Source of the DNA: Patescibacteria group bacterium
GTDB taxonomy: Bacteria > Patescibacteriota > Patescibacteriia > Magasanikbacterales > GWA2-37-8
Reading direction: 5' to 3'
NCBI GenBank assembly: GCA_028705565.1
Contig: JAQWDH010000006.1
Coordinates: 1-59,779, forward strand
Length of the DNA stretch: 59,779 bases
Part shown: piece after piece, positions 1 through 59,779 of the stretch
How the letters are laid out: the number at the start of each line of letters is the position of its first letter
How positions within the stretch are numbered: position 1 is the stretch's first letter
Position numbers and translations under genes: made by a program
Notes under the pieces: model-generated
What the model saw: only the letters and a program-made list of their open reading frames with translations
The model's database searches: none
Told to the model about the DNA's origin: nothing

Positions 1-279
1 ATGTGGACATATTTGAAAGAATTGAATAAAAATGAAGGCACGACAATATTTTTTACCACGCATTATATGGAAGAAGCGGAACAAATAGCGCAAAGAATCG
101 CGATTATTGACAATGGAAAAATTATCGCTTCGGGAACGCCACAAGAATTAAAACAGCAAGAATCGGTCAGCACGCTTGAAGAAGCTTTTCTATCGCTTAC
201 CGGAAAAACAATCAGGGATGAATCGGCTAACTCAAAAGATCGCATGCGCGCGATGCATCGCTTGCACAGTAAAAGATAA
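1..279 (+). CDS. ABC transporter ATP-binding protein, C-terminal fragment (5' end lies outside the window)
   Basis: The ORF is open from the window edge. The translation ...TIFFTTHYMEEAEQIAQRIAIIDNGKIIASGTPQELK... is the conserved H-loop/C-terminal part of DrrA/CcmA-type ABC ATPases. An ABC-2 permease gene follows 10 nt downstream. Confidence 0.8.
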   Translation: MWTYLKELNKNEGTTIFFTTHYMEEAEQIAQRIAIIDNGKIIASGTPQELKQQESVSTLEEAFLSLTGKTIRDESANSKDRMRAMHRLHSKR

Positions 280-289
280 ACGCGTTATT

Positions 290-1036
290 ATGAAAAAAAT
301 ATATATTCTTTGGCTTAGGCAAATTAAAAGATATTCGCGTTCAAAATCGCGTATTTTAGGGTCGCTCGCTCAACCGCTTCTTTTTTTGCTGGCGTTGGGT
401 TATGGCTTCGGTTCTGTATATCAGCAAGCCGGGCAAGGAAATTATATAAATTTTTTAGCGCCGGGAGTTATCGGCATGAGTATCATTTTTACCGCTGTTT
501 TTTCAGGTATAGAAATTATTTGGGACAGGCAATTCGGATTTCTCAAAGAAACTTTGGTCGCGCCGATATCGCGTTTGGACATCATGATTGGCAGAACGCT
601 TGGCGGTGCGACAGTTGCCACAATACAGGGAATTATAGTTCTGTCCCTATCTCTTCTTTTTGGATTTCATCCATACAGCTGGCTTGGAATTTTTCCGGCG
701 ATAGTCATTATGTTTTTAATAGCGTTGCTTTTTACTTCGCTTGGAACAATGATAGCGTCGCTTCTTGAAGACATGCAGGGATTTCAATTGATAATGAATT
801 TTCTTATTATGCCGTTGTTTTTTTTGTCAGGCGCCCTGTTTCCGCTTGATGGTTTGCCAAAGACGCTATCAATAGTTATTCGTCTTGACCCGCTTTCGTA
901 TGGAATTGACGCTTTGCGAATACTGCTTATCAATGCCGGTCATTACAGTTTAAGAATGGATATTATCGTGCTCGGCGCGATCACCGCTGTATTTTTGTGG
1001 CTCGGAAGTTATTTTTTTAAAAGAATTCAAATTTAA
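290..1036 (+). CDS. ABC-2 type transporter permease
   Basis: 248-aa polytopic membrane protein (MKKIYILWLRQIKRYSRSKSRILGSLAQPLLFLLALGYGFG..., about six hydrophobic spans) directly after the ABC ATPase. I chose the ATG at 290 because the longer track ORF (176) overlaps the ATPase gene in another frame. Confidence 0.8.
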   Translation: MKKIYILWLRQIKRYSRSKSRILGSLAQPLLFLLALGYGFGSVYQQAGQGNYINFLAPGVIGMSIIFTAVFSGIEIIWDRQFGFLKETLVAPISRLDIMIGRTLGGATVATIQGIIVLSLSLLFGFHPYSWLGIFPAIVIMFLIALLFTSLGTMIASLLEDMQGFQLIMNFLIMPLFFLSGALFPLDGLPKTLSIVIRLDPLSYGIDALRILLINAGHYSLRMDIIVLGAITAVFLWLGSYFFKRIQI

Positions 1037-1065
1037 TAATTTTAATTTTTTTTGTTTGTTGCAGT

Positions 1066-1095
1066 AAAAAATGGCTTAACAAAGCCATTTTTTTT
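1066..1095 (+). terminator. Rho-independent terminator after the ABC-2 transporter genes
   Basis: AAAAAATGGCTT (1066-1077) pairs perfectly with AAGCCATTTTTT (1082-1093) around a 4-nt loop AACA, and the T-run extends to 1095. It lies 30 nt after the permease stop. Confidence 0.6.
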
Positions 1096-1142
1096 AATTA
1101 AAATAAATTAAACTTTTTTGTATGTTTTTTGCGTTTTTTCCT

Positions 1143-1171
1143 TTGACTTTTTCTTTTATTTTAGCTATAAT
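1143..1171 (+). promoter_or_regulatory. Sigma70-type promoter for the glycan mega-locus
   Basis: TTGACT (1143-1148), a 17-nt spacer, then TATAAT (1166-1171). This is a near-perfect consensus 28 nt upstream of the ATG at 1199, in the only sizeable intergenic region at the head of the locus. Confidence 0.55.
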
Positions 1172-1198
1172 TTGTATAAATGTTTATAAATATTTTTT

Positions 1199-3265
1199 AT
1201 GAAAAAAATCGTTGAAGGAACGATTAAAGTTTTGATTTACCTTACTTTTTTCGCGCCTTTGGTAGTATTGCCGTCTTCTTATATCTTTCCTTTTATTGTT
1301 CCGAAAATATTGCTTTTCAGGTCATTATTGGAACTGATGGCAGGAGGATATGTGTTGCTTTTAATCGTAAATTGGCGTGAATACAAGCCGAAATTCACTG
1401 TTTTGAATTTTGTTATGGCGGCTTTTTTGTTTAGTTTCGCCATATCCACATTTGCCGGAGCGGACGCTTATCACAGTTTTTGGGATAATCACGAGCGCAT
1501 GCTCGGACTTTTTACGATTATTCATTACATAATTTATTACTTTATTTGTTCCGCGGTGTTGAAAAATTGGAAAGATTGGAACCTGGCGTTGAAAATTTTT
1601 TTGGTTGCCGGTTCTTTGGTGATGATTTTGGGTTTGGTCCAAATCAAAGACCCATATTTTTTGTTAAACCAGGGAAGCCCAAGAATATCAAGCACATTGG
1701 GCAATCCTATTTATGTCGGCGGTTACGGGCTGTTTTTAATTTTTGTTTCTTTTCTTCTTTTTATAAAAGAAAAATCAAAAGTTTGGCGAGCGGTTGAAGC
1801 GGCGATGTGCGTGTTGGCGTTTTTCGGAATGCTTTATAGCGGGACAAGGGGTTCTTTGCTGGGATTTTTTGCCGGAATAGGATTTTTAACATTCGGATAC
1901 GCTTTGATTTTAAAAAATTATCCAAAAATCAGAAAAATTTTATGGGTGATAATAGCGGCGGTTTTATTATCGCTTGGAACTTTTTATTTTTATCGCCAAA
2001 CGAATTTTGTGCGCGACATACCGACATTGGGACCTCTTTTAAACACTTCAATCGGAGGAACGGTCACTACTCGTTTTATTGCATGGAACATAGCCATGGA
2101 AAGTTGGAAAGAGCGGCCGATTTTTGGCTGGGGGCCGAATAATTTTTTTTACGCTTTCAATAAATATTACAATCCGAAATCATTGGAATTCGGTTACGGA
2201 GAAACATGGTTTGACAACGCTCATAATATTATTCTAAACACCTTAGCTGTTCAGGGCGTTTTCGGTGTGGTGGTCTATTTGTTTATTTTTATCGCCGCTA
2301 TAACAGTGTTGTGGCAGAATAAAGAATTAAAACAAAAAAATATTCATATCGTTGTCGCGGGGTCGGCGTTTTTAGTCGCTCATTTGATACAAAATATAAC
2401 AGTTTTTGAAAATCCGACGTCGTATCTTTATTTTATGTTTTGGCTGGCGATGATAAATCGTTTTTCTTTTTTTGAATTAAAGCCGTCCGAAGAAACAGAG
2501 GCGAATAAAAATAAATTACAGAAAGAAGAATCAATAAATAGCGATAAAAATATCGGAGCCGGAGTTTTGTTGTTCGTTTGCGTTTCCGCCGTCTTTTTTA
2601 TTTTTATTTTTAATATCCAACCCGCGCGGGCGAATCAAAAGACATTTCAAACGTTAAATTTATTAGGCACGAATTTAAACATGGGTTTGACCGCCGCAAA
2701 CGACGTTTTGGCTTTCAGCTCGCCTCATATTGATGACATAAGAATTGACATAGCTAGGTCGGCTTTGCAAATTCTTAACGCTTATCAAAATCAAATTAGC
2801 CGCGCGCAAGCTGAAGAAATTTTTAAAATCGTGTATTATCCGATGAAAGAAAATATCACCCTGCACCCGTTGGATATCAGAAACAATCTTGTTTTGGCGC
2901 AATTATTGCAAATAGAAGCGATGGTTAAGAATGATGCAAAACTTATGGTGGAAGCGCGAGACCTTTTGATGGAAGCATTGCGTTTTTCTCCGAAACGGCA
3001 ACAGCTTTTATACACAATTTCATCCATTGAATACCAATTGGGGCGATGGGAAGAGTCGGTGGCTTATTTGGAAAGCGCTATCAATGATAATCCAAATATA
3101 AGCGAGAGTTATTGGCGTTTGGCTTACGCGTATCAATTGATGGATAAAATGGATAAGGCGATGGAGGTTGTGAATTTAGCGAAAGAAAGGAATGTTATTT
3201 TTGAAGAAAAGGGTCAGGCGATAATTGATGATATCGTTGCCAAATCGCAAAAAATGAAAAAATAG
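1199..3265 (+). CDS. O-antigen ligase/polymerase (Wzy_C) family polytopic membrane protein with C-terminal TPR-like repeats
   Basis: The N-terminal ~430 aa have at least 10 hydrophobic spans plus the family-typical loop ...MLYSGTRGSLLGFFAGIGF... and ...WFDNAHNIILNTLAVQGVFG.... The C-terminal ~200 aa are soluble helical repeats (...LGRWEESVAYLESAINDNPNISESYWRLAYAYQLMDKMDKAMEVV...). Confidence 0.75.
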   Translation: MKKIVEGTIKVLIYLTFFAPLVVLPSSYIFPFIVPKILLFRSLLELMAGGYVLLLIVNWREYKPKFTVLNFVMAAFLFSFAISTFAGADAYHSFWDNHERMLGLFTIIHYIIYYFICSAVLKNWKDWNLALKIFLVAGSLVMILGLVQIKDPYFLLNQGSPRISSTLGNPIYVGGYGLFLIFVSFLLFIKEKSKVWRAVEAAMCVLAFFGMLYSGTRGSLLGFFAGIGFLTFGYALILKNYPKIRKILWVIIAAVLLSLGTFYFYRQTNFVRDIPTLGPLLNTSIGGTVTTRFIAWNIAMESWKERPIFGWGPNNFFYAFNKYYNPKSLEFGYGETWFDNAHNIILNTLAVQGVFGVVVYLFIFIAAITVLWQNKELKQKNIHIVVAGSAFLVAHLIQNITVFENPTSYLYFMFWLAMINRFSFFELKPSEETEANKNKLQKEESINSDKNIGAGVLLFVCVSAVFFIFIFNIQPARANQKTFQTLNLLGTNLNMGLTAANDVLAFSSPHIDDIRIDIARSALQILNAYQNQISRAQAEEIFKIVYYPMKENITLHPLDIRNNLVLAQLLQIEAMVKNDAKLMVEARDLLMEALRFSPKRQQLLYTISSIEYQLGRWEESVAYLESAINDNPNISESYWRLAYAYQLMDKMDKAMEVVNLAKERNVIFEEKGQAIIDDIVAKSQKMKK

Positions 3266-3280
3266 CGAGATAAAAAATTT

Positions 3281-4321
3281 ATGGCGGAAGGAAATAAAAA
3301 TTTAATAATAATCACGCACGGCAACATCGGAGGAGCCCAGAAGTCGGTGTTTTATTTGGCAAAAAAATTAAAGCTGGAAAACAGTGAAGTCACGGTCGGA
3401 TTCGGAGGAGGAGAGTGGCTGCGAAATAAATTGGAAGAAAGCAAGATTTCTTTTCATCTTTTTGCTCGGCTCGCGCGCGGCGCGAATCCATTTAAAAACT
3501 TTTTTTTTATTTTTGAAATAAAAAAGTTTTTGGATGATAATTTTTTCAGCAATGTCTATATTAACAGCAGTAACGCTTTGGCCGGCGCTTTAGGCGCGAA
3601 GCTATCAGAGTCCAAACCGCGCGTAGCGTTCATTTTTCACGGGCTTTCAGTTTTAGACCCGAATTACAAAGCGAATTTAATAATAAAAATTATTTATTGG
3701 TTTTATTTTAAGTTTTTTTTATTATTTGTTGATGAGCCGGTTTTTGTGTGCCAAAGCAATTTGGAAATCGCGCGTAAATTATTTTTGGTGAAAAAAGCCG
3801 TTGTTTTACGCAACGAAATATCGCCAGAAGATATTCGATTTTTTACAAAAGAAGACTCTAAAAAAATTATCCGCGATAAAATTCACGAAAATTTGGAAAA
3901 TAAATTTTTAATCGGGTCAATCGGCAGATTGGACTACGCCAAGAATTACGAATTTTTGATAAATATTTTTTCTGAAATTTTAAAATTTAAAAATAACGCG
4001 GTCGGTTTGATAATCGGAGAGGGAAAAGAAAGAAAAAAATACGAAGAATTGATAGCAAAAAACGGGTTGAAAGAAAAGTTTTTTTTGGTTGGTGAAATCA
4101 AAGACGCGGAAAATTTATTAAAGGCGTTTGATATTTTTGTATTGCCTTCCAGATATGAAGGATTGTCGTTCACTTTGCTTGAAGCCAAAGCCGCGGGAAT
4201 TCCGATTATAGCGAGTGATGTCGGATGCAATAAAGAAGCGATTGGCGAAGCGGGGATTGTTTATCGTTTTGACGATAAAGATGAATTTTTAAACGCAATA
4301 AAAAAATCATTCCATAATTAA
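3281..4321 (+). CDS. Glycosyltransferase family 4 (GT-B, Glycos_transf_1)
   Basis: C-terminal EX7E-type motif ...FVLPSRYEGLSFTLLEAKAAGIPIIASDVGCNKEAIG.... Size is 346 aa. Confidence 0.8.
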   Translation: MAEGNKNLIIITHGNIGGAQKSVFYLAKKLKLENSEVTVGFGGGEWLRNKLEESKISFHLFARLARGANPFKNFFFIFEIKKFLDDNFFSNVYINSSNALAGALGAKLSESKPRVAFIFHGLSVLDPNYKANLIIKIIYWFYFKFFLLFVDEPVFVCQSNLEIARKLFLVKKAVVLRNEISPEDIRFFTKEDSKKIIRDKIHENLENKFLIGSIGRLDYAKNYEFLINIFSEILKFKNNAVGLIIGEGKERKKYEELIAKNGLKEKFFLVGEIKDAENLLKAFDIFVLPSRYEGLSFTLLEAKAAGIPIIASDVGCNKEAIGEAGIVYRFDDKDEFLNAIKKSFHN

Positions 4322-4375
4322 TTTCGTCAAAATATATAAAAATATTTTACAACGCCAACCAAATAAATAATTTTT

Positions 4376-5953
4376 ATGAATGATAAAAAACAAAAAACTA
4401 TTTTAGTAACAGGGGGGGCGGGGTTTATCGGCTCGCATCTTTGCGACCGCCTTATCGGAATGGGGAATAAAGTTATTTGTGTTGACAGTTTTTTTAGCGG
4501 CAGAAAAGAGAATATTAAGCATCTTTTGGATAATAAAAATTTTACTTTTATAAAACACGATATTCGCCGACCTTTGCGTTTAAATGGAGAAAAAATAGAA
4601 AGAATTTACAATTTGGCGTGTCCTGCGTCTCCGGTACAATATCAGTTTGACCCGATGTTGACTTTGGAAACAAATATTTTGGGTGTAGGTAATATGCTTC
4701 AATTGGCTCGCCGTCTTGGAGCCAGGTTTTTGCAAACATCCACGTCAGAAGTTTACGGCGATCCGCTGGAACATCCGCAAAAAGAAATTTATTATGGCAA
4801 TGTTAATACTCTTGGAGAAAGAGCGTGCTATGATGAAGGAAAAAGAGCGGCCGAAACTCTCTGTAAAGATTATTATATTGAGCATGGCGTGAACGCGAGA
4901 ATAGTCCGTATTTTCAACACTTACGGTCCGCGCATGATGTTTAACGACGGGCGCGTTTTGTCAAATTTTATTTTGCAAGCTTTATTGAATGAAGACATAA
5001 CTGTTCATGGAGACGGAGAGCAAACGAGAAGTTTTATGTATGTTGACGACTTAACTAGAGCGCTTGTGTCAGTGATGGAAAAAGACGGATTGGATTATAA
5101 TCCGATAAATCTCGGCAATCCTGATGAAAGGACGATAAAAAATATGGCCGAGTTGGTAAAAACAAAAACAAATTCGCAAAGCAGGTTGATTTATTTGCCT
5201 TTTGAGAGTTTACACGGTAGAATTGGCGATCCGCAGCGCAGGTGTCCGGATATTACTCGCGCCAAAGTGCTTTTAGAATGGGAGCCGGCTATAAATTTGG
5301 AAGATGGACTTAAAAAAACGATTGAAGATTTTAGAAATCGTTTGAAAAACTTACCGCGTGTTTTGGTTTTCAGCACGTCGTATTTGCCGATATGCGGTCC
5401 TGCGGAAGAAGCGGTAAAAAATATTATTGACAGGGCGCAAGGTTGGGAGTTTGATATTATTACCGCTAAATTTGATTCCAAGCTCGCTTCAAAAAGTCAT
5501 AACGGAAGAGAACATATATACCGTCTCGGATTTGGCAATAGATGGGACAAGTTTCTTTTGCCGGTCAGAGCGGCTTTTTTTGCCAGAAAACTGAGTAAAA
5601 AATATGATTACCAGTCGGCTTGGGCGATAATGGCGAGCTATGGCGCGTTCGCGGCCGTAATATTTTCTTGGCTCACAAGGAGCAGAACGCCGTTTCTTTT
5701 GAGCGTTTATGAAGGCGATATTACGGAAAAAATGACGAAAAGAGGAATGTGGTTATTTTGGATTTACAAAATTATTTTTCGCAAAGCTTGCAGGTGGCAG
5801 GTGGTCGGCAAAATAAATGAACAACAAAAGGCGTGGCTGGAGGAAGAAAAAAAAGCGCAGACGGTAAAATTTGACGGAGAATGGGATTTGTTGGCGAAAA
5901 GGACAAAGGAAATGTTTCAAGAGCTTGAGATTTTATCAACTAGATCACAATAA
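4376..5953 (+). CDS. UDP-glucuronate decarboxylase (UXS-type SDR) fused to a stand-alone GT4 N-terminal half-domain
   Basis: Residues 1-~322 match UXS nearly motif for motif (ILVTGGAGFIGSHLCDRL, TSTSEVYGDPLEHPQ, ACYDEGKRAAE, RIFNTYGPRM..NDGRVLSNFI, GDGEQTRSF.YVDD). Residues ~329-510 (VLVFSTSYLPICGPAEEAVK...AWAIMASYGAFAAV...YEGD) are colinear with the N-terminal half of the next GT4, but the Glycos_transf_1 catalytic half is absent. Confidence 0.85.
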   Translation: MNDKKQKTILVTGGAGFIGSHLCDRLIGMGNKVICVDSFFSGRKENIKHLLDNKNFTFIKHDIRRPLRLNGEKIERIYNLACPASPVQYQFDPMLTLETNILGVGNMLQLARRLGARFLQTSTSEVYGDPLEHPQKEIYYGNVNTLGERACYDEGKRAAETLCKDYYIEHGVNARIVRIFNTYGPRMMFNDGRVLSNFILQALLNEDITVHGDGEQTRSFMYVDDLTRALVSVMEKDGLDYNPINLGNPDERTIKNMAELVKTKTNSQSRLIYLPFESLHGRIGDPQRRCPDITRAKVLLEWEPAINLEDGLKKTIEDFRNRLKNLPRVLVFSTSYLPICGPAEEAVKNIIDRAQGWEFDIITAKFDSKLASKSHNGREHIYRLGFGNRWDKFLLPVRAAFFARKLSKKYDYQSAWAIMASYGAFAAVIFSWLTRSRTPFLLSVYEGDITEKMTKRGMWLFWIYKIIFRKACRWQVVGKINEQQKAWLEEEKKAQTVKFDGEWDLLAKRTKEMFQELEILSTRSQ

Positions 5954-5974
5954 AATCTATAGAGAATTTTATAT

Positions 5975-7117
5975 ATGCTCAAAAATATTTTAATATTTTC
6001 AACAGCGTACCTACCTTTTGTTGGTGGCGCGGAATTAGCGGTTAAGGAAATTACTGATAGAATTCAGGACCATGAATTTGACATGGTAACAGCTAAAATG
6101 GACGCGAAGTTACTAAATGTTGAAAAAATCGGGAATATTACTGTCCACAGAATTGGCATAGGGCATCCTTTTTTTGATAAAATTTTTTTGGTTTTGTTTG
6201 GGCATTATTTTGGTTTAAAACTGCATAAAATAAAAAAATATGACGCTGTTTGGGCGATAATGGCGAGCTATGGCGGTTTCGCGGCTTTGAGTTTTAAGTT
6301 AAAAACCGGCGTTAAATTTTTATTGACTTTACAGGAAGGCGACCCAATAGAATATATTTTGAAAAAAGTTCGTTTCGTTCGGCGCAGATTTTATTTGATT
6401 TTTAAAAAAGCGGACGGTTTGCAACCAATAAGCAATTTTTTAATGAATTGGGGGAAAAAAATGGGGTTTGTCGGCAACGTGTCCGAGGTGATACCAAACG
6501 GAGTGGATGTCGCTCGTTTTACAAAAGATTATCCGCGAGAAGAAATGAACGAGATAAGAAAAAGTTTCGGTTTCGCGGAAAATTCCGTGATTTTGATTAC
6601 AGCTTCGCGTTTGGTGATAAAAAACGGTATTGAAGATGTGATAAAGGCGTTGCCATTATTGCCGGATAATGTTTGTTTCGCTATTTGCGGAGTAGGAGAG
6701 TTGAAAGGAAAACTTGAAAACGCGGTAAAGGAATTGAATTTGGAAAAAAGAGTGAAATTTTTAGGAAATAAATCGCATGAAGAATTGCCGAAAATTTTGA
6801 AAGCCTGCGATATTTTTATTCGCCCGTCTCTTTCCGAAGGACTCGGAAATGCGTTTTTGGAAGCAATGGCCGCCGGGTTGCCGACCATAGGGACATTGGT
6901 TGGCGGTATTCCGGATTTTTTGCGCGACGGGGAAACCGGATTTGTTTGCGAATTGAACAATCCAAAAAGCGTCGCGGAAGCTGTTAAAAAAGCAATGAAT
7001 TTATCGCCTGAAAATAAGTCTGCTGTTTGCAATAACGCGATGAATATGATTAACGAAAAATATAATTGGGATAAAATAGCGGTTAAGATGAGAAATTTAT
7101 TTGAACGGCTTGTTTAA
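5975..7117 (+). CDS. Glycosyltransferase family 4
   Basis: N-terminus ILIFSTAYLPFVGGAELAVKEI... and C-terminus ...FIRPSLSEGLGNAFLEAMAAGLPTIGTLVGGIPDFLRDGETGF... (EX7E region). Confidence 0.85.
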   Translation: MLKNILIFSTAYLPFVGGAELAVKEITDRIQDHEFDMVTAKMDAKLLNVEKIGNITVHRIGIGHPFFDKIFLVLFGHYFGLKLHKIKKYDAVWAIMASYGGFAALSFKLKTGVKFLLTLQEGDPIEYILKKVRFVRRRFYLIFKKADGLQPISNFLMNWGKKMGFVGNVSEVIPNGVDVARFTKDYPREEMNEIRKSFGFAENSVILITASRLVIKNGIEDVIKALPLLPDNVCFAICGVGELKGKLENAVKELNLEKRVKFLGNKSHEELPKILKACDIFIRPSLSEGLGNAFLEAMAAGLPTIGTLVGGIPDFLRDGETGFVCELNNPKSVAEAVKKAMNLSPENKSAVCNNAMNMINEKYNWDKIAVKMRNLFERLV

Positions 7118-7164
7118 AAACGATTCTTTTGAAGTCAAAATAATTTTGGTTCAGTATTAAGTTT

Positions 7165-8334
7165 ATGAATTCGCTTAGAATTTTAATCACAACAGGTATT
7201 TTTCCGCCAAGCATTGGCGGGCCGGCGAGAATCGTGGAACAGTTGTCGTCTGATTTGTCTTTGAAAAATATAAAAGTAAGCGTGCTTGCTTTTGGAGAAG
7301 AAGACGGCAAGATTCGCAGTTACAATGTTTTTAAATGCGAAAGCAAAATAAATTTCGCTTTATCGGTTTGGCGGCTTGGTAAAGAAGCCGATGTAATTTA
7401 CACGTTTGATTTATACACAGCCGGATTTTTTTCGTGGCTTATCGGAAAAGTTATTTTGCGAAAAAAATTAATTGTGCGTTTCGCTGGCGACAGCGCATGG
7501 GAATCGGCGTATAATCAAGGATTGACAAAAGATGATATTTTGACTTTTCAAGAAAAATTTTACGGAATAAAAATTTGGATGATGAAAAAAGCCAGAAGTT
7601 TGATTTTGAAAGGCGCTGATAGCGTGGTGTCGGTTAGTTATTTTATGAAAAATTTGGCGGAAAAAATCGGAGTTGAAAAAGAAAAAATTGAAGTGATATA
7701 TAATTCCGTGGATTTTATTGATTTTAAAAATTTAAATTGTGAAACCGAAATATTGCAAGATAAATTTGGTTTAAGAAATTTAAAAATAATAGTTACAGCA
7801 GGGCGTTTTGTGCCATGGAAAGGCATTGATGGTTTGATTAAAGCGATTGATTTATTAAAATCAGAGCGACAATTTTCGTTCAAACTTTTAATAATAGGGG
7901 ATGGACCTGATTTTGGAAATTTAAAAGCGTTGGTTGACGAGAAAGGATTAAACGACGAAATTTTATTTACAGGCAAAATTCCACAAGACAAGATGTTCGC
8001 TTATTTGAATTTAGCCGATGTGTTTGTTTTAAATTCAAAATACGAAGGGCTGTCGCATGTTTTATTGGAAGCGTTGCGTGCGGGAAAGCCAATTGTCGCG
8101 AGCGATTGCGGAGGAAATTCGGAAGTGGTTGAAAACGAAAAAAACGGTTTATTGGTTGAATATAACAATATAAAACAATTATCCGAAGCCGTCAAAATAA
8201 TATTGACGGAAGAAAAGTGGCGCGCGTCCGAGTTTAAAAAAATTTGCGTTGAAAGTTTAAAAAAGTTTAGCTGGCAAAACGTGGTTGAACGAACAGTTAA
8301 TGTTTTTGATAAAATTAAACAAAAGCATGAATAA
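7165..8334 (+). CDS. Glycosyltransferase family 4
   Basis: RILITTGIFPPSIGGPA... at the N-terminus and ...FVLNSKYEGLSHVLLEALRAGKPIVASDCGGNSEVVENEKNGLL... at the C-terminus. Confidence 0.85.
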   Translation: MNSLRILITTGIFPPSIGGPARIVEQLSSDLSLKNIKVSVLAFGEEDGKIRSYNVFKCESKINFALSVWRLGKEADVIYTFDLYTAGFFSWLIGKVILRKKLIVRFAGDSAWESAYNQGLTKDDILTFQEKFYGIKIWMMKKARSLILKGADSVVSVSYFMKNLAEKIGVEKEKIEVIYNSVDFIDFKNLNCETEILQDKFGLRNLKIIVTAGRFVPWKGIDGLIKAIDLLKSERQFSFKLLIIGDGPDFGNLKALVDEKGLNDEILFTGKIPQDKMFAYLNLADVFVLNSKYEGLSHVLLEALRAGKPIVASDCGGNSEVVENEKNGLLVEYNNIKQLSEAVKIILTEEKWRASEFKKICVESLKKFSWQNVVERTVNVFDKIKQKHE

Positions 8335-9772
8335 AATTTTACTGATCAATCCTCCGTTTAATATCGCGAAAGAAAATTACGACAGCTCAGTTTCCGTGGG
8401 TCTGCTTAGCATTGCCACATATTTGGATAGTAAAGGTTTTTTTGTGGAAATTGTTGACGGCGCGCGGCAAAAAAATTACGAAGAATTGATAAAACAAAAC
8501 GCGATTAATTGCGATTGGGCCGGTATTTCGGTGATGACAATGCAAGTTCCGAACGCGTTGAAAATCAGCCGTCTTATCAAAGAAATGAATCCTAAATGTA
8601 AAATTGTTTGGGGTGGAACGCACCCGACTTTTTTTGCGCGTCAAACATTGTTTCACTCACTTGTTGATATTGTTTGTTTGGGAGAAGGCGAAATAACTTT
8701 TTATGAACTTGTCGCGAACAAAATTTTATCGGAAATAAAAGGCATAGCTTATAAAAAAAACAATGAGATTTTTATCAATCCTCCGCGTGAACTCCACGAC
8801 CCTTCGCAAATGCCGCTTTTTAATTGGGATTTGGTTTCAAAAGAAATTTTAGAAAAACTTTATCTGATACCGTCGCTCACTTCTCGCGGCTGTCCGCATC
8901 AATGCGCTTTTTGCATTAACGCGATTTTAAAAAATAATTGGAGGGCTAGGACAGCGGAACAAGTTTTGCGCGATTTGGAAATTATAAAACAAAAAAAATA
9001 TTTTTCGGATAAAAAACTAAGATTTTGGGATGAAAATTTTTTTGTGGACATCGTCAGAGCCAAAGCCATTGTTAAAGGAATGATTGATAAAAATTTAAAT
9101 ATCCCGTGGGAAACCACTGTTAGAGCCGATTATATGCGAAATGGAATGATAGACGATGAATTCATGTCTAAATTAAAACAGTCAGGTTGTTATCTTTTGT
9201 CGTTTGGGGCCGAATCCGGCAGTTCACGCGTTTTAAAGAAGATAAACAAAGGCGTAGCCCCGAACCAAATTGTTGATTCGGCCAAGCTTTGTTTAAAATA
9301 CGGCATTGTGCCGCAATATTCTTTTATGATAGGTTTGCCCGGTGAAACAAGAGAAGATATGAACGCTACTTTAAAATTAATAGACATATTGGTCAAACTG
9401 AGCGATAAGGTTCAAATTTTGGGTCCGCAGGCGTTTCGTCCTTATCCGGGTTCGGATTTGTATGAAGAATGTCTTGCGTCCGGTTGGCGCGCTCCGCAAT
9501 CTTTGGAAGAGTGGTCTCGTTTGGCGGAAAATCAATTGAGTTATTTATCAGTGAAAAATTTTCCTTGGGTAAAAGACAAAGATTTTGTGGAATCTATGGA
9601 AGCCTATACGCGATTTGGAGCTCATAGCATAAAAAGCGCGATGGGTTCCAGTGTTAAAGCGCAAAAATGGTTGAAGCTGATTTTTGTTTTGATTTGCCAA
9701 TTGCGCTGGAAAATGAAATTTTTCGCGTGGCCGATTGAGTATAAAATCGCGAAAAAATTTGTAATAAAATGA
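8327..9772 (+). CDS. B12-binding-domain radical SAM protein (paralog A)
   Basis: The N-terminal Rossmann-like part is typical of COG1032/class B rSAM (MNKILLINPPF..., VWGGTHPTFF, CLGEGEITFYEL). Cluster motif is SRGCPHQCAFC (CX3CX2C), followed later by GLPGET. The ATG at 8327 overlaps the upstream stop (ATGAATAA); the track start at 8285 is a TTG inside the previous gene. Confidence 0.85.
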   Translation: MNKILLINPPFNIAKENYDSSVSVGLLSIATYLDSKGFFVEIVDGARQKNYEELIKQNAINCDWAGISVMTMQVPNALKISRLIKEMNPKCKIVWGGTHPTFFARQTLFHSLVDIVCLGEGEITFYELVANKILSEIKGIAYKKNNEIFINPPRELHDPSQMPLFNWDLVSKEILEKLYLIPSLTSRGCPHQCAFCINAILKNNWRARTAEQVLRDLEIIKQKKYFSDKKLRFWDENFFVDIVRAKAIVKGMIDKNLNIPWETTVRADYMRNGMIDDEFMSKLKQSGCYLLSFGAESGSSRVLKKINKGVAPNQIVDSAKLCLKYGIVPQYSFMIGLPGETREDMNATLKLIDILVKLSDKVQILGPQAFRPYPGSDLYEECLASGWRAPQSLEEWSRLAENQLSYLSVKNFPWVKDKDFVESMEAYTRFGAHSIKSAMGSSVKAQKWLKLIFVLICQLRWKMKFFAWPIEYKIAKKFVIK

Positions 9773-9773
9773 T

Positions 9774-10772
9774 ATGAGCCAATTGATGATAAGTTTAGAC
9801 AAAAATATTTTCAATTTTGATTCCGCCGCGGCGAGACGCATGATTGAATATGGAGAAAAAAACGAGCTTTTTATTGTTATTCCGGATAATGATAAACGAT
9901 ATTTGGATTTAAGCGCGAAAGTCCATGTATGGGGAACGGGAGGTTCAAAACTTACGCAATTTTTTCGTTTATTATACACAGGCAATAAAATAATTCATAA
10001 TTCAAGATTCATAATTCAAGATTCATTAATTACCACTCAAGACCCGTTTTTTACCGGTTTAGCAGGTTTGTTATTGAAGCGAAAAGAAACAACTTTTGAG
10101 ACGCAAGTTCATGGCGATTTTTACGGTTCGGATTATTATCAAAAAAGCGGACTGACAAACAAGATTCGTTTTTATATAGGAAAATTTTTATTGCCTCGCG
10201 CGGATAAAGTAAGAACCGTAAGCGAGCGCGTAAAACAAAGTTTAATAAAAATCGGCGTTAAATCTGAAAAAATAGAAATTAAACCAATTCAGGTTGATTT
10301 TGAAAAGATAAAAAATTATCAGCCGAAATTTGATTTACATCAAAAATATCCAGATTATGAAAAAATATTTTTGGTTTTAGGACGGTTTGACGCAGTTAAA
10401 AATATCAGATGGCTGATAGAAGTATTTTGTGAAGTTGTAAAACAAAAAAATTATTTATTATTAATTATCGGAAGCGGACCGGATGGGCACAATATAACGA
10501 CGCACGCCACTCGTTGCATGTTGCGTAAAAACATAAAATTTGAGCCATGGACAAACGATCCGATAAGTTATATAAAGACAGCGGATTGCCTTTTGTTCCC
10601 AAGTTTGAGCGAGGGATACGGATTGGCGGCGATGGAAGCGAGTGCCGCCGGAACGCAGGTGATAATGACGGATGTTGGTGTGGCAAATTATGAATTAAAA
10701 CTCGGACCGAAAGTCAAAATCGCGCCGGTGGGCGATAAAGAAAAATTTATTCAGGAGATTTTACAAATATGA
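9774..10772 (+). CDS. Glycosyltransferase family 4-like
   Basis: C-terminal motif ...LLFPSLSEGYGLAAMEASAAGTQVIMTDVGVA.... The N-terminal half is divergent. Confidence 0.7.
   Translation: MSQLMISLDKNIFNFDSAAARRMIEYGEKNELFIVIPDNDKRYLDLSAKVHVWGTGGSKLTQFFRLLYTGNKIIHNSRFIIQDSLITTQDPFFTGLAGLLLKRKETTFETQVHGDFYGSDYYQKSGLTNKIRFYIGKFLLPRADKVRTVSERVKQSLIKIGVKSEKIEIKPIQVDFEKIKNYQPKFDLHQKYPDYEKIFLVLGRFDAVKNIRWLIEVFCEVVKQKNYLLLIIGSGPDGHNITTHATRCMLRKNIKFEPWTNDPISYIKTADCLLFPSLSEGYGLAAMEASAAGTQVIMTDVGVANYELKLGPKVKIAPVGDKEKFIQEILQI
9993..10020 (+). repeat. Two perfect tandem copies of a 14-nt unit (ATTCATAATTCAAG) inside the GT4-like CDS, followed by a degenerate third copy
   Basis: Direct reading gives 9993-10006 = 10007-10020 = ATTCATAATTCAAG. 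10021 onward starts ATTCAT again and then diverges. Confidence 0.8.
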
Positions 10773-11389
10773 CAAGTATGACAAGGCCATGGGAAAAATT
10801 TTTTAAAGAAAAAATGATAAAGATTTTTACAGAAAAAAAGTCAGTTTTAGATATTGGCGGAGGACTGCGCACAGAAGCAAGCAAGGGTAATCGCATAGAT
10901 AAAAAAAATGTATGGCTGGATGAATATATAAAAAAAGTGAATTATAAAGTTATGGATAAGGTTTTAGATTACCATCCGGATATTGTCGGTGATGTGCAAA
11001 ATTTAAATTTAGAAGACGAATGTTTGGATGCTATTATTTGTATAGCTGTTTTGGAACATGTGGAAGAGCCGCAAAAGGCGATTAAAGAAATTTATCGTGT
11101 TTTAAAACCCGGCGGATATTGTTTTATTTATGTTCCTTTTTTATATTATTACCACCCGATGAAAGGATATTATCAAGATTTTTATCGGTTTACTTTTGAT
11201 GGAATTAAATATATTACACGACAATTTAGCCAAGTGGAAATACAAAATGTGCGAGGCGCATTGGCAACAGTTGTGAATTTATTTCCGATTTTTTCCAAAC
11301 ATTCAAATTGGTTTGATTGGTTGGATATTGTGTTTAAAAAAATTTTTAGCCGTCAAACTAGCGGTTACTATGTTTTTTGCATTAAATAA
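10769..11389 (+). CDS. Class I SAM-dependent methyltransferase (Methyltransf_11-like)
   Basis: Motif I VLDIGGG and post-I region ...AIICIAVLEHVEEPQKAIKEIYRVLKPGGYCFIYVPF.... The start overlaps the upstream stop (ATGA). Confidence 0.8.
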   Translation: MTSMTRPWEKFFKEKMIKIFTEKKSVLDIGGGLRTEASKGNRIDKKNVWLDEYIKKVNYKVMDKVLDYHPDIVGDVQNLNLEDECLDAIICIAVLEHVEEPQKAIKEIYRVLKPGGYCFIYVPFLYYYHPMKGYYQDFYRFTFDGIKYITRQFSQVEIQNVRGALATVVNLFPIFSKHSNWFDWLDIVFKKIFSRQTSGYYVFCIK

Positions 11390-11408
11390 CGCCAAAATCA
11401 TTTAATTT

Positions 11409-12761
11409 ATGAAAGTTTTATTATTAAGCATAGATCCCGCTAAATCAAGAAAATGTGTAAATAAAGATTTGGCCGGAGGTATGGGTACCGGAACGTGGGT
11501 GGGTAATTCTTTACGCGCCAGACTTTTTGGATATCTTAAAAAAAAGAGTGTTATTTTACCAGATATTACGATCGCTTATATATCCGCAATTTTTAAACAG
11601 GCCAATTACGAAGTATCAATGCTTAAAATTTTAGAAGACAAAATTCCAGACATTGGCCCGGTTGATTTTGTTTTAATTTCGACTTCAATCGTGGATTGCA
11701 ACCACGAGTTAGATATTATTAAAAAAGTAAAGCAGAGAGGATATATTGTAGGCGTTTATGGCACTTTTGCCACTGCGGTTCCTGAATTTTTTTCTGCGCA
11801 TGTTGACTTTTTAATTAAAGGGGAACCGGAAGCGGGCGTATTAAAAATTATTTCCGACAACAGTTTGCCAAAAGGAATTGTGGAATCTGGCGTGGTAGAA
11901 AATTTGGAATTATTACCATTTCCAGATTGGAGCTTTTTTCCAATTAATTGTTTTTCTTATTTTCCAGCTTTGAATAAAAAACCGGTCCTTACAATGCTTA
12001 CATCCAGAGGATGTCAACATAGATGTTCTTTTTATTGCCCATATACGATTAACGCTGGGTGTAAATACCGCGCGCGTTCTTTGCAAAATATTGTAAATGA
12101 AGTGGAATATTTAATCAATGATTTTGGCGTAAAGGCGATAGATTTCAGAGATCCGATTTTTACTTTTAATCGAGCTCGAGTAGTTGGTTTTTGTAATGCA
12201 TTGATAAATAAAAAAATTAAAATTATTTGGTCGTGCGAAACCAGGATTGATAATTTGGATGAAGAATTGCTCAAAATTATGAAAATGGCCGGCTTAAAAC
12301 ATATAAATGTTGGCATTGAATCCGCGGTAGAAAGTGTTTTAAATAAATCAAATAGGTTGCCAATAAAAAATGAGATTCAGGAAAAAATTATTAAGTTTTG
12401 TCAAAAATCTGGAATAAGTGTCGCCGCATTTTATATTCTTGGCATGGACAATGATACAAAAGAAAGTATTGAGCAAACCATAGATTATGCAAAAAAATTA
12501 AATACACTGGTGGCTCAATTTACCATTAATACTCCTTTTCCCGGAACAAATTTTTATCTTAGAATAAAAAAAGAAGGGCGTATTAATAAATGCTGGGAAG
12601 ATTTTGATTCTTACAGTCCCGTATACAAACACCAGAATTTAAGCGCGGAAGAGTTGTTGTTTTTAAAAGAAAAAGCGTTTGTTTCGTATTATTTTCGTTT
12701 TGCATATATAATTAAATATTTTTCAAAATATTTATTTAGCAAATTAGTATGTCTATTCTAA
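11409..12761 (+). CDS. B12-binding-domain radical SAM protein (paralog B), atypical CX3CX3C motif
   Basis: Architecture matches the other paralogs (VYGTFATAVPEFF, IKGEPEAGVLKI), but the cluster motif reads TSRGCQHRCSFYCPY (tgt caa cat aga tgt tct ttt tat tgc, 12012-12038). Confidence 0.75.
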   Translation: MKVLLLSIDPAKSRKCVNKDLAGGMGTGTWVGNSLRARLFGYLKKKSVILPDITIAYISAIFKQANYEVSMLKILEDKIPDIGPVDFVLISTSIVDCNHELDIIKKVKQRGYIVGVYGTFATAVPEFFSAHVDFLIKGEPEAGVLKIISDNSLPKGIVESGVVENLELLPFPDWSFFPINCFSYFPALNKKPVLTMLTSRGCQHRCSFYCPYTINAGCKYRARSLQNIVNEVEYLINDFGVKAIDFRDPIFTFNRARVVGFCNALINKKIKIIWSCETRIDNLDEELLKIMKMAGLKHINVGIESAVESVLNKSNRLPIKNEIQEKIIKFCQKSGISVAAFYILGMDNDTKESIEQTIDYAKKLNTLVAQFTINTPFPGTNFYLRIKKEGRINKCWEDFDSYSPVYKHQNLSAEELLFLKEKAFVSYYFRFAYIIKYFSKYLFSKLVCLF

Positions 12762-13570
12762 TAACAGGAGGCAAGGGTTTTATTGGCTCACAACTGGAGT
12801 CTTATTTGCGAGACGGAGGACATGAAATCGTTTTGTTTAATGGGGACATATCTAACATTGAATCAGTAAAAAATTTTACAAGTGCAAAGCAGATTAGAGC
12901 TGTAATTCATTTAGCGGCTACAGTGAGTAGTCGGAGAAGCGGCTTATATGAGAAAACAAATATAATTGGAACGAGCAATATATTGTACCTTTGCCAGAAA
13001 TTGAACGTAGAGAGATTGATTTTTTTGTCTAGTTTACGGGTTCTCTCTTCAATTAAGGATCCATATATTGATTCAAAAAGACAGGCCGAGAAGATGATTA
13101 TTGGTTCAGGCGTTCCTTATATAATTTTGCGTCCGAGTATGGTGTACGGACCGAATGACAAAAAAAATATCGGTTTTTTATTAAAGATAATAAAAGAAAA
13201 GCATTTAGTTCCAGCGTTAGATTTTGTTTTTCAACCTTTATTTTTAAAAGATTTATTACGAGTGATAGAGGCTTGTTTGACTGTTTTACCAAATAAAGTT
13301 TTTAACGTACCTGGCGGTCAAACTTTATCTTTCGGTGAATTTTTGAATTTTGTTGGAGATTGTGGTTATAAATTTAAAATTTTTGGTTGGCCAAAAATAA
13401 ATCATATATTAATTAAAATTTTTTCTTATTTTCCATTTTCGCCAGTGATTCCATCGCAGGTGGATAGTTTATTTTCAAAGGAAGTTTTCAACGAACGGTC
13501 GTGGAGCAAAGAGTTAAACATAAAGGAAACTTTTTTAAAAGACGGTTTGGAAAAAATTTTATCAGCATGA
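12749..13570 (+). CDS. NAD-dependent epimerase/dehydratase family protein (short SDR-type sugar nucleotide enzyme)
   Basis: ILITGGKGFIGSQL glycine-rich NAD motif, and YIDSKRQAEK (YxxxK). Size is 273 aa, with a 13-nt overlap with the upstream gene. Confidence 0.8.
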   Translation: MSILITGGKGFIGSQLESYLRDGGHEIVLFNGDISNIESVKNFTSAKQIRAVIHLAATVSSRRSGLYEKTNIIGTSNILYLCQKLNVERLIFLSSLRVLSSIKDPYIDSKRQAEKMIIGSGVPYIILRPSMVYGPNDKKNIGFLLKIIKEKHLVPALDFVFQPLFLKDLLRVIEACLTVLPNKVFNVPGGQTLSFGEFLNFVGDCGYKFKIFGWPKINHILIKIFSYFPFSPVIPSQVDSLFSKEVFNERSWSKELNIKETFLKDGLEKILSA

Positions 13571-13601
13571 AATTGAACAAAGCGATTATTAAATTTAGAA
13601 A

Positions 13602-14318
13602 ATGTTTATAAAAAACAAGAGTATGAAATTGTCAATTATCATCCCTGTTTATAACGAAAAAGAGACAATATTGTTGCTTTTAGAAAAAGTTGACCGCGTA
13701 GATATGGGTGTGATTCAAAAAGAAATTATTATTGTTGACGACGGTTCGAATGACGGAACGCGTGATTTGTTAAAAACAGTGGAAAATAAATACAATGTAA
13801 TTTATCAAAAGATAAACAGCGGTAAAGGTTTCGCAATTCGCGCAGGATTAGCTCAAGCGACGGGGGATTGGGTTGTAATTCAAGATGCGGATTTGGAGTA
13901 CGACCCGAATGACTTAAAAAAAATGTTGGAAAAAATACAAAAAGTCAATGTGTCTGTAGTATATGGCTCTCGCCGTTTGAACCGTAATTATTTTAATGAG
14001 AGGCATTCAGGCCACATATTCGCTTTAGGAGGTATTTTTTTAACATGGTTAACAAATATTCTTTTCCACGCTGATATCACAGACGAATCCACATGTTATA
14101 AAATGTTTAAAACAGACTTGATAAAAAGTTTAAAATTAGCTTGTTTAAAATTTGAATTTTGTCCAGAAGTGACAGCAAAAATAATAAAGAAAGGTATAAA
14201 AATTTACGAGGTACAGATCAATTATTATCCTCGTCAAAAATTGGAAGGCAAAAAGATCAATTGGATTGATGGTTTGAGCGCTATTTGGACTTTGATTAAA
14301 TATAAATTTGTTTCATGA
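13602..14318 (+). CDS. Glycosyltransferase family 2 (polyprenyl/dolichyl-phosphate hexosyltransferase-like, soluble form)
   Basis: LSIIIPVYNEKETI..., IIIVDDGSNDGTRDLL and VIQDADLEYDP (DXD). An alternative ATG at 13623 is equally possible. Confidence 0.85.
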   Translation: MFIKNKSMKLSIIIPVYNEKETILLLLEKVDRVDMGVIQKEIIIVDDGSNDGTRDLLKTVENKYNVIYQKINSGKGFAIRAGLAQATGDWVVIQDADLEYDPNDLKKMLEKIQKVNVSVVYGSRRLNRNYFNERHSGHIFALGGIFLTWLTNILFHADITDESTCYKMFKTDLIKSLKLACLKFEFCPEVTAKIIKKGIKIYEVQINYYPRQKLEGKKINWIDGLSAIWTLIKYKFVS

Positions 14319-15712
14319 AAAAAATTTTATTAATCAACCCGCCTTGGGTTATTGGCGAAAGTAAAAATTTATGGAAAGAAGTAGCGAGTTGTTGGCCAAG
14401 TTTAGGGTTAGCTTATATAGCATCTGTATTAGAAAAAGAGGGGCACTCCGTTTATTACCTTGATTTTTCCGCTGAGCATTTTACTGTTGGAAACGCGGAA
14501 ATCGTTTTAAAAAAATACAAAGAATTGGATTATATCGGTTTTACAGCAACAACTCCTTTAATTAACAATGCCCTTAAAATAGCCGAAGTTGCAAAAAAAA
14601 TATTTCCCCAAGCCAAGATTGTTTTTGGAGGTACGCATCCTTCCATTTTGCCTTTTGAAGTAATGTCTAATCGATTTGTTGATTTTGTGGTTGTGGATGA
14701 AGGAGAAGAAACAATAAAAGAGATAATGTTCGGAAAAAAACCTTCCGAAATAAGAGGTCTGTGTTATAAAGATAATGATAAAATAGTGTGTAATGAAAAA
14801 AGGCCTTTAATTTCCGATCTAAATAAAATTCCATCGCCAGCTTATCATCTTTTGCCTATGAAGAAATATTTTCCGGCAGTAGGCAGTTATAAGCGGTTGC
14901 CGGTAATGATAATGTTTGCGACTAGGGGTTGTCCCGGCAGGTGTACTTTTTGTTACCGAACTTTTCGAGGAGTTGTAAGGAGAAGATCGGCTAAAAATAT
15001 AATAGATGAAATAAAATTATTGCAAAAAAATTATGGTATCAATGAAGTTGCTTTTTATGATGACACGTTTACGCTTTTTAAGGACCTGATAAAAGATTTT
15101 TGTAATTTATTGATTGAAGCGAAAATTGATATAGTATGGTCGTGTTTTACAAGAGTAGATTGTGTGAATAAAGAAATTTTGACTTTAATGAAAAAAGCCG
15201 GATGCCACATGATACTTTTTGGAGTAGAATCGGCAGATGAAAAGATTTTGGCTAATATTAACAAAATAATTTCTTTACAACAGGTAAAAGATGTGGTAAA
15301 ATTTGCTAGAAAAATCAATATCCAGACTAGAGCATCTTTTATGTTTGGAAATCCAGGGGAGACCATTGAAACAATTGAAAAAACCATTGGCTTCGCCATA
15401 GATTTGGATCCCGATGAGGTGCAGTTTAATATAGCGACTCCATACCCTGGGACTGAATTTTATAATTGGGCCAACGAGAACAATCTTATAATGAGTTATA
15501 ATTGGGATGACTACAGTTATTCTAATATGGTTTTTGAGTTAACCGGATTAAGCAGAGAAAATTTAAATTATTATTATAAATTGGCGCATCGTAAATTTTA
15601 TTTCCGACCAAAAATTATAATACGTCGTTTTTTGCACATCAGAACATGGAATGAGTTAAAGCAAGAAATAAGAGGGTGTTTGGCTTTATTTAATTTTATT
15701 TGGAGAAGATGA
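14315..15712 (+). CDS. B12-binding-domain radical SAM protein (paralog C)
   Basis: MKKILLINPPW..., VFGGTHPSILP, VVDEGEETIKEI, TRGCPGRCTFCY (CX3CX2C), GNPGET. ATGA overlap with the upstream gene. Confidence 0.85.
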   Translation: MKKILLINPPWVIGESKNLWKEVASCWPSLGLAYIASVLEKEGHSVYYLDFSAEHFTVGNAEIVLKKYKELDYIGFTATTPLINNALKIAEVAKKIFPQAKIVFGGTHPSILPFEVMSNRFVDFVVVDEGEETIKEIMFGKKPSEIRGLCYKDNDKIVCNEKRPLISDLNKIPSPAYHLLPMKKYFPAVGSYKRLPVMIMFATRGCPGRCTFCYRTFRGVVRRRSAKNIIDEIKLLQKNYGINEVAFYDDTFTLFKDLIKDFCNLLIEAKIDIVWSCFTRVDCVNKEILTLMKKAGCHMILFGVESADEKILANINKIISLQQVKDVVKFARKINIQTRASFMFGNPGETIETIEKTIGFAIDLDPDEVQFNIATPYPGTEFYNWANENNLIMSYNWDDYSYSNMVFELTGLSRENLNYYYKLAHRKFYFRPKIIIRRFLHIRTWNELKQEIRGCLALFNFIWRR

Positions 15713-15744
15713 TGGTTGGTTAGTATTAATATTATTAGCAAGAT

Positions 15745-17214
15745 ATGAAAAAAGTTGCGTTGGTTACATTATATGCGAAAGACACAAGAGGAATTCCTCC
15801 TCTAGGAGCTTTGTATTTAGCCACAGCTCTTAAAAAAAACGGTTTCGTTCCAAAAATTATTTATAAAGAATCGACTGAAATAGAAGACGTAATTTTAGAA
15901 ATTGAGAATTTTAATCCAGATATCGTCGGAATGTCTGTTTTTACCGGATTTCTCAATCAAAATTATGTGGAATTAAGTAAGAAACTAAAATTAAAAGGGT
16001 ATAAAATTGTTTGGGGTAACGCTCATCCATCTTTACTGCCGGAAGAAGTGCTGGGACAAAAATATGTTGATTTTATTGTTATTGGAGAAGGAGAAGAAAC
16101 AATGATTGAATTAATGATGAACTTTGACAACAAAAGTTGTTTTAGCAATATTTTGGGGCTTGGATTTAAAGATGAAAACGGGGCAATCAAAATTAATGGC
16201 AGGAGACCTTTTATAAACATTGATGAATATTTAATAGATTGGTCGTTGATAGATTTGGAAAAATTTTTAGTTCCTTATTTTTCCAATCGTTATAAAAGAA
16301 CTTTGGCGGTTACAACATCTAGAGGGTGCGCGTTTAATTGTCAGTTTTGCTATAACTTGGTTTTTAATAATAGAAAATGGAGAGGGCACGACGCTGAAAA
16401 GTTTATTAACAATTTAAAACCGATAATAGAAAAATATAACATAAACGCAATTCGTTTTTTGGACGATAATTTCTTTTTTGACAGAGAGAGGGCGATGTCA
16501 ATCGTCCGTGGATTAAATTTACCATACTACGCAGACGCAAGAGTTGAATATGTAAACGAAAAATTTGTAACAGACCTGAAAGATACTAAGTGTCAAGAGA
16601 TAATGTTTGGTTTTGAATCCGGAAACGAACGAATTTTAAAAGAAGTGGTGCAAAAAGGCACAGGAACAGCTGAAATTGTGAAGGCCGTAACATTATTGAA
16701 AGATTCCAGTATTATGGTATCAGGTTCTTTTGTTTTTGGTTTTCCGTCCGAAACAAAGGAAGAATACTTAAATACAATGAAATTTATTGTAAAGTTATTG
16801 GAAATAAATAATAATTTGGCTTTTACTTGCGGTTGGTATTTACCTTACCCCGGTACCGAACTATATGAAAAATCTAAGAAAATGGGTTTTACGCCACCAA
16901 ATAAAATAGAAGATTGGGACCGATTAGACCGTTGGCGCAATGACTATGAGATGGAGTGGATAGATTGGGATTATAAAGACAAAGTTAAATATACAAGAAA
17001 AGTTGTTCATCTTTTGGCATTATCTTATAAAAGAAATATTCCTATATTAAAAACAATTTTATGCAAAAGGGTAAAAAATGCATTTTTTAAATTTCCAATT
17101 GATATATTTTTACTCCACAAGTTAAGAGGCATATATTTGTTTGGAAGTAATAAGAATTTTGTTCATAGAATTGTAAAGAAGATGGTCATAAAATTGTTAA
17201 ATGGCAGAGTTTAA
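15745..17214 (+). CDS. B12-binding-domain radical SAM protein (paralog D)
   Basis: VWGNAHPSLLPEE, VIGEGEETMIELM, SRGCAFNCQFCYN (CX3CX2C), GFPSET. Confidence 0.85.
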   Translation: MKKVALVTLYAKDTRGIPPLGALYLATALKKNGFVPKIIYKESTEIEDVILEIENFNPDIVGMSVFTGFLNQNYVELSKKLKLKGYKIVWGNAHPSLLPEEVLGQKYVDFIVIGEGEETMIELMMNFDNKSCFSNILGLGFKDENGAIKINGRRPFINIDEYLIDWSLIDLEKFLVPYFSNRYKRTLAVTTSRGCAFNCQFCYNLVFNNRKWRGHDAEKFINNLKPIIEKYNINAIRFLDDNFFFDRERAMSIVRGLNLPYYADARVEYVNEKFVTDLKDTKCQEIMFGFESGNERILKEVVQKGTGTAEIVKAVTLLKDSSIMVSGSFVFGFPSETKEEYLNTMKFIVKLLEINNNLAFTCGWYLPYPGTELYEKSKKMGFTPPNKIEDWDRLDRWRNDYEMEWIDWDYKDKVKYTRKVVHLLALSYKRNIPILKTILCKRVKNAFFKFPIDIFLLHKLRGIYLFGSNKNFVHRIVKKMVIKLLNGRV

Positions 17215-17320
17215 AATAATTGATGATTTTATAGCGGTTGAATCATCGTGTCATAGTTTTTTCATTTTAGAAAAAAGTAATTTGTTAAAAGAGAGCCCTC
17301 CGTTAATGCTAAAAATTTTT

Positions 17321-18334
17321 ATGAAAATACTTATTGTTACGCAGAAAGTGGATGAAAATAATGATATTTTAGGTTTTTTTCACGAATGGATTAGAGAATT
17401 TGCGATATATTGTAAGCAAATTACGGTTATATGTTTGCAAAAAGGAGAGTTTGATTTACCATCAAATGTAAAAGTATTATCATTAGGAAAAGAAGTAAAA
17501 CAGTCGCGTTTAAAGTACGTGTTTAATTTTTTCAGATACGTTTGGTCGGAACGGAAACAGTATGATTTTGTTTTTGTACACATGAACCCGGAGTATGTTA
17601 TTTTGGGTGGTATCCTATGGAAAATATTGAATAAAAAAATTATTTTTTGGTATACGCATAAATCCGTTGGTTTAAAATTAAGAATATCGGAAAAATTGGC
17701 TGATAAAATTTTTACCGCTTCTGAAAAAAGTTTTCGTTTAAAGAGTAAAAAAGTTGAAATAATCGGGCATGGAATCAATACAAAAAATTTTATTCCTGCG
17801 ATTTGCGAGCCAAATAGTAATATAATACTCAGCGTCGGAAGAATATCGCCGACAAAACGACAAATAGAAATTATTAAAATTTTTAAGGATGTATTAACAA
17901 GCATACCAGATTGTAAGTTATATATTGTTGGATCTCCAATTTTGGAGATTGACAAAAGATATGAAAAAAATTTAAAAAATTATGTGAAAAAAAATGATTT
18001 AGACGAACGAATAGTTTTTTTTGGTTCTGTTGCCAATAAAAAAATGCCTAATATTTTTCAACAATCAAAAGTATTGATAAATTTAAGCATGACCGGCAGT
18101 TTAGATAAAGATGTTTTAGAAGCAATGTCATGCAATGTGCACATAGTCACCACCAACGAAGCATTTAAAAATGTTTTGCCTGATAAAAATACAGCAAATG
18201 ATTTTGCGGAAATAAAAAATAAAATTTTGTATTTTTTAAAACAGCCGCGTTATGATGTTTACAGGACAATAATTTTAGAACAACACAGTTTAAGCAGTTT
18301 AGTTAAAAAAATCATTTCTAAATTAAGTAAATAA
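17321..18334 (+). CDS. Glycosyltransferase family 4-like
   Basis: MKILIVTQKVDENNDILGFFHEW... is a typical GT-B N-terminus, and ...DKDVLEAMSCNVHIVTTNEAF... sits in the C-terminal half. The track ORF begins at ATG 17201 (overlapping the previous gene). I prefer 17321, but the start is uncertain. Confidence 0.65.
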   Translation: MKILIVTQKVDENNDILGFFHEWIREFAIYCKQITVICLQKGEFDLPSNVKVLSLGKEVKQSRLKYVFNFFRYVWSERKQYDFVFVHMNPEYVILGGILWKILNKKIIFWYTHKSVGLKLRISEKLADKIFTASEKSFRLKSKKVEIIGHGINTKNFIPAICEPNSNIILSVGRISPTKRQIEIIKIFKDVLTSIPDCKLYIVGSPILEIDKRYEKNLKNYVKKNDLDERIVFFGSVANKKMPNIFQQSKVLINLSMTGSLDKDVLEAMSCNVHIVTTNEAFKNVLPDKNTANDFAEIKNKILYFLKQPRYDVYRTIILEQHSLSSLVKKIISKLSK

Positions 18335-18356
18335 ATATTTTTTCACGATAAAAACC

Positions 18357-19400
18357 ATGATAAAAGCAATTAAAATAAAAATCAAAACTTACGCAACGCA
18401 CCTTTATTATTTGTTAAAGAGGCATTTTATAAATCAGGTCTCCTTAAAAGACTACAGAAAAATAATACATTATTTAAAAGTTGGTTTTCGTAACAAATTT
18501 TTTAATTATCCGCGTTTAGTTATGATAGAAATCGGTACGACTTGTAATTTACAATGCGAGACATGCCCAACTCCGCGAGAGTATTTGGAAAGGCCGTTAA
18601 TTTTAATGAACATAGACGATTTTAAAAAGATTATTGATAATATTAAAAATTATGTGCATGTTGTTCTGCTTTATGTAAGCAACGAACCATTGCTGAATCC
18701 ATATTTGCCTGAAATGATAAAGTATGCGGCAAAAAATTTTCTTTATGTCATGATTAGCACAAACGCAACTTTATTGGATGAAAAAAAATCCAACGAATTG
18801 ATAAACGCCGGTCTTGACGAAATTTTACTTTGTTTAGATGGAATGACAAAAGAATCATACGAACCGTTCCGCACGGGAGCTGATTTTGATGTAGTTATTA
18901 AAAATATAAGAAATTTTTGTTTTGAAAAAAAGAAACGAAAATTAAAAAAACCATATGTTGAAGTGCAATTTATTGTTACTAAATTAAATCAGGATCAAAT
19001 TCCTGAAATAAAAAAGTTTTCTCGCGAAATTGGTTCTGACAGGTTAAAAATCAAATCTTTATCTATTGCGGAATATTGTTATTCTGACAAGAAAAGACAA
19101 GAACTAGTGGATAAATTTTTGCCTACGCGAGAAGATGCAAAAGTCAGATACAAAAAGGATATTGATGGAAAAATAAAAAAAAGGAAAATCGCGCATTGCA
19201 ATACTGTAAAAAATCAAATTGTAACATTAGTTGACGGAAGATTAGTTTTGTGTTGTTATGATGTTCGCGGCGAATATGTTTATGGAAATTTATTAGAAAA
19301 ACAGTTTAAAGATATTTGGTTTGATCAAAAAAACATAAACAAGCGTAAAATAGCGGAAAAAAGACAATACGCTTTATGCAAAAAGTGTGATTTGTATTAG
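18357..19400 (+). CDS. Radical SAM protein with C-terminal Cys-rich SPASM/twitch-like extension
   Basis: VMIEIGTTCNLQCETCP (CX3CX2C), SNEPLLNP and ISTNATLL core motifs. The C-terminus reads ...HCNTVKNQIVTLVDGRLVLCCYDVRGEYVYGNLLEKQFKDIW...ALCKKCDLY. Confidence 0.8.
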   Translation: MIKAIKIKIKTYATHLYYLLKRHFINQVSLKDYRKIIHYLKVGFRNKFFNYPRLVMIEIGTTCNLQCETCPTPREYLERPLILMNIDDFKKIIDNIKNYVHVVLLYVSNEPLLNPYLPEMIKYAAKNFLYVMISTNATLLDEKKSNELINAGLDEILLCLDGMTKESYEPFRTGADFDVVIKNIRNFCFEKKKRKLKKPYVEVQFIVTKLNQDQIPEIKKFSREIGSDRLKIKSLSIAEYCYSDKKRQELVDKFLPTREDAKVRYKKDIDGKIKKRKIAHCNTVKNQIVTLVDGRLVLCCYDVRGEYVYGNLLEKQFKDIWFDQKNINKRKIAEKRQYALCKKCDLY

Positions 19401-19415
19401 CAAAAAAATTAAAGT

Positions 19416-20756
19416 ATGAAAAATAAATTAATTAATTTTATAAAAAGCAATAAAGCGTTGGTGTTTATATTATTTTTTACTTTTATTTTTAGTCTGTTTT
19501 ATTCTTTCTACTTTAGAATAACACCAGCCGTAGATGCCAGGGGTTATGATAACATTGCCTTAAATATTGTAAGAGGCAATGGTTATAAAGAAGATATAAG
19601 CGCGAATATTTTGAGAGACAACGCCATAAATAGAATAGGCCCGTTATATGAATTTTTTTTAGCTGGAATTTATTATGTTTTTGGACATAATTATGAAGTT
19701 GTGTGGATATTCCAGTCCTTATTACGCGTCGTTACAGTGTGGTTGATTTTTTTAATTTGCACTTTAATTTTTGAAAAAAATGAAAATAAAAAAAAGATAG
19801 GACTGATTGCATCCGGAATTGTCGGTTTTTATCCAGATTTGATAGAAATTTCCGCAATGTTGATGACGGAAACTTTATATTTATTTTTGTTTTGTTTGAT
19901 GATTTATTTATTTTTTAAATATTTTAATAATAAAAGGATTCTTCCAGCCGTAATAATGGGAGTAGTTTTTGGTTTAGCGACCATGGCGCGTCCGCCTATT
20001 TTATTTTTAACTCCAGTGTTATTATTTTATTTTTATCGTAAAAAAATGATTGTTCCGGCGATTTTATTTTTTATTTCATTATCGTTTGTTTTTACACCCT
20101 GGACGGCGCGTAATTATAAAGTTTATCACGAATTTATGCCTTTTGGGGTAGCCGGTACTTATAATTTTTGGATCGGAAATTATCATGGAGCCAACGGCGA
20201 GCAGGAGCAGCCGTCAGAAGCGTTAAATTTTATAGCCAACCACGAGATAAAAGATTTGCAAAAAGAATCGTTAAAACAGATAAGACTTTTTTTATACAAT
20301 TATCCATGCGAATTTGTGAAGTTAACTTTTTTAAGAATTAATAAATATTTTAGCATAATTCGTCCCATGGGTTTTTGGTTTTACCAAACAGGTTTAGGAC
20401 AATTTATATTTTTATTTTTTTCAGCGGCAGCATCTCTCGTATTGTTTGTTTTTGGTTTGGCTGGAATAATAAAATCATTTTTATTAAAAAATGAATTTTT
20501 AAATTATTTATTTGCTTTTACAATAATAACGCCTTTAATTATTTTTGTTACAGTAGTAGAAACACGATACAGGTTTCAAATTTATCCATTACTATCTATA
20601 TTTGCCGGATATTTTATCGTTCAATTGACAAATAAGCCAAGAAAATTTATTGATAGCGCGTTATTGCTTTCCATATCTATTATTTTTTTAAATGGAGTTT
20701 TGGATTTAATTTTAAGCATAGACAGATTTAAAGAAAGAATAGGTTGGTTTTTTTAA
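19416..20756 (+). CDS. GT-C fold membrane glycosyltransferase (GT39/GT83, ArnT/PMT_2-like)
   Basis: 446-aa polytopic protein. The N-terminal loop ...AVDARGYDNIALNIVRGNGY...GPLYEFFLAGIYYVFG... resembles lipid-carrier-dependent glycosyltransferases. Confidence 0.7.
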   Translation: MKNKLINFIKSNKALVFILFFTFIFSLFYSFYFRITPAVDARGYDNIALNIVRGNGYKEDISANILRDNAINRIGPLYEFFLAGIYYVFGHNYEVVWIFQSLLRVVTVWLIFLICTLIFEKNENKKKIGLIASGIVGFYPDLIEISAMLMTETLYLFLFCLMIYLFFKYFNNKRILPAVIMGVVFGLATMARPPILFLTPVLLFYFYRKKMIVPAILFFISLSFVFTPWTARNYKVYHEFMPFGVAGTYNFWIGNYHGANGEQEQPSEALNFIANHEIKDLQKESLKQIRLFLYNYPCEFVKLTFLRINKYFSIIRPMGFWFYQTGLGQFIFLFFSAAASLVLFVFGLAGIIKSFLLKNEFLNYLFAFTIITPLIIFVTVVETRYRFQIYPLLSIFAGYFIVQLTNKPRKFIDSALLLSISIIFLNGVLDLILSIDRFKERIGWFF

Positions 20757-20782
20757 ATACTTCAAAATGCAATTAAATTTCT

Positions 20783-21928
20783 ATGAAATTAGTTTATATT
20801 GCCAACGTCAGATTACCAACTGAGAAAGCGCATGGATTGCAAATAATTAAAATGTGTGAAAATTTTGCAAAAGCAAGCAAATTTGGCGAGAATCTTGATG
20901 TGGAGCTTGTGGTGCCTAAAAGATTTAATCGTATTAAAGAAGACATTTTTTTATTTTATAATGTTAAGCGAAATTTTAAGATAACTAAAATTCCTTGTTT
21001 TGGTTTATTCTCTGCGAACGGTTTTTTGGGAATGATTTATTTTTTGACGCAGACGGTCAGTTTTTTATTTGTCGCGAGACTTCATTTGTTGTTTTCTCGT
21101 TTTGATATCTTGTACACGAGAGAACAAATAGCAGGATTATTTTATAAAAATTTTGTTTTAGAAATCCATTCATTGCCAAAAAAAATAACTTTTTTTCATA
21201 AAATAATTTGGCAAAGAGCAAACAAATTGGTCGTACTAACGAATTACATAAAGGAAATAATCGTTAAAAACGGGGTAGCAAACGATAAAATTTTGGTAGA
21301 GGCTGATGCGGTGGATTTAAATGAATTTGATATTCCAATAAGCCAAAAAGAAGCTAGAAAAAAAATCGGCTTGCCCTTAAATAAAAAAATAATTTTATAC
21401 GCAGGAAGCCTTACACTTTTTGACTGGAAAGGCGTGGACATCATTTTGCAAGCTGCAAAATTTATAAATAATAATTGCATGTTTGTTTTGGTTGGCGGTG
21501 AAAAATTAGAAATTGAGGCTTTAAAAAATAAATTTGACATAAAAGATAGTAACAATGTTTTGTTTGCGGGGCAAAAATCGCACAGTTTAATCCCTTTTTA
21601 TATAAAAGCCGCCGATGTGCTAACGCTACCAAATAAGGCTGGCGATGTTTGGTCGGAGTATTACACGTCCCCATTAAAATTATTTGAATATATGGCTGGA
21701 CGTCGGCCCATAGTTGCGTCTAACATACCGTCAATAAAGGAGATTTTAAACGTAAACAGCGCATTATTATTTGAGGCGAATAGCGCCGTTGATTTGGTTG
21801 AAAAAATCAATCTAATATTAGCAAATCAAGATTTAGGAAAAAAATTTGCTGATAACGCATATAAAATCGTAATGAATTTTACATGGAAAAAAAGAGCGCA
21901 AACCATTATTAATTTTATTAATTGTTAA
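20783..21928 (+). CDS. Glycosyltransferase family 4
   Basis: MKLVYIANVRLPTEKAHGLQI... at the N-terminus, and ...YYTSPLKLFEYMAGRRPIVASNIPSIKEIL... at the C-terminus. Confidence 0.75.
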   Translation: MKLVYIANVRLPTEKAHGLQIIKMCENFAKASKFGENLDVELVVPKRFNRIKEDIFLFYNVKRNFKITKIPCFGLFSANGFLGMIYFLTQTVSFLFVARLHLLFSRFDILYTREQIAGLFYKNFVLEIHSLPKKITFFHKIIWQRANKLVVLTNYIKEIIVKNGVANDKILVEADAVDLNEFDIPISQKEARKKIGLPLNKKIILYAGSLTLFDWKGVDIILQAAKFINNNCMFVLVGGEKLEIEALKNKFDIKDSNNVLFAGQKSHSLIPFYIKAADVLTLPNKAGDVWSEYYTSPLKLFEYMAGRRPIVASNIPSIKEILNVNSALLFEANSAVDLVEKINLILANQDLGKKFADNAYKIVMNFTWKKRAQTIINFINC

Positions 21929-21933
21929 AATTT

Positions 21934-22890
21934 ATGAAGATATCAATAGTTTTACCTGTTTATAATGAAGAAAAAAATATTCAAAATCTTTATACAGAGT
22001 TAAACATTGTTTTAAAAAATATAAAATCAGATTATTTGATTGAAAATTATGAAATTATTTTTGTGAATGACGGATCGCAAGATAACAGTTTGGAGATATT
22101 AAAAAATTTGGCAATTAAAGATAATTTTGTAAAAGTAATTGATTTTATAAATAATTTCGGTCAGACAGCTGCGTTGTCAGCCGGTATAAACGCGGCTTCT
22201 GGCGAAGTAATAATACCAATGGATGCCGATTCGCAGAATGACCCGAAAGATATCCATAAATTTATAGAAAAAATTAGCGAAGGGTTCAGTTTGGTATCCG
22301 GTTGGCGTAAAGACAGAAAGGATAGTTTGATTTTAAGGAAAATCCCATCAGTCGCGGCTAATTGGTTGATTGGATTGATAACCGGGGTTAAAATTCATGA
22401 TTATGGCTGTACCATCAAAGCTTATAGAAGAGAAATAATTCAAGGAGTTAATTTATATGGAGAGATGCATCGTTTTATAGCAGCTTATGCTGTTTGGCGT
22501 GGAGGTAAAATTACTGAAATTGTTGTTAATCATCGTCCAAGAATAAATGGTAAAACCAATTATGGCATTTTAAGAACCTTCAGCGTAATTCTTGATTTGA
22601 TAGTGGTAAAGTTTTTGTTTAAATATATGGACAGACCGATTCATTTTTTTGGAGGAATTGGTTTTTTTTCTTTTTCAATAGGGTTTTTTTTCGGTTTATT
22701 TGCGATGTTATTGCGTATTTTTTACAATGTCCATATTATACAAACACCGTTACCAATTTTATCCGCTTTGTTTATTATGGTAGGAGTACAATTTATTATT
22801 ATGGGGGTGGTGGCTGAAATGCTTACGAGGATTTATTACGAATCCCAAAATAAAAATCCTTTTGTAATTAAGGAAAAAATAAACTTTTAG
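21934..22890 (+). CDS. Glycosyltransferase family 2, polyprenyl-phosphate sugar synthase type (GtrB/ArnC/Dpm1-like) with two C-terminal TM helices
   Basis: MKISIVLPVYNEEKNI, IFVNDGSQDNS, PMDADSQNDPKD, then two hydrophobic helices (FFGGIGFFSFSIGFFFGLFAML; LSALFIMVGVQFIIMGVVAEML). The track start at 21922 is a TTG overlapping the upstream stop. Confidence 0.85.
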   Translation: MKISIVLPVYNEEKNIQNLYTELNIVLKNIKSDYLIENYEIIFVNDGSQDNSLEILKNLAIKDNFVKVIDFINNFGQTAALSAGINAASGEVIIPMDADSQNDPKDIHKFIEKISEGFSLVSGWRKDRKDSLILRKIPSVAANWLIGLITGVKIHDYGCTIKAYRREIIQGVNLYGEMHRFIAAYAVWRGGKITEIVVNHRPRINGKTNYGILRTFSVILDLIVVKFLFKYMDRPIHFFGGIGFFSFSIGFFFGLFAMLLRIFYNVHIIQTPLPILSALFIMVGVQFIIMGVVAEMLTRIYYESQNKNPFVIKEKINF

Positions 22891-22909
22891 TAAGTTATTA
22901 TGATAAGGT

Positions 22910-24781
22910 ATGTGCGGTATCGCCGGTTTTGTCGGTGCAGGTAATCGACAGATTTTAGAAAAGATGGTTGAATCTATCAAATATCGCGGTCCAGATGACC
23001 GCGGCTTTCTTGTTAAGAACAATGTTGGGCTTGGACATGCTCGTTTAAGTATTATTGATTTGAGTTTTGCCGGGCGACAACCGATGTCTAATTATCAAGA
23101 AACAGTGTGGTTGGTTTTTAATGGTGAAATTTATAATTTTAAAGAATTACGCATAGAGCTGCTCAAAACCGGAAAGTATACTTTTAAAAGTCAAACCGAC
23201 ACAGAAGCGCTTATTTATTTATACGAAGAATACGGAATTTCTTTTTTGAAAAAACTAAACGGCATGTTTGCCATTGCGTTATATGATTTTAAAATTGGTA
23301 AATTGATTTTAGCTCGTGACAGGATTGGAAAAAAACCATTATATTGGGGGTTGTTTAATTCCACTTTAATTTTTGGTTCCGAGCTCAAAGCGATTTTGGA
23401 ACACCCGATAACTAAAAAAGAAATTGATTTTAATTCATTTAATCAATACTTAACTTTTGAATATGTTCCGACCCCGCACAGTATTTTAAAATCAATTTAT
23501 AAATTAGAGCCGGCCACTTCTTTGGTTTTTCAAGGAGGTAAAATTAAAAAAGAAAAATTTTGGAAATTAGATTTTAACGAAAAACCCGTTTCATTTAACG
23601 AAGCCCTAAGCACAGTTGATAGTTTATTGAACCAAGCCGTAAAAAGCAGATTGATGGCCGATGTGCCAATAGGTATTTTTTTAAGTGGCGGCCTAGATAG
23701 TTCTACAATAGCTTACTATGCGCAAAAAAATAGCAGTAAAAAAATTAAAACTTTTTCAGTTGGTTTTGAAGAAAAAAGTTTTGATGAATCTGCATACGCT
23801 AAAATTATATCTAATTTTTTAGGAACAGAACATCACTGTAGCCTTTTTACTTCAAAAGAAATACTTGACACAATCCCTTATATAATAAGTTTGTTGGATG
23901 AACCTTTGGCAGATGTTTCGTTGTTGCCTACGTTTTTTCTGTCACATTATGCTAAGCGATACGTAACAGTGGCTTTAGGGGGTGATGGGGGTGATGAATT
24001 ATTTGCCGGTTATCCAACGTTTCAAGCTGAAAATGTAGTTGAAATTTATAAGAAACTTCCTCATTACTTAAGAAAAAAAATAATTGAAAAAATTATTAAT
24101 TTATTACCGATTCGTGATTCTAATTTTAGTTTTGATTTTAAGTTAAAAAAATTTGTGAGCGGTGTTTATAGCGACCAAAACCGCCGACATTTTAATTGGC
24201 TCGGAAGTTTTAACAAAAGCGAACTAGATCAATTGTTAAGTAGCGAGATCAGGCAAGAAATCAAAAATAAAAATGAATATTCGTCTGTTGACCAATATTA
24301 TTATGAAGCGAAAGAAGCGAGTTTTAACAATAAATTACTTTATTTATACCTAAGAACTTATTTAATGGACGATGTGTTGGTAAAAGTTGACCGAGCCAGC
24401 ATGTATAATGCTTTAGAAGTACGAGCGCCTTTTTTAGATTTTAATTTAGTTGAATTTTTGGCTAAATTATCATATAATTATAAATACCGACATTTTCAAA
24501 CTAAGTATATATTAAAAAAACTAATGATAGATAAATTGCCAAAAAATATTGTTTTTAGACAAAAGAAAGGGTTTGGCATTCCTCTTGCAAAATGGCTGAA
24601 GGCGGATTTAAAAGAATTATGCGAAGATCTTTTATCAAAAAATAATATAGAAAAAGACGGTTTTTTAAATTTTGAATATATAACTAAACTAAAGCAGGAT
24701 CATTATTCCGGCATGCGCGATAATCATAAACAAATTTGGACATTGATGGTTTGGCAAATGTGGAAAAAAAATTGGCTGTAA
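22910..24781 (+). CDS. Asparagine synthase (glutamine-hydrolysing) family amidotransferase
   Basis: N-terminal nucleophile MCGIAGF, GHARLSIID and FNGEIYN in the Ntn glutaminase domain, and a SGGLDSS PP-loop in the synthetase domain. Size is 623 aa. Confidence 0.9.
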   Translation: MCGIAGFVGAGNRQILEKMVESIKYRGPDDRGFLVKNNVGLGHARLSIIDLSFAGRQPMSNYQETVWLVFNGEIYNFKELRIELLKTGKYTFKSQTDTEALIYLYEEYGISFLKKLNGMFAIALYDFKIGKLILARDRIGKKPLYWGLFNSTLIFGSELKAILEHPITKKEIDFNSFNQYLTFEYVPTPHSILKSIYKLEPATSLVFQGGKIKKEKFWKLDFNEKPVSFNEALSTVDSLLNQAVKSRLMADVPIGIFLSGGLDSSTIAYYAQKNSSKKIKTFSVGFEEKSFDESAYAKIISNFLGTEHHCSLFTSKEILDTIPYIISLLDEPLADVSLLPTFFLSHYAKRYVTVALGGDGGDELFAGYPTFQAENVVEIYKKLPHYLRKKIIEKIINLLPIRDSNFSFDFKLKKFVSGVYSDQNRRHFNWLGSFNKSELDQLLSSEIRQEIKNKNEYSSVDQYYYEAKEASFNNKLLYLYLRTYLMDDVLVKVDRASMYNALEVRAPFLDFNLVEFLAKLSYNYKYRHFQTKYILKKLMIDKLPKNIVFRQKKGFGIPLAKWLKADLKELCEDLLSKNNIEKDGFLNFEYITKLKQDHYSGMRDNHKQIWTLMVWQMWKKNWL

Positions 24782-24847
24782 AATTTACAAAAGAAGTCGA
24801 AAGTCGCAATATCATGTTTAAAGTAAAACAAAAATTTTTCAATAAGT

Positions 24848-25684
24848 ATGAATGATATTTTATTAAATAACGACAATAATTCCGAAAAAATTGTTTATAG
24901 ACCATGGCTTCAGTTTGTGAACAAAAAATTTATGGTTAAAGATAACCAGTTTTTCTTTATTGAATGTCAAAATGTCGGTTTTACGCAAGGAAGCAATGAT
25001 TTAATTGTAAATAAATTAAAATTATTATTTAAAAAGTTTCCAAAATTATTTAATTTAGTTTATATTCTTTTTGGTGTAATTTTTATTGGAAGAAACGCGC
25101 AATATGCGATAAGAGCAATTGGAACCAGTGGTTTGATTTTGAATTTGGGCTCCGGGGTTAAGAAAATACGAAAAGATGTGGTCAATGTTGATTTTTATCC
25201 ATTTGATGGAGTTGATATTGTCGCTGATATATCGGAGTTGCCTTTTATTGATAACTCAGTTGACGCGGTTGTTAGTGAGTTTGTTTTGGAGCATTTACCT
25301 AATCCAGAAAAAGTTGTTAAGGAGATGTTTCGCGTATTGAAGCCCGGAGGAATATTATATATTTCCGTACCGTTTGTGGCCAGTTTTCATTCCTCGCCAA
25401 ATGATTTTTTCCGTTGGAGCAAACAAGGTTTAAGAGTATTGCTTAAAGATTTTCAGGAAATAGAAAGCGGTATTAGATGCGGTCCGACATCCGCTTTAGT
25501 TTATGTAATAAGTGAATGGCTTAGCACTGTTTTAAGTTTTGGTATGACAAAAATTCAGCAGATTCTTTTTATGATTTTTATGATATGTTTTTCTCCTTTA
25601 AAATTGTTGGATTTTGTAATTTCAAAGGCGCCAAGTAGCGAGAACATCGCTTATGGTTTTTATTTTATTGGTAAAAAAATATGA
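24848..25684 (+). CDS. Class I SAM-dependent methyltransferase (paralog of 10769-11389)
   Basis: ILNLGSG motif I and ...AVVSEFVLEHLPNPEKVVKEMFRVLKPGGILYISVPF..., colinear with the 10769 methyltransferase. Confidence 0.8.
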   Translation: MNDILLNNDNNSEKIVYRPWLQFVNKKFMVKDNQFFFIECQNVGFTQGSNDLIVNKLKLLFKKFPKLFNLVYILFGVIFIGRNAQYAIRAIGTSGLILNLGSGVKKIRKDVVNVDFYPFDGVDIVADISELPFIDNSVDAVVSEFVLEHLPNPEKVVKEMFRVLKPGGILYISVPFVASFHSSPNDFFRWSKQGLRVLLKDFQEIESGIRCGPTSALVYVISEWLSTVLSFGMTKIQQILFMIFMICFSPLKLLDFVISKAPSSENIAYGFYFIGKKI

Positions 25685-27096
25685 ATATAGCTTTAATTAC
25701 CCCTCCCTATGATTTAATAAGGAAAGGATATGGATCCAAAAAGTTTATTAAAATTGGATTTTTTCCTCCTTTGGGAGTAGGATATTTAGCCACCCCATTA
25801 TTAAAAAAGGGTCACAAGGTTAAAATAATTGATTGTCCGCCGTTAGAGTATCAGAATGAAGATGTTAAAAGAGAGTTAATTAATTTTAAAGTAGATCTTA
25901 TCGGAGTTTCATCTTTAACCGCTTCAGCGCAAGAGGCCTATTCTTTGATTAAATTTCTTAAGGATAGTTTTCCAAAAGTTCCGATAATTTTTGGTGGTGC
26001 CCACGTAAGCTGTTTTTCAGAAATTATTACAAAGGAAGTGCCGATGGTTGATTGCCTTTGTTATGGCGAATCGGAAACAATCCTAACAAAAATAGTAGAT
26101 TCTTTTGAAAAAGACGGTAAAATAGACAAAAACATACCAGGCACAATGTTTAAAAATGAATGTGGAAATTTTGTTAGGAATTCGCCAATGATGCCTATAA
26201 TGAATTTAGACGAGATATTGCCTCCCGCATACGAACTTTACGATTATAAAATTTACAGCCCGCTTCCTTTGCAGTATAAAAAATATCCAGTGGCTAATGT
26301 TATTACATCCAGGGGGTGTCCGTGGGGAAGATGTACTTTTTGTTTCTCTTCGGGAAAGGCGTCTCAAATATATAGACGACACAGCCCGAGCCGAGTGATT
26401 AATGAATTGAAAATTTTAGTCAATGAGTTAGGAATAAAAGAAGTAACATTTTGGGACGATAATTTTTTGATAAATGAAGTTTGGATAAATGAATTTTGCG
26501 ATCTTTTAGATCGTTCCGGGTTAAATATTCCTTGGTCAGCTTGCGGCAGAGTAAACACAGTTACAAAATCAATGTTGGAAAGATCTAAAAGGTCAGGCCT
26601 TTGGTGTGTTTTTTACGGATTTGAAACTGGAAACGAAGATTTACTTTTACGTATAAAAAAAGGCGCAACGTTAGACCAAGCCAGGCAAGCTGTAAAATGG
26701 ACTAAAAATTTAGGCATAGACATCCGCGGATCATTTATGTTGGCCTTGCCTGGCGAAACTCCAGAAAAAGCCCACAAAACGATTAGATTTGCTAAAGAAT
26801 TAGATGTGCCGTTTGCTCATTTTTTATTAACTTTTCCAGAGTGGGGGACAAAATTATATGATGATGCCATTAAAAGCGGACAAGTGGTTAACTCGTACAA
26901 GGGAAGAACAGGAGTCACATACATTCCGGAAGGATATAAGGATGCGGATGAAGTAAGAAATATGCAAAAAGAAGCTTATAGGTCGTTTTATTTTCGTCCA
27001 TCATTTATTTGGAAACATTTTAAAAGATTAAAAAGTATTGATATTGTTAAGCAGTACTATAAAGGTTTAAAATATATTTTAGGAATTAGCCAATAA
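25681..27096 (+). CDS. B12-binding-domain radical SAM protein (paralog E), CX4CX2C motif
   Basis: IFGGAHVSCF and CYGESETILTKI. The cluster motif is TSRGCPWGRCTFCF (26317-26343), followed by ALPGET. ATGA overlap with the upstream methyltransferase. Confidence 0.8.
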   Translation: MNIALITPPYDLIRKGYGSKKFIKIGFFPPLGVGYLATPLLKKGHKVKIIDCPPLEYQNEDVKRELINFKVDLIGVSSLTASAQEAYSLIKFLKDSFPKVPIIFGGAHVSCFSEIITKEVPMVDCLCYGESETILTKIVDSFEKDGKIDKNIPGTMFKNECGNFVRNSPMMPIMNLDEILPPAYELYDYKIYSPLPLQYKKYPVANVITSRGCPWGRCTFCFSSGKASQIYRRHSPSRVINELKILVNELGIKEVTFWDDNFLINEVWINEFCDLLDRSGLNIPWSACGRVNTVTKSMLERSKRSGLWCVFYGFETGNEDLLLRIKKGATLDQARQAVKWTKNLGIDIRGSFMLALPGETPEKAHKTIRFAKELDVPFAHFLLTFPEWGTKLYDDAIKSGQVVNSYKGRTGVTYIPEGYKDADEVRNMQKEAYRSFYFRPSFIWKHFKRLKSIDIVKQYYKGLKYILGISQ

Positions 27097-27099
27097 TTT

Positions 27100-28785
27100 A
27101 TGAAATTAAAAGAAAATAAAATTTTATTTATAATTCTATTGATAGCCTTTTTTTTACGTTTAGGAGGGATTTTTCACGGTTACCCTTTGATGGTTTTTAG
27201 TGATGAAGGCGCAACATTGTTGGCTAGTTTAAAAATGATAGGTACTTTTTCTCTGCGCGCTGGCAATGCATTAGGTTATTATTATCCAGCTCTGCTTTCT
27301 TATGTTTTTCTACCATTTCTTTCTTTTTTTATTGGTATTTGTCGATGGTTGGGGGTTTTTACCGATATTCAGCAGATTAAAGAAACTGTACTTTTAAATA
27401 TAGGGTTTTTTGCTCCTCTAATAAGACTCGTCTCAGTATTATTCGGAACAGCTACGGTTTATTTGGTGTATAGAATAACTAAGGCATTATTTAATAAATC
27501 AATTGTTAGTTTATTGGCGGCCTGGTTTTTGGCCGTAAGTTTTTATCATTCTGGTGTTTCTCATTATGGTAATACTTGGACAATCCAGACCTTTTTCTAT
27601 TTGTTAGTGCTTCTTTGGGCCATAAATTTTTTAAAAAAATCAACTATTTCTTTTAGGGATTATATTTATGGAGCCTTGTTGGTTGGTTTATCATTTGGAA
27701 TCAATTTTGTCGGTATCATAACTTATACTTGGTTTTTAATTGTTCATTTTTTAAAAAATAGAAACAAAAATTTAATAAATACCTTTTTAATAAATAAAAA
27801 TTTTTGGCTGGCAAATTTTATTTTATTAGCCTTTATCGCCATCATTTATTGGTTAAATCCCGCAGGTTTAAATAATTATTTTAATAGAATAACCGTATCG
27901 GTTCCGCGAGATAACTACGCTTCGTATCAGTTGTTTCATGCCAGCACCCTGTCCGGCTTATTTTTTTATCTTAAGAATGTGTTTTTTGTAGAGCCTTTCC
28001 TCTGTGTATTTTTTTTGGTGGGCAGTTGGATGTTGTGGAAAAAAGAAAAGACGGCATTTCTATTGGTTTCTGTCGGCGCTCTGCTCTATTTGGCATTATT
28101 ATCGCCGCAGACTGGATTGTTAATTAGATATGCTTTGCCGCTAGACCCATTGTTAGCTATTGTTTCAGCCTATTTTTTATATGAACTTTTTAGTGTTTAC
28201 AGTAAAAAATTAGGCATAATTTTATTAGTTGTTGCTTCGCTTTATGTGTTGATGTTTGGCGTATTATTTAATTTACGTTTAATGAAAATTGACACAAGAG
28301 TGTTGGCTAGAAATTGGATATTAAGCGATCTGCCGTCAGGATCAAGTATCAAAAATTATGATTTAGCGGATGAAATAAATTTAATAGAAGATAAGGCCAG
28401 CATTAATTTGATACAAAATTATTTGCCAGGACTACTTTCTACAAGGAGGAAATATTTGTTTGCTTTGGAAGAATATCAATATCCAAAACCGAATTTTTTT
28501 GTTTTAAATTATGAATTACCGGCTGGAATTTTACCAAAAACTGATTATATTATTTTAAGCGATATTGAAAAAAAAGATTTGGATAGTAAAGCAGGGACGA
28601 TTTTGGATGAGTATTCTTTAATTAAGCGTTTTTATCCTGTAGAAACGCCAATTAATGGTGTTTGGCCCGGTTATTATGAACTTGGAGCCCCTTTTAATCA
28701 CTCTATGTTTAAACCGTTAATGTTATTTAGATTGTATGGCATGGGACCGTATGTTGAAATTTATAAAATAAAATCATCGGAATGA
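27100..28785 (+). CDS. GT-C fold membrane glycosyltransferase (GT39-like, lipid-carrier dependent)
   Basis: 561-aa polytopic protein. The N-terminus ILFIILLIAFFLRLGGIFHGYPLMVFSDEGATLL... shows the first-loop acidic motif typical of the family, and a soluble C-terminal domain follows. Confidence 0.65.
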   Translation: MKLKENKILFIILLIAFFLRLGGIFHGYPLMVFSDEGATLLASLKMIGTFSLRAGNALGYYYPALLSYVFLPFLSFFIGICRWLGVFTDIQQIKETVLLNIGFFAPLIRLVSVLFGTATVYLVYRITKALFNKSIVSLLAAWFLAVSFYHSGVSHYGNTWTIQTFFYLLVLLWAINFLKKSTISFRDYIYGALLVGLSFGINFVGIITYTWFLIVHFLKNRNKNLINTFLINKNFWLANFILLAFIAIIYWLNPAGLNNYFNRITVSVPRDNYASYQLFHASTLSGLFFYLKNVFFVEPFLCVFFLVGSWMLWKKEKTAFLLVSVGALLYLALLSPQTGLLIRYALPLDPLLAIVSAYFLYELFSVYSKKLGIILLVVASLYVLMFGVLFNLRLMKIDTRVLARNWILSDLPSGSSIKNYDLADEINLIEDKASINLIQNYLPGLLSTRRKYLFALEEYQYPKPNFFVLNYELPAGILPKTDYIILSDIEKKDLDSKAGTILDEYSLIKRFYPVETPINGVWPGYYELGAPFNHSMFKPLMLFRLYGMGPYVEIYKIKSSE

Positions 28786-29912
28786 AAATTTTGTATATCA
28801 CAAACAATCTAAGCGGTTCAGATGGTTGGAGTAGGTATAGCATTGACATTGCTAAGGCGTTTGATGAACAAGAAACATTGTGGGTAGTTTCAAATAAATT
28901 AGAAAATAAATTTAGTCAGAAGAAATTATTATACGAACCGTTGCGATATCTATCAAACATTTTTTGGGTTTTTGTTTCCGCCGTAAAGATAAATAAAACT
29001 ATAAAAAGTTTTTCTCCCGATGTTGTTCATTTTTTGGTTGAGCCGTATCTAATGGTTTTACCTTTTTTGAATATAAAAAAAGCAAAAATCGTTTCCACAG
29101 TACATGGGACATATTCATTTTTGCCAAACACCAGAAAAAATGGAATTAAAAAAATTATTTTATTATGGTGGATAAAGTTTATTTATAAAAAGATAGATAA
29201 TATAGTTGCTGTTAGCAATTACACGAAAAATTATTTGATTGGATGTTTAAACGATTATCATATTAAAGGCGTAAAAGAAAAAATAACCGTTATAAGCAAT
29301 GGAGTTGATTTTTATAATTTTTATCGCGCACGTGAAAAAAAATATATAACTAAGACGAAACATATATTATTTGTAGGCGCGGTTAAGAGGAGAAAGGGAT
29401 TGCATGAAGCGATTAACGCTTTAAAATTTTATAACGATAATTTTTCAAGCGATTTTGTTTTTGATATTGTAGGATATTATAAAAAAAAAGATAAATATTA
29501 TTTGTATTTGAAATCGTTGATAAATTCATACGAATTGGACGACAAAATTAAATTTAAAAATAGAGTTGACGAATTAATTTTACGTGATTATTATGTTAAA
29601 GCTGATTTGTTTTTAATGTTGTCCACAAAGGAAGAAAATAAATTTGAAGGATTCGGACTGGTTTATTTGGAAGCAAACACCTATGGCGTTCCTTGTGTAG
29701 GCGCCAAATATAGCGGGGCGGAAGACGCTATTTTGGATGGAAAAACCGGTTATTTGGCGGAAGCGAATTCTAGAAAGGATGTGTCCGATAAAATTAATTT
29801 GGTTTTGGATAAACATACTATTAATTCGGATGTTTGCGTAAGTTGGGCAAAACAAAACGATATAAAAATAAAAAGCAAGGAAATATTTGAAATATATAAA
29901 AAAATTAAATAA
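28782..29912 (+). CDS. Glycosyltransferase family 4
   Basis: MKILYITNNLSGSDGWSRY... and ...FEGFGLVYLEANTYGVPCVGAKYSGAEDAILDGKTGYL.... ATGA overlap with the upstream gene. Confidence 0.8.
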   Translation: MKILYITNNLSGSDGWSRYSIDIAKAFDEQETLWVVSNKLENKFSQKKLLYEPLRYLSNIFWVFVSAVKINKTIKSFSPDVVHFLVEPYLMVLPFLNIKKAKIVSTVHGTYSFLPNTRKNGIKKIILLWWIKFIYKKIDNIVAVSNYTKNYLIGCLNDYHIKGVKEKITVISNGVDFYNFYRAREKKYITKTKHILFVGAVKRRKGLHEAINALKFYNDNFSSDFVFDIVGYYKKKDKYYLYLKSLINSYELDDKIKFKNRVDELILRDYYVKADLFLMLSTKEENKFEGFGLVYLEANTYGVPCVGAKYSGAEDAILDGKTGYLAEANSRKDVSDKINLVLDKHTINSDVCVSWAKQNDIKIKSKEIFEIYKKIK

Positions 29913-29916
29913 ATTT

Positions 29917-30666
29917 ATGAGAATTTTTCAAGGATTGTATAAAATTAAAGAAGATTTTAAATGGTTATTCGGTTATCCGATTGTGGATTTTTTTACTGAT
30001 TCGTGTGTTAATTATGATAAGTATTGGGAGAAAAGAGGTCGTAACAGTCGTCCTTTTTTGTCAAAATGGCAGAAAAAAAGAGCTGTCTTTGTTTTAAAAT
30101 CAATTGAAAAAGGTTCCACAGTATTGGATTTAGGATGCGGAGACGGCATCCTTTTAAAATATCTTCAAGAAAAGGCAGAAATTAAAGGATGTGGCGTGGA
30201 TTCAAGCGATAAGATTTTAAACCAGGCAAAATCCATAGGAGTTTTCACTATAAAAATGGATATTATTGATATAGACAATATAAAATCACTATCAATATTT
30301 GATTATATAACATGTTTTGAAATTATTGAACATTTGTCTTGCCCAGAAATTTTGCTGAATTGCTTAAAAGGAAAAGTGCGCAAAGCTATTTTTTTTTCCA
30401 TTCCAAATACAGGATATTATGCGCATCGTTTAAGATTACTATTCGGCAAATTTCCATTACAGTGGGCCGGGCATCCGGGCGAACATTTGCGTTTTTGGAC
30501 GCTATCAGATATAAAATGGTGGGTAAAATCATTAGGTTTTAATATTGAAAGTTTGGAATTATACGAAGGATTTCCCATATTAAATAAAATATTTCCGTCA
30601 TTATTTGCGCAAGGTATATTACTAAAAATAGTTGATAACAATAAAGTGAAAAATAATGCGAAATAA
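29917..30666 (+). CDS. Class I SAM-dependent methyltransferase, MetW-like
   Basis: VLDLGCGDGILLKYL motif I, FDYITCFEIIEHL, and GEHLRFWTLSDIKWW resembling the MetW family. The ATG at 29917 is preferred; the track start at 29887 is a TTG inside the upstream gene. Confidence 0.75.
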   Translation: MRIFQGLYKIKEDFKWLFGYPIVDFFTDSCVNYDKYWEKRGRNSRPFLSKWQKKRAVFVLKSIEKGSTVLDLGCGDGILLKYLQEKAEIKGCGVDSSDKILNQAKSIGVFTIKMDIIDIDNIKSLSIFDYITCFEIIEHLSCPEILLNCLKGKVRKAIFFSIPNTGYYAHRLRLLFGKFPLQWAGHPGEHLRFWTLSDIKWWVKSLGFNIESLELYEGFPILNKIFPSLFAQGILLKIVDNNKVKNNAK

Positions 30667-30670
30667 AATT

Positions 30671-32095
30671 ATGAGAGTTTTTTTGGTTTTACTGAAAATT
30701 AATTCTAATTGCCAGTGGCATGTTGGATTGTCTTATATTTCCGCCGTGCTTAAAAAAGGAGGGCACGACGTGGAACTGTTTGAACTTGAAAATTTTCATG
30801 AACAAAATCATTTTTTGTTGGAAAGAATAAAAGAATTCCGTCCAGGAGTAATTGGCATATCCTCCAATTCTCATCAGTTTAAATATGTTGATATTTTGGC
30901 AAAAGAGATTAAAGATTGCGTGTCAGTTCCGATATTTTTAGGTGGAGTTCATACAACTTTGAACCCGGAAAATATTAAGGAACTGAAATATGTGGATGGT
31001 GTTTGTATCGGAGAGGGAGAAGAAGCATTTTTGGAATTGGTAAATGCCATAAATAATAAACGAAATTTAACGGATATAAAAAATTTTTGGATAAAACACG
31101 GAGGTGAAGTTATAAAAAACACCAGCCGTCCTTTAATTGAAAATTTGAATTTTTTACCATTTCCCGATCGTTCAATTTTTAATTATTTTAAAGAGAAAAA
31201 AACTAAAAAAGTACCGCGTTTTATTTTTTCCCGCGGGTGCCCTTTTGACTGCGCTTATTGTTGTAACCACGCGATAAAAAAAGTTTATAAAGATTTAGGA
31301 AAATATGTTAGATTCAGGACTGTTAATATGGCCATCGCTGAAATTGAAGCGGAGCTGCAAAAATATAATTTTTCTCATTTTAAATTAGACGACGATACCT
31401 TTTCTTTAAATAAAAGTTGGTTAAAAGAATTTTGTAATACAATTGCGATCAAAAATTGGAATTTAACTTTTGAATGCAATGTTCGTCCTGGCACAATTGA
31501 CGCGGAAGCGATGAATGCTTTAAAAAAAGGCGGATGTACTTTGGTAAAAATTGGTATAGAAACCGGGAATGAAGCATTAAGAAAAGAAGTGCTGAACAGA
31601 AAATTTTCAAATCAAGATATAATTAAAACATTCAAAATAGCTAAAGAAAATGGCATAAAAACCTTTTCTTTTAATATGATTGGCATACCTGGTGAAAATC
31701 GTACGACAATTAAAGAAACCATTGATTTAAACGCAAAAATAAAGCCGGATTTTATGCAGGTAACCATTTTTTATCCTTATCGTGGAACTGTTTTGGGGGA
31801 TGAGTGTTTTCGGAAAGGGTATGTGGAAAGATTCTCTGAAGATTCGTATATGGAAAAATCTTCTTTAAAATTACCAGGTATTTCAAGACACCTGATAGAA
31901 AAGTCTGCTAAAAATTTTAAGTTTAAAGTATATTGGCATTATGACAAAAAAAAAGCGTTAAAAGAAGCTATTTTAATAGTAAAAATGTTTATTTTGTCTA
32001 ATTTTGTACTTTGTTTTGTTTTTAAAAAAGCCCGTATTTTGGTTAAAAACATTAAAAAAATTAGGTTGACTTTAATCAGAAAAATGATAAAATAG
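30671..32095 (+). CDS. B12-binding-domain radical SAM protein (paralog F)
   Basis: FLGGVHTTLNPE, CIGEGEEAFLELV, SRGCPFDCAYCCNH (CX3CX2C), GIPGEN. An alternative ATG at 30656 overlaps the upstream gene by 11 nt. Confidence 0.85.
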   Translation: MRVFLVLLKINSNCQWHVGLSYISAVLKKGGHDVELFELENFHEQNHFLLERIKEFRPGVIGISSNSHQFKYVDILAKEIKDCVSVPIFLGGVHTTLNPENIKELKYVDGVCIGEGEEAFLELVNAINNKRNLTDIKNFWIKHGGEVIKNTSRPLIENLNFLPFPDRSIFNYFKEKKTKKVPRFIFSRGCPFDCAYCCNHAIKKVYKDLGKYVRFRTVNMAIAEIEAELQKYNFSHFKLDDDTFSLNKSWLKEFCNTIAIKNWNLTFECNVRPGTIDAEAMNALKKGGCTLVKIGIETGNEALRKEVLNRKFSNQDIIKTFKIAKENGIKTFSFNMIGIPGENRTTIKETIDLNAKIKPDFMQVTIFYPYRGTVLGDECFRKGYVERFSEDSYMEKSSLKLPGISRHLIEKSAKNFKFKVYWHYDKKKALKEAILIVKMFILSNFVLCFVFKKARILVKNIKKIRLTLIRKMIK

Positions 32096-32120
32096 CCGCA
32101 TATTTAAAAAAATTTATTTT

Positions 32121-32897
32121 ATGAATATTATTGCTATTATCCCCGCTAGAATGGGTTCTACCCGTTTTCCGGGTAAACCGCTGGCTAAAATTAATGGTAT
32201 CCCAATGGTCGGTCATGTTTATTTTAGGAGCAAAATGAGCAAGATTCTTTCTGATGTTTATGTGGCTACTTGTGACAAAGTAATTGCGGATTATGTAGCT
32301 TCAATCGGTGGCAAGGTAATTATGACAAAGAATGCGCACAAGCGAGCTAGCGACAGGGTTGCGGAAGCTGCGCAAAAAATAGAGCAGGAAACCAAAAAAA
32401 AAGCAGATATTATTGTTATGGTTCAAGGAGATGAGCCGATGATCGTGCCGGAAATGATTAATGCCTCGCTTCGTCCATTGATAAAAGACCCGTCTTTGCG
32501 AGTGGTTAATTTAATGAGTAAAATTCATAATGTAGAAAACCATAATGACCGCAATGAAATAAAAGTTGTTGTTGATAAAGAAAATAATGCTTTATATTTT
32601 TCTCGAGAGGCGATTCCAACTCGTTGTAAAAACTGCAATAAAATTACAATGTATAAACAAGTTTGTGTCATTCCTTTTCGTAGAAATTTTTTGTTTGAGT
32701 TCAGCGCTCTCAAACCGACACCGTTGGAGATAGCAGAGTCAATAGATATGTTGCGTGTGTTGGAGCATGGACAAAAAGTCCGTATGGTTCTATCACCGGT
32801 AGAAAATACATTTAGCGTTGATACGAGTGAAGATTTATTAGAAGTGGAAAAATTAATGAAAAATGATCCGCTCATTGTTAAGTACAAAAAATATTAA
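32121..32897 (+). CDS. kdsB: 3-deoxy-manno-octulosonate cytidylyltransferase (KdsB) family enzyme
   Basis: MNIIAIIPARMGSTRFPGKPLAKINGIPMVGHV..., VQGDEPMI, ALYFSREAIP and ...IDMLRVLEHGQKV... are colinear with E. coli KdsB motifs (IIPARYASTRLPGKPL, VQGDEPMI, ALYFSR, LEQLRVL). The actual substrate is unknown. Confidence 0.75.
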   Translation: MNIIAIIPARMGSTRFPGKPLAKINGIPMVGHVYFRSKMSKILSDVYVATCDKVIADYVASIGGKVIMTKNAHKRASDRVAEAAQKIEQETKKKADIIVMVQGDEPMIVPEMINASLRPLIKDPSLRVVNLMSKIHNVENHNDRNEIKVVVDKENNALYFSREAIPTRCKNCNKITMYKQVCVIPFRRNFLFEFSALKPTPLEIAESIDMLRVLEHGQKVRMVLSPVENTFSVDTSEDLLEVEKLMKNDPLIVKYKKY

Positions 32898-32924
32898 AAA
32901 ATTAAATTAAGGCAAAATTATTTT

Positions 32925-34811
32925 ATGCCTGAAATAAGTATAATTATTCGGACATTTAATGAAGAGAAACACTTGCCAGTTCTTTTAGAAGCGCTATCAA
33001 AGCAAACTTTTAGAAATTTTGAAATAATTTTGGTTGATTCCGGTTCCACCGACAAAACACTTTTAATTGCTCAAGATAAGTGTAAAAAAATTATACGGAT
33101 TCATAGCCGTGATTTTACTTTTGGTTATTCTTTAAATGTCGGGTGTCGTAACAGTTTGGGAAAATATTTTGTTATTATTTCCGCCCACGCTTTTCCATCA
33201 AATAATAAATGGCTGGAAAATTTAACAGCGCCATTTATTGATGAGAGTGTGGTAATGACTTATGGCAGGCATATAGGAGCGGAACAAAATAAGTTTTCTG
33301 AAAAAAGAGATTTTAAAAAATATTTTTGTTCATCGGAAAAAAATTTGCACCCATTCTCTTTTTTTGCAAATAATGCGAATTCAGCAATAAAGCGTTCTGT
33401 TTGGGAAAAACATCCATTTGATGAGTGTCTGACCGGCTTAGAAGATATTGCTTGGGCAAAAAAAACACAAGATTTAAATTTAATAACAAAATACGTTCCG
33501 GAAGCAGTTGTTTATCATATTCACGAAGAATCGTGGGATAAAATTTATAATCGTTATCGTCGTGAAGCGATTGCTGCCCGCCACATCGGTTTACCACACC
33601 CGCCGCTAGCTTCCCCAAGTTTTAAAAAATTTATTACTTATATATGCGGAGATATTTTTGATGACTTAAATAATTTTAACCGAAATCGTTTAAAAGAAAT
33701 ATTTTTATTTCGTTTTTACCAATGGATTGGCACTCGTCATGGCTGGTTTCATAATAAAAATAATCGCAGTTTTACCTTAAAAGACAGAGATAGCCTATAT
33801 TTTTCCGGCGCGAATAATGGAGTTGTTGTTTTAGATAAAAATTGCGCGCAATGGAAAGAAATTGCAATGCCCGAGGTTAAACCAGGCGATGTTTTGGTAA
33901 AAGTAGCTTATGTAGGAGTTTGTCAGACCGATTTGGAAATTTATAAAGGCGAACTCGGCTATTATAAACATGGGATAGCTAAATACCCAATTATTCCCGG
34001 TCATGAATTTTCAGGTGAAGTTGTTAAAGTTGGCGCAAATAATCAAAAGACTTTTAAAATTGGCGATAAGGTTGTAGGCGAATGCGTTATTTCTTGCGGA
34101 AATTGTTCGTTTTGTAGAAAAGGGAATCGCGTTGCTTGCGTTGAAAGAAAAGAAATCGGAGTAATGAATCATGACGGAGCTTATTCAAAGTTTATTGTTT
34201 TGCCGGCACATTTTTTACATCACATCCCGGAAGAGTTGGATTTAAAAGTCGCTTGTTTAGCCGAACCTTTAGCAGTAGTGTTACGTGCCGTTAGAAGAGT
34301 AGAACACAGAATAAAATTTGCGAGTCGGTGCGCTGTTGTTGGCGCTGGACCGATTGGCAATTTTTGCGCGCAAATTTTAAGCGCGCTTGGTCATACAGTA
34401 AAAGTTTACGATAGAAATGAATCAAGGCTTAAATTTTTTAAAAAAAATATTATAACCAGTAGCGCTACATTGGAAGATTGCGCAGATTATGATTTAATTA
34501 TTGAGGCGAGCGGAAATTTAGATGCTTTGAGCCGTGTTTTAACAAAAAGTCAAGCAGGTTCCACAGTCCTTTTATTAGGTTTTCCTTACGGTAAATTAAA
34601 ATATAATTTTGAGGATGTCGTCGGTAAAGAAAAAACAATAATAGGTTCAGTTGGTGGTTCTAATGAAGATTTTGTAAAAGCTTTGCAGATTTTGTCAACC
34701 TTAGATACTGTTAATTTTTTAAAAGCAGTAGTCCCTATTAAAGAGTTTTTGTATGCTTGGAAGTTGCATTCATCTAAAGAGTATTTAAAAGTTATATTAT
34801 CTGTTGGTTAA
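32925..34811 (+). CDS. Fusion protein: GT2-type glycosyltransferase domain + zinc-type medium-chain alcohol/polyol dehydrogenase domain
   Basis: N-terminus ISIIIRTFNEEKHLPVLLEALSKQTFRNFEIILVDSGSTDKT (GT2). C-terminus ...GDVLVKVAYVGVCQTDLEIYKG...PIIPGHEFSGEVVKVG..., structural-zinc Cys cluster CGNCSFCRKGNRVAC, and VVGAGPIGNF Rossmann motif. Confidence 0.8.
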   Translation: MPEISIIIRTFNEEKHLPVLLEALSKQTFRNFEIILVDSGSTDKTLLIAQDKCKKIIRIHSRDFTFGYSLNVGCRNSLGKYFVIISAHAFPSNNKWLENLTAPFIDESVVMTYGRHIGAEQNKFSEKRDFKKYFCSSEKNLHPFSFFANNANSAIKRSVWEKHPFDECLTGLEDIAWAKKTQDLNLITKYVPEAVVYHIHEESWDKIYNRYRREAIAARHIGLPHPPLASPSFKKFITYICGDIFDDLNNFNRNRLKEIFLFRFYQWIGTRHGWFHNKNNRSFTLKDRDSLYFSGANNGVVVLDKNCAQWKEIAMPEVKPGDVLVKVAYVGVCQTDLEIYKGELGYYKHGIAKYPIIPGHEFSGEVVKVGANNQKTFKIGDKVVGECVISCGNCSFCRKGNRVACVERKEIGVMNHDGAYSKFIVLPAHFLHHIPEELDLKVACLAEPLAVVLRAVRRVEHRIKFASRCAVVGAGPIGNFCAQILSALGHTVKVYDRNESRLKFFKKNIITSSATLEDCADYDLIIEASGNLDALSRVLTKSQAGSTVLLLGFPYGKLKYNFEDVVGKEKTIIGSVGGSNEDFVKALQILSTLDTVNFLKAVVPIKEFLYAWKLHSSKEYLKVILSVG

Positions 34812-34825
34812 GTTGATTAAAAAGT

Positions 34826-35464
34826 ATGGAGAAGCGATTTATAGACGTTACATTGCCAATTGATAAAGGCATGCCGATTTGGCCTGATAGCACAGGGATT
34901 AATTTTAGTTGGACACATTGTTTGAACAAAGGAGGAATGGTTAATTTGACGCGATTAGACATGGATGTTCATGCCGGTACTCATGTGGAGGGACCTTTAC
35001 ATTATTATGCTAATGCGATTTCGGTTGATGAAATTCCTTTGGAAATTTTTTTAGGAAGAGCTTTGGTCGTTGATTTACCGGCGGTAGATAAAATAACGGC
35101 AAATGATTTAGAAAAATTGAGTTTACCAAAAGGTATTAAACGTTTGCTTTTTCGGACAAAAAATTCCGAACTCTGGAAAGATTTTAAACAATCATTTTAT
35201 GAAGATTTTGTCGGTCTTTCTTCTAGCGCCGCGCAATGGGTAGTTGACAAAAAAATAAAATTAATCGGAATTGATTATTTATCTGTAGCGAATTTTAAGC
35301 AAGGAAGATCGGTGCATAAGATATTGTTGAATGGAGGCGTGGTTGTTTTAGAGGGTTTAAATTTGCTAATGGCTCCAGCCGGTGAATACGAAATTATCTG
35401 TCTTCCTGTCAAGTTAATCGGCAGAGAAGCGTCCCCGGCTCGTGTAATTTTAAAAAAATTATGA
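34826..35464 (+). CDS. Putative cyclase / arylformamidase-family metal hydrolase
   Basis: The motif ...MDVHAGTHVEGPLHY... matches the HxGTHxDxPxH-type signature of the cyclase (kynurenine formamidase-like) family. Size is 212 aa. Confidence 0.65.
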   Translation: MEKRFIDVTLPIDKGMPIWPDSTGINFSWTHCLNKGGMVNLTRLDMDVHAGTHVEGPLHYYANAISVDEIPLEIFLGRALVVDLPAVDKITANDLEKLSLPKGIKRLLFRTKNSELWKDFKQSFYEDFVGLSSSAAQWVVDKKIKLIGIDYLSVANFKQGRSVHKILLNGGVVVLEGLNLLMAPAGEYEIICLPVKLIGREASPARVILKKL

Positions 35465-36414
35465 GTATTAAAAAATGGAAAATTTTAGTATCCGCTCCAT
35501 ATTTTCAATTGGTACTGGACAAATACCGCGATTTTTTTGATGAACACGAAATTAAGTTGATAGTGCCACCGGTCAACGAAAGGATGTCAGAAGAAGAATT
35601 ACTGAAATACATTTGCGACATTGATGGCGTAATTTGCGGTGACGACCGTTTTAGCGCTCGTGTGATAGACGCAGCTACGAAATTAAAAGTTATATCAAAG
35701 TGGGGAACTGGCATTGATTCTATTGATATAGTGGCTGCTAAAAAAAAAGGTATAGCAGTAAAGAACACGCCAAACGCCTTTACTAAACCAGTAGCCGATA
35801 CAGCCATGGCTTTTATTTTATCTTTTGCCAGGCAGATACCGTGGATTGACAAAGAAATGAAAGATGGAAAGTGGAAAAAAATTTGTACAAATTCTTTAAG
35901 TGAAAGAGTATTGGGTGTTATAGGCGTTGGTAAAATCGGGCAGGCCGTAGCTCGTTGCGGTAAGGCATTTGGAATGCGAATTATAGGAAATGATACCAAT
36001 GAAGTATCAACTGATTTTCTTCGTGAAACAGGGATGATGTTGTTGTCTCTTAATGAATTGGTTTCGCAAGCTGATTATATTACTATACACTGTGATTTGA
36101 ATCCAACAAGTTTTCATTTAATCGGCGCGCCGCAGTTTGCTCTAATGAGCAACACTTCTTATGTTATTAATACGGCGCGCGGTCCGATAATAGATGAATC
36201 AGCTTTAATTCAAGCGCTAAATGAAAAAAAAATTGCAGGGGCTGGGTTAGATGTGTTTGAAAAAGAACCTTTACCGGTGGATTCTCCCTTATTAACGTTT
36301 CCTAATGTTCTTTTGACGCCGCACAATGCTAATTCCAGCCCGGCGGCTTGGCAAAAAGTACACGAGAATACAATAAAAAACTTGCTTGAAGAACTGCAAA
36401 AGTATGATAAATAA
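35461..36414 (+). CDS. D-isomer-specific 2-hydroxyacid dehydrogenase (PGDH/glycerate dehydrogenase-like)
   Basis: VLGVIGVGKIGQAVA NAD motif, and ...INTARGPIIDESALIQALNEKKIAGAGLDVFEKEPLP...LLTPHNA catalytic region. ATGA overlap with the upstream gene. Confidence 0.85.
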   Translation: MSIKKWKILVSAPYFQLVLDKYRDFFDEHEIKLIVPPVNERMSEEELLKYICDIDGVICGDDRFSARVIDAATKLKVISKWGTGIDSIDIVAAKKKGIAVKNTPNAFTKPVADTAMAFILSFARQIPWIDKEMKDGKWKKICTNSLSERVLGVIGVGKIGQAVARCGKAFGMRIIGNDTNEVSTDFLRETGMMLLSLNELVSQADYITIHCDLNPTSFHLIGAPQFALMSNTSYVINTARGPIIDESALIQALNEKKIAGAGLDVFEKEPLPVDSPLLTFPNVLLTPHNANSSPAAWQKVHENTIKNLLEELQKYDK

Positions 36415-36415
36415 T

Positions 36416-38044
36416 ATGAACCGGCGCATATCAATTGAATCTCAAGAGGATGGTGTCATTAAAATATTTAATGAAGAAGGAAAAATGTTGGAAAAATTTT
36501 TTGTAAAAGAAAACTTACAAAGAGCATTAGATTTATTAAAAAAAATAAACGGTTTGAAGACAAAAAAAGGGGTTCCTATTTATGAAATGAGAAAATTTAA
36601 AGGAAAATCAGTTTGGGCTTTTCAACAACATAATATTTTTTGGAATTATTTGAGAAATTATGTAATGTATGAACCGATAATAAAATTTTTACACAGTTTG
36701 AGTTTTAATAGTGTGAAAATTTCGGAAAATTTAAGAGAATTGGAAAAAATACTTAAAATTAACGGTTTGATAGTGGTAAATAGTAAAGAAGCGGATGGTA
36801 TTCGTAAAATTAAGATATTGTTAAAAATATTTTTAGCTAAAATTTTTTCTATAACGATAACTTTAATAGCATTTTTAAAATTATTTTTTAGTCGCTCCGG
36901 CACGTTGGTTTATACACCGGATAAATATTCTAAACATGATTGCGATTTTAGATTTGCCCCTGTTTATGATTATTTAAGAAAAAATAAAATTGATTTTATT
37001 GAAGTGTTACATACGCTTCTCGGCGGAGAATTTTATAAAAATTTTTTTAAAAGAAAGAGACCGGTTATTTATCTAGAAGCTTTAACTAATAGTTTTTTTT
37101 TAAATAAAAAAAATAATATTATTGATATTGATTTTGTTTCCATTGAACAATACAATGTTCCATATATAACGCGCCTTTTGTCTGAAATTGATAAAACGTC
37201 GCAAACAAGCATAAGGTTAATAAAAATTATAAGCTTATTTTTTAAATTAACTAAAATTAAAAGATTGGTTGCAATTGATGATGTTAGGTTTACTAACGAG
37301 CTTGTGATGGCGTGCGGATTAAATAATATAAAGACATATGCTTTTCAGCATGGACATTTTACAAAATACCATGTTGGTTGGATGAATTATGGAATACCGC
37401 AAGAGCTGTCCGTGACTTTTGATAAACTATTTGTCTGGAATGATTATTGGAAAAATATTTTATTTGATTACAGCTCTCAGTATAATGAAAAAAATGTTAG
37501 TGTCGGCGGGTGTTTGCGGAAACTGCCGAACATTTTGTATGAAAAAAGTTGCGCAAAAATTACGAACATTTCCCAAGTAAGCATCCTTCTGCCTTTTGAG
37601 GGAATGGTTGGACGAACCGGTACTATGATGGAAATTAAAAATTTTATTATAAAATTTTTAAATTTGAATGTAAAAATTTTTTTTAAAACAAGACCGGATT
37701 CTGATGTTAAAGAACAACTAAGCAATTACGGGTTAAACGATAATAACAGAGTTGAAATAGTCAGCGAAATAAACAAAGAAGTCCTTTTTAAAATAGACGC
37801 TGTCGTTGGATTATATAGTACTTTTTTAAACGAGATGATTTTTTATGATAAACCGATATTTTTAATGAAGACATCTTTTGATTTAGGGCACAGATTAACA
37901 GATGATGGGCTAGTCACACCTTTGGAAGAATGCTTTAACCCAAAAGTTATTGTTGACGGAATCAATAATTTTAGCTCAAAAAAGAAAATTGTTTGGACCG
38001 AAACAATAAATATTGAGCAGACATTGAATAAAATATTTTTTTAA
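36416..38044 (+). CDS. Uncharacterised 542-aa protein, possible GT-B-like transferase
   Basis: I recognised no confident family. The C-terminal half (...AFQHGHFTKYHVGW..., ...KIFFKTRPDSD..., ...AVVGLYSTFLNEMIFYDKPIFLM) has the layout of capsule/teichoic-type GT-B transferases. An alternative ATG at 36404 is possible; the track start at 36386 is a TTG. Confidence 0.3.
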   Translation: MNRRISIESQEDGVIKIFNEEGKMLEKFFVKENLQRALDLLKKINGLKTKKGVPIYEMRKFKGKSVWAFQQHNIFWNYLRNYVMYEPIIKFLHSLSFNSVKISENLRELEKILKINGLIVVNSKEADGIRKIKILLKIFLAKIFSITITLIAFLKLFFSRSGTLVYTPDKYSKHDCDFRFAPVYDYLRKNKIDFIEVLHTLLGGEFYKNFFKRKRPVIYLEALTNSFFLNKKNNIIDIDFVSIEQYNVPYITRLLSEIDKTSQTSIRLIKIISLFFKLTKIKRLVAIDDVRFTNELVMACGLNNIKTYAFQHGHFTKYHVGWMNYGIPQELSVTFDKLFVWNDYWKNILFDYSSQYNEKNVSVGGCLRKLPNILYEKSCAKITNISQVSILLPFEGMVGRTGTMMEIKNFIIKFLNLNVKIFFKTRPDSDVKEQLSNYGLNDNNRVEIVSEINKEVLFKIDAVVGLYSTFLNEMIFYDKPIFLMKTSFDLGHRLTDDGLVTPLEECFNPKVIVDGINNFSSKKKIVWTETINIEQTLNKIFF

Positions 38045-38071
38045 ATTTATCCGAGTAATAATTATTTTTTT

Positions 38072-39865
38072 ATGTTATTAAATTACAAAAAAATCATTAG
38101 TTTATATCACTTGTTCAAAAAAGGGTACGGTAAGCATAAAACAAGAATAGCCGTAATGATTTTTTTGAGTTTTATCGGGTCGGTTATGGAGGGGGTTGGT
38201 CTCACTATGATTATCCCTCTTTTATCTTTTGTTAGCAAAGAAGGGTCTTCTAATCAAGGAGAAATATACACTACGCTTTCAAAAGCCTTTTCTTTTTTTG
38301 GAATAAATTTTTCAATTAAAAATTTATTGTTTGTAATTTGTGTTTTGTTTTTAGTTAAGGCAGTAGTACAATTTTGTTCCGGATATGTTAACACGCGTAT
38401 TATAACTAGTTTTGAATTAGACAATAAAAAAGAATTGTTTAAAATGACCATGGAATCAAACTGGCTATATTTGTCTAAACAAAAATTAGGTCATTTAGTT
38501 CAAAATATTACAACTGATGTAGATTATAGTTCGCGACTGTTTAGCCTCATAAGCGGCGTGTCAATAATGATTATCAATTTGTGTGTTTATACTTTTTTAA
38601 TTTTTAGTATTTCAATCCCAGTTTCTTTGTTATTGATTGTTTTAATGATTTTTATTTTCTTTTTTCTCAAACCATTATTTTATAAAAGTAGAATGCTATC
38701 GGCTAAATTAAGTTTATGGTATAAAGAATTGTCTCATTTTGTAAATCAGGTGGTTTTAGGAATGAAATCAATTAAAGCGATGTCGGTTGAAAAAAAGATT
38801 ATAAAAGAAGCGGATCGTTATTTTGATGATTATAGAAACTTAACTTTTAAAATAGCATTGTTTGATAATTTAATGAATTCAATAACACAGCCCATAGGCA
38901 TGCTATTCGTGTTAGCAATTTTTGTTTTTCTGTACAAGTTTGTTGGATTTGATTATGGCTCTTTTACGGTCATAATTTATGCTATTTATAAAGTTTTTAC
39001 TTATTTACAAAATACTCAAGTTCAAATTCAAAGAATGAATACATTTTCTCCTTATTTGGTTAATTTATTAAAATATAAGGAACACACGAGTGTTTTTTTT
39101 GAAAAGAATGAAGGAAAAAAACGATTTAATTTTAAGAATGCTTTAAAATTTCAAGATGTTAAGTTTTCTTACGGTGAAGATAAAATTGTTTTAAACGGGA
39201 TTAATATTATTTTTCGTAAAGGAGAAGTTACTGGTATTTTTGGCCCCTCAGGGTCTGGAAAAACCACGGTGGCGGATTTAATTTTGCGCCTTTACAACCA
39301 AAGCTGCGGGCATATATTATTGGATGAAGAAAATATCGCCGATATTGATATGGAAACATGGAGGAATAATATCGGTTATGTTTCACAGGACTTCTTTTTA
39401 ATAAATGATACAATAGAAAATAATATTAAATTTTATAGAGACGATATTACTCACGATGATATTATAGAAGCGGCAAAGATGTCTAATATTTATGATTTTA
39501 TTGAAGGATTGCCTGATAAATTCGCTACTGTAATAGGAGAAAGAGGGGTTTTGCTTTCCAACGGCCAAAGGCAAAGAATTGTTTTGGCAAGAATTTTATC
39601 TAAAAAGCCAGATATTTTAATACTAGATGAAGCCACAAGCTCTTTGGATAATGAAACCGAAATTTTTATTCAAAAAGCGATTGAGAATTTAAAGGGCAGA
39701 GTAACCATCATAGTAATAGCGCATAGATTGACCACATTGGATAATGCTGATACAATTTACGCGATAAACGAGGGTGTTGTTATTGAGAGTGGAAAACCGA
39801 AAGAGCTTTTAGCAAACAAGGACTCTTATTTCTGTAAAGTTTATAATTTAAAAGGTGTATTATAA
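38072..39865 (+). CDS. ABC exporter, fused permease + ATPase half-transporter (MsbA/PglK-like)
   Basis: The N-terminus has six TM helices. The C-terminus carries Walker A GPSGSGKTT, signature LSNGQRQR and Walker B ILILDEATSSLD. Confidence 0.9.
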   Translation: MLLNYKKIISLYHLFKKGYGKHKTRIAVMIFLSFIGSVMEGVGLTMIIPLLSFVSKEGSSNQGEIYTTLSKAFSFFGINFSIKNLLFVICVLFLVKAVVQFCSGYVNTRIITSFELDNKKELFKMTMESNWLYLSKQKLGHLVQNITTDVDYSSRLFSLISGVSIMIINLCVYTFLIFSISIPVSLLLIVLMIFIFFFLKPLFYKSRMLSAKLSLWYKELSHFVNQVVLGMKSIKAMSVEKKIIKEADRYFDDYRNLTFKIALFDNLMNSITQPIGMLFVLAIFVFLYKFVGFDYGSFTVIIYAIYKVFTYLQNTQVQIQRMNTFSPYLVNLLKYKEHTSVFFEKNEGKKRFNFKNALKFQDVKFSYGEDKIVLNGINIIFRKGEVTGIFGPSGSGKTTVADLILRLYNQSCGHILLDEENIADIDMETWRNNIGYVSQDFFLINDTIENNIKFYRDDITHDDIIEAAKMSNIYDFIEGLPDKFATVIGERGVLLSNGQRQRIVLARILSKKPDILILDEATSSLDNETEIFIQKAIENLKGRVTIIVIAHRLTTLDNADTIYAINEGVVIESGKPKELLANKDSYFCKVYNLKGVL

Positions 39866-39868
39866 TTT

Positions 39869-41308
39869 ATGCGTGTAATGTTAATGGAGTGGGCAAATTC
39901 ACTTCCCGAGTTGGTAGATGTGGCGAGTAAATTAAAAGAAAATGGCCATCAAATTTTGTATTGGGTAAGGAACGACTCTCATTTTAAAGTGGATGAATCA
40001 GCTTTTTTCGGTACGATATTTCATAGTCACATAGAAGCCAGAGAGGGAAAGCCGGCTATTGGATTAAAATTAACCGATTTTGAACCATTGGGATCGGATA
40101 TTATCTTCAATTTTTTTAATGCGGAGTCGGTTTTTATGTCTAATGTGGAGAGATATTATCCAAAAAAAGGGGCACAAGAAAAAAAACAATTATTTTATGA
40201 TCTGCTTAGATATTGGTATGGGTTAACGGTCAAGCTTAAACCAGACGTGGCTATTTTTGAAGAAATTCCACACCACTTACATTCGCACGTTGCCTATTCG
40301 GTGTTAAAATTTTTCAACATAAAAATAATTATTTTAAATTCTATAGGTTTGAATAACAGATTACTCATTACATCGGATATTAAATTTAACAGCCAAAAAC
40401 TTCGGTTAAGAATGAAAGAAAATTCTGACAAAGATTTTAATTTGGGAGATCTTTCCCCAGAGATAAAAATAAATATTGATAATGGGACTAACTATACAAA
40501 ATTGCCAGTTCAAACGATAGCTTTATATAATGAGCAAAAAATAAAAAATAAAAATAACAATAATGTCCTTGTCGCTAAATTGATTTTTTGGTTAAAAATA
40601 TTTATCAGTTTTCGTATATTTAGAATTACTTATAATTTTGTAAAAAATCGAATAGGCGGCAACGCCAAAAAAGAATACCTGAAAGCGCAAAAATTACCAG
40701 ATTTTAATTTAAAATATATTTATGTGCCATTGCATTATCAACCAGAGGCGTCTACGAATATTCTTGGTGGAATGTTTGTAAATCAGATTAATCTTATAGA
40801 AATTCTCTCCGCTTCGTTGCCGGAAGGATGGAATATTTATGTTAAAGAACATCCAATACAGTTTTATGTTAATGGAATTGGGTATAATTCATATAGGTTC
40901 AAAGGATTTTATAATAGAATTTCCAATATAAAAGGAGTGAAAATTATTCCTATGGATACTGATACATTCAAATTAATTGAAGAATGCAAGGCGGTAGCCA
41001 CTGTTACTGGCACTGCTGCTTGGGAATCCGTTCTTCGATTAAAACCGGCTTTGATATTTGGCGATAATTGGTTTCAAGATTGTCCGGGGATATTCAAAGT
41101 AAACAATGTGGAAAAATGCAAGGCGGCATTGAATTTTATTAAAAACGGAAGTTTTAAGACAACGAAGCAGGATATAATTCGTTTTTTATTTTCTGTTGAA
41201 GAAGCAACCATATTTGGAAATTTTTCTTTTATTAAATCAGAAGATACGGTGGATTCCGCAACGAATGTGGATAATATTTATAAATCAATTATTGAATCAA
41301 TGAAATAA
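39869..41308 (+). CDS. Uncharacterised 479-aa protein, possible GT-B transferase with sialyl/Kdo-transferase-like HP motif
   Basis: ...YIYVPLHYQPEASTN..., ...NIYVKEHPIQF... (His-Pro at 40850-40855) and ...AVATVTGTAAWESVLRLKPALIFG... resemble the acceptor/donor-half layout of Capsule_synth (KpsC/KpsS)-type and sialyltransferase-type GT-B enzymes. This is recognition by eye only. Confidence 0.35.
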   Translation: MRVMLMEWANSLPELVDVASKLKENGHQILYWVRNDSHFKVDESAFFGTIFHSHIEAREGKPAIGLKLTDFEPLGSDIIFNFFNAESVFMSNVERYYPKKGAQEKKQLFYDLLRYWYGLTVKLKPDVAIFEEIPHHLHSHVAYSVLKFFNIKIIILNSIGLNNRLLITSDIKFNSQKLRLRMKENSDKDFNLGDLSPEIKINIDNGTNYTKLPVQTIALYNEQKIKNKNNNNVLVAKLIFWLKIFISFRIFRITYNFVKNRIGGNAKKEYLKAQKLPDFNLKYIYVPLHYQPEASTNILGGMFVNQINLIEILSASLPEGWNIYVKEHPIQFYVNGIGYNSYRFKGFYNRISNIKGVKIIPMDTDTFKLIEECKAVATVTGTAAWESVLRLKPALIFGDNWFQDCPGIFKVNNVEKCKAALNFIKNGSFKTTKQDIIRFLFSVEEATIFGNFSFIKSEDTVDSATNVDNIYKSIIESMK

Positions 41309-41318
41309 TTTTAAATAT

Positions 41319-42311
41319 ATGTCTTTAGGTTTTTTAAAAGGTTCTTCCATTTTGATCACCGGAGGAACCGGTTCTTTTGGAAAACAATGCATTAAAGCTC
41401 TGCTTCAAAAAACAGAAGCTCGGCGAATAATTATTTTTAGTCGAGATGAATATAAACAGGTAAAAATGACCGCGGAATTTCCTGATACGGAAGGACGGTT
41501 AAGATTTTTTATTGGAGATGTTCGTGATAAAGAAAGACTAGAGAGGGCTTTCAACGATGTTGACTATGTTATACACGCCGCCGCGTTGAAGCATGTTCCG
41601 ATTTTGGAATACAATCCTTTTGAAGCGATAAAAACTAATATTTTAGGATCTAAAAATGTTATTGATGCGGCGATTGACTGTCGCGTTAAGAAAGTTATTT
41701 TAGTTTCTACTGATAAAGCCGCTAACCCGGCAAATTTATATGGCGCGACTAAATTATGCGCCGAGAGACTGATGATTAGCAGTAATGTTTATGGCGCCGA
41801 AAAAACTAAATTCTCCGTAGCTCGTTACGGCAATGTTTTTGGTAGCCGAGGCAGTTTAGTAGAACTAATTAAAAAACAAATGTCTAAAGGAGAGGTTGCT
41901 TTAACTCATGAAGATATGACCAGGTTTTGGATTACTTTAGACCAAGGAGTAAATCTTGTTTTGTCGGTTTTGGAAAAAATGCAGGGAGGAGAAATTTTTG
42001 TTCCTAAAATACCAAGTATGAAGATTAAGGATTTAATTCAAATTTTAGCGCCAGGATGCAAATTAAAAATTATCGGCATTCGACCAGGAGAAAAATTACA
42101 CGAAGTTTTAATAACACAGGAGGAAGCAAGGCACACGAAAGACGCGGATGATTACTACGTTATTTTACCGGAAATTAAAGGGTGGTCTATTAATAGTAGT
42201 TATGCCGAAAATAAAAATTTTTCAGATTTATATTTTAGTAGCGATAAAAATCATTTTTGGCTTGACCGAGAAGCCATAATTAAACTTCTATCCACTGTTT
42301 CTAATGAATAA
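41319..42311 (+). CDS. pseB: UDP-N-acetylglucosamine 4,6-dehydratase (inverting), PseB/FlaA1 type
   Basis: Near-colinear with H. pylori FlaA1: ILITGGTGSFGK, RFFIGDVRD.ERL, IHAAALKHVP..EYNP.E.IKTNI.G, STDKAANP.NLYGATKLC, RYGNV.GSRGS, MTRFWITLD.GV, GGEIFVPKIPSMK, IIGIRPGEKLHEV. Confidence 0.9.
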   Translation: MSLGFLKGSSILITGGTGSFGKQCIKALLQKTEARRIIIFSRDEYKQVKMTAEFPDTEGRLRFFIGDVRDKERLERAFNDVDYVIHAAALKHVPILEYNPFEAIKTNILGSKNVIDAAIDCRVKKVILVSTDKAANPANLYGATKLCAERLMISSNVYGAEKTKFSVARYGNVFGSRGSLVELIKKQMSKGEVALTHEDMTRFWITLDQGVNLVLSVLEKMQGGEIFVPKIPSMKIKDLIQILAPGCKLKIIGIRPGEKLHEVLITQEEARHTKDADDYYVILPEIKGWSINSSYAENKNFSDLYFSSDKNHFWLDREAIIKLLSTVSNE

Positions 42312-42325
42312 TAGTAATTTGAAAT

Positions 42326-43480
42326 ATGAAAAAACCATCCATTATACCTTATGGACACCAAACAATAAGAAATGACGATATAGCAGAGGTGGTAAAAGTA
42401 TTAAAGTCAAACTATTTGACACAGGGTCCAAAAGTCAAAGAATTTGAGCAGAATCTTGCTGATTATTGCGGAAGAAAATATGCGGTAGTTTTTTCTTCTG
42501 GCACAGCGGCTTTGGAGGCGGCTTATTATGCTGCCGGTATTGGCGCTGGAGACGAGATAATAACGACGCCGCTTACTTTTGCCGCAACTTCAAATATGAT
42601 ATTGGCTCGCGGGGCGAAACCTGTTTTTGTTGATATTGATTCTTCCACCGGTAATCTTGACCCGAAAGAGTTTGAAAAGAAAATTAATAAAAAGACAAAA
42701 TCGCTAGTTGTGGTTGATTATGCCGGGATGCCGGCAGATCTAAATTTGTTTAAAGAAATTTGCAACAAAAATAACCTCGTTTTTATTGAGGATTCATCTC
42801 ATGCTCTTGGCGCCTCATTTGAAGGTAAAAAAGTTGGCGCTATTGCAGACATGACTATATTTAGTTTTCATCCAGTTAAATCCATCACCACAGGAGAGGG
42901 AGGAGCGGTTATCACTGGCAAGAAAGATTATTACGAAAGGCTCGTCTTATTTAGAAGCCACGGTATTATTAAAGATAAGAAAAAATTTTTTAGTAAGAGC
43001 CCGGCGGAGTGGTATCACGAAATGCAAGATATTGGATTTAATTTTCGTCTTTCTGATATATGCGCCGCGCTAGGAGTAAGCCAAATGAGAAAACTTGATA
43101 AATTTATCGCAAAAAGAAAGTTGATTGCCAAGCGTTACAAAAAAGAGCTCAGTGGTCTTAAAAATTTTATATTGCCAAAAGATATATCTGGGCGTGAATC
43201 CAGCTGGCACTTATTCGTTTTACGGATTATCCCATTAAAAAAGCATCTTCGTAATTTTGTCTTTACTAAGTTGCAAAACAAAGGAATAGGCGTCCAAGTT
43301 CATTATTTACCGGTTTATTTACACCCATATTATCAAATGTTAGGATATAAAAAGAATCTTTGCCCAAAAGCCGAGTTTTTTGCAGAATCGGAAATTTCTA
43401 TACCTATTTTTCCAACCCTTTCTTTTCGAAATCAGTCTCTTATAATTAAAACATTAAAAGAAATTGATAAAATGTTGTGA
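42326..43480 (+). CDS. pseC: DegT/DnrJ/EryC1-family PLP aminotransferase, PseC-like (UDP-4-amino-4,6-dideoxy-hexose forming)
   Basis: IPYGHQTI..DDI..V..VLKSNYLTQGPKV, IITTPLTFAATSN, DSSHALG, FSFHPVKSITTGEGGAV (PLP lysine), FRSHG, GFNFRLSDI.AALG.SQ. Confidence 0.8.
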   Translation: MKKPSIIPYGHQTIRNDDIAEVVKVLKSNYLTQGPKVKEFEQNLADYCGRKYAVVFSSGTAALEAAYYAAGIGAGDEIITTPLTFAATSNMILARGAKPVFVDIDSSTGNLDPKEFEKKINKKTKSLVVVDYAGMPADLNLFKEICNKNNLVFIEDSSHALGASFEGKKVGAIADMTIFSFHPVKSITTGEGGAVITGKKDYYERLVLFRSHGIIKDKKKFFSKSPAEWYHEMQDIGFNFRLSDICAALGVSQMRKLDKFIAKRKLIAKRYKKELSGLKNFILPKDISGRESSWHLFVLRIIPLKKHLRNFVFTKLQNKGIGVQVHYLPVYLHPYYQMLGYKKNLCPKAEFFAESEISIPIFPTLSFRNQSLIIKTLKEIDKML

Positions 43481-43514
43481 AAATTATTTTTTGAAAAAGA
43501 TAAAAATAATATTT

Positions 43515-44828
43515 ATGAAAAAAGGGCAATCTCTTTGGAAAAAGGCTAAAAAAATTATTCCAGGCGGCAATCAACTTCTTTCCAAGAGGTCGGAAATGTT
43601 TTTGCCAAATGGATGGCCATCTTATTATTCTAAGGCAAAAGGAGTTTATGTTTGGGATCTTGATGGAAATAAATATATAGACATGTCAATTATGGGTGTT
43701 GGAAGTTCTCTTTTAGGGTATTCCGACGCAGATGTAAACAGCGCGGTTAAGAAGGCTGTAGACAAAGGAGTTGTTTCAACTTTAAACGCGCCAGAAGAAG
43801 TTGAACTAGCGGAGATATTATGCAAAATTCATCCTTGGGCAAAGATGGTTAGATTCGCTCGTTGTGGCGGGGAAGCTATGGCAATAGCAATTAGAATTGC
43901 CAGAGCTTACAGTGGAAAAGATAAAATAGCCTTTTGCGGCTATCATGGGTGGTCGGATTGGTATTTAGCGGCCAATCTTTCTGATGATAAGAATCTGGAC
44001 GGCCACCTTCTACCCGGGTTAGAACCGCACGGTGTACCCCGTGTATTAAAGGGAACGCTTTTACCGTTTCATTACAATAAAATCTCTGAACTTGAAGATA
44101 TAGTAAAGAAAAATGGTAAAAAATTAGGTGTTATTGTGCTTGAACCAATGAAGGGCGAATATCCTAAAGATAATTTTTTAAAAAAAGTGCGGGTAATTGC
44201 TGATAGAATTGGCGCAGTCCTTGTTTTTGATGAAGTAAGTAGCGGCTGGAAGATGACTTTTGGAGGGTCGCACCTCCTTTATGGCGTAAATCCAGATATT
44301 GCTGTTTTGGCCAAGGCCATAGGCAATGGTTTTGCAATGGCGGCGATTATTGGTCGGCGCGAAGTAATGCAGGCCGCGCAATCAACATTTATTTCAAGCA
44401 CCAGCTGGACAGAGCGCGTGGGGTTAGTAGCCGCTTTAGCGACACTTAAAAAAATGAAACGATTAAAAGTAGCCGAAAAAATTCAAATTATTGGCAACAA
44501 GGTTAAAAAAATTTGGGTTAAAAAAGCTGAAAAACATGGGTTATTAATTACTACGGGCGGTTTGCCTCCTTTTAGTAATTTTATTTTTAATTACAGTAAT
44601 AAACACCAGGCACTCAAGACGCTTTTTATTCAAGAAATGCTTGAAAGGGGTTTTCTCGCTTCCAACCAGTTTTTTCCAAGTTATATGCACACTGACGTAA
44701 TTTTAAAAAAATATGAAAAAGCGGTAGATGATGTTTTTGAGATTTTGAAAGAAGCTATTGACACCAACACGGTTGAAAAGCGTTTAAAAGGACAGGTTGC
44801 TCATACCGGGTTTGCCCGGCTTAATTAA
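43515..44828 (+). CDS. Class III PLP aminotransferase, glutamate-1-semialdehyde 2,1-aminomutase-like
   Basis: ...AKKIIPGGNQLLSKR..., ...VVSTLNAPEEVELAE..., ...VFDEVSSGW..., ...DIAVLAKAIGNGFAMAAIIGRREVM... (Lys in AKAIGNG). The ATG at 43515 is used; the track start at 43464 is a TTG overlapping pseC. Confidence 0.8.
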   Translation: MKKGQSLWKKAKKIIPGGNQLLSKRSEMFLPNGWPSYYSKAKGVYVWDLDGNKYIDMSIMGVGSSLLGYSDADVNSAVKKAVDKGVVSTLNAPEEVELAEILCKIHPWAKMVRFARCGGEAMAIAIRIARAYSGKDKIAFCGYHGWSDWYLAANLSDDKNLDGHLLPGLEPHGVPRVLKGTLLPFHYNKISELEDIVKKNGKKLGVIVLEPMKGEYPKDNFLKKVRVIADRIGAVLVFDEVSSGWKMTFGGSHLLYGVNPDIAVLAKAIGNGFAMAAIIGRREVMQAAQSTFISSTSWTERVGLVAALATLKKMKRLKVAEKIQIIGNKVKKIWVKKAEKHGLLITTGGLPPFSNFIFNYSNKHQALKTLFIQEMLERGFLASNQFFPSYMHTDVILKKYEKAVDDVFEILKEAIDTNTVEKRLKGQVAHTGFARLN

Positions 44829-44875
44829 ACAATAATGTTGTTATGAAAGTAAAATAGTGTGTTTGAGTTAAAAAA

Positions 44876-45811
44876 ATGTTTTATATGAGTTTACAAAAAA
44901 GCAATTTTGTATTAGGCACAGTTCAACTTGGAATGAAGTATGGTCTTAATAATAGGCATAATCAGCCAACCCTAGACGAATCGTTCTCTATTTTAGATGC
45001 GGCTTTTGCTGCCGGCATCAACACATTTGATACTGCGTACGCTTATGGCACTGCGGAAGATATACTTGGAGCATGGATTCAAGATAGATCGTTAGCTGAT
45101 AAAATTCGAATCATTTCTAAAATGAAACCGCATGTTTTGAATGATTATCCAGATGGCGCAAAAGCCATTGATGTTATTAAGACAGAATTAAAAAAAACGT
45201 TGAATCGTCTTAATCTTAATTCTATTGATGGTTATTTATTTCATTCGCCTCATTATATTTATTTGCGTCATATGGTGGATGGAATGAAGAAAATTCGCGA
45301 TATTGGCGTAGTAAAAAATATTGGCGTTTCAATTTATAACGAAGCAGAGGCTTTGCAAGCGGTAGAAATGGGAATTGATTATGTGCAAGTGCCTTATAAT
45401 ATTTTTGATCAACGTTTGGATCGGACAGTTTTTTTTGAATTAGCAAAAAAAAATAAAGTAACCGTGTTTGCGCGCAGTCCTTTTTTACAAGGGTTGCTAT
45501 TGATGCGCCCTGAACGCATGCCGAAAAACCTTTTTTATATGCGTCCGCATATGGAACAGTTTATTGAAATTGTTAAAAAATATCATTTGTCGCCAGTGGA
45601 GGCCTCTCTTATATTTGTAAAAGCGCATTGCAGAGCAGATTATATCGTATTTGGCATTGATACACTTTCCCAGTTGAAAAATAATATTGATATAATAAAT
45701 AATTTTTTACCAAATACAGTGAAAGGATTAGTGGAAGAGATAGAAAATTGTTTTAAAGATTTCAATCAAGGAGCTGTTAACCCGAGTCTGTGGAGTAAAA
45801 TAAAATTATGA
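44876..45811 (+). CDS. Aldo/keto reductase family oxidoreductase
   Basis: ...LGTVQLGMKYGLNN..., ...GINTFDTAYAYGTAEDILG..., ...VKNIGVSIYN..., ...VQVPYNIFDQR.... An alternative ATG at 44885 is possible. Confidence 0.8.
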   Translation: MFYMSLQKSNFVLGTVQLGMKYGLNNRHNQPTLDESFSILDAAFAAGINTFDTAYAYGTAEDILGAWIQDRSLADKIRIISKMKPHVLNDYPDGAKAIDVIKTELKKTLNRLNLNSIDGYLFHSPHYIYLRHMVDGMKKIRDIGVVKNIGVSIYNEAEALQAVEMGIDYVQVPYNIFDQRLDRTVFFELAKKNKVTVFARSPFLQGLLLMRPERMPKNLFYMRPHMEQFIEIVKKYHLSPVEASLIFVKAHCRADYIVFGIDTLSQLKNNIDIINNFLPNTVKGLVEEIENCFKDFNQGAVNPSLWSKIKL

Positions 45812-47289
45812 TAGTCTGTATTATACAAGCACGAATGGGGTCAACGCGTTTGCCTGGTAAGGTTTTAAAATTTATTTTAGAAAAGCCGATGCTTTATAGG
45901 CAAATTGAGCGTGTGAAACGCGCGAACACCATTGATAAAATTATTATCGCTACGACAATAAACAAGGAAGATGACATTGTCGCGTCTACGGCTCGTGAAG
46001 CTGGGGTTGATTGCTTTCGAGGTAGTGAAGCTGATGTTCTGGACCGTTATTATCATGCGGCAAAATTGGCTAAAGCCGACATTATTGTTCGTTTGACAGG
46101 AGACTGTCCGCTCTCCGACCCGGATGTTATTGATGAAACTGTTGGATATTTTTTAAAATATGCAAAAGACTTAGATTATGCTTCAAAACCGGTTAATTAT
46201 CCTGAAGGACTTGACGTGGAGGTTTTTACTTTTACCGCGCTTGAACGTTCTTGGAAAGATGGAAAAAAAATATCAGAGCGAGAACATGTAACACCTTTTA
46301 TATATACACATCCGGAAATTTTTAGAATTGGGGTGGCGCAACAAAGCGGTGGAAAAGATTATTCAAAGATGCACTGGTCAGTTGACACTGCGGAAGATTT
46401 TGTTTTTGTTACAAATATATTTGAAGCGTTGTACCGTAAAAATCCATTTTTTTCTAAGGATGATATAATTAAATTTTTAAAAAATCATCCAGAATTACTA
46501 TTTATTAATAAAGGAGGGACTGGATACGAGGGGTATAAAAAATCTTTAAAGGAAGATAAGGTTTTTCAGAATAAAAGTTTTATTTATCAAAAAATTATTG
46601 GTTTTATTCCCGAGGTGATTTTTATTATTTCCGGCGGGACTGTAAAAGATGTTAAAAAAAATGGTTTGATAACTTACCGTTCAACAAGAAAAAACGAGGG
46701 TGATTTTTTTGGCACACTTTGGGGTGAAGCGCGAGTTATCGCAACGGCGGAACTTGCGTTGTTTTTTCCAAAAACGGAGATAAAAATTGTGGCCACAAAT
46801 TTTTCTATAAATAACGAACCAACGCAAGCAGAAATCATACGGAATGAACTTGAAAAACTTTCTGTTTCTCGCAGTCGTATTACTGTGTTAGGGAAAAAAT
46901 CAAAAAATACAGCTTCCCAAATATGTGAGTGTTTAAAAATTATCTACAATGAAAAATGGCGCAAGGCAGTGATAGTTACAAATGTATATCATATAGATAG
47001 AGTTTCTGCGATATATTCTCATTTGGATAGAATTTCAACCATAAGCAGAGAAGCGAAAAAAAATGCTAAATTTTTATCTTCCGAGGCTTCTATTTTTTTT
47101 ATTGGGGCTGAATTGATATTACCTTTTCGTGACAAAAAATATAAAACAATAATTAAACGAGTACAGGCAACGCACGCTTACAAAAGGAGAATTAAAAACG
47201 AAAAGCAGGGTGTGGCAATGATTTTGAATGGAGAATACGGTAAATTGTTCATTAAGAAAGATAAAAAAAAGGAAAGAAAACTCCAGTGA
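45808..47289 (+). CDS. Fusion protein: SpsF/PseF-like cytidylyltransferase domain + C-terminal DUF218 (YdcF/ElyC-like) domain
   Basis: The N-terminus MIVCIIQARMGSTRLPGKVLKFILEKPMLYRQIERV...IVRLTGDCPLSDP is the acylneuraminate/SpsF cytidylyltransferase signature. The C-terminal ~230 aa (...VIFIISGG..., ...NTASQICECLKII..KWRKAVIVTNVYHIDRV...) resemble DUF218. Confidence 0.75.
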   Translation: MIVCIIQARMGSTRLPGKVLKFILEKPMLYRQIERVKRANTIDKIIIATTINKEDDIVASTAREAGVDCFRGSEADVLDRYYHAAKLAKADIIVRLTGDCPLSDPDVIDETVGYFLKYAKDLDYASKPVNYPEGLDVEVFTFTALERSWKDGKKISEREHVTPFIYTHPEIFRIGVAQQSGGKDYSKMHWSVDTAEDFVFVTNIFEALYRKNPFFSKDDIIKFLKNHPELLFINKGGTGYEGYKKSLKEDKVFQNKSFIYQKIIGFIPEVIFIISGGTVKDVKKNGLITYRSTRKNEGDFFGTLWGEARVIATAELALFFPKTEIKIVATNFSINNEPTQAEIIRNELEKLSVSRSRITVLGKKSKNTASQICECLKIIYNEKWRKAVIVTNVYHIDRVSAIYSHLDRISTISREAKKNAKFLSSEASIFFIGAELILPFRDKKYKTIIKRVQATHAYKRRIKNEKQGVAMILNGEYGKLFIKKDKKKERKLQ

Positions 47290-47300
47290 ATTCATGGTAG

Positions 47301-47330
47301 TTTTTTTGCCTTGCATATTTTTTTGCCTTG
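47301..47330 (+). repeat. 13-nt direct repeat TTTTTTTGCCTTG x2 in the intergenic region upstream of the NeuB-family gene
   Basis: 47301-47313 and 47318-47330 are identical on direct reading. Confidence 0.7.
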
Positions 47331-47339
47331 TATTATTAT
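47311..47339 (+). promoter_or_regulatory. Candidate internal sigma70-type promoter
   Basis: TTGCAT (47311-47316), a 17-nt spacer, then TATTAT (47334-47339). It lies only ~10 nt from the ATG at 47350, so the transcript would be nearly leaderless. Confidence 0.3.
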
Positions 47340-47349
47340 AAAGTAATAT

Positions 47350-48480
47350 ATGCGAAAAGAACGAAAAAATTTTTTTAAAAGTTTGGCAAAGCATCTGACC
47401 TACGAAACAGTAAAGGAAGTCAAAATAGGTAGTAGGTTTATAGGTGAGAATCACCCGGTTTTTATTATTGCCGAAGTAAGCGCAAATCATCGTGGTAAAA
47501 TTAATAATGCTTTGCGAGCGATAGAGTTTGCAGCTGAAGCTGGGGCGGATGCGATAAAATTTCAGCATTTGACTCACGATAAAATTGCCGCCGATACATT
47601 TGTTTATGATAACAACGAAGACAAGCCAATAGGAACAATGTCTGGCTTATATAAAACCGCCGAGTTGCCTTATGAGTGGACGAATACTTTAGTCGCGCAC
47701 GCTAAAAAAAATAATATTACTTTTTTATCAACCCCATTTGATAAGGGCGCAGTGGATTTACTTGATAGGGCGGGGGTGCCAGCATTTAAGATTGCTTCCT
47801 ACGAATTAACCGACGATATATTTCTTCGTTATGTTGCTAAAAAAGGTAAACCAATTATTATTTCAACCGGAATGGCTTATCTGGAAGAGGTGGCGCATGC
47901 AGTACGAATAATACAAGAGGAAGGTAATAATCAAATTATCATTTTGCATTGTATTTCAATCTACCCGCCGAAAAGTTTTAAAGATTTAAATTTGCGCGCC
48001 ATTAAAACACTGCAAGAATCTTTTCAGCTTCCAGTTGGTTATTCTGACCATTCTACGCCGCCTTATTTATCGGCGCCTATTACAGCGGTTGCTTTAGGCG
48101 CCTGTATTATTGAAAAGCATCTGACTGACAATCGCGATGGCGGTAGTAACGATGATCGTAATTCATTGACTTTTGGCGAGTTCAAGCGTATGGTAGAGGA
48201 AATTCGTCGCACCGAGCAATCTCTTTCAGAGTGCGGCATTAAGCAGCCGGTAGTTTATTCTAAACACATAGGAGATGAAATAGCTGACCGTTGGGCTCGT
48301 CGTTCGCTTTATGCTGCCAAAGATATTCCAGCAGGCGCAATTATAACTGAAAATGCGATAATAACTCTTAGGCCGTTTGGTGGCATTGATCCAAAGGACT
48401 TTCAAATTATAAAAGGAAGAAAAACACAGCGCGCAATCAATGCTCGTTCACCTATTACTTTTGATGATTTTTTTACATAA
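47350..48480 (+). CDS. NeuB-family nonulosonic acid synthase (N-acetylneuraminate/pseudaminate/legionaminate synthase type) with C-terminal SAF domain
   Basis: IGENHPVFIIAEVSANHRGKINNALRAIEFAAEAGADAIKFQ, PAFKIASYELTD, KPIIISTGMA, ILHCISIYP, VGYSDHS, IIEKHLT. The C-terminus ...LYAAKDIPAGAIITENAIITLRP... is SAF-like. Confidence 0.85.
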   Translation: MRKERKNFFKSLAKHLTYETVKEVKIGSRFIGENHPVFIIAEVSANHRGKINNALRAIEFAAEAGADAIKFQHLTHDKIAADTFVYDNNEDKPIGTMSGLYKTAELPYEWTNTLVAHAKKNNITFLSTPFDKGAVDLLDRAGVPAFKIASYELTDDIFLRYVAKKGKPIIISTGMAYLEEVAHAVRIIQEEGNNQIIILHCISIYPPKSFKDLNLRAIKTLQESFQLPVGYSDHSTPPYLSAPITAVALGACIIEKHLTDNRDGGSNDDRNSLTFGEFKRMVEEIRRTEQSLSECGIKQPVVYSKHIGDEIADRWARRSLYAAKDIPAGAIITENAIITLRPFGGIDPKDFQIIKGRKTQRAINARSPITFDDFFT

Positions 48481-48541
48481 TCATAAATTAGATGTATTTT
48501 TTATAAAATTAATTAAATTAATTTAATTTAAATAAGAAAAT

Positions 48542-49768
48542 ATGAAATATTGCAAAAAATGTGTCAATCCGGAAAATGTTTATGAAATGAATGATTTTGA
48601 TGAAAATGGGGTATGCGGTATGTGCAGAAATTGGAAGAATTATGATGAAGTTTTCGCAGCCGAACAAAAAAATAAAGAAAAAAGATTCATTGAAATTTTA
48701 GAAAGATACCGCAGCAAAGATGGCAGTAATTATGATATGATAATTCCCGTTAGCGGCGGAAAGGATAGTTTATATCAGGTTCATTTATTGAAAAAAGTGT
48801 ATGGTTTTAATCCTCTTTTGGTTACTTTTAATCATACATTTAATACAAAAACGGGCATTTACAACATGACCAATATGGTGGAAAAACTAGGCGTGGATCA
48901 TATTAGATTTACTCCTAATCCACAGCTTATCTCTAAAACTTCAAGGCTTTCCTTAAAGAAATTTGGTGATATTTGCTGGCATTGCCATTGTGGTATTTTT
49001 ACCTTTCCTTTAAGAATAGCCGTGGCTTTTAAAATTCCTTTGCTTATTTCCGAACACAAATATTATGGTTTGCTTTCCGCGGATGAAGAAAATAAATTTC
49101 AACCCAATCTTAAAGACAGATTATTTGCTGTCCGCGCCGAGGCTAAAGATATGGTTGATAAGGAATTAGGAATTGAATTAAAAGATCTCGTTCAATGGCA
49201 AATGCCTTCGCAAGAAGAAATTGATAAAGTTGGTGTCCGCGGTTTGAGTATCGCCGAATATATAAAATGGGATTCTAAGGTGATAACGGAATTTCTTATT
49301 AAAGAATATGGATTTAAAACTAAAGAACACGATAGAACTTATGATTGTTACGCCAATGCCGAATGCCATCATTGCAGCGGTACGCATGATTATTTAAGAT
49401 ATTTGAAATCAGGCTATGGCAGAGTAACCGATGATGTAGGTATAGATATAAGAAAAGGATTAATGACCAGGGAAGAAGGTATAAAAATGGTTGAAAAATT
49501 TGATGGTGTTAAGCCAAAAGATTTAGACATATATTTAAAGCGGGTAAACATGACTGAAGAAGAATTTATGAAATATATGGAAGATAAGCGCGAAGAATCC
49601 GTATGGTTCAAAGACAGCGATGGTCAGTGGCAAATTAAAGATTCAGTTTCTAGACACAAGAATGATCAAGGTGTGGAAAAAGTAATATCACCCTTGAGTA
49701 GAGTGGACAGTTATAAAAGAATCAGCAACCCGCTTGATGACGAAATAGAAAAACATATTATAATGTAA
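48542..49768 (+). CDS. N-acetyl sugar amidotransferase (PseA/WbpG/WbuX family PP-loop ATPase)
   Basis: N-terminal zinc ribbon MKYCKKCVNPEN...DENGVCGMCRNW, then PP-loop IIPVSGGKDSLYQVHLLKKVYGFNPLLVTF. This matches the family linked to acetamidino formation on amino sugars. Confidence 0.8.
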   Translation: MKYCKKCVNPENVYEMNDFDENGVCGMCRNWKNYDEVFAAEQKNKEKRFIEILERYRSKDGSNYDMIIPVSGGKDSLYQVHLLKKVYGFNPLLVTFNHTFNTKTGIYNMTNMVEKLGVDHIRFTPNPQLISKTSRLSLKKFGDICWHCHCGIFTFPLRIAVAFKIPLLISEHKYYGLLSADEENKFQPNLKDRLFAVRAEAKDMVDKELGIELKDLVQWQMPSQEEIDKVGVRGLSIAEYIKWDSKVITEFLIKEYGFKTKEHDRTYDCYANAECHHCSGTHDYLRYLKSGYGRVTDDVGIDIRKGLMTREEGIKMVEKFDGVKPKDLDIYLKRVNMTEEEFMKYMEDKREESVWFKDSDGQWQIKDSVSRHKNDQGVEKVISPLSRVDSYKRISNPLDDEIEKHIIM

Positions 49769-49785
49769 TGGAGATTGTCAAAGCG

Positions 49786-49856
49786 CGGCTTATCCGATAT
49801 TCCGTTTCCTTTTCATTTTAAATATGAGAACGAAGGAATTTTGGGTAAGCCGTTTT
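49786..49856 (+). terminator. Long imperfect hairpin followed by TTTT (candidate intrinsic terminator or RNA element)
   Basis: CGGCTTATCCGATATTCC (49786-49803) pairs with GGAATTTTGGGTAAGCCG (49835-49852) at 17 of 18 positions (15 Watson-Crick, 2 G-T, 1 mismatch) around a ~30-nt loop, and TTTT follows at 49853-49856. It sits in the largest intergenic gap of the locus (127 nt). Confidence 0.45.
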
Positions 49857-49895
49857 CAGTGTTATCAATTTTTAAAAAAATAATCATGTCAAATT

Positions 49896-50885
49896 ATGAA
49901 AGAAACTGACATTAGAGATGATAAATACGCTGAAAAAATCAAATATTACGCCACTGAAGATAAAAAAGTACTAATGAAACACGAGAAAGATTTTGTTAAA
50001 GTCTCTTGTCCGGCTTGCGGAAAATTAGACGCAAATTTTGCCTTTATAAAATTAAGAATTCAGTATTTAGAATGTAATAACTGTAGAACTATTTATGCCA
50101 GTCCGCGCCCGACACAGGAGATATTAAAAGAGTATTACCAAAAATCAAAAAATTATCAATTTTGGAATAAATACGTTTTTCCAACTTCTGAAAAAGCGCG
50201 GCGGGAAAAAATATTCAAACCTCGAGTTGATTTGTTAATAAAATATTGCAAGCTTTCTGGTATTAAATCAGGAACACTTATTGAAGTGGGGGCGGGTTTT
50301 GGGACTTTTTGCGAAGAGGTTAAAAGTAGAAATTTTTTTAAGCGAGTAATAGGAATTGAGCCAATTCCTGATTTGGCTGAAAGTTGTCGCAAAAAAGGTA
50401 TTGAAATCATTGAAAAACCAGTTGAGGAGGTGAAGTTAAAAAGTATCAAAGCTGATGTCATTGCGTCTTTTGAAACATTAGAACATCTTTTTAACCCCAG
50501 GGATTTTATCTTATCTTGCAGCAAGCTTTTAAAAAAGGGAGGATTGCTTGTTTTGTCTTGTCCAAATATGTTTGGATTTGACACTTTAGTCCTGAGGGAA
50601 ATGTCAAAAAGCGTGGGAGGGGAGCATATTAATATGTTTAATCCAGAATCAATAAAGATATTAATGCAGGATTGCGGTTTGGTAGCGCTTGATGTAAAAA
50701 CTCCGGGAAAATTAGACGCAGAACTGGTACACAAGGCCATCATAATAGATAATTTTAATATGGATGATCAATATTTTTTAAAGCATCTTTTAGTTGATCG
50801 TTGGGATGATATGGGAGATAAATTTCAGAAATTTTTATCAGACAATTTGTTATCTTCCCACATGTTCTCGGTGGCAAAAAAATAA
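49896..50885 (+). CDS. Class I SAM-dependent methyltransferase with N-terminal Cys4 zinc-ribbon
   Basis: CPACGK...x...CNNCRTIYASPRP, then motif I LIEVGAGFGTF and ...VIASFETLEHLFNPRDFI..LLKKGGLLVLSCPN.... Confidence 0.75.
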   Translation: MKETDIRDDKYAEKIKYYATEDKKVLMKHEKDFVKVSCPACGKLDANFAFIKLRIQYLECNNCRTIYASPRPTQEILKEYYQKSKNYQFWNKYVFPTSEKARREKIFKPRVDLLIKYCKLSGIKSGTLIEVGAGFGTFCEEVKSRNFFKRVIGIEPIPDLAESCRKKGIEIIEKPVEEVKLKSIKADVIASFETLEHLFNPRDFILSCSKLLKKGGLLVLSCPNMFGFDTLVLREMSKSVGGEHINMFNPESIKILMQDCGLVALDVKTPGKLDAELVHKAIIIDNFNMDDQYFLKHLLVDRWDDMGDKFQKFLSDNLLSSHMFSVAKK

Positions 50886-50888
50886 ATT

Positions 50889-51818
50889 ATGATTAAATTA
50901 TTATTTTTAGGGTGTAATTTTGACCAACTGCCATATTTAAAAATTGCTAAACAGAAGGGCTATTATATTGTTGGCACAGATTTAAACAACCATGCCCCTG
51001 GAATTAAATATTTAGATAAATACTATCGGGTTGGTTATGAAGACGCGAAAGGGTTGGTTGATTTTGGCAAAAAAGAAAAATTTTCATATGCTGATAAAGT
51101 TTTTACAGCTTCCAGCCAGTTTGCTTACATCGGAGCCAGCGCTTTCGCAAAAAAATTTGGAATTAAATTTATCAGCCCAAAGACAGTTGATTATTGTTTA
51201 AACAAGATTAAACTTTATCAATTATTTAAAAAGCAAAACTTGCAAGTTCCGGAATGGGCAATAGTTAAGAGGCAAAAAGAGCTGAAAAAATATGTTAAAA
51301 AGTGGGGTGTTTGTTATCTTAAATCTGATTATGGCAAGTCTCCACATTACTGTTATAGAATTGCAGGCGGTCATTTTCCCACATTGCCCTTAAAACGCGA
51401 TCGTTATTTTAGAAAATATTTTATTATTCAAAAAGAAATTATAGGTAATCAGTTCAGAATTAATTGGATAAACGGACAATTGATTTGTTTTTTTAAAGTT
51501 TCCGATACCATATCCGTGCCCGCTCATTTTATCGATTTTGGCGATAGAATATGTAAAAACATTAGAAGTTTAATTTTTAAATTAGGCTTACAGAATCATT
51601 TGGTTAAATTTGATATTATTTATAATAAGCAAGGGTGTTATTTTATAGACATTGGTTTAGAACCGCCGATGAGACTAAAATTATATTTGGAATATTTAGG
51701 TTATAATTTTGAAAAAATATATTTGGAACAAGTTGTAGAAAATTTTTACAATTTTCCACTGTCGGATAATCTTCCAAATGATTTAATAATAAAGAATAAA
51801 ATTGTTAAAAAATTATAA
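50889..51818 (+). CDS. ATP-grasp domain protein (putative carboxylate-amine ligase)
   Basis: Pre-ATP-grasp Rossmann-like N-terminus (IKLLFLGCNFDQLPYLKIAKQKGYYIVGTD), and central ...WGVCYLKSDYGKSP... and ...FIIQKEIIGNQFRINW... strands typical of ATP-grasp. Confidence 0.55.
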   Translation: MIKLLFLGCNFDQLPYLKIAKQKGYYIVGTDLNNHAPGIKYLDKYYRVGYEDAKGLVDFGKKEKFSYADKVFTASSQFAYIGASAFAKKFGIKFISPKTVDYCLNKIKLYQLFKKQNLQVPEWAIVKRQKELKKYVKKWGVCYLKSDYGKSPHYCYRIAGGHFPTLPLKRDRYFRKYFIIQKEIIGNQFRINWINGQLICFFKVSDTISVPAHFIDFGDRICKNIRSLIFKLGLQNHLVKFDIIYNKQGCYFIDIGLEPPMRLKLYLEYLGYNFEKIYLEQVVENFYNFPLSDNLPNDLIIKNKIVKKL

Positions 51819-51829
51819 AAAATTTTAGA

Positions 51830-52876
51830 ATGAATTTAATTATTATAAATTCTGGTCAAAAATTTTTTTTGAAGAATTGTCTAAACAGTTTAATAAATAC
51901 CACTAACTTGGTAAATTTTGATATTCATGTAATAAAAGAAAGAGAATACAGAGAAGTAACTTTTAATACCATTTTAGAAGGATATACTAGTCAAGATATT
52001 TTAATTTTCGGTGATGATATTGTTTTTACAAAAGGTTGGTTTGAATTTTTGATGGCAAATAAAAAAAATGGTGACATTATTGGTTTTTCCATGCTTTATC
52101 CAGGGACGGATAAAGTTCAAGATACTGGTTATGATTTAGTAAAAATTGATAACGAAATTATTTTAAAACCTAAAAACAGGGGAAAAAAGAAAGAAAAAAT
52201 AAAAAAGTTTAATTTTAGAGAATGCGATTCTTCAAGCGGCTGCGCATTGTTTATAAAAAAGAATGTGGCAGAAAAGATTCGTTCCATGCCAGTTAACGGT
52301 ATGAACCGCTGGGGAGAGTTTTTATACATGAATGAAGCTAAAAAGAAAGGATTTAAGGTCATAGTTCTTGGCCATTATTTATACCATCATGGTAAGAGTA
52401 CTAAAATTAACCCGAATAAATTATTGAGCTCGGAAAGTTATATGTTGGAACAAAAAATGTGGAGGAAAATTGTAAAACAATATATTAACAAAGAACAAAT
52501 CAAAATTCAATTAAAGAAAGTTTTGTCAAAAAAAATCAGGAGCATACTATTATCAAAAAAGAAAATTTTATTTTATGGAGCAGGCACAGTATCGGAATTT
52601 ATTTTAAAAGAATTAAAAAGCGAGTTAGATTTAAGGTTTGTTGATATTTGTTCCGGGTTGTCTGAAGAAAAAGAAAAGATTTTTTGCGGAAAAAAAATCA
52701 GTTTCTATAAAAATGTTGATTTTGGCAATTATGATATAGTAATAGTTAGCGTTTTACAAAAAGAAAAAGTAATTTTTGATTTAATCAAAAATTTTATTGA
52801 TAAAAAAAAGTTATATTATGTGGCTCAAGAAACAATAGGTTGTTTAATAAAATTTGGAATAAAACAATATGCATAA
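51830..52876 (+). CDS. Hypothetical protein, weak GT2-like N-terminal domain plus C-terminal Rossmann-like segment
   Basis: MNLIIINSGQKFFLKNCLNSLINTT..., ...ILIFGDDIVFTKGWF... (DXD-like) and ...GCALFIKKNV.... The C-terminus reads ...KKILFYGAGTVSEFILKEL.... Assignment is tentative. Confidence 0.35.
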   Translation: MNLIIINSGQKFFLKNCLNSLINTTNLVNFDIHVIKEREYREVTFNTILEGYTSQDILIFGDDIVFTKGWFEFLMANKKNGDIIGFSMLYPGTDKVQDTGYDLVKIDNEIILKPKNRGKKKEKIKKFNFRECDSSSGCALFIKKNVAEKIRSMPVNGMNRWGEFLYMNEAKKKGFKVIVLGHYLYHHGKSTKINPNKLLSSESYMLEQKMWRKIVKQYINKEQIKIQLKKVLSKKIRSILLSKKKILFYGAGTVSEFILKELKSELDLRFVDICSGLSEEKEKIFCGKKISFYKNVDFGNYDIVIVSVLQKEKVIFDLIKNFIDKKKLYYVAQETIGCLIKFGIKQYA

Positions 52877-53846
52877 TTATGTTATTGTTGTTGGCGGCGG
52901 AAAAGACAGCGTTTTTGTTATAGATAAAATTCATAGAATGGGGTTAAAAGCGATTGTTGTTGATAAAAACCCAGTCGTTCCTGGTATGATTTGCGCTGAT
53001 GAAAAAATTGTTTCCAGCACTTATGAAAGCGAACCAATCATAAAAAAACTGAAAAAGTTCATAGCAAGCGGAAAAAAGATAGTTGCCATAGTAACAAGGT
53101 CGTCTGGAATCCCGGTTATAACTACAGCAAAGATAGCCGACGCTTTGAATTTGTTCGGTGCCGGTGAAGACGCCGCAAGAGTACTCACATATAAAAATTT
53201 ATTTACTGATTTATGTTATGATAACGGTATACCCACCGCCAGAATTAAAATGTCAGATTTTAAAAAAAGAAATAAATATCTAACACGTTATTTTCCTTGC
53301 GTGATAAAGCCTGCGTTGGGATTAGCTGGAAAAGTTGACGTTAGGATGATAACAAAAGATTTAAAAATTGGTTCAGTTATAACTGCTGTCAAAAAAAAAT
53401 CTCTAAACGGGAAGATTTTGATAGAAAGATATATCCCAGGCATAGATATAAGTTTATTTTCAGTTGTGTTTAATGGTGTCTTATGCCCATGCTTTTTTTT
53501 GAGAGAGCTAAACAAGTTTGACAAAGAAGGAAAAATTAAATTTAAAGGTTTTTGTTTTTGTAGTAAGTTAAAGAATATTGAAAAGAAAAGGATGATTAAA
53601 ATAGCGCAAAAAGTTGTCAAAGTAGCCGATGTTGGATTCAGTCCGTTTCTTATATCTTTTAGATTAACTAAAGAAGGGCTGGCGGTTCCGATTGAAGTTA
53701 ATCTAGATTTTGGAGGAGAAAATGTTTTAGAAGAGTTGATTTTTTCGAGAATTGATTTTGATTTTATTGAATGTTATTTAGAATCCATAATCCATAAAGC
53801 CAAGCCTGATATTCCTAAAATTTTTTATAAAAATTTTAGGAATTAA
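52869..53846 (+). CDS. ATP-grasp domain protein
   Basis: VIVVGGGKDSVFVIDKIHRMGLKAIVVDKNP (pre-ATP-grasp), ...FPCVIKPALGLAGKVDVRMI..., ...ILIERYIPGIDISLFSV.... 8-nt overlap with the upstream gene. Confidence 0.55.
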   Translation: MHNYVIVVGGGKDSVFVIDKIHRMGLKAIVVDKNPVVPGMICADEKIVSSTYESEPIIKKLKKFIASGKKIVAIVTRSSGIPVITTAKIADALNLFGAGEDAARVLTYKNLFTDLCYDNGIPTARIKMSDFKKRNKYLTRYFPCVIKPALGLAGKVDVRMITKDLKIGSVITAVKKKSLNGKILIERYIPGIDISLFSVVFNGVLCPCFFLRELNKFDKEGKIKFKGFCFCSKLKNIEKKRMIKIAQKVVKVADVGFSPFLISFRLTKEGLAVPIEVNLDFGGENVLEELIFSRIDFDFIECYLESIIHKAKPDIPKIFYKNFRN

Positions 53847-53859
53847 GAATAAAAATATT

Positions 53860-54789
53860 ATGAAAAAAGAATCTTTAAATACAATAAAAAAAATATATGA
53901 AAGAGGTGAAAATATAATCCGTTACCTCAAAGACAATGAAATTAAAAAAAATAATTCAGACGAGATGATAATGATTAGTTATGATTTCCAAAGCGGAAGC
54001 TATGTAAAAGATGTAAAAGAAAATTTTGAATTTAATGAAAAATATACCAGAGCTATTTCAAAAGTGATTAATAATATAGGCGTAGAGTACGACTCTATAC
54101 TTGAGGCCGGAGTTGGTGAAGCAACAACTTTGGCAAATTTAATCCCAAAATTAGCAACTAAACCTAAAAATGTGTATGGTTTTGATTTGGCTTGGTCCAG
54201 AATTAGGTTTGCAAAAGAATATATAGAAGAAAAAAAAATTTTGGGTTCGCATATTTTTGTTGGTAATCTTTTTAATATCCCATTAGCCGATAGCTCAATT
54301 GATGTTGTTTACACATCGCATTCCATAGAACCTAATGGCGGTAGAGAAAAAGAAGCCCTGCTAGAATTATTTAGAGTCTCAAAAAAATATTTAGTACTGA
54401 TAGAACCTGCGTATGAATTCGCAAGTATGGAAGCGCAGAAAAGAATGGAAAGGCACGGTTATATAAAGAATCTGTATTCCACGGCCGTTTCCATCGGATT
54501 AAATATAGTAGAGCATAGTTTATTTGACGTATGTTCAAACCATCTTAACCCAACAGGAATTTTGATAATTAAAAAAGAGTTTAATGATAATAGGATTGTT
54601 TCAAATCCGTTTATTTGTCCAGTTACAAAAACCACCTTGGAATTAATAAAAAATTCATATTTTACAAAAGATGGTTTATTAGTGTATCCAATTATTGACG
54701 GAGTCCCCATCTTGCTAAAAGAGCACGCTGTCGTCGCTACACATTTTACAGATGATTTTAAAATTATTAATAGAGATAACGATTGTTAA
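53860..54789 (+). CDS. Class I SAM-dependent methyltransferase with C-terminal Trm112-like zinc-ribbon-type tail
   Basis: Motif I ILEAGVGEATTL, and ...IDVVYTSHSIEPNGG.... The C-terminal ...FICPVTKTTLELIKNSYFTKDGLLVYPIIDGVPILLKE resembles the Trm112/UPF0434 fold. Confidence 0.7.
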   Translation: MKKESLNTIKKIYERGENIIRYLKDNEIKKNNSDEMIMISYDFQSGSYVKDVKENFEFNEKYTRAISKVINNIGVEYDSILEAGVGEATTLANLIPKLATKPKNVYGFDLAWSRIRFAKEYIEEKKILGSHIFVGNLFNIPLADSSIDVVYTSHSIEPNGGREKEALLELFRVSKKYLVLIEPAYEFASMEAQKRMERHGYIKNLYSTAVSIGLNIVEHSLFDVCSNHLNPTGILIIKKEFNDNRIVSNPFICPVTKTTLELIKNSYFTKDGLLVYPIIDGVPILLKEHAVVATHFTDDFKIINRDNDC

Positions 54790-54857
54790 AACATACTAAA
54801 TAAATATCAAGATTAATAAAATTTTTTATAAGGACAATAACTAATAATTTAAAAAAT

Positions 54858-56591
54858 ATGAATCACAAATCAAAAAAATCTTTACCTTTACATAAAAAAA
54901 TGAAGCTTACAGATTATATTGTAGAATTTTTAGCAACACACGGCGTAGAATGCATGTTTGTTTTTACAGGAGGCGCAATAGCGCACTTTTTAGATTCTGT
55001 ATTTACTCGCAATCTTCAACATGGCGACATAAAACCTGTTTGCGTAATGCATGAACAGGCTGGGTCAATGGCGCTTGATGGTTATACGCGCGCCACGGGA
55101 AAAATTGGCGCTATGGCTGTTACCAGCGGTCCAGGCGCTACTAATTTATTAACAGGTATCGCTTGTTCTTATTATGACTCAATTCCGGGAATATATTTTA
55201 CAGGGCAGGTTAGAACTTGGGAACTCTGCCAAAGTAAACAGCGGCAGATTGGTTTTCAGGAAACAGATATTGTAAGTATCGCCAAACCCATAACTAAATA
55301 CGCAGTTACAATTACTGACCCGGCTACTGTTCGTTATGAGATAGAGAAAGCCTTATTTTTAGCCCAATCAGGCCGCCCCGGTCCGGTTTTAATTGATTTG
55401 CCGATGAATATACAATGGGCTGAAATAGATCCAAGCAAATTAAAATCTTATAAACCAGAACAAAAACCGCCGGAGAGCCACGAAAGAATTAACAAAAAGA
55501 TAGATCTTTTGGTTAAATGGCTTCAGCAATCTAAACGGCCAATAATTATTGGCGGTGGCGGAGTACGGAATGCCGGAGCAACCAATGAACTGCTTAATTT
55601 AGCTAGATTAAGCCGCATACCGGTGGCTGTAACTTTTAATGGAGTTGATACTATTGTTCATGATAATCCTCTTTATTCCGGAGTGATAGGCACCATGGGA
55701 AATCGCGGAACAAATACTTCTATCAAAGAAAGCGATTTAGTTTTGGCGATTGGCACCCGCTTATCTTTGCGTCAGGTAAAGTCAAAACCAAAAGAATTTG
55801 TTTCTCAAGGAAAATTAATTCATGTTGATATTGATCCTAATGAATTGAATCAACTCGTACCGACTGATTTATCTTTTGCTTGCGATGCTAAAGAATTTTT
55901 AATTCTTTTGATAAATAGAATCAAAAAGGCAGGCTGTCCAAAGTTTTCGAATTGGGCAAAACAAACACGAAAAAATTTTGAAGATAATCCTTTTTGCAAG
56001 CCAGAGTACTATTCGCAGAAAAAAGGCGTAAACCCATATGTTTTTATGAATACTATTTCCGAGCAGATGGACGATGATGATATTTTAATTGCCGATGCCG
56101 GTCAAAATGTTATGTGGGCTATGCAAGCGGTTGAGGTTAGGGCAAAACAGAGGCTTTTTACTGCCGGAGCGCATTCCCCAATGGGTTATTCGCTTCCCGC
56201 AGCAATTGGAGTGGCGGCGTATTGCAAGGATTCTCGCCATGTTATTTGTACGATAGGCGATGGCGGTGTTCAATTAAATATTCAGGAGTTGCAAACAATT
56301 TTTTCATATAAATTGCCGGTAAAAATTTTTGTGATGAATAATCATTCTTACGGCGCGATTGTAGATTTTCAGGATGCTAATCTTGGGAAGCGCCATTTTG
56401 CCTCTTCTACAAAATATGGTTATACGATTCCGGACTTGTTGGCTATCGCTCGCGCTTATAAAATTCCGGCGATGGAAATTAATTCACAGCGCGGATTGGC
56501 AAAAAAAATAAAATCGGTTCTTAACAGTAAAGGGCCAATTTTTTGCAATGTAGACATGGGGTCGCGAACATATGTTACGTTGGATGTTTAA
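54858..56591 (+). CDS. Thiamine diphosphate-dependent enzyme, acetolactate synthase large subunit-like (possible YerE-type sugar branching enzyme)
   Basis: LTDYIVEFLATHGVECMFVFTGGA, HEQAGSMALDGYTRATGK.GAMAVTSGPGATNLLTGIA (Pyr domain), and IGDGGVQLNIQELQT...MNN (ThDP GDG-X-NN motif). Confidence 0.85.
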   Translation: MNHKSKKSLPLHKKMKLTDYIVEFLATHGVECMFVFTGGAIAHFLDSVFTRNLQHGDIKPVCVMHEQAGSMALDGYTRATGKIGAMAVTSGPGATNLLTGIACSYYDSIPGIYFTGQVRTWELCQSKQRQIGFQETDIVSIAKPITKYAVTITDPATVRYEIEKALFLAQSGRPGPVLIDLPMNIQWAEIDPSKLKSYKPEQKPPESHERINKKIDLLVKWLQQSKRPIIIGGGGVRNAGATNELLNLARLSRIPVAVTFNGVDTIVHDNPLYSGVIGTMGNRGTNTSIKESDLVLAIGTRLSLRQVKSKPKEFVSQGKLIHVDIDPNELNQLVPTDLSFACDAKEFLILLINRIKKAGCPKFSNWAKQTRKNFEDNPFCKPEYYSQKKGVNPYVFMNTISEQMDDDDILIADAGQNVMWAMQAVEVRAKQRLFTAGAHSPMGYSLPAAIGVAAYCKDSRHVICTIGDGGVQLNIQELQTIFSYKLPVKIFVMNNHSYGAIVDFQDANLGKRHFASSTKYGYTIPDLLAIARAYKIPAMEINSQRGLAKKIKSVLNSKGPIFCNVDMGSRTYVTLDV

Positions 56592-56624
56592 AGAATTGTT
56601 TAAAAGTTTTTTAGAAAAGTATAT

Positions 56625-57380
56625 ATGTTTAAGAAAAATATGACTAAGAACGCTATAATTACAGGAGGGAGCAGGGGCATAGGAAAAGCGATTGCTTTAG
56701 CCATGGCTAAAGCTGGCGTGAATGTAGTTTTGACATATCAAAAAAATAAATCAAAAGCTCTTGCTGTAGTAAAAGAAATAGAAAAAAGCGGGCACAAAGC
56801 AATGTGTGTAAAATTAAATCAAAAAAACAGAGAGGATATCCGCAGAGTTATCAGGGACGCTCGTAAAAGATTTGGCGAGATTAATATCTTGGTAAATAAT
56901 GCCGCTGTTGCTCAAAAAAAACCATTGGAAATGATAAACGATAAAGATTGGGACAATGTGTTGGCGATTAATTTGCGAGGGCCGTTTATTTTTTGTCAGG
57001 AGATATTGCCTTATATGAAAAAACAAGGTTGGGGTAGAATTGTAAACATAAGTTCAATTGGCGGACAGTGGGGAGGTATGAATCAAATTCATTATGCCGC
57101 GGCAAAAGCAGGTTTAATCAATTTAACCAAGTCCGTGGCAAAACTTTATTCAAAATATGGCATTACAAGTAACGCCGTTGCCCCCGGTTTGGTAGCAACA
57201 GACATGACAACGCGCGCATTAAAAATAGATATTAAAAAAATAAAATTTGAACATATACCAATAGGTCGAATTGCGATTCCTGAAGAGATAGCAGGCGTTG
57301 TCGCTTTTTTGTGTTCAGAAGAAGCGTCTTATATAACTGGGCAAACTATAAACATAAATGGCGGCATGCTATTTAATTAA
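56625..57380 (+). CDS. Short-chain dehydrogenase/reductase, FabG-like
   Basis: AIITGGSRGIGKAIA, NNAAV, YAAAKAG (YxxxK), NAVAPGLVATDM, ITGQTININGG. Confidence 0.85.
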   Translation: MFKKNMTKNAIITGGSRGIGKAIALAMAKAGVNVVLTYQKNKSKALAVVKEIEKSGHKAMCVKLNQKNREDIRRVIRDARKRFGEINILVNNAAVAQKKPLEMINDKDWDNVLAINLRGPFIFCQEILPYMKKQGWGRIVNISSIGGQWGGMNQIHYAAAKAGLINLTKSVAKLYSKYGITSNAVAPGLVATDMTTRALKIDIKKIKFEHIPIGRIAIPEEIAGVVAFLCSEEASYITGQTININGGMLFN

Positions 57381-57388
57381 AAAACAAT

Positions 57389-58600
57389 ATGCGTGAAAAT
57401 ATTTTAGAACGTGATTCCTACTTAATCGTGCTTGGAGCGGGGTCTCAACAAGTTTCTGCTTATAAAACAGCGTCTCGACTAGGTTTGAAAACTTTAGCCA
57501 TTGATTATAATCCAAAGGCCAAAGCAAGAGATTTGGCTGATAAATTTTTATTAGCAAGCATAAAAGATAAAGTAGAATGTATATCTAAACTTAAAAAATT
57601 AAATCTTCATTATTCAGGAGTTACTACCATTGGCGTTGAGGTTTCTCCTGTAGTAAGCGCCATTGCTAAAGAATTTAATTTATCAAGCGTTTCTGAAACA
57701 GTCGCCTTTAATACGACCAATAAATGCGCTCGAGCAACGGTGCTGCAAAAAGCAGGAATACCGGCGCCAAAGTTTGAAATTATCAATGAGCGTTCTTTGC
57801 CAAAAATTATTAATTATCCGCTTATCATAAAACCGTCAGACAATTCCGGCTCTAGGGGTGTTAGGATTGTAGAATCTGAAAAGGAATGGTTTGAAGCATA
57901 CGACGATGCCAAATCTATTTCCGGTGATGGCAAAGTCATTGTAGAGGAGTTGCTACAAGGTGATGAAATATCAATTGAAGGGTTTGTTCTTGACGGAAAA
58001 ATGATTATTGTCGGTTTTTCTGATAGAAATTATATTTCTAGTTATCATCCATATTTTATGGAAGATGGCAGCAGCAGTCCAACCAACCTGCCGCATTCTG
58101 TAATAGTTGAAGCAGAAAAAGTTTTTGCGAAAGCGGCTTATTCCTTAGGTGTTACGGAAGGTCCTTCAAAGGGAGATCTTATTGTTACCAAGGAAGGAGT
58201 TAAAGTATTGGAAATTACATCTCGTCTTAGCCCGGGATTTTCTTTGTTACTTCCGCACACAGAAGGCACGGATCCGCTTGAAGCGACAATACGTTGGGCC
58301 GTTAACATGCATATTCCACAATCTTTGCTTCAGCCCAAATTTCACAAAGCCATGGCGCATCGTTTCTTTTTTCATCAGCCCGGTAAAGTTACAAAAATAA
58401 CAGGACTTGAAAATTTAAAAAAACAACCAGGAGTTATAGAGGTTATTTTTTTACGAGATTTTACAATCGGCGACATATTAGAACCACCCAATAACATTAA
58501 TCGTCTTTTCTATATTTATACAGTGGCCGATAATCGTGATACGGCTATCAGATTGGCCGAGGAAGCATTAAGTACGGTGAACATACAAGTTGATAAATAA
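57389..58600 (+). CDS. ATP-grasp domain protein (carboxylate-amine ligase type)
   Basis: YLIVLGAGSQQVSAYKTASRLGLKTLAIDYNP, YPLIIKPSDNSGSRGVRIV, VIVEELLQGDEISIEGFVLDGKM, GPSKGDLIVTKEGVKVLEITSRLS. Confidence 0.75.
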   Translation: MRENILERDSYLIVLGAGSQQVSAYKTASRLGLKTLAIDYNPKAKARDLADKFLLASIKDKVECISKLKKLNLHYSGVTTIGVEVSPVVSAIAKEFNLSSVSETVAFNTTNKCARATVLQKAGIPAPKFEIINERSLPKIINYPLIIKPSDNSGSRGVRIVESEKEWFEAYDDAKSISGDGKVIVEELLQGDEISIEGFVLDGKMIIVGFSDRNYISSYHPYFMEDGSSSPTNLPHSVIVEAEKVFAKAAYSLGVTEGPSKGDLIVTKEGVKVLEITSRLSPGFSLLLPHTEGTDPLEATIRWAVNMHIPQSLLQPKFHKAMAHRFFFHQPGKVTKITGLENLKKQPGVIEVIFLRDFTIGDILEPPNNINRLFYIYTVADNRDTAIRLAEEALSTVNIQVDK

Positions 58601-58601
58601 T

Positions 58602-59660
58602 ATGAGGTTTCTTTTTATTTATCCTAATTCCTGTAAATTCGGGACATTCCATATAGGAATTGGTATCCTCTCTTCCATTTTAAAAAAATATGGGCATGTA
58701 GTGGATCTATTTGACACTACTTTTATACCCGAGGGTTGCGAAGAATATGAATTTGAAAAAAAAGTAATTGAATTCAAACCCGACATGTTGGGTTTTTCTG
58801 TCAAGACTGTTGATTGTCTTTTAGCAGAAAAACTTTACGATAGAGTGGCTAAAATGAATATTCCTGCCGTGGTTGGTGGACATCACGCCACGTTAGAGCC
58901 AGAGAGTACGGCTAAAAAATTTGGGATGGTCCTTCGGGGTGAGTGTGAAATTGCCTTGCCTTTGCTCTTGGATAAATTTAGTAAAGGAGAATCAGTTTTG
59001 GATACACCTAATTTGTATTTGAAGAAAGGGGACATATTTATTAAAAATGATTTAGCGCCTCTTTTTGAGAATCTTGATGAATTGCCGTTTCCCGATTGGA
59101 AATTATTTGATAAAAGAAATTATTTTGAAAGCCCTTACTTAGATAGCGCCTTAGAGGGTTCAAAATGTCTTGGTGTTTTTGAAAAATCTCGTGGGTGTTT
59201 CTTCAGCTGTTCTTTTTGTTCTATACCAAAAGAAAGAGAAATATATGAAGGCAAGGGCGAGTGGCATCGTGAAAAGAGCGCTAACCGCCTCGCCGATGAG
59301 ATACTGGCCTTTAAAGAATTATACCCGCTTGATGCTATCCATTTTATTGATGACATTTTTTTGTCACCTGATAAAAATAAAATGGCGGAATTTCGGGATG
59401 TTTTCAAGACAAGAGTTAAAATCCATTTTACTTCAAGCGAGAGAGCCGAAAGAATTGACCCGGATTTGATGCAAATGTTTAAGGACGCCGGCGGGTATCA
59501 GTTGTGGATTGGGATTGAATCCGGCGACGAGGAATTAAGAATTAAAATGTTAAACCGCAGAATGTCCGATGAAACCCTAATTAAAGCATTCCAGATTGCC
59601 AAAGAATGCGGAGTTAAAACCCGGGCCACCTCTATGCTGGGGTTGCCTAACCAGAGTTAA
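58602..59660 (+). CDS. B12-binding-domain radical SAM protein (paralog G), apparently C-terminally truncated
   Basis: VVGGHHATLEPE and SRGCFFSCSFCSI (CX3CX2C). The ORF stops at ...SMLGLPNQS*, where the paralogs read GxPGE(T/N) and continue for a further ~110-140 aa. It is 352 aa against 450-489 aa for the others. The ATG at 58602 is used; the track start is a TTG. Confidence 0.6.
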   Translation: MRFLFIYPNSCKFGTFHIGIGILSSILKKYGHVVDLFDTTFIPEGCEEYEFEKKVIEFKPDMLGFSVKTVDCLLAEKLYDRVAKMNIPAVVGGHHATLEPESTAKKFGMVLRGECEIALPLLLDKFSKGESVLDTPNLYLKKGDIFIKNDLAPLFENLDELPFPDWKLFDKRNYFESPYLDSALEGSKCLGVFEKSRGCFFSCSFCSIPKEREIYEGKGEWHREKSANRLADEILAFKELYPLDAIHFIDDIFLSPDKNKMAEFRDVFKTRVKIHFTSSERAERIDPDLMQMFKDAGGYQLWIGIESGDEELRIKMLNRRMSDETLIKAFQIAKECGVKTRATSMLGLPNQS

Positions 59661-59779
59661 TAGAACTTTTGGTGGGGCTGAAAAGTGCGTTTTGTGGCAT
59701 ACTACAGCTAAAAAACTAACTAATTATTCATATGACCTGTAAAAAAGTGCCCAGAATGTTTAAAACATGCCATTAAAAA

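Follow-up and report, generated by a model that had tools for sequence, protein, structure and literature searches.

A radical SAM-rich surface-glycan locus of a Patescibacteria bacterium with predicted modules for tailoring lipid-linked sugars

Radical SAM (rSAM) enzymes of class B, the cobalamin type, most commonly carry out C-methylation. Among rSAMs that act on sugars, GenK takes gentamicin X2 and DesII a TDP-sugar. AprD4 dehydrates the diol of its substrate, paromamine, by radical SAM chemistry and works with the NADPH-dependent reductase AprD3 (PMC5461906); it binds no cobalamin (PMC12931638). The proposed substrate of HpnJ is a glucosamine that a glycosyltransferase has attached to a lipid, and Cds is proposed to give the calditol of archaeal lipids by contracting the ring of a sugar head group (PMC13459092; PMC9204698). 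Elsewhere, class-B rSAMs target lipids (GDGT enzymes, HpnP/R) and peptides (PoyC, ApyD) (PMC13459092, PMC9204698). In line with the original remark that repeated radical tailoring is not known for any described surface polysaccharide, our full-text literature searches found no description of a surface-glycan pathway that uses them.

Our window, by which we mean the whole stretch of 59,779 nucleotides (~60 kb) analysed here, covers the greater part of a cell-envelope glycan locus from a Patescibacteria (CPR) bacterium, with ~50 genes all in one direction (coordinates below are on the + strand). The CPR origin, at first a guess, is borne out by proteins of 98–99% identity in MAGs that NCBI lists as 'Patescibacteria group bacterium'; in a sister strain the locus extends ~8 kb past the window end, to ~68 kb overall. 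It holds seven GT4, three GT2 and two GT-C (PMT_2) glycosyltransferases, five class-I methyltransferases, a Wzm-type ABC-2 permease and a ligase-like Wzy_C/TPR protein, and PseB/PseC/PseI-like, KdsB and WbuX sugar genes. Eight rSAM genes are present: seven (A to G), each at its predicted start, with a Rossmann-type N-terminal domain and a radical SAM domain, and an eighth of the SPASM type. Domain matches confirm that they are interleaved with transferases and methyltransferases, as had been proposed: next to the rSAMs the window has only glycosyltransferases, sugar-nucleotide enzymes and methyltransferases, and the same neighbours accompany the rSAM orthologs in other genomes. Within the window we found neither a cobalamin riboswitch or transporter nor a flippase of the GtrA or ArnE/F type. 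The locus had also been thought singular, and this did not hold. A, B, C and D and the SPASM gene all have orthologs in other CPR loci, and among 41 comparison loci, each of at least 15 kb, 15 have at least three class-B-like rSAMs and 3 have at least five; multi-rSAM loci of this type are common among anaerobes, and that of the window is not unique.

All seven Rossmann-type rSAMs match the Pfam Radical_SAM model PF04055 (E 1e-15 to 2e-28), and six pass the 32.1-bit gathering cut-off of the B12-binding model PF02310 (A 68.8, C 87.4, D 64.5, E 65.4, F 63.0 and G 45.7 bits). R-G-C...C..C and both Glu residues of 'GEGE' are invariant in alignment A1, apart from the cluster spacing of B given below. 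Applying the cobalamin-binding hallmarks of PMC9204698, we find Gly-Gly (G-N in D) and Gly-Glu kept in A, C, D, E, F and G, and GG/GEGE conserved at family level as well. Judged by these motifs and domains, A, C, D, E, F and a broken G have the class-B cobalamin-type architecture originally claimed for all seven, the exception being the AprD4-like B. Pairwise identity among the seven is 23–34%, which marks them as old, distinct subfamilies: the term 'paralogous' stands in a deep sense but not for duplicates made within the locus, and by their divergence the seven are anciently separated subfamilies brought together as modules. Chance cannot explain seven such matches in 60 kb. None of them reaches a characterised family, with NCBIfam scores far under the curated cut-offs (models compared include HpnJ, BchE, PhpK, HpnR, QCMT, BzaD and TsrM); HpnJ, whose cut-off is 578 bits, is the best model for A, B, C, D and E. 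In A, C, D, E and F the C-terminal tail is aromatic and strongly basic, with a net charge between +8 and +11.

rSAM A (8327..9772; 481 aa; PF04055 74.5 bits) has GT4 genes on both sides (7165-8334 and 9774-10772), and this GT4-rSAM-GT4 order recurs around A orthologs of 61–76% identity in contigs L002/L009 and L012. Its GxSxx, GG ('VWGGTHP') and GEGE motifs are kept in the orthologs, and among solved structures QCMT (9ccb) and OxsB come closest. QCMT is also closest to rSAM D (15745..17214; 489 aa; PF04055 56.4 bits) at 8.5e-19; D orthologs of 60–66% identity (L012, L014, L016 and L019) keep GEGE and 'WGNAHP', in which G-N replaces G-G. The glycosyltransferase GT4_5 (17201..18334; Glycos_transf_1) is partnered with the SPASM-domain rSAM (18357..19400; 347 aa; PF04055 59.8, PF13186 39.2 bits), a pair found again in L007, L019 and L022. 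The SPASM rSAM reaches no NCBIfam family; it weakly resembles BtrN and BlsE, two sugar-acting rSAMs (~2e-5), and has orthologs of 45–61% identity in other CPR loci.

rSAM B (11409..12761), a putative sugar 1,2-diol dehydratase, scores 23.8 bits on PF02310, under the cut-off, and a precomputed PF02310 match is absent in most members of its family. Its cluster motif is CX3CX3C ('GCQHRCSFYCPY') where the others have CX3CX2C, 'GMDNDT' stands where they have GxPGET, and the Gly-Gly motif is absent. The CX3CX3C/'YCPY' motif is common to B and AprD4 (6fd2), which phmmer pairs with B at 1e-33. An AF2 model of B (pLDDT 90.4) matches AprD4 over its full length in Foldseek (E 1.6e-30, TM 0.81, rmsd 2.9 Å, 444 columns), while the runner-up reaches TM 0.62 and trails by 14 orders of magnitude in E-value. 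Motifs and model together indicate that B is almost certainly a cobalamin-independent enzyme of the AprD4 type and not of the B12 type. Overlapping B by 13 nt is an SDR-family NAD(P)-dependent oxidoreductase (12749..13570; 273 aa; Epimerase PF01370 72 bits), its putative reductase partner. The two are adjacent also in L011, L017 and L019, and in contigs of three distant lineages (Aenigmarchaeota, Omnitrophica and Giovannonibacteria); the SDR always follows B. Directly 5' of B lies the class-I SAM methyltransferase MT_1 (10769..11389; Methyltransf_11 59.9 bits), with a 71% identical ortholog in L012.

rSAM C (14315..15712; 465 aa; PF04055 100.2 bits) is overlapped by 4 nt by a polyprenyl-phosphate glycosyltransferase-like GT2 (13602..14318; 238 aa) that has no TM helices. 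The best PDB match of this GT2, over the whole catalytic domain, is the P. furiosus Dol-P-Man synthase 5mlz (2e-18), followed by ArnC and GtrB, and its best NCBIfam models (AglJ, ArnC, PgfS, PpgS and Dol-P-hexose transferase) all score under cut-off. PMT2_a (19416..20756), a GT-C glycosyltransferase of the PMT_2 family with eight predicted TM-like segments (PF13231 42.5 bits, cut-off 26.1), is the conserved third member of a GT2-C-GT-C cassette. The C family is highly conserved, at 55–72% identity across Patescibacteria, DPANN archaea and Elusimicrobia; it includes more than 120 clusters at 57–72% identity and 213 relatives in GTDB species genomes, and GG and EGE are invariant in it (alignment A2). 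Where C identity is at least 54%, a GT2 lies directly upstream of the C ortholog in 21/26 loci, often with a 4-nt overlap, and a GT-C directly downstream in 13/23; orthologs of PMT2_a itself (52–63% identity) occur within a few genes after C in ~20/27 loci. The conserved cassette spans CPR, DPANN and Elusimicrobia, and archaeal contigs L004, L021 and L030 carry it. It is not universal, since more distant C relatives (<50% identity; Planctomycetota, Desulfobacterota and others) are mostly without a GT-C neighbour and often have the GT2 downstream. The AF2 model of C (pLDDT 82.9) matches the class-B structures QCMT, TsrM, CysS, TokK and OxsB at TM 0.62–0.73. The top structural match is nevertheless AprD4 (TM 0.73–0.76), so C could be non-methylating or even cobalamin-free, despite its strong PF02310 match.

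The E cassette shares the logic of the C cassette. It begins with an ArnC/PgfS-like polyprenyl-phosphate glycosyltransferase (21922..22890; 322 aa; ArnC model 185 bits over full length, cut-off 529; PgfS 158 bits) that has C-terminal TM segments (three TM-like segments, 214-288), followed by an asparagine-synthase-type glutamine amidotransferase (22910..24781; PF00733 323.6 bits; TIGR01536 482 bits, cut-off 267) and the class-I SAM methyltransferase MT_2 (24848..25684; Methyltransf_11 62.8 bits), which overlaps E by 4 nt. rSAM E (25681..27096; 471 aa; PF04055 72.1 bits) has PMT2_b directly 3' (27100..28785), a second, PMT_2-like GT-C with ten predicted TM-like segments whose PF13231 score of 24.7 bits is slightly under the cut-off. 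Farther on, the class-I SAM methyltransferase MT_3 (29887..30666; MetW/Methyltransf_23-like) lies directly 5' of rSAM F (30671..32095; 474 aa; PF04055 88.9 bits), the only rSAM with a TM-like segment (C-terminal, 429-447), whose best NCBIfam model is PhpK (134 bits, cut-off 600). The next gene is KdsB (32121-32897), which passes the TIGR00466 kdsB equivalog (172.7 bits, cut-off 155.2) and two KdsB subfamily models (304.5 bits, cut-off 255; 273.4 bits, cut-off 193). Close relatives of E are rare, being confined to the sister strain and contig L091 (77%), the one further contig in which orthologs of E and F co-occur (74–77%). L091 keeps the whole MT_2-E-PMT2_b-GT4_7-MT_3-F block at 63–77% identity, with the MT_2 ortholog (76%) directly 5' of E and that of MT_3 (75%) preceding F.

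From homology and analogy we consider it rather probable that this rSAM-rich locus is built of portable modules and that it serves radical tailoring of lipid-linked sugars before their extracellular transfer. The substrates and reactions of all members are predicted from gene neighbourhood and distant homology. B would dehydrate a sugar 1,2-diol to a ketone by radical chemistry, and the SDR would reduce this product with NAD(P)H to a deoxy sugar, as in AprD4/AprD3. For the cassettes of C and E we propose that the GT2 puts one sugar on polyprenyl phosphate at the cytoplasmic face and that the rSAM, whose strongly basic, aromatic C-terminus would suit contact with the membrane surface, then modifies the polyprenyl-linked sugar. 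C-methylation is the most likely reaction, being the commonest of class B, with epimerisation or rearrangement as possibilities. The modified lipid-linked sugar would be flipped and then moved by the GT-C to glycan or protein outside the membrane; we liken GT2, rSAM and GT-C to the succession ArnC, ArnD, ArnT, with the rSAM in the position of ArnD. A, D, F and the GT4-paired SPASM enzyme may tailor residues of the main glycan, which we propose is GT4-built and ABC-transporter-exported, or its pseudaminic-acid/Kdo-type branches. Many uncultured bacteria and archaea carry such rSAM cassettes; if we are right, chemistry that to our knowledge has been described only for antibiotic and hopanoid pathways is probably applied there to lipid-carried sugars.

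It is rather unlikely that the rSAMs instead work in the cytoplasm on soluble substrates, either nucleotide-activated sugars or free glycosides, the GT2/GT-C adjacency reflecting mere co-regulation within a glycan operon. Known sugar-acting rSAMs do take soluble substrates, the neighbours of A, D and F are GT4s and soluble methyltransferases rather than polyprenyl-phosphate glycosyltransferases, and F alone has a TM segment; yet the GT2-C-GT-C order is tight, often translationally coupled and kept across two domains of life, which points to a unit acting on the GT2 product, and the strongly basic, aromatic tails also speak against this view. We regard as improbable an HpnJ/calditol-synthase-like ring contraction by C (and E), which would turn a lipid-linked hexose into a cyclitol head group and not a glycan donor. 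The chemistry proposed for HpnJ and Cds (PMC13459092, PMC9204698) offers a precedent, and HpnJ is the best NCBIfam model for both enzymes, over the full length of C; the scores (261 bits for C, 201 for E) are, however, under half of the HpnJ cut-off, the GT2 matches HpnB weakly and an HpnI match is absent, as are an HpnK-type deacetylase and hopanoid genes, and a cyclitol phosphate cannot be a glycosyl donor, a poor fit with the conserved GT-C directly 3'.

Targets other than sugars, with the rSAMs methylating or cross-linking polyprenyl, a membrane lipid or a RiPP-like peptide beside glycan genes that are only co-located, seem highly improbable. Lipids and peptides are class-B substrates elsewhere, and the best NCBIfam model for G is the RiPP enzyme ApyD (86 bits), but precursor-peptide, protease and lipid-synthesis genes are absent from the window and the rSAM neighbours, here and with the orthologs, are all of glycan or methyltransferase type. 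We give hardly any credence to the view that several copies are non-functional remnants and that the richness overstates the working chemistry. A to F are full length with cluster motifs intact, A to D have orthologs of 45–76% identity in several genomes, the L091 counterparts of E and F have been described above, and the sister-strain loci are 98% identical with reading frames intact. The copy that lends this view substance is G (58602..59660; 352 aa; PF04055 57.2 bits), a truncated class-B type that ends 'GLPNQS*' inside the radical SAM domain, with PF04055 cut at position 154/166, compared with ~493 aa in relatives. Judged by its reading frame G is broken, and it would be in decay. Sister strain L088 has an in-frame TAG at codon 373 of G, where a 50% relative has Tyr, and the window and L088 diverge from 59653.

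The seven radical SAM ORFs of the original prediction (A–G) were confirmed on the + strand, each carrying Pfam Radical_SAM (PF04055) above cut-off: A at 8327–9772, B at 11409–12761, C at 14315–15712, D at 15745–17214, E at 25681–27096, F at 30671–32095 and G at 58602–59660. The eighth radical SAM gene (18357–19400), predicted to be of SPASM type, does contain a SPASM domain in Pfam. An N-terminal B12-binding domain had been expected in all seven; it was detected in A, C, D, E, F and G (PF02310, 45.7–87.4 bits; gathering score 32.1 bits) and not in B (23.8 bits). In an alignment of A–G the R-G-C...C..C cluster motif and both Glu of 'GEGE' are invariant, the Cys triad included, B showing CX3CX3C in place of the usual CX3CX2C. 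As pairwise identity is just 23–34% (F and G being the closest pair at 34%), A–G are ancient subfamilies and no recent duplicates. Reported hallmarks of base-off cobalamin (Cbl) binding are a Gly-Gly on beta4, a Gly-Glu at alpha5 and a GxSxL-like motif (PMC9204698). As motifs that are indicative of binding but no proof of it, our alignments reveal Gly-Gly in A, C, E, F and G (a conserved G-N in D, none in B), a GE-type motif in 7/7, and GxSxx in A, D, E, F and G, with GxTxT in C. In A, C, D, E and F the last 45 residues bear a net charge of +8 to +11 and plentiful aromatics, and F has a TM-like segment; such basic/aromatic tails would be compatible with work at a membrane surface.

In an NCBIfam scan none of A–G attained the curated cut-off of any class-B (cobalamin-type) family. 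HpnJ was the best model for C (261 bits; 260.9 before rounding), E (201 bits) and A (158 bits), HpnJ/BchE for D (about 132 bits), PhpK for F (134 bits) and ApyD for G (86 bits), while B scored 166 bits with HpnJ and 154 bits with AprD4. Identification of A–G as HpnJ (model TIGR03471, cut-off 577.6 bits), BchE, PhpK, HpnR, QCMT and the like is excluded by scores far under each curated cut-off; public names are either generic or misannotations such as BchE and YgiQ. A Rossmann Cbl domain and a radical SAM core are held in common with the class-B sugar-tailoring enzymes of secondary metabolism GenK, GenD1, Fms7 and MoeK5, for which methylation of carbon centres in the gentamicin, fortimicin and moenomycin pathways has been reported or proposed (PMC9204698). 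This likeness, for A and C–G, is one of architecture, and the setting differs in that several enzymes per locus are found here in the primary cell-envelope glycan loci of uncultured ultra-small prokaryotes.

A phmmer search of the PDB with B gives AprD4 (6fd2) at 1e-33, and both proteins have a cluster motif of the unusual CX3CX3C type (B 'GCQHRCSFYCPY', AprD4 'GCPYPCRFYCPY'). An AlphaFold model of B (pLDDT 90.4) superposes on AprD4 over its full length (Foldseek: TM 0.81, rmsd 2.9 Å, 444 columns), the next fold being TsrM at TM 0.62. The AprD4 equivalog model NF033070 gives B 154.5 bits against a cut-off of 500, and over residues 184–416 only (the radical SAM half); B is AprD4-like, and no AprD4 equivalog. 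Its family comprises more than 1000 homologs in Parcubacteria/Giovannonibacteria, Aenigmarchaeota and Omnitrophica, across whose alignment 'YCPY' is kept and Gly-Gly is missing; most lack a precomputed B12-binding match. AprD4 itself is a radical SAM 1,2-diol dehydratase whose partner, AprD3, is an NADPH-dependent reductase (PMC5461906); no cobalamin is bound by AprD4 (PMC12931638). Judging by sequence and model, we conclude that B should probably not be counted among the cobalamin enzymes.

In the window an SDR gene (12749–13570) overlaps B, and an SDR gene also comes directly after B in every examined B locus that extends past it. The two are adjacent in three comparison loci (L011, L017, L019) and in one contig each of Aenigmarchaeota, Omnitrophica and Giovannonibacteria. 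We conclude that B and the SDR constitute a putative deoxygenation module, which would act on a sugar. The parallel with AprD4/AprD3, responsible for apramycin C3'-deoxygenation, covers the full-length fold, the CX3CX3C/'YCPY' motifs, the missing cobalamin-domain signature and the pairing with an NAD(P)-dependent oxidoreductase gene, always the next one after B. The known pair, however, belongs to an actinomycete aminoglycoside cluster, whereas B lies in a CPR/DPANN cell-surface glycan locus, and the SDR is likened to AprD3 by its position. In one Giovannonibacteria genome (L094, GCA_016186825.1, 4091–8159) B and the SDR stand right after a large serine recombinase gene, apart from other glycan genes, which hints that the two-gene module is mobile.

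C is represented by more than 120 database clusters at 57–72% identity, 213 relatives in a scan of one genome per GTDB species, and a 13-member alignment in which mean column identity is 74% and GG and EGE are invariant. Relatives of at least 55% identity occur in Patescibacteria, in DPANN archaea (Woesearchaeota, Nanoarchaeota SCGC AAA011-G17 and an archaeal contig with RpoN and Rpr2) and in Elusimicrobia/Endomicrobiales; those at 38–50% are from Planctomycetota including Brocadia, Omnitrophota, Desulfobacterota/Smithella, Spirochaetia, Kiritimatiellales and Bacteroidales. Among culturable organisms, Desulfocarbo indianensis SCBM (L047) has an ortholog of C at 44% identity. An AlphaFold model of C (pLDDT 82.9) matches AprD4, QCMT, TsrM, CysS, TokK and OxsB, indicating a class-B architecture.

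When ORFs were called in 84 loci and compared by BLAST with the window proteins, a recurrent order was observed, namely a small GT2, then C, then a GT-C (PMT2_a). The GT2 is immediately 5' of C in 21/26 loci with C at 54% identity or more, frequently with a 4-nt overlap, and a GT-C is immediately 3' in 13 of 23 loci at the same identity and within a few genes in most others; in the window a D-GT4-SPASM block separates C from PMT2_a (19416–20756). The GT2 of the window (13602–14318, 238 aa) matches the structures of Dol-P-Man synthase (5mlz, 2e-18, entire catalytic domain), ArnC and GtrB, and its top NCBIfam models are AglJ, ArnC, PgfS, PpgS and Dol-P-hexose transferase, all under the equivalog cut-offs. 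PMT2_a scores 42.5 bits with PF13231 (cut-off 26.1) and has 8 TM-like segments. Between Patescibacteria (window 13602–15712) and DPANN-type archaeal contigs (L004, JGI 3300031862; L021; L030), which carry RpoN, Rpr2 and archaeal ribosomal genes, the GT2+C pair is 50–63% identical; this unusually high inter-domain identity suggests that the cassette has been exchanged horizontally. The GT2-C-GT-C cassette is also present in a MAG of the anammox bacterium Candidatus Brocadia (L040), with C at 50% identity. The related Kuenenia has an S-layer O-glycan that is reported, from mass spectrometry only, as unusually heavily methylated and as including an unidentified 'dimethylated deoxyhexose' (PMC5088730); it is a possible lead and experimental handle for the cassette, not evidence.

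The E cassette follows the same logic. Its GT2 (21922–22890, 322 aa) matches ArnC and PgfS over its full length, under equivalog cut-offs, and has C-terminal TM segments; it is followed by an amidotransferase, the class-I methyltransferase MT_2 (24848–25684), E and PMT2_b (27100–28785), a protein with 10 TM-like segments and a PF13231 score of 24.7 bits, just under the 26.1 cut-off. A metagenome scan yielded E relatives in two loci only, and the MT_2-E-PMT2_b-GT4-MT_3-F block (MT_3, 29887–30666) is kept at 63–77% identity in one other metagenome contig. Other modules recur as well: a GT4-A-GT4 order (A orthologs at 61–76%), D orthologs at 60–66%, and a pair of GT4_5 (17201–18334) and the SPASM enzyme (orthologs at 45–61%), the latter weakly resembling the sugar-acting radical SAM enzymes BtrN and BlsE. 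The gene directly after F encodes KdsB (above cut-off).

The order of GT2, lipid-sugar modifier and GT-C is that of known polyprenyl-phosphate decoration systems, i.e. Arn (ArnC-ArnD-ArnE/F-ArnT), GtrB-GtrA-Gtr*, PpgS-Rv3779 and AglJ-type Dol-P-hexose systems, and the GT2s of the window match DPMS, ArnC, GtrB, AglJ, PgfS and PpgS. Whereas the Arn modifier is a hydrolase such as ArnD, the window cassettes have a radical SAM protein in that place. Starting from the observed domain architectures, conserved pairings and glycan context, and from the likeness of B to AprD4, we postulate that C and E would each modify a polyprenyl-phosphate-linked sugar supplied by their own GT2, ahead of GT-C transfer outside the membrane, and would so be placed as ArnD is in the Arn system. 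Tailoring of the main glycan would fall to A, D, F and the SPASM enzyme, and C-methylation would be the default guess for the class-B enzymes here (PMC9204698). The Arn and Gtr systems have a dedicated flippase (GtrA, ArnE/F), but the window showed neither a GtrA_DPMS_TM nor an EamA-type small membrane protein, and its intergenic gaps are too short for one; GtrA-fused GTs are present in one related locus (L002) and an EamA protein in another (L004).

Another model for the GT2+C pair is provided by HpnI/HpnK/HpnJ, which convert a hopanoid glucosamine to a cyclitol ether. HpnJ is the top curated model for A–E, and in both settings a glycosyltransferase gene lies beside a class-B enzyme thought to act on a lipid-linked sugar. 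The scores of A–E are nevertheless 133–261 bits against a cut-off of 578, and a search of the window for SHC, HpnH, HpnI and HpnK found none of them: the GT2 has no HpnI match and only a weak one to HpnB, and the deacetylase and hopanoid genes are absent. Moreover, a GT-C transferase comes after the radical SAM gene, implying a transferable sugar and speaking against a cyclitol product. An HpnJ/Cds-like ring contraction is thus less likely for C, because the conserved GT-C could not pass on a cyclitol. Returning to the Arn-like order, we propose tentatively, and with some doubt, that the GT2-rSAM-GT-C cassettes (C type, and E type with an ArnC-like GT2) represent a new class of extracytoplasmic glycosylation, in which a polyprenyl-phosphate monosaccharide is rebuilt by cobalamin-dependent radical chemistry and then placed on the cell surface by the GT-C. 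Candidate reactions are C-methylation, deoxygenation and rearrangement of the carbon skeleton. If this proposal is true, ultra-small and anaerobic prokaryotes would have the cassette in common as an envelope trait spread by horizontal exchange, given its 55–72% identity in Patescibacteria, DPANN archaea and Elusimicrobia, and their surface glycans would be tied to corrinoids from hosts or neighbours.

Loci of this kind are not confined to the window. The densest 21 kb of the window hold five class-B-like enzymes plus the SPASM enzyme, and a survey of 41 comparison loci, each 15 kb or longer, showed three or more class-B-like enzymes within ~21 kb in 15 of them and five or more in three (L013, L030, L075), which makes the window a rich but not unique instance of a pattern that recurs. 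Our literature searches retrieved no paper on class-B enzymes in CPR/DPANN or in surface-polysaccharide loci, nor on these cassettes. The enzyme classes are known; not so, going by these searches, their conserved use in envelope-glycan cassettes of CPR and DPANN, where radical SAM enzymes of cobalamin and AprD4 type are recurrent modular parts of glycan loci, one cassette being conserved in both bacteria and archaea. Class-B and AprD4-type chemistry, familiar from antibiotics and hopanoids, would thereby reach into primary envelope biosynthesis. Both CPR bacteria and DPANN archaea are believed to live in attachment to host cells, so that surface glycans are probably central to their lifestyle, and to our knowledge almost nothing is known of the chemistry of these glycans. 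C-methyl, deoxy or rearranged sugar skeletons are predicted at the surface, and the GT2 with C, and B with the SDR, are candidate enzyme–substrate pairs for testing. The organisms concerned are commonly taken to be B12 auxotrophs; should the enzymes really need cobalamin, envelope biosynthesis in these organisms would rely on corrinoid cross-feeding. An Rfam scan of the window returned no cobalamin riboswitch or other RNA family.

G is intact in neither of two strains. In the window it stops at 'GLPNQS*' within the radical SAM domain, and no frame of the remaining 119 nt continues it. In a 98%-identical sister strain (L088) G has an in-frame TAG at codon 373 (L088 11117–11119) in place of the Tyr of a 50% relative; apart from this codon the frame stays open for ~120 codons more, to about 495 aa. 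The TAG reflects either a nonsense mutation, making G a pseudogene there, or an error of sequencing. The window departs from the sister strain at 59653, a breakpoint exactly inside G, and its last 126 nt (59654–59779) have no match in L088 or the other loci compared. Either a genuine rearrangement or insertion, or an assembly that is chimeric at its end, could lie behind the break. The sister-strain locus extends ~8 kb beyond G, with a 661-aa protein of no assigned function, a DegT aminotransferase, a UDP-glucose dehydrogenase and an epimerase, its end being marked by L27, MraZ and RsmH genes. A Logan metagenome contig carries a stretch identical to window 8907–25712, and 98%-identical contigs were found in JGI and ENA metagenomes (sister sequences JGI 3300029288 Ga0265297_10000933 and ENA ERZ27247363 k141_61438), their proteins appearing in NCBI MAGs as 'Patescibacteria group bacterium'.

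Overall, the window consists of ~50 tightly packed genes, every one on the + strand, with gaps mostly below 70 nt and numerous 4-nt overlaps. Domain and family profiles identify a Wzm-type ABC-2 permease and a Wzy_C/TPR ligase-like membrane protein, accompanied by seven GT4 and three GT2 genes, two GT-C (PMT_2) proteins, five class-I methyltransferases, an AsnB-type amidotransferase, an MsbA-type ABC exporter, a Capsule_synth protein, a PseI-like synthase, two ATP-grasp ligases, a TPP enzyme and SDRs; KdsB, PseB, PseC and the amidotransferase WbuX are there too, all four above their cut-offs. The window is thus a complex locus for a cell-envelope glycan, with one branch of pseudaminic-acid type and one of Kdo type. 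The permease, the Wzy_C-domain protein, the many GT4/GT2 and methyltransferase genes, PseB/PseC/PseI-like, KdsB and WbuX are all matched in ABC-transporter-dependent O-antigen and S-layer-glycan loci (Wzm/Wzt with a WaaL/PglL/WsaB-type Wzy_C ligase and a pseudaminic acid branch), but our literature searches found no multiple class-B enzymes for described loci of this kind. GC content ranges from 29 to 38%, with dips to 29–32% at 16000–32000, 36000–40000 and 50000–54000 against 35–38% at the locus ends, consistent with a mosaic locus built from acquired modules.

Several further genes were noted. A 525-aa extended-SDR sugar dehydratase/epimerase (4376–5953) has a C-terminal extension of ~200 aa without a Pfam match. 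One GT2 is the N-terminal part of a 628-aa ORF (32925–34811), fused to a Zn-dependent alcohol dehydrogenase (threonine or scyllo-inosose dehydrogenase-like); downstream are a cyclase/formamidase-like protein and a D-2-hydroxyacid dehydrogenase, and the three may form a module for making and attaching a non-sugar substituent. The Capsule_synth (KpsC/KpsS-like) gene adjoins that of the MsbA-type exporter (38072–41308), and in the archaeal locus L004 (18647–20951) a Capsule_synth gene adjoins a SPASM radical SAM gene. Organisms of this kind are thought to have no outer membrane, and Kdo-linker-type capsule machinery (Capsule_synth, with KdsB also in the window) would be unexpected in them. Lastly, the pseudaminic-acid-type branch (41319–58600) combines PseB, PseC, the PseI-like synthase and WbuX with a class-III aminotransferase, an aldo-keto reductase, a cytidylyltransferase-DUF218 fusion, both ATP-grasp ligases, the TPP (acetolactate-synthase-like) enzyme, a FabG-like SDR and two methyltransferases, a gene set that implies a nonulosonic acid, elaborately N-acylated or amidinated.

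Follow-up and report, generated by a model that had tools for sequence, protein, structure and literature searches.

What does a KdsB-family cytidylyltransferase do in a Patescibacteria (CPR) genome, where it is encoded in a block of seven genes alongside two dehydrogenases, a hydrolase and an ABC exporter? An earlier note on this DNA had suggested that the block activates a 2-keto-3-deoxy or hydroxy-acid sugar other than Kdo, with the dehydrogenases and the hydrolase as functional partners. All seven ORFs are present on the + strand at the coordinates which that note gave, with intergenic gaps of -4 to 27 nt, an operon-like layout. The block lies within a single-strand glycan locus of about 49 genes, and the closest named proteins, at 99% identity, are labelled "Patescibacteria group bacterium". 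The features discussed below are all in the window, by which we mean the whole stretch of 59,779 nucleotides that was analyzed:

30656..32095, + strand: B12-binding radical SAM enzyme, immediately upstream of the block (PF02310 + PF04055)
32121..32897, + strand: KdsB-family cytidylyltransferase (258 aa; PF02348, CTP_transf_3)
32925..34811, + strand: fusion of a GT2-like domain and a Zn-dehydrogenase (628 aa; Glycos_transf_2 + ADH_N + ADH_zinc_N + Glu_dehyd_C)
32925..33800 (boundary approximate), + strand: GT-A (GT2-like) domain, N-terminal half of the fusion (PF00535, 78 bits)
33816..34811, + strand: Zn-dependent medium-chain dehydrogenase domain, C-terminal half of the fusion (ADH_N, ADH_zinc_N, Glu_dehyd_C)
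34826..35464, + strand: Cyclase-family metal hydrolase (212 aa; PF04199, 90 bits)
35461..36414, + strand: D-2-hydroxyacid dehydrogenase (2-HADH), PGDH-like (317 aa; 2-Hacid_dh_C, 200 bits)
36416..38044, + strand: GT-B fold protein (542 aa from ATG; AlphaFold2 + Foldseek)
38072..39865, + strand: half-size ABC exporter, MsbA/HepA/PglK type (597 aa; ABC_membrane + ABC_tran)
39869..41308, + strand: KpsC/KpsS-like (Capsule_synth) protein (479 aa; PF05159)

Pfam families match the assignments made earlier for the fusion, the cyclase-family hydrolase, the D-2-hydroxyacid dehydrogenase and the exporter. A TTG start upstream of the 542-aa ORF would give 552 aa. A family-profile search of the window's 49 ORFs with a length of 100 aa or more returned no member of the KdsA, KdsC, KdsD or Lpx families, and the absence of the first three that had been reported thus holds among these ORFs. 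Directly downstream of the block, and overlooked previously, are genes for PseB, PseC, a second cytidylyltransferase and NeuB (12.5 kb downstream), which, as judged by sequence, form a separate pseudaminic-acid-like pathway.

Membership of the first enzyme in the KdsB family is clear: it scores 304.5 bits against NF009905 (curated cut-off 255) and 172.7 against TIGR00466 (cut-off 155.2), KpsU and KdsB lead its PDB hits (E about 1e-40), and catalytic residues R10, R15, K19, Q98, D100, R157 and D235 are all retained. The sugar pocket is another matter. The residues conserved in canonical KdsB (S74-G75-T76, H181, Y185 and E210-Q211) are all replaced, with the changes H181Q, Y185I, E210D, Q211M and S74R found in 34-36 of 38 module-linked homologues. 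About 100 of the best 150 library representatives carry the changed signature and 16 the canonical one, so that the replacement marks what appears in the alignments as a discrete clade of the family. In E. coli KdsB, Y185 binds the C5-OH of Kdo (PMC12199768). We predict that the clade comprises CMP-ulosonate synthetases for a non-Kdo acid. The earlier view that Kdo for lipid A is an unlikely substrate is supported by this remodelled pocket, together with the rarity of kdsA near the module (see below). The argument from a missing LPS does not carry the case, because many bacteria that do have LPS carry this module too.

The conserved core, consisting of the KdsB-like enzyme, the 2-HADH and the GT2-like domain, is smaller than the seven-gene block. 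These genes, with the domain fused to the dehydrogenase, are adjacent in CPR, Alphaproteobacteria, Desulfobacterales, Nitrospirota, Elusimicrobia, Acidobacteria and Dehalococcoidia, and relatives of the fusion were found in at least 594 representative species of CPR and LPS-bearing bacteria. A second dehydrogenase accompanies the core in the fused and the Chloroflexi forms. The 2-HADH was matched in 63 of 87 loci, and nearly every fusion locus with sufficient flank has one; the cyclase-family gene is found in 29 of 66 fusion loci and is missing from about half. The partnership of dehydrogenases and hydrolase thus recurs across phyla, and it is the core, in many relatives, rather than the whole 9-kb block, that is conserved as a unit. 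Linkage was counted within flanks of ±10 kb around the module, where a kdsA homologue is present in 1 of about 105 loci and a NeuB homologue in about 12; the scarcity of aldolase genes refers to these flanks, and the NeuB gene of the window lies beyond such a distance.

Gene replacements among the relatives bear on the chemistry. In Chloroflexi, cyanobacteria and two of three Rhodobacterales plasmids the GT2-like domain is unfused and an SDR takes the place of the Zn-dehydrogenase. These SDRs score best against D-xylose 1-dehydrogenase XylB (280 and 274 bits, under the curated cut-off of 400) and glucose 1-dehydrogenase, and share 36-39% identity with the Chloroflexi SDR encoded after the 2-HADH. 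The Thalassovita and Sulfitobacter loci have an SMP-30/gluconolactonase (PF08450, 234 bits) and no annotated cyclase-family gene within ±10 kb. Replacement of the Zn-dehydrogenase by an aldose-dehydrogenase-like SDR, and of the cyclase by a gluconolactonase, suggests oxidation of an aldose. The Thalassovita SDR and SMP-30 genes directly follow kpsF-kdsB-kdsA and so could belong to that operon, and in the Gemmobacter locus no gene for another dehydrogenase or for a lactonase lies within 12 kb.

The Zn-dehydrogenase domain (ADH_N 102.5 bits, ADH_zinc_N 48.8) passes the Pfam threshold for Glu_dehyd_C, the glucose-dehydrogenase C-terminal family (38.2, cut-off 34.9), and its C333, H360 and E361 are invariant. 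It is predicted to be an aldose/sugar dehydrogenase. In the PDB it most closely resembles ketose reductase, threonine dehydrogenase and iditol dehydrogenase, and the nearest characterized relatives are polyol and threonine dehydrogenases rather than aldose 1-dehydrogenases, which counts against aldose oxidation. In the GT2-like domain, an invariant Ser86-Ala87-His88 occupies the place of the DXD motif and aligns with the DSD of GalT1. Fused or free, the domain keeps about 40 residues unchanged from phylum to phylum, including E173-D174, H198, H200, E202 and R210-Y-R-R-E214, a degree of conservation which fits a small-molecule pathway enzyme. Its role is a guess: the Ser-x-His and His-x-His motifs could bind a metal, which would make it an ordinary transferase.

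The Cyclase-family hydrolase reaches 138 bits against the arylformamidase equivalog, under the cut-off of 223, and in the PDB it comes closest to 1r61 and kynurenine formamidases. We predict that it is a lactonase and an accessory member of the module; we know of no cyclase-family lactonase. The 2-HADH best matches P. horikoshii PGDH (1wwk, E 4.5e-61), with a 2-ketogluconate reductase (9m0t) also among its PDB matches. PGDH works in the oxidative direction, and the enzyme is predicted to convert an aldonate to a 2-keto-aldonate.

Our leading explanation, held tentatively and at a little below an even chance, is that the module builds a 2-ulosonic acid without a PEP-dependent aldolase and then CMP-activates it. 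From the families, co-conservation, changed pocket and gene replacements observed, we infer every substrate and reaction of this route, which is best read as running from aldose through lactone, aldonate and 2-keto-aldonate to CMP-ulosonate. The GT2-like domain would act on a nucleotide sugar, most likely freeing the aldose, much as PseG and NeuC release a sugar on the way to nonulosonic acids; of all the steps, this is the one of which we are least sure. The fused Zn-dehydrogenase would oxidize C1 to give an aldonolactone, which the Cyclase-family hydrolase would open, a dispensable step since lactones also hydrolyze spontaneously. The 2-HADH would then oxidize the C2 hydroxyl to yield a pent- or hex-2-ulosonic acid with the 3-OH still in place, and the KdsB-like enzyme with its remodelled pocket would couple the hemiketal hydroxyl to CTP, the release of pyrophosphate pulling the unfavorable oxidation forward. 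A lineage-specific transferase would install the acid (here the 542-aa GT-B protein and perhaps the KpsC-like 479-aa protein; in other lineages U595, a Capsule_synth or a Maf-like protein), and the ABC exporter would carry the product, or a lipid-linked carrier, across the membrane. Of the sugar proposed earlier, the non-Kdo part is thus retained, while the evidence points to a 2-keto-aldonic rather than a 3-deoxy acid. A hexulosonic acid is known in the capsule of E. coli K3 (from a reference given in PMC10433991; bioRxiv 10.1101/2025.01.29.635457).

The partners encoded downstream of the core come from families whose donor substrates are linked to cytidine: Capsule_synth, Maf/MptE-like and GT-B proteins similar to TarL. 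Neither Pfam nor NCBIfam returns a match for the 542-aa protein, in keeping with its earlier description as unknown, which its fold now amends: the AlphaFold2 model (pLDDT 91.4) retrieves the GT-B enzymes NeuC, CalG2, TarL and MurG in Foldseek, and we confidently assign the modelled protein to the GT-B fold. It is homologous to the large post-cassette protein of other CPR loci (hhalign probability 100%, E 7e-47), and is a candidate transferase for the CMP-activated acid. The family, with only 51 homologues found, is restricted to CPR and is no general member of the unit. The 479-aa protein, also called unknown before, matches PF05159 (33 bits, cut-off 20); the best TM-scores of its model (pLDDT 90.1) are 0.44-0.50 to KpsC and 0.40 to WbbB, a K326-E-H-P motif is present, and the position of the QXXXD motif reads Q291-P-E-A-S. 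It resembles a KpsC/KpsS-like CMP-sugar glycosyltransferase, and may equally serve the module or the adjacent pseudaminic-acid-like pathway, as KpsC homologues can transfer Pse too (PMC12887879). Neither it, which tblastn places near the module in just 3 loci, nor the exporter (HepA family 336 bits, MsbA 307 bits, both under cut-offs) is a fixed member as had been supposed; a similar exporter is frequent rather than constant (13 module loci by clustering). The B12-binding radical SAM enzyme, a possible sugar methylase, is a frequent companion, with homologues of up to 56% identity in 14 module loci and a B12-rSAM cluster present in 16.

Alternatively, the module could tailor a pre-formed ulosonic acid, with the two dehydrogenases oxidizing one position, or oxidizing and re-reducing it in an epimerization, and the KdsB-like enzyme re-activating the product. 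We consider this unlikely, though it is the alternative that fares best. The acid would be Kdo in diderms, since most of those with the module make it anyway, or else a NeuB product, for example the Pse-like acid whose genes lie downstream in the window. Several loci, the window included, have two cytidylyltransferases. There is also precedent in EpaA (CTP_transf_3 + aldo-keto reductase) and EpaB (SDR), which convert Pse to 8ePse (PMC12053666). However, a 2-HADH acts at the carboxylate alpha-carbon, which is C2 of an ulosonic acid, and is therefore no side-chain epimerase; the recurrent aldose-dehydrogenase-like SDR, the gluconolactonase and the GT2-like domain would be left without a role, and most loci, most of those from CPR included, have no NeuB or KdsA gene within 10 kb.

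Less probable again is a pathway that begins with a nucleotide-linked uronic acid or with an aldonate already at hand, which would likewise end in a CMP-2-ulosonate using the same enzyme families: for example, the GT2-like domain would free a hexuronate from its NDP form, the Zn-dehydrogenase or SDR would reduce the C1 aldehyde to an aldonate, as in the analogous conversion of D-glucuronate to L-gulonate, and oxidation at the alpha-hydroxyl by the 2-HADH would give a hex-2-ulosonic acid, 2-keto-L-gulonate for instance. Relatives of the dehydrogenase domain do include L-idonate 5-dehydrogenase and RspB-type aldonate dehydrogenases, and a UDP-glucose 6-dehydrogenase gene adjoins the module in locus L007. 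The latter is no regular neighbor, the need for a lactonase is less obvious, and the replacement SDRs (variant B) resemble aldose 1-dehydrogenases rather than uronate reductases.

We find it very unlikely that the enzyme is an ordinary CMP-Kdo synthetase, whose CMP-beta-Kdo would be used by KpsC/KpsS-like transferases to build a capsule or glycan containing Kdo, with the Kdo synthesized by genes at another site in the genome or acquired from a host, as CPR bacteria depend on scavenging, and with unrelated tailoring enzymes as redox neighbors. The KdsB thresholds, the intact catalytic residues and a Capsule_synth gene in the same operon would fit, but the replaced pocket, the rare linkage to kdsA and Capsule_synth, the Pse transfer by KpsC homologues, and a cross-phyla linkage to the 2-HADH and GT2-like domain tighter than unrelated neighbors allow all speak against it. 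Least probable is that no ulosonic acid is made, for example if the GT2-like domain glycosylated (phospho)glycerate in the manner of GpgS, a C3 acid were the substrate of the PGDH-like enzyme, and the compound activated by the cytidylyltransferase were not a keto acid: the 2-HADH is nearest to 3-phosphoglycerate dehydrogenases, the unfused Thalassovita domain weakly matches glucosyl-3-phosphoglycerate synthase N-terminally (42 bits) and CMP-linked species without an alpha-keto acid have been reported from Magnetospirillum gryphiswaldense (bioRxiv 10.64898/2026.04.20.719630), but that match is far under cut-off and generic to GT2 N-termini, M. gryphiswaldense did not turn up among the organisms with a close match to the fusion, and the apparatus for hemiketal OH attack is fully conserved. 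To our knowledge, all characterized CTP_transf_3 enzymes activate 2-ulosonic acids.

We thus return to oxidation of an ordinary sugar as the likeliest source of an unusual keto-sugar acid. We found no described pathway for this gene module in the literature, in agreement with the earlier note, which had recognized none, and the module is widespread. Its route would differ from the usual chemistry of Kdo and sialic acids in that sugar oxidation takes the place of the aldolase.

The seven ORFs between 32121 and 41308 that the earlier note had singled out are all present as it described them, separated by intergenic gaps of -4 to 27 nt.

Genes of the block (window coordinates, strand, assignment)
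32121-32897, +, KdsB-family cytidylyltransferase, over the curated cut-offs NF009905, NF003952 and TIGR00466
32925-34811, +, fusion of GT2 and a Zn-dependent medium-chain dehydrogenase (Pfam; Glu_dehyd_C threshold also passed)
34826-35464, +, cyclase-family hydrolase (Pfam Cyclase; under the arylformamidase equivalog cut-off)
35461-36414, +, D-2-hydroxyacid dehydrogenase, 2-HADH (Pfam/NCBIfam)
36416-38044, +, 542-aa protein without Pfam or NCBIfam match
38072-39865, +, ABC exporter of the MsbA/HepA/PglK type, all equivalog cut-offs missed
39869-41308, +, 479-aa protein, PF05159 Capsule_synth (KpsC/KpsS family), weak yet over threshold

The window has a G+C content of roughly 29-38% and some 49 ORFs of 100 aa or more, all in the same direction. 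It derives from a metagenome (Logan SRR22315502), and proteins 99% identical to its own carry the name "Patescibacteria group bacterium". Its other ORFs encode GT4, GT2 and PMT_2 transferases, methyltransferases, an asparagine synthase, an ABC-2 permease, seven B12-radical SAM enzymes and an O-antigen-ligase-like protein. Family scans of all ORFs in these 59.8 kb found no KdsA, KdsC or KdsD, as the earlier note had stated, and no Lpx families. All gene-like ORFs of at least 100 aa are on the + strand and the GC skew is positive along the whole window, which is consistent with a single, very long super-operon of glycan genes, all co-oriented on the leading strand. The literature returned nothing relevant on KdsB in Patescibacteria/CPR or on this combination of genes, and we found no description of the set, which the earlier note had not recognised as a known pathway. 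The interpretation given to the block, activation, installation and export of an unusual 2-keto-3-deoxy or hydroxy-acid sugar, is partly supported.

The fusion protein has more than 1,600 homologues, of which the majority match over their full length with about 50% identity and many are from CPR, and the gene neighbourhoods of six of them contain the same cassette. A scan of one genome per species placed its relatives in at least 594 species, including CPR groups, Nitrospirota, Desulfobacterales, Elusimicrobia, Verrucomicrobia, Acidobacteria, Dehalococcoidia and Rhodospirillaceae; cultured carriers are the Rhodospirillaceae Paramagnetospirillum marisnigri SP-1 and Magnetospirillum sp. SS-4. 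Searching 87 loci with the window proteins (tblastn) detected the fusion in 66, the 2-HADH in 63, the KdsB-like enzyme in 54 (the remainder being mostly short contigs), the cyclase in 29, the 542-aa protein in 14, all CPR, and the 479-aa protein in 3. By clustering, 13 loci contain an ABC exporter and 16 a B12-radical SAM enzyme; for the radical SAM gene that directly precedes the block, homologues (up to 56% identical) occur in 14. The conserved core, hereafter the module, therefore consists of the KdsB-like enzyme, the 2-HADH and the fusion; the cyclase is accessory and the remaining block genes vary by lineage. It is this core, and not the whole block, that is conserved far beyond CPR. A conserved protein of ~300 aa with no Pfam match lies directly upstream of the KdsB-like or fusion gene in eight CPR-type loci (including L013:657-1562 and L014:7725-8642; one, L003, is labelled Woesearchaeota). 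Clustering put no window ORF in this family, which may be another lineage-specific part of the module.

The KdsB-like enzyme scores over all three family cut-offs (NF009905, 304.5 against 255; NF003952, 273.4 against 193; TIGR00466, 172.7 against 155.2) and is about 35-40% identical to KpsU and KdsB proteins of solved structure. Together with 38 homologues linked to the module, it was aligned to KpsU and to the KdsB of E. coli and of H. influenzae; pocket residues, given in E. coli numbering, were defined from PMC12199768 plus our own alignments. None of the catalytic, CTP-binding and Mg-binding residues R10, R15, K19, Q98, D100, R157 and D235 varies, either in the window protein or in any of the 38 homologues. 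In E. coli KdsB the C5-OH of Kdo is hydrogen-bonded by Q98 and Y185, and H181 lies within the active site (PMC12199768). The canonical Kdo pocket (S74-G75-T76, N96, H181, Y185, E210-Q211) is not kept in the window protein, which reads R-A-S, M, Q, I and D-M at these positions, as do 34-36 of the 38 homologues; the changes across the clade are S74R, G75A, N96M, H181Q, G183C, Y185I/M, G186P, E210D and Q211M. An exhaustive HMMER search returned 1,201 representatives at E <= 1e-30, and among the best 150 of these the Q/I(M)/D/M signature occurs in about 100 and the canonical H/Y/E/Q with S-G-T and N96 in 16, all lower-ranked. On these signatures, module cytidylyltransferases and canonical KdsB form two discrete clades. 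Other variants of the module have different pocket combinations or a PseF-like cytidylyltransferase. As a practical caution, automated "KdsB" calls within the module clade should not be taken as evidence of Kdo or LPS.

The N-terminal domain of the fusion (here GT2*) matches PF00535 at 78 bits (cut-off 23.3) and has an invariant acidic E173-D174 motif. The DXD motif is missing: S86-A87-H88, which aligns to the DSD of GalT1, is invariant in all homologues, fused and unfused. About 40 residues of the domain are invariant across phyla, whether it is fused or free, including D38-S-G-S-x-D43, F-T-F-G, N149-N150, H198, H200, E202 and R210-Y-R-R-E214. Conservation this strong argues that the substrate would be a small molecule rather than varied glycan acceptors. 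We dropped the idea that the missing DXD marks a CMP-sugar donor, as a metal might still be bound by the Ser-x-His together with His198 and His200.

The C-terminal domain of the fusion (ADH_N, 102.5 bits; ADH_zinc_N, 48.8) retains invariant catalytic ligands C333, H360 and E361 and falls under every equivalog cut-off (threonine dehydrogenase, 160 against 380). Equivalog cut-offs are likewise missed by the 2-HADH (PGDH, 234 against 454; GyaR, 210 against 455; GhrB, 179 against 492), whose assignment from these scores is established at superfamily level only; it is closest to PGDH, which works oxidatively in vivo, and its PDB matches include a 2-ketogluconate reductase. The cyclase-family protein (Pfam Cyclase, 90 bits) scores 138.3 for arylformamidase TIGR03035, under the cut-off of 223, and its formamidase motif HxGTHxDxPxH reads H-A-G-T-H-V-E-G-P-L-H, with E in place of D. 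The cyclase family takes in ring-opening hydrolases such as isatin hydrolase, which is a weak PDB match of the window protein.

Variant loci show which of these parts can be exchanged. In Chloroflexi and a cyanobacterium the gene order is unfused GT2*, PseF-like cytidylyltransferase, 2-HADH and an SDR, sometimes with a cyclase, and sulfotransferases, Capsule_synth and PMT_2 proteins are found nearby. Some of these loci add a KDN-like set (NeuB, a cytidylyltransferase-phosphatase fusion and phosphomannose isomerase) that includes its own cytidylyltransferase, so here too the module has a separate one. Searching plasmids by tblastn located unfused GT2* on annotated plasmids of Rhodobacterales, in the cultured carriers Gemmobacter fulvus, Thalassovita gelatinovora and Sulfitobacter sp. 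D7. These encode, in this order, a glycosyltransferase, a member of the acylneuraminate cytidylyltransferase family and a PGDH-like oxidoreductase, followed in two of the three by GalE and flanked by MptE-like (Maf-type, PF01973) proteins. The Thalassovita and Sulfitobacter loci have an additional SDR, with D-xylose 1-dehydrogenase XylB as best NCBIfam match (280 and 274 bits, cut-off 400) and glucose 1-dehydrogenase as the next, that is 36-39% identical to the Chloroflexi SDR following the 2-HADH, and an SMP-30/gluconolactonase that clearly matches PF08450 SGL (234-237 bits). Across lineages, the Zn-dehydrogenase is thus swapped for an aldose-dehydrogenase-like SDR, and the cyclase-family hydrolase is swapped for a bona fide lactonase family or lost.

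Thalassovita plasmid pAge77 (locus L108) also carries, at 801-5766, kpsF, kdsB, kdsA, the XylB-like SDR, the SMP-30 lactonase and a Maf-like protein; this kdsB-kdsA operon is 5 kb from the set of GT2*, cytidylyltransferase, 2-HADH and GalE. On this plasmid, Maf-type transferases seem to be supplied by two different ulosonic-acid routes. The locus is a good experimental system.

The lineage-specific genes of the block encode two large proteins with no pairwise similarity to each other, both of which had been listed as unknown, and the exporter. The 542-aa protein indeed has no Pfam model, but AlphaFold2 predicts a confident GT-B fold (pLDDT 91.4) matching NeuC, GT1 enzymes, MurG and the CDP-ribitol polymerase TarL. 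Its family is small (51 homologues), and the large protein encoded after the cassette elsewhere in CPR is homologous to it; kinship with the proteobacterial protein U595 is doubtful (hhalign probability 24%). The exporter has the ABC_membrane + ABC_tran architecture and falls under the equivalog thresholds for the HepA family (336 against 725), MsbA (307 against 602) and PglK (190 against 1000).

For the 479-aa protein the label "unknown" does not hold, given its match to PF05159. Its AlphaFold2 model (pLDDT 90.1) has its best TM-scores with KpsC (6mgd, 0.50; 6mgc, 0.47) and WbbB (0.40), with UDP-GlcNAc 2-epimerases ranking higher by E-value. Retaining Kdo transferases are defined by (K/R)XHP and QXXXD motifs (PMC12887879). 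The CMP-binding (K/R)XHP motif is present as K326-E327-H328-P329, with K326 invariant and E327 in at least 90% of sequences, while QXXXD is absent: the residues are Q291-P292-E293-A-S295, with Q, P and E invariant and no Asp at +4. The protein has its Pfam family and its CMP-binding motif in common with the group of KpsC/KpsS (GT107), WbbB (GT99) and KrkA (GT140), but it lacks their nucleophile motif and is only 10-14% identical to KpsC. Pseudaminic acid, too, can be transferred by KpsC homologues (PMC12887879), and the gene abuts pseB, so that its donor could be either acid, and may be the pseudaminic-acid-like one encoded next door.

That neighbouring pathway, at 41319-48480 directly downstream of the block, had been passed over previously. 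It comprises PseB (over the equivalog cut-off), a PseC-type aminotransferase, a class-III aminotransferase, an aldo-keto reductase, a second CTP_transf_3 protein fused to DUF218, and a NeuB/PseI-like synthase. As it has its own cytidylyltransferase, the KdsB-like enzyme is a second CMP-transferase in the locus. The aldo-keto reductase beside a cytidylyltransferase recalls EpaA, a fusion of a cytidylyltransferase and a reductase that leads to 8-epi-pseudaminic acid.

Three ORFs without Pfam match, at 48542-49768 (408 aa), 50889-51818 (309 aa) and 51830-52876 (348 aa), lie between NeuB and a methyltransferase/ATP-grasp gene group; the 408-aa protein, homologues of which occur in 4 module loci, could be a PseG-like nucleotidase or a transferase. 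The genes at 52869-53846, 54858-56591, 56625-57380 and 57389-58600 together encode two ATP-grasp ligases, one of the L-amino-acid-ligase type, an acetolactate-synthase-like TPP enzyme and a FabG-like SDR, a group that suggests an unusual N-acyl or amino-acid decoration of the nonulosonic acid. The B12-binding radical SAM genes are at 8285-9772, 11409-12761, 14315-15712, 15745-17214, 25681-27096, 30656-32095 and 58590-59660, with one SPASM radical SAM gene at 18357-19400. B12-binding radical SAM enzymes methylate unactivated carbons. CMP-linked alpha-keto acids with an extended (C10) backbone are described from Magnetospirillum gryphiswaldense (preprint, bioRxiv 10.64898/2026.04.20.719630), and C-methylated or chain-extended sugars may be made in the window locus too. 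M. gryphiswaldense is not among the close carriers of the fusion, and a connection of the module to its novel CMP-sugars is only a lead. An O-antigen-ligase-like (Wzy_C) protein with C-terminal TPR repeats (window 1199-3265, L014:17050-19245, L002:19758-21878) recurs near the module in several CPR loci; a ligase/polymerase of an outer-leaflet type in presumed monoderm CPR cells is interesting by itself.

The most likely reading of the module is a route, so far undescribed, to a keto-sugar acid activated with CMP. We infer its substrates and reaction steps as the simplest chemistry that uses every part. GT2* would release a free aldose from a nucleotide sugar, which is the weakest link; the Zn-dehydrogenase or SDR would oxidize the aldose to an aldonolactone; the lactone would open to the aldonate through the cyclase-family or SMP-30 hydrolase, or spontaneously; the 2-HADH would convert the aldonate to a 2-keto-aldonate; the KdsB-like enzyme would activate this as a CMP-2-ulosonate; and a cytidine-nucleotide-using transferase would put the acid in place. 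A hexulosonic acid is known from the E. coli K3 capsule (Dengler 1988, cited in PMC10433991; bioRxiv 10.1101/2025.01.29.635457). It is possible, although short of probable, that the module makes a nucleotide sugar of a new class, a CMP-pent- or hex-2-ulosonic acid that keeps its 3-hydroxyl and derives not from PEP aldol condensation but from the oxidation of a sugar (aldose, lactone, aldonate, 2-keto-aldonate), with the DXD-less GT-A domain as committed nucleotide-sugar hydrolase and the cyclase-family protein as lactonase, and that hundreds of species, ranging from CPR to Magnetospirillum and roseobacters, bear this sugar on their surfaces or flagella.

It is unlikely that the module instead tailors a pre-formed Kdo or nonulosonic acid and then re-activates it, for which EpaA/EpaB provides an analogue (PMC12053666). 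A kdsA homologue occurs in only 1 of ~105 related loci and a NeuB homologue in about 12; a genome-wide single-protein scan for NeuB co-occurrence returned 3 loci and was uninformative. A uronate as the start of the pathway is rather improbable, the SDRs of the variant loci resembling aldose dehydrogenases. That the cytidylyltransferase is a plain CMP-Kdo synthetase would agree with its family scores and is very improbable with its clade-wide pocket changes. A product other than an ulosonic acid is about as improbable, the enzyme keeping all catalytic residues of KdsB. Phosphonate tailoring was rejected, PEP mutase being absent from the window and the module loci, as was a "CDP/CMP-2-hydroxyacid" formed by direct activation of glycerate or lactate, which is chemically unproductive for transfer.

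To our knowledge, the only acids so far known to occur as CMP-activated sugars are made by PEP aldolases, namely Kdo, KDN and the sialic, pseudaminic and legionaminic acids. If the sugar-oxidation route is true, this second, oxidative route would add a new building block to bacterial glycobiology, would account for the "KdsB" annotation in CPR, Chloroflexi and other organisms that lack LPS, and would assign functions to a widespread GT-A/dehydrogenase fusion and to a cyclase-family hydrolase.

Compared with KdsB and KpsU, the module enzyme shares the CTP_transf_3 family and fold and the catalytic, CTP- and Mg-binding residues, but its sugar pocket has changed across the clade and its genes are linked to a 2-HADH and a DXD-less GT-A domain, not to kdsA, kdsC or kdsD. 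With the Pse, Leg, Neu5Ac and KDN pathways the module would have in common a CMP-activated alpha-keto sugar acid as end product, and those for Pse, Leg and Neu5Ac also free the sugar from a nucleotide (PseG, LegG, NeuC), as we predict here. Maf-like or KpsC-like final transferases are likewise common to the module, nonulosonic-acid pathways and tailoring modules (EpaA/EpaB, Ela/Aci), and EpaA/EpaB is an earlier case of oxidoreductases teamed with their own cytidylyltransferase (PMC12053666). Unlike nonulosonic-acid pathways, the module has no NeuB-type PEP aldolase, its keto group being predicted to come from aldonate oxidation, and its dehydrogenases belong to other families (2-HADH and MDR or SDR) than those of the tailoring modules. 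The MDR/SDR aldose dehydrogenase and SMP-30 lactonase families match those of the De Ley-Doudoroff, Weimberg and non-phosphorylative Entner-Doudoroff pathways, and the 2-HADH family is that of the 2-ketoaldonate reductases (GhrB/TkrA, KguD), which interconvert aldonate and 2-keto-aldonate; in the window, the role of lactonase would fall to the cyclase-family hydrolase. Whereas these upper oxidative sugar pathways are catabolic and continue with a dehydratase, the module genes belong to loci for glycan assembly, where a cytidylyltransferase and glycosyltransferases come next.

Follow-up and report, generated by a model that had tools for sequence, protein, structure and literature searches.

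The canonical route to CMP-pseudaminic acid (CMP-Pse) in Campylobacter jejuni and Helicobacter pylori proceeds through PseB-PseC-PseH-PseG-PseI-PseF. A 59,779-nucleotide stretch of DNA from a Patescibacteria group bacterium (59.8 kb; hereafter the window) shares with this route true PseB and PseC equivalogs, a NeuB-family synthase and a CTP_transf_3 enzyme, as well as a PseA-type amidotransferase like that of C. jejuni. However, PseH and PseG are missing, the synthase does not reach the PseI cut-off, the SpsF-type enzyme is fused to a DUF218 domain, and a class-III aminotransferase (AT3), an aldo/keto reductase (AKR), ATP-grasp ligases and methyltransferases have been added. How would such a locus complete a nonulosonic acid? 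Its seven core genes, all on the + strand, span 41319-49768, with the same ORF boundaries as in an earlier, sequence-only reading of this DNA. Functional assignments are based throughout on sequence and gene context.

32121-32897: KdsB (304.5 bits against a cut-off of 255), the sole other CTP_transf_3 gene in the window
38072-39865, + strand: ABC exporter/flippase of the MsbA/PglK type (Pfam ABC_membrane and ABC_tran)
39869-41308, + strand: Capsule_synth (KpsS/KpsC-like) protein (PF05159, 33 bits against a cut-off of 20)
41319-42311, + strand: PseB, inverting UDP-GlcNAc 4,6-dehydratase (TIGR03589, 454.6 bits against a cut-off of 407.75; Polysacc_synt_2, 336 bits)
42326-43480, + strand: PseC, UDP-4-amino-4,6-dideoxy-beta-L-AltNAc aminotransferase (TIGR03588, 470.6 against a cut-off of 423.5)
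43464-44828, + strand: AT3, class-III (omega-type) aminotransferase, GSA-aminomutase-like (PF00202, Aminotran_3, 146 bits)
44876-45811, + strand: AKR (PF00248, Aldo_ket_red, 133 bits)
45808-47289, + strand: SpsF-DUF218 fusion, 493 aa (CTP_transf_3 at aa 3-198, DUF218 at aa 307-411)
45808-46518, + strand: SpsF-type cytidylyltransferase domain, aa 1-237 of the fusion (PF02348, 122.7 bits against 22.6)
46519-47289, + strand: DUF218c domain (ElyC/SanA/YdcF family), aa 238-493 of the fusion (PF02698, 40.3 bits against 27.6)
47350-48480, + strand: NeuB-family nonulosonate synthase, NeuB and SAF domains (below the PseI and NeuB_NnaB cut-offs)
48542-49768, + strand: WbuX/PseA/WbpG-type N-acetyl sugar amidotransferase (TIGR03573, 311.4 against a cut-off of 203.2)
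49896-50885, + strand: first SAM methyltransferase (Pfam), ortholog of the post-NeuB methyltransferase in window-type clusters
50889-51818, + strand: weak ATP-grasp-like protein (domain scans)
51830-52876, + strand: protein without a family
52869-53846, + strand: ATP-grasp protein (domain scans)
53860-54789, + strand: second SAM methyltransferase (Pfam)
54858-56591, + strand: acetolactate-synthase-like ThDP enzyme (domain scans)
56625-57380, + strand: FabG-like SDR (domain scans)
57389-58600, + strand: L-amino-acid-ligase (LAL)-type ATP-grasp enzyme (ATP-grasp_4 and LAL_C2 domains)

Both PseB and PseC exceed their equivalog cut-offs, which upholds the sequence-only reading in its assignment of a Pse-type nonulosonic acid module and in its description of PseB as a very strong match. 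By family membership, the two enzymes would convert UDP-GlcNAc to UDP-4-amino-4,6-dideoxy-beta-L-AltNAc, and the NeuB-family synthase would condense a hexose with PEP. A legionaminic acid pathway was rejected (LegB TIGR04180, 66 bits against 475; LegC family, 235.6 against 420), and Pfam scans detected no Epimerase_2 domain (NeuC-type hydrolysing 2-epimerase) in the window. Among all window ORFs of at least 100 aa, Pfam scans also revealed neither a GNAT, hexapeptide or formyl transferase nor a Glyco_tran_28_C domain. HMMs for PseG and for PseH-like GNATs, built from the sequences of related clusters, gave zero matches at E<=1e-3 among the six-frame stop-to-stop ORFs of at least 50 aa in the window; the sequences used for PseG are true members of that family, with 225-249 bits on TIGR03590 (cut-off 153.55). 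The lack of PseH and PseG, already noticed at the locus, extends across the entire window, which holds PseB and PseC of the canonical set and no PseH, PseG, PseI equivalog or PseF equivalog. Given that our view is limited to 59.8 kb, pseG or pseH could sit elsewhere in the genome.

The N-terminal, SpsF-type domain of the fusion scores 31 bits on the PseF model TIGR03584 (cut-off 205.7). It matches 6oew with E = 1e-35 by sequence and with a TMt of 0.92 for the AF2 model, followed by KdsB, NeuA and PseF structures, and it conserves the QARxGSTRLPGK and GDCP motifs. A Bacillus subtilis spsF mutant makes Leg, which is not transferred (PMC7439481). The gene at 32121-32897 was rejected as PseF, being KdsB, and the window contains no PseF candidate other than the SpsF domain. 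On the grounds of fold, motifs, the B. subtilis genetics and the lack of another candidate, we predict this domain to be a CMP-nonulosonate synthetase, the equivalent of PseF, which would activate the finished nonulosonic acid with CTP.

The surrounding enzymes belong to a widespread arrangement. The B. subtilis sps operon (PMC7439481), the Vibrio B9-25K2 nab cluster (PMC7371886) and loci L012-L090 combine an SpsF-type enzyme with an AKR or GFO/IDH/MocA oxidoreductase and a class-III aminotransferase, as does the window, and the SpsF-type Pse/Leg clusters have the gene order PseB-PseC-AKR-SpsF-AT3-...-NeuB in common with it. The recurrence of SpsF, AKR, GSA-aminotransferase and NeuB-like genes, mentioned in the sequence-only reading, was recovered as PseB-PseC-AKR/GFO-SpsF-AT3-NeuB in ~80 genome loci. 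AT3 and SpsF occur together in most loci and are fused in P0080 and others; SpsF-AKR and SpsF-GFO fusions also exist, and a GFO/IDH/MocA oxidoreductase takes the AKR position in L001, L007, L091 and L092. The best NCBIfam matches of AT3 are GSA-aminomutase models, and its assignment as HemL was rejected (TIGR00713, 202.9 against 527.3; PRK06209, 256 against 486).

These genes had been proposed to replace PseH and PseG jointly, AT3 and AKR acting together with the SpsF-DUF218 fusion to yield an extra amino group or a reduced side chain. They do lie between PseC and NeuB, and pairs of an oxidoreductase and an omega-transaminase put amino groups onto sugars. Moreover, the PDB relatives of AT3 include aminoglycoside C-6' aminotransferases, and the Rosetta-stone fusions link both enzymes to SpsF. 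However, a true PseG stands beside AT3, the reductase and SpsF in 29 of 43 complete loci, usually fused or adjacent to a PseH-like GNAT, while L004 lacks AT3 and AKR and is likewise devoid of PseG and GNAT. AT3 and AKR therefore cannot be the substitutes, and the enzymes that coexist with PseG are accessories or, for SpsF, the PseF equivalent; joint replacement is very improbable. AT3 and AKR would instead form an accessory oxidoreductase/transaminase pair, probably acting on the free or CMP-linked nonulosonic acid, and an extra amino group on the product is possible.

The fusion itself divides in this respect: its SpsF half co-occurs with PseG, whereas its DUF218 half, of a domain type that we call DUF218c, tracks the loss of PseG. 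Most SpsF-type Pse/Leg clusters retain PseG, a PseH-like GNAT that is often joined to PseG in one protein, and a PseI with a high score, whereas the window has DUF218 and no GNAT. Among the 43 complete loci, which are non-redundant, DUF218c occurs in six and never together with any of the 29 PseG genes (Fisher p = 5e-4, for loci that are phylogenetically non-independent). A second, independent scan, seeded by the standalone DUF218c motif alone, yielded 35 further metagenome loci, 28 of them with Pse-type genes; PseG had no match in any of the 35, and none was found across the ~48 DUF218c-bearing loci. The standalone domain is typically encoded between SpsF-AT3 and NeuB, in many cases with NeuB as the very next gene downstream. 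In the Saccharibacteria locus L027, a standalone DUF218 (Pfam, 58.1 bits) directly precedes a true PseI (416 bits), and a GNAT is present too. Relatives carry SpsF-DUF218-GNAT triple fusions, and the DUF218-GNAT domain order in P0044 and P0117 parallels the common PseG-GNAT fusion. Given that DUF218c and GNAT co-occur in some loci, PseH is not what DUF218c replaces. From the genomic association and the missing step, we propose that DUF218c is a non-homologous substitute for the UDP-sugar hydrolase PseG. The C-terminal domain of the fusion would strip UDP from the sugar, the reaction of PseG and of the hydrolysing 2-epimerases NeuC/LegG, in which a free 6-deoxy-hexosamine is released from its UDP carrier before the condensation with PEP.

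All taxon-labelled DUF218c loci belong to CPR, and groundwater was the source of several of the metagenome loci; owing to this phylogenetic clustering, the exclusivity with PseG may partly mirror lineage. Eight of the 43 complete loci, the compact CPR (Patescibacteria) clusters L077 and L045 among them, have neither PseG nor DUF218c, indicating that the hydrolase can be encoded elsewhere or otherwise supplied. Together with the limited view of the genome and the canonical PseB and PseC, these loci are consistent with an ordinary Pse5Ac7Ac (or Pse5Am7Ac) pathway, with pseG and pseH elsewhere in the genome and an unrelated role for DUF218. We consider this quite unlikely in view of the lack of PseG in all ~48 DUF218c-bearing loci, the fusion of DUF218c to SpsF or GNAT or its place immediately upstream of NeuB, and two features described below, the low-scoring NeuB and the gain of a ligase and a methyltransferase in GNAT-less loci.

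The proposed substitution would be one of unrelated proteins. PseG has a two-domain, GT28-like GT-B fold, whereas DUF218c is a single alpha/beta domain of ~250 aa, and no homology between them was found (hhalign probability 1.6%). The sequence-only reading had listed the DUF218 half without giving it a role; a 97% identical protein is named 'ElyC/SanA/YdcF family protein' by NCBI. No PDB relative of DUF218c can be detected by sequence, and NCBIfam has no family for it. The model of the domain (pLDDT 87.8) likewise lacks a significant neighbour among PDB structures, with weak Foldseek matches to macrodomains and LmbE-type deacetylases (E ~0.01), and the fold therefore lends no support to a mechanism. 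Membership of Pfam DUF218 is common to the window domain and E. coli ElyC, SanA and YdcF. For the E. coli proteins, neither a biochemical activity nor a connection with nonulosonic acids is known to us. A sugar-diphosphate connects the two groups: Und-PP-linked ECA and lipid II intermediates in E. coli and, as proposed here, a UDP-sugar in the window. Unlike the E. coli proteins, DUF218c is cytoplasmic; within nonulosonic acid clusters it occurs as a standalone protein or as a fusion with a cytidylyltransferase. SanA requires a Thr/His/Glu triad (PMC12176290). Judged solely from motif order and spacing, its residues T125/H149/E182 may correspond to T368, H395 and E435 of the window protein, the first two within S-x-N-T and Y-H-x-x-R motifs and the last farther downstream. 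In 7 of 29 relatives, Gln replaces the triad His. Residue 362 is Gly only in the window protein and in relatives 95-98% identical to it, and Glu in 39/40 and 28/29 family members, suggesting that the window copy may be altered or inactive.

Another possibility would be that DUF218 acts in the pathway with a different job, such as de-N-acetylation or de-O-acylation, CMP-sugar hydrolysis or proofreading, or regulatory nucleotide binding, and that UDP is removed by another protein, for instance the SpsF-type GT-A-like domain, Capsule_synth or NeuB. The uninformative fold with its weak macrodomain and deacetylase matches, the missing Glu362 and the existence of compact clusters without any hydrolase would all fit such a role. 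Nevertheless, it appears unlikely, as PseG is the sole canonical step consistently missing alongside DUF218c. Moreover, PIG-L deacetylases are separate genes in other SpsF loci, and DUF218c has invariant Arg and Glu residues instead of invariant His/Asp metal ligands. As for other proteins that might remove UDP, Capsule_synth is absent from L001, L091 and L092, and SpsF coexists with PseG elsewhere.

With DUF218c as the proposed stand-in for PseG, the second missing enzyme concerns the nature of the product. Lacking PseH, the pathway would leave the 4-amino group (N7 of the product) unacetylated, and this group would be free or acylated by the downstream LAL-type ligase. Among >120 loci, LAL homologs were found only in the GNAT-less DUF218 loci L001, L004, L091, L092 and L123, and the GNAT-less clusters carry this ligase and a methyltransferase instead. 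On the basis of this co-occurrence, which covers only ~6 loci, we propose that the LAL-type ligase is an N-acylating substitute for PseH. NeuB is followed by a methyltransferase in all window-type clusters, and the first methyltransferase of the window matches those after NeuB in L004, L091 and L092. The trio of TPP enzyme, SDR and ATP-grasp protein is also found downstream of NeuB in L001; the ThDP enzyme and the SDR may, speculatively, supply a hydroxy-acid acyl donor. The N7 substituent would be shaped by the conserved methyltransferase and here also by the ThDP enzyme and the SDR. The three ORFs at 50889-53846 probably encode tailoring enzymes, and AG2 shows weak similarity to the ATP-grasp proteins found in L001 and L092. 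The WbuX/PseA-type amidotransferase, well above its cut-off, is predicted to convert an acetamido to an acetamidino group, which lends plausibility to the acetamidino substituent suggested earlier.

The synthase differs in parallel. Its score on the PseI model TIGR03586 is 321.5 (cut-off 340.25), compared with 485-509 bits for the PseI enzymes of ordinary SpsF-type, PseG-bearing clusters, and nearly ties with that on NeuB_NnaB (291 against 399.65); among PDB entries it matches the PseI structure 8h2c best (8e-64). Orthologs with 64-69% identity occur solely in GNAT-less DUF218 loci, to which the divergence of NeuB is likewise restricted. The enzyme belongs to a divergent clade between PseI and NeuB, and its divergence would mirror an altered substrate. 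By these scores the NeuB homolog is not firmly a PseI; the combination that the sequence-only reading took to indicate an ordinary pathway, PseH and PseG together with a firmly placed PseI, was not found within the locus.

Immediately upstream of PseB, the Capsule_synth protein and the ABC exporter would serve glycan transfer and export. Capsule_synth orthologs with 30-38% identity lie upstream of PseB in L004, L005, L007 and L011, where homologs of the exporter adjoin the Capsule_synth gene and PseB. From this context we infer that the Capsule_synth protein is a candidate CMP-nonulosonate transferase.

To conclude, we favour, at somewhat better than even chances, a variant CMP-pseudaminic-acid-type pathway in which DUF218c stands in for PseG and SpsF for PseF, N7 is altered, AT3 and AKR are accessory, and Capsule_synth and the ABC exporter handle glycan transfer and export. 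The pathway probably yields a Pse-type nonulosonic acid bearing N-substituents other than acetyl. A broader and rather doubtful reading takes DUF218 as an unrecognised class of glycosyl-diphosphate (NDP-sugar) hydrolases, a subfamily of which would have displaced PseG in Patescibacteria and other lineages; a dedicated DUF218 subfamily comprises 370 clusters at 50% identity (E<=1e-30). Window-type clusters would then make a new Pse-type acid with a methylated acyl or aminoacyl group, installed by an ATP-grasp enzyme, on N7 in place of acetyl. If true, this would by extension mean that the enterobacterial envelope factors ElyC and SanA work by cleaving sugar-diphosphate-undecaprenol intermediates. 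The presence of DUF218 in the slot of PseG would provide the first testable biochemical role for a widespread domain of unknown function.

The window holds a single long glycan locus of co-directional genes with a GC content of 0.29–0.39. The boundaries that a sequence-only reading had drawn around one module, 41319–49768 on the + strand, agree exactly with seven ORFs, which profile searches assigned as follows:

41319–42311, + strand: PseB (TIGR03589, 454.6 bits; cut-off 407.75)
42326–43480, + strand: PseC (TIGR03588, 470.6 bits; cut-off 423.5)
43464–44828, + strand: class-III aminotransferase (AT3); top models are glutamate-1-semialdehyde aminomutases, with scores far under the cut-offs
44876–45811, + strand: aldo/keto reductase (AKR)
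45808–47289, + strand: 493-aa protein joining a CTP_transf_3 (SpsF-type) cytidylyltransferase to a DUF218 domain
47350–48480, + strand: NeuB/SAF synthase (PseI model 321.5 bits, cut-off 340.25; NeuB model 291)
48542–49768, + strand: WbuX/PseA-type amidotransferase (TIGR03573, 311.4 bits; cut-off 203.2)

The same reading had reported that PseH, the GNAT N-acetyltransferase, and PseG, the GT28-like UDP-sugar hydrolase, are missing. Pfam scans of every other window ORF of at least 100 aa detected no GNAT, hexapeptide, formyl transferase or GT28-like protein, and HMMs for PseG and PseH-like proteins, built from genuine sequences of related clusters, matched none of the six-frame window ORFs of at least 50 aa. 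The second cytidylyltransferase of the window (32121–32897) was considered as a PseF and rejected, since it scores at KdsB level (304.5 bits versus 255) as a homolog of CMP-Kdo synthetase. The absence of both enzymes from the window is therefore confirmed; the locus feature is real, and is a variant of the Pse pathway, not a separate kind of system. The genome around this KdsB homolog is probably from Patescibacteria, which are generally regarded as lacking LPS. The KdsB homolog is followed, at 32925–36414, by a GT2–Zn-alcohol-dehydrogenase fusion, a cyclase-family protein and a D-2-hydroxyacid dehydrogenase. The window amidotransferase stands without HisH/HisF-like partners, like C. jejuni PseA; in L011, the closest genome locus (Paceibacterota, 5579–8188), such partner genes precede the WbuX-type amidotransferase.

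The initial interpretation also held that AT3, AKR and the SpsF-type fusion occupy the place of PseH and PseG. Comparator loci were collected by a contig scan of one genome per species with patterns lying entirely within the SpsF domain, which returned 80 loci from many phyla, none of them with the full-length fusion; an exact search of the contig index for the fusion protein gave no match. Mapping the window proteins onto these loci revealed that the arrangement PseB-PseC-AKR (or a GFO/IDH/MocA oxidoreductase, GFO)-SpsF-AT3-...-NeuB is very widespread. When the unassigned ORFs of these clusters were grouped by clustering, PseG was the commonest family, occurring in 41 loci and often as a PseG-GNAT fusion, so that AT3, AKR and SpsF normally adjoin PseG and a PseH-like GNAT and do not stand in for them. 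With 225–249 bits, the PseG representatives clear the 153.55-bit cut-off of the PseG equivalog model, the GNAT halves of the fusions matched PseH best, and the NeuB genes of the PseG-bearing loci are unambiguous PseI (485–509 bits).

Because the SpsF-type enzyme is the sole cytidylyltransferase in most of these clusters, and because legionaminic acid is still produced by a spsF mutant of B. subtilis that is unable to transfer it (PMC7439481), the SpsF domain is best read as a predicted PseF equivalent. Among homologs of the fusion, SpsF-type domains are joined to AKR, GFO/IDH/MocA, class-III aminotransferase, NeuB, GNAT, DegT and other partners, and these fusions suggest that the substrate of the AT3/oxidoreductase pair may be the nonulosonic acid, either free or linked to CMP. 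The SpsF/AKR association was already remarked upon in a Vibrio cluster and left without explanation (PMC7371886); our literature search found no connection between glutamate-1-semialdehyde-type aminotransferases and pseudaminic acid. The SpsF proteins of about 515 aa, P0026–P0037, were considered as SpsF-PseG fusions and rejected, as their C-terminal halves do not match the PseG HMM. These halves have no Pfam domain and no GNAT or DUF218c HMM match either, and represent another uncharacterised fusion partner.

The DUF218 subfamily of the fusion's C-terminal half (DUF218c; residues 238–493) shows a different relationship to PseG. The SpsF-DUF218 architecture is kept in all close relatives of the fusion. 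A 97% identical protein from a Patescibacteria MAG is annotated 'ElyC/SanA/YdcF family protein', and a relative occurs in Candidatus Taylorbacteria; the best genome match of the SpsF half is from Paceibacterota. Five related loci (L001, L004, L007, L091 and L092) have the order PseB-PseC-(AT3-GFO)-SpsF/DUF218-NeuB and no GT28 protein. In a sixth and more distant locus, L005, a fused GNAT comes after the DUF218 domain, the same order as in the common PseG-GNAT fusion. Among 43 non-redundant complete loci, 29 carry only PseG, six only DUF218c, none both and eight neither; the exclusivity (Fisher p = 5e-4) is indicative only, as the 43 loci are not phylogenetically independent.

The DUF218-half profile retrieved 370 clusters (50% identity) at E<=1e-30, most of them standalone proteins of 200–260 aa; a standalone DUF218c, P0131, lies on a 1.5-kb contig that gives no gene context. 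As an independent test, metagenome contigs were scanned with a motif derived solely from standalone DUF218c members. Pse-type genes were present in 28 of the 35 loci obtained, usually with DUF218c directly between SpsF-AT3 and NeuB and in many cases with a GNAT, while PseG matched in none of the 35. L027, from a Saccharibacteria genome, has a standalone, Pfam-confirmed DUF218 directly upstream of a true PseI, with a GNAT also present. Profile-profile comparison detected no homology between DUF218c and PseG (probability 1.6%). The simplest reading of these gene contexts is that DUF218c is a non-orthologous displacement of PseG and would supply the release of the hexose from UDP. Within the literature collection searched, no paper connected DUF218 with nonulosonic or pseudaminic acid, or pseudaminic acid with CPR (= Patescibacteria) bacteria.

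The exclusivity could partly be a lineage effect: the DUF218c loci with a taxon label belong to CPR lineages, and several of the metagenome loci come from groundwater samples. Moreover, a UDP-sugar hydrolase can be encoded outside the locus or supplied otherwise, since eight complete loci, including compact CPR clusters such as L077, have neither candidate. Capsule_synth was considered as a PseG substitute and rejected, as L001, L091 and L092 lack it. In the PseG-less Pse-type clusters L045 (12144–13532, between the class-III aminotransferase and GNAT-NeuB) and L027 (11809–13113), a protein of roughly 460 aa shows only a faint Glyphos_transf (GT-B) signal; it may be another replacement for PseG, or a PseG that has diverged strongly. 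The DUF218c subfamily may also be used outside Pse clusters, because, within 10 kb of the GNAT-DUF218c fusion that L116 and L124 encode (~9881–10582), no further gene for nonulosonic acids was detected.

Averaged over an AlphaFold model of the entire fusion, pLDDT is 88.6. The N-terminal half of this model aligns structurally with a Leptospira cytidylyltransferase, 6oew (TMt 0.92), followed by KdsB, NeuA and PseF structures, and this half dominates the whole-model Foldseek matches. Modelled separately, DUF218c is a three-layer alpha/beta domain (pLDDT 87.8, pTM 0.86). It has no PDB fold match below E = 0.007, and its profile has no match among PDB sequences; the structure therefore yields no mechanism. 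Invariant Arg and Glu residues mark the family, together with the S-x-N-T and Y-H-x-x-R motifs of DUF218. By motif order, the essential T125, H149 and E182 of SanA (PMC12176290) would correspond to T368, H395 and E435 of the fusion. At position 362 (codon 46891–46893) the fusion has a lineage-specific Gly, versus Glu in 39/40 and 28/29 relatives, and a one-residue insertion lies just upstream ('ITVLGKKSKNT'). The standalone DUF218c copies L027 16759–17340 and L128 9938–10585 are examples with Glu at this position. The Gly362 feature is real, because three independent assemblies, 95–98% identical, carry it, and the DUF218c domain of this lineage may function in another way or be inactive.

The lack of PseH divides the DUF218c loci. 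A GNAT is present in L005/L006, L007, L027 and many of L094–L128, and the synthases of the two such loci scored, L007 and L027, are true PseI (410–416 bits). The window, L001, L004, L091, L092 and L123 have no GNAT, as judged for L091 and L092 from Pfam context alone. The NeuB proteins of these GNAT-less loci are 64–69% identical to the window NeuB, and those scored (window, L001, L004) reach 311–321 bits on the PseI model, nearly tied with the NeuB model. Among more than 120 loci, homologs of a LAL-type ATP-grasp ligase (57389–58600) are carried by the GNAT-less ones and by no others. A methyltransferase comes after NeuB in the window, L001, L004, L091 and L092, and a ThDP enzyme and an SDR are common to the window and L001. 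Thus, the amino group introduced by PseC would not be acetylated; it may stay free or receive an acyl group from the ATP-grasp ligase, and methylation may follow. Such an altered substrate would suit the divergent NeuB synthase. Nonulosonic acids carrying free amines or amino-acyl substituents are already known. We predict from this gene content that the window-type sugar is a non-acetylated, Pse-type sugar of ultrasmall bacteria. The SugarBase preprint mentions an example of a free-amine nonulosonic acid.

The locus is also unusually rich in radical tailoring enzymes: among its GT4/GT2 glycosyltransferases and SAM methyltransferases are scattered radical SAM enzymes, seven of them cobalamin-binding or related and one of the SPASM type (8285–9772, 11409–12761, 14315–15712, 15745–17214, 18357–19400, 25681–27096, 30656–32095 and 58590–59660). 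The reaction might be a C-methylation of sugars; C10 ulosonic acids that lack an explanation have recently been described from Magnetospirillum in a preprint. Two proteins recur beside DUF218-type Pse modules: a PglK/MsbA-like ABC exporter, and a Wzy_C (O-antigen ligase/PglL-type) protein that ends in TPR repeats (window 1199–3265, L004 19874–end, L007 11940–14129 and L092 18688–20880). The Wzy_C-TPR protein may serve protein glycosylation as an O-oligosaccharyltransferase, and not be an LPS ligase. Two window ORFs, 36386–38044 (552 aa) and 51830–52876 (348 aa), match no Pfam or NCBIfam family, and none of the more than 120 related loci encodes a homolog of either.

Flagella, pili, capsules and S-layers carry pseudaminic acids as decorations. 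The Pse pathway enzymes are targets for drugs and glyco-engineering, and PseG has counted as an indispensable step. We know of almost nothing on the surface chemistry of ultrasmall Patescibacteria. The widespread DUF218 domain occurs in ElyC, SanA, YdcF and YgjQ, proteins that have clear envelope phenotypes and, to our knowledge, no known reaction. If the non-homologous replacement is true, surveys keyed on PseG and PseH overlook a whole set of producers, including Patescibacteria. The main interest lies in the PseG-analogue role proposed for a DUF218 subfamily, a function concrete enough to be tested: a defined soluble substrate, an enzymatically makeable UDP-sugar, together with the prediction of UDP release would open the DUF218 reaction to direct assay. 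The predicted non-acetylated Pse-type sugar comes second; the GNAT-less, ATP-grasp-bearing subtype points to a nonulosonic acid derivative not yet described.
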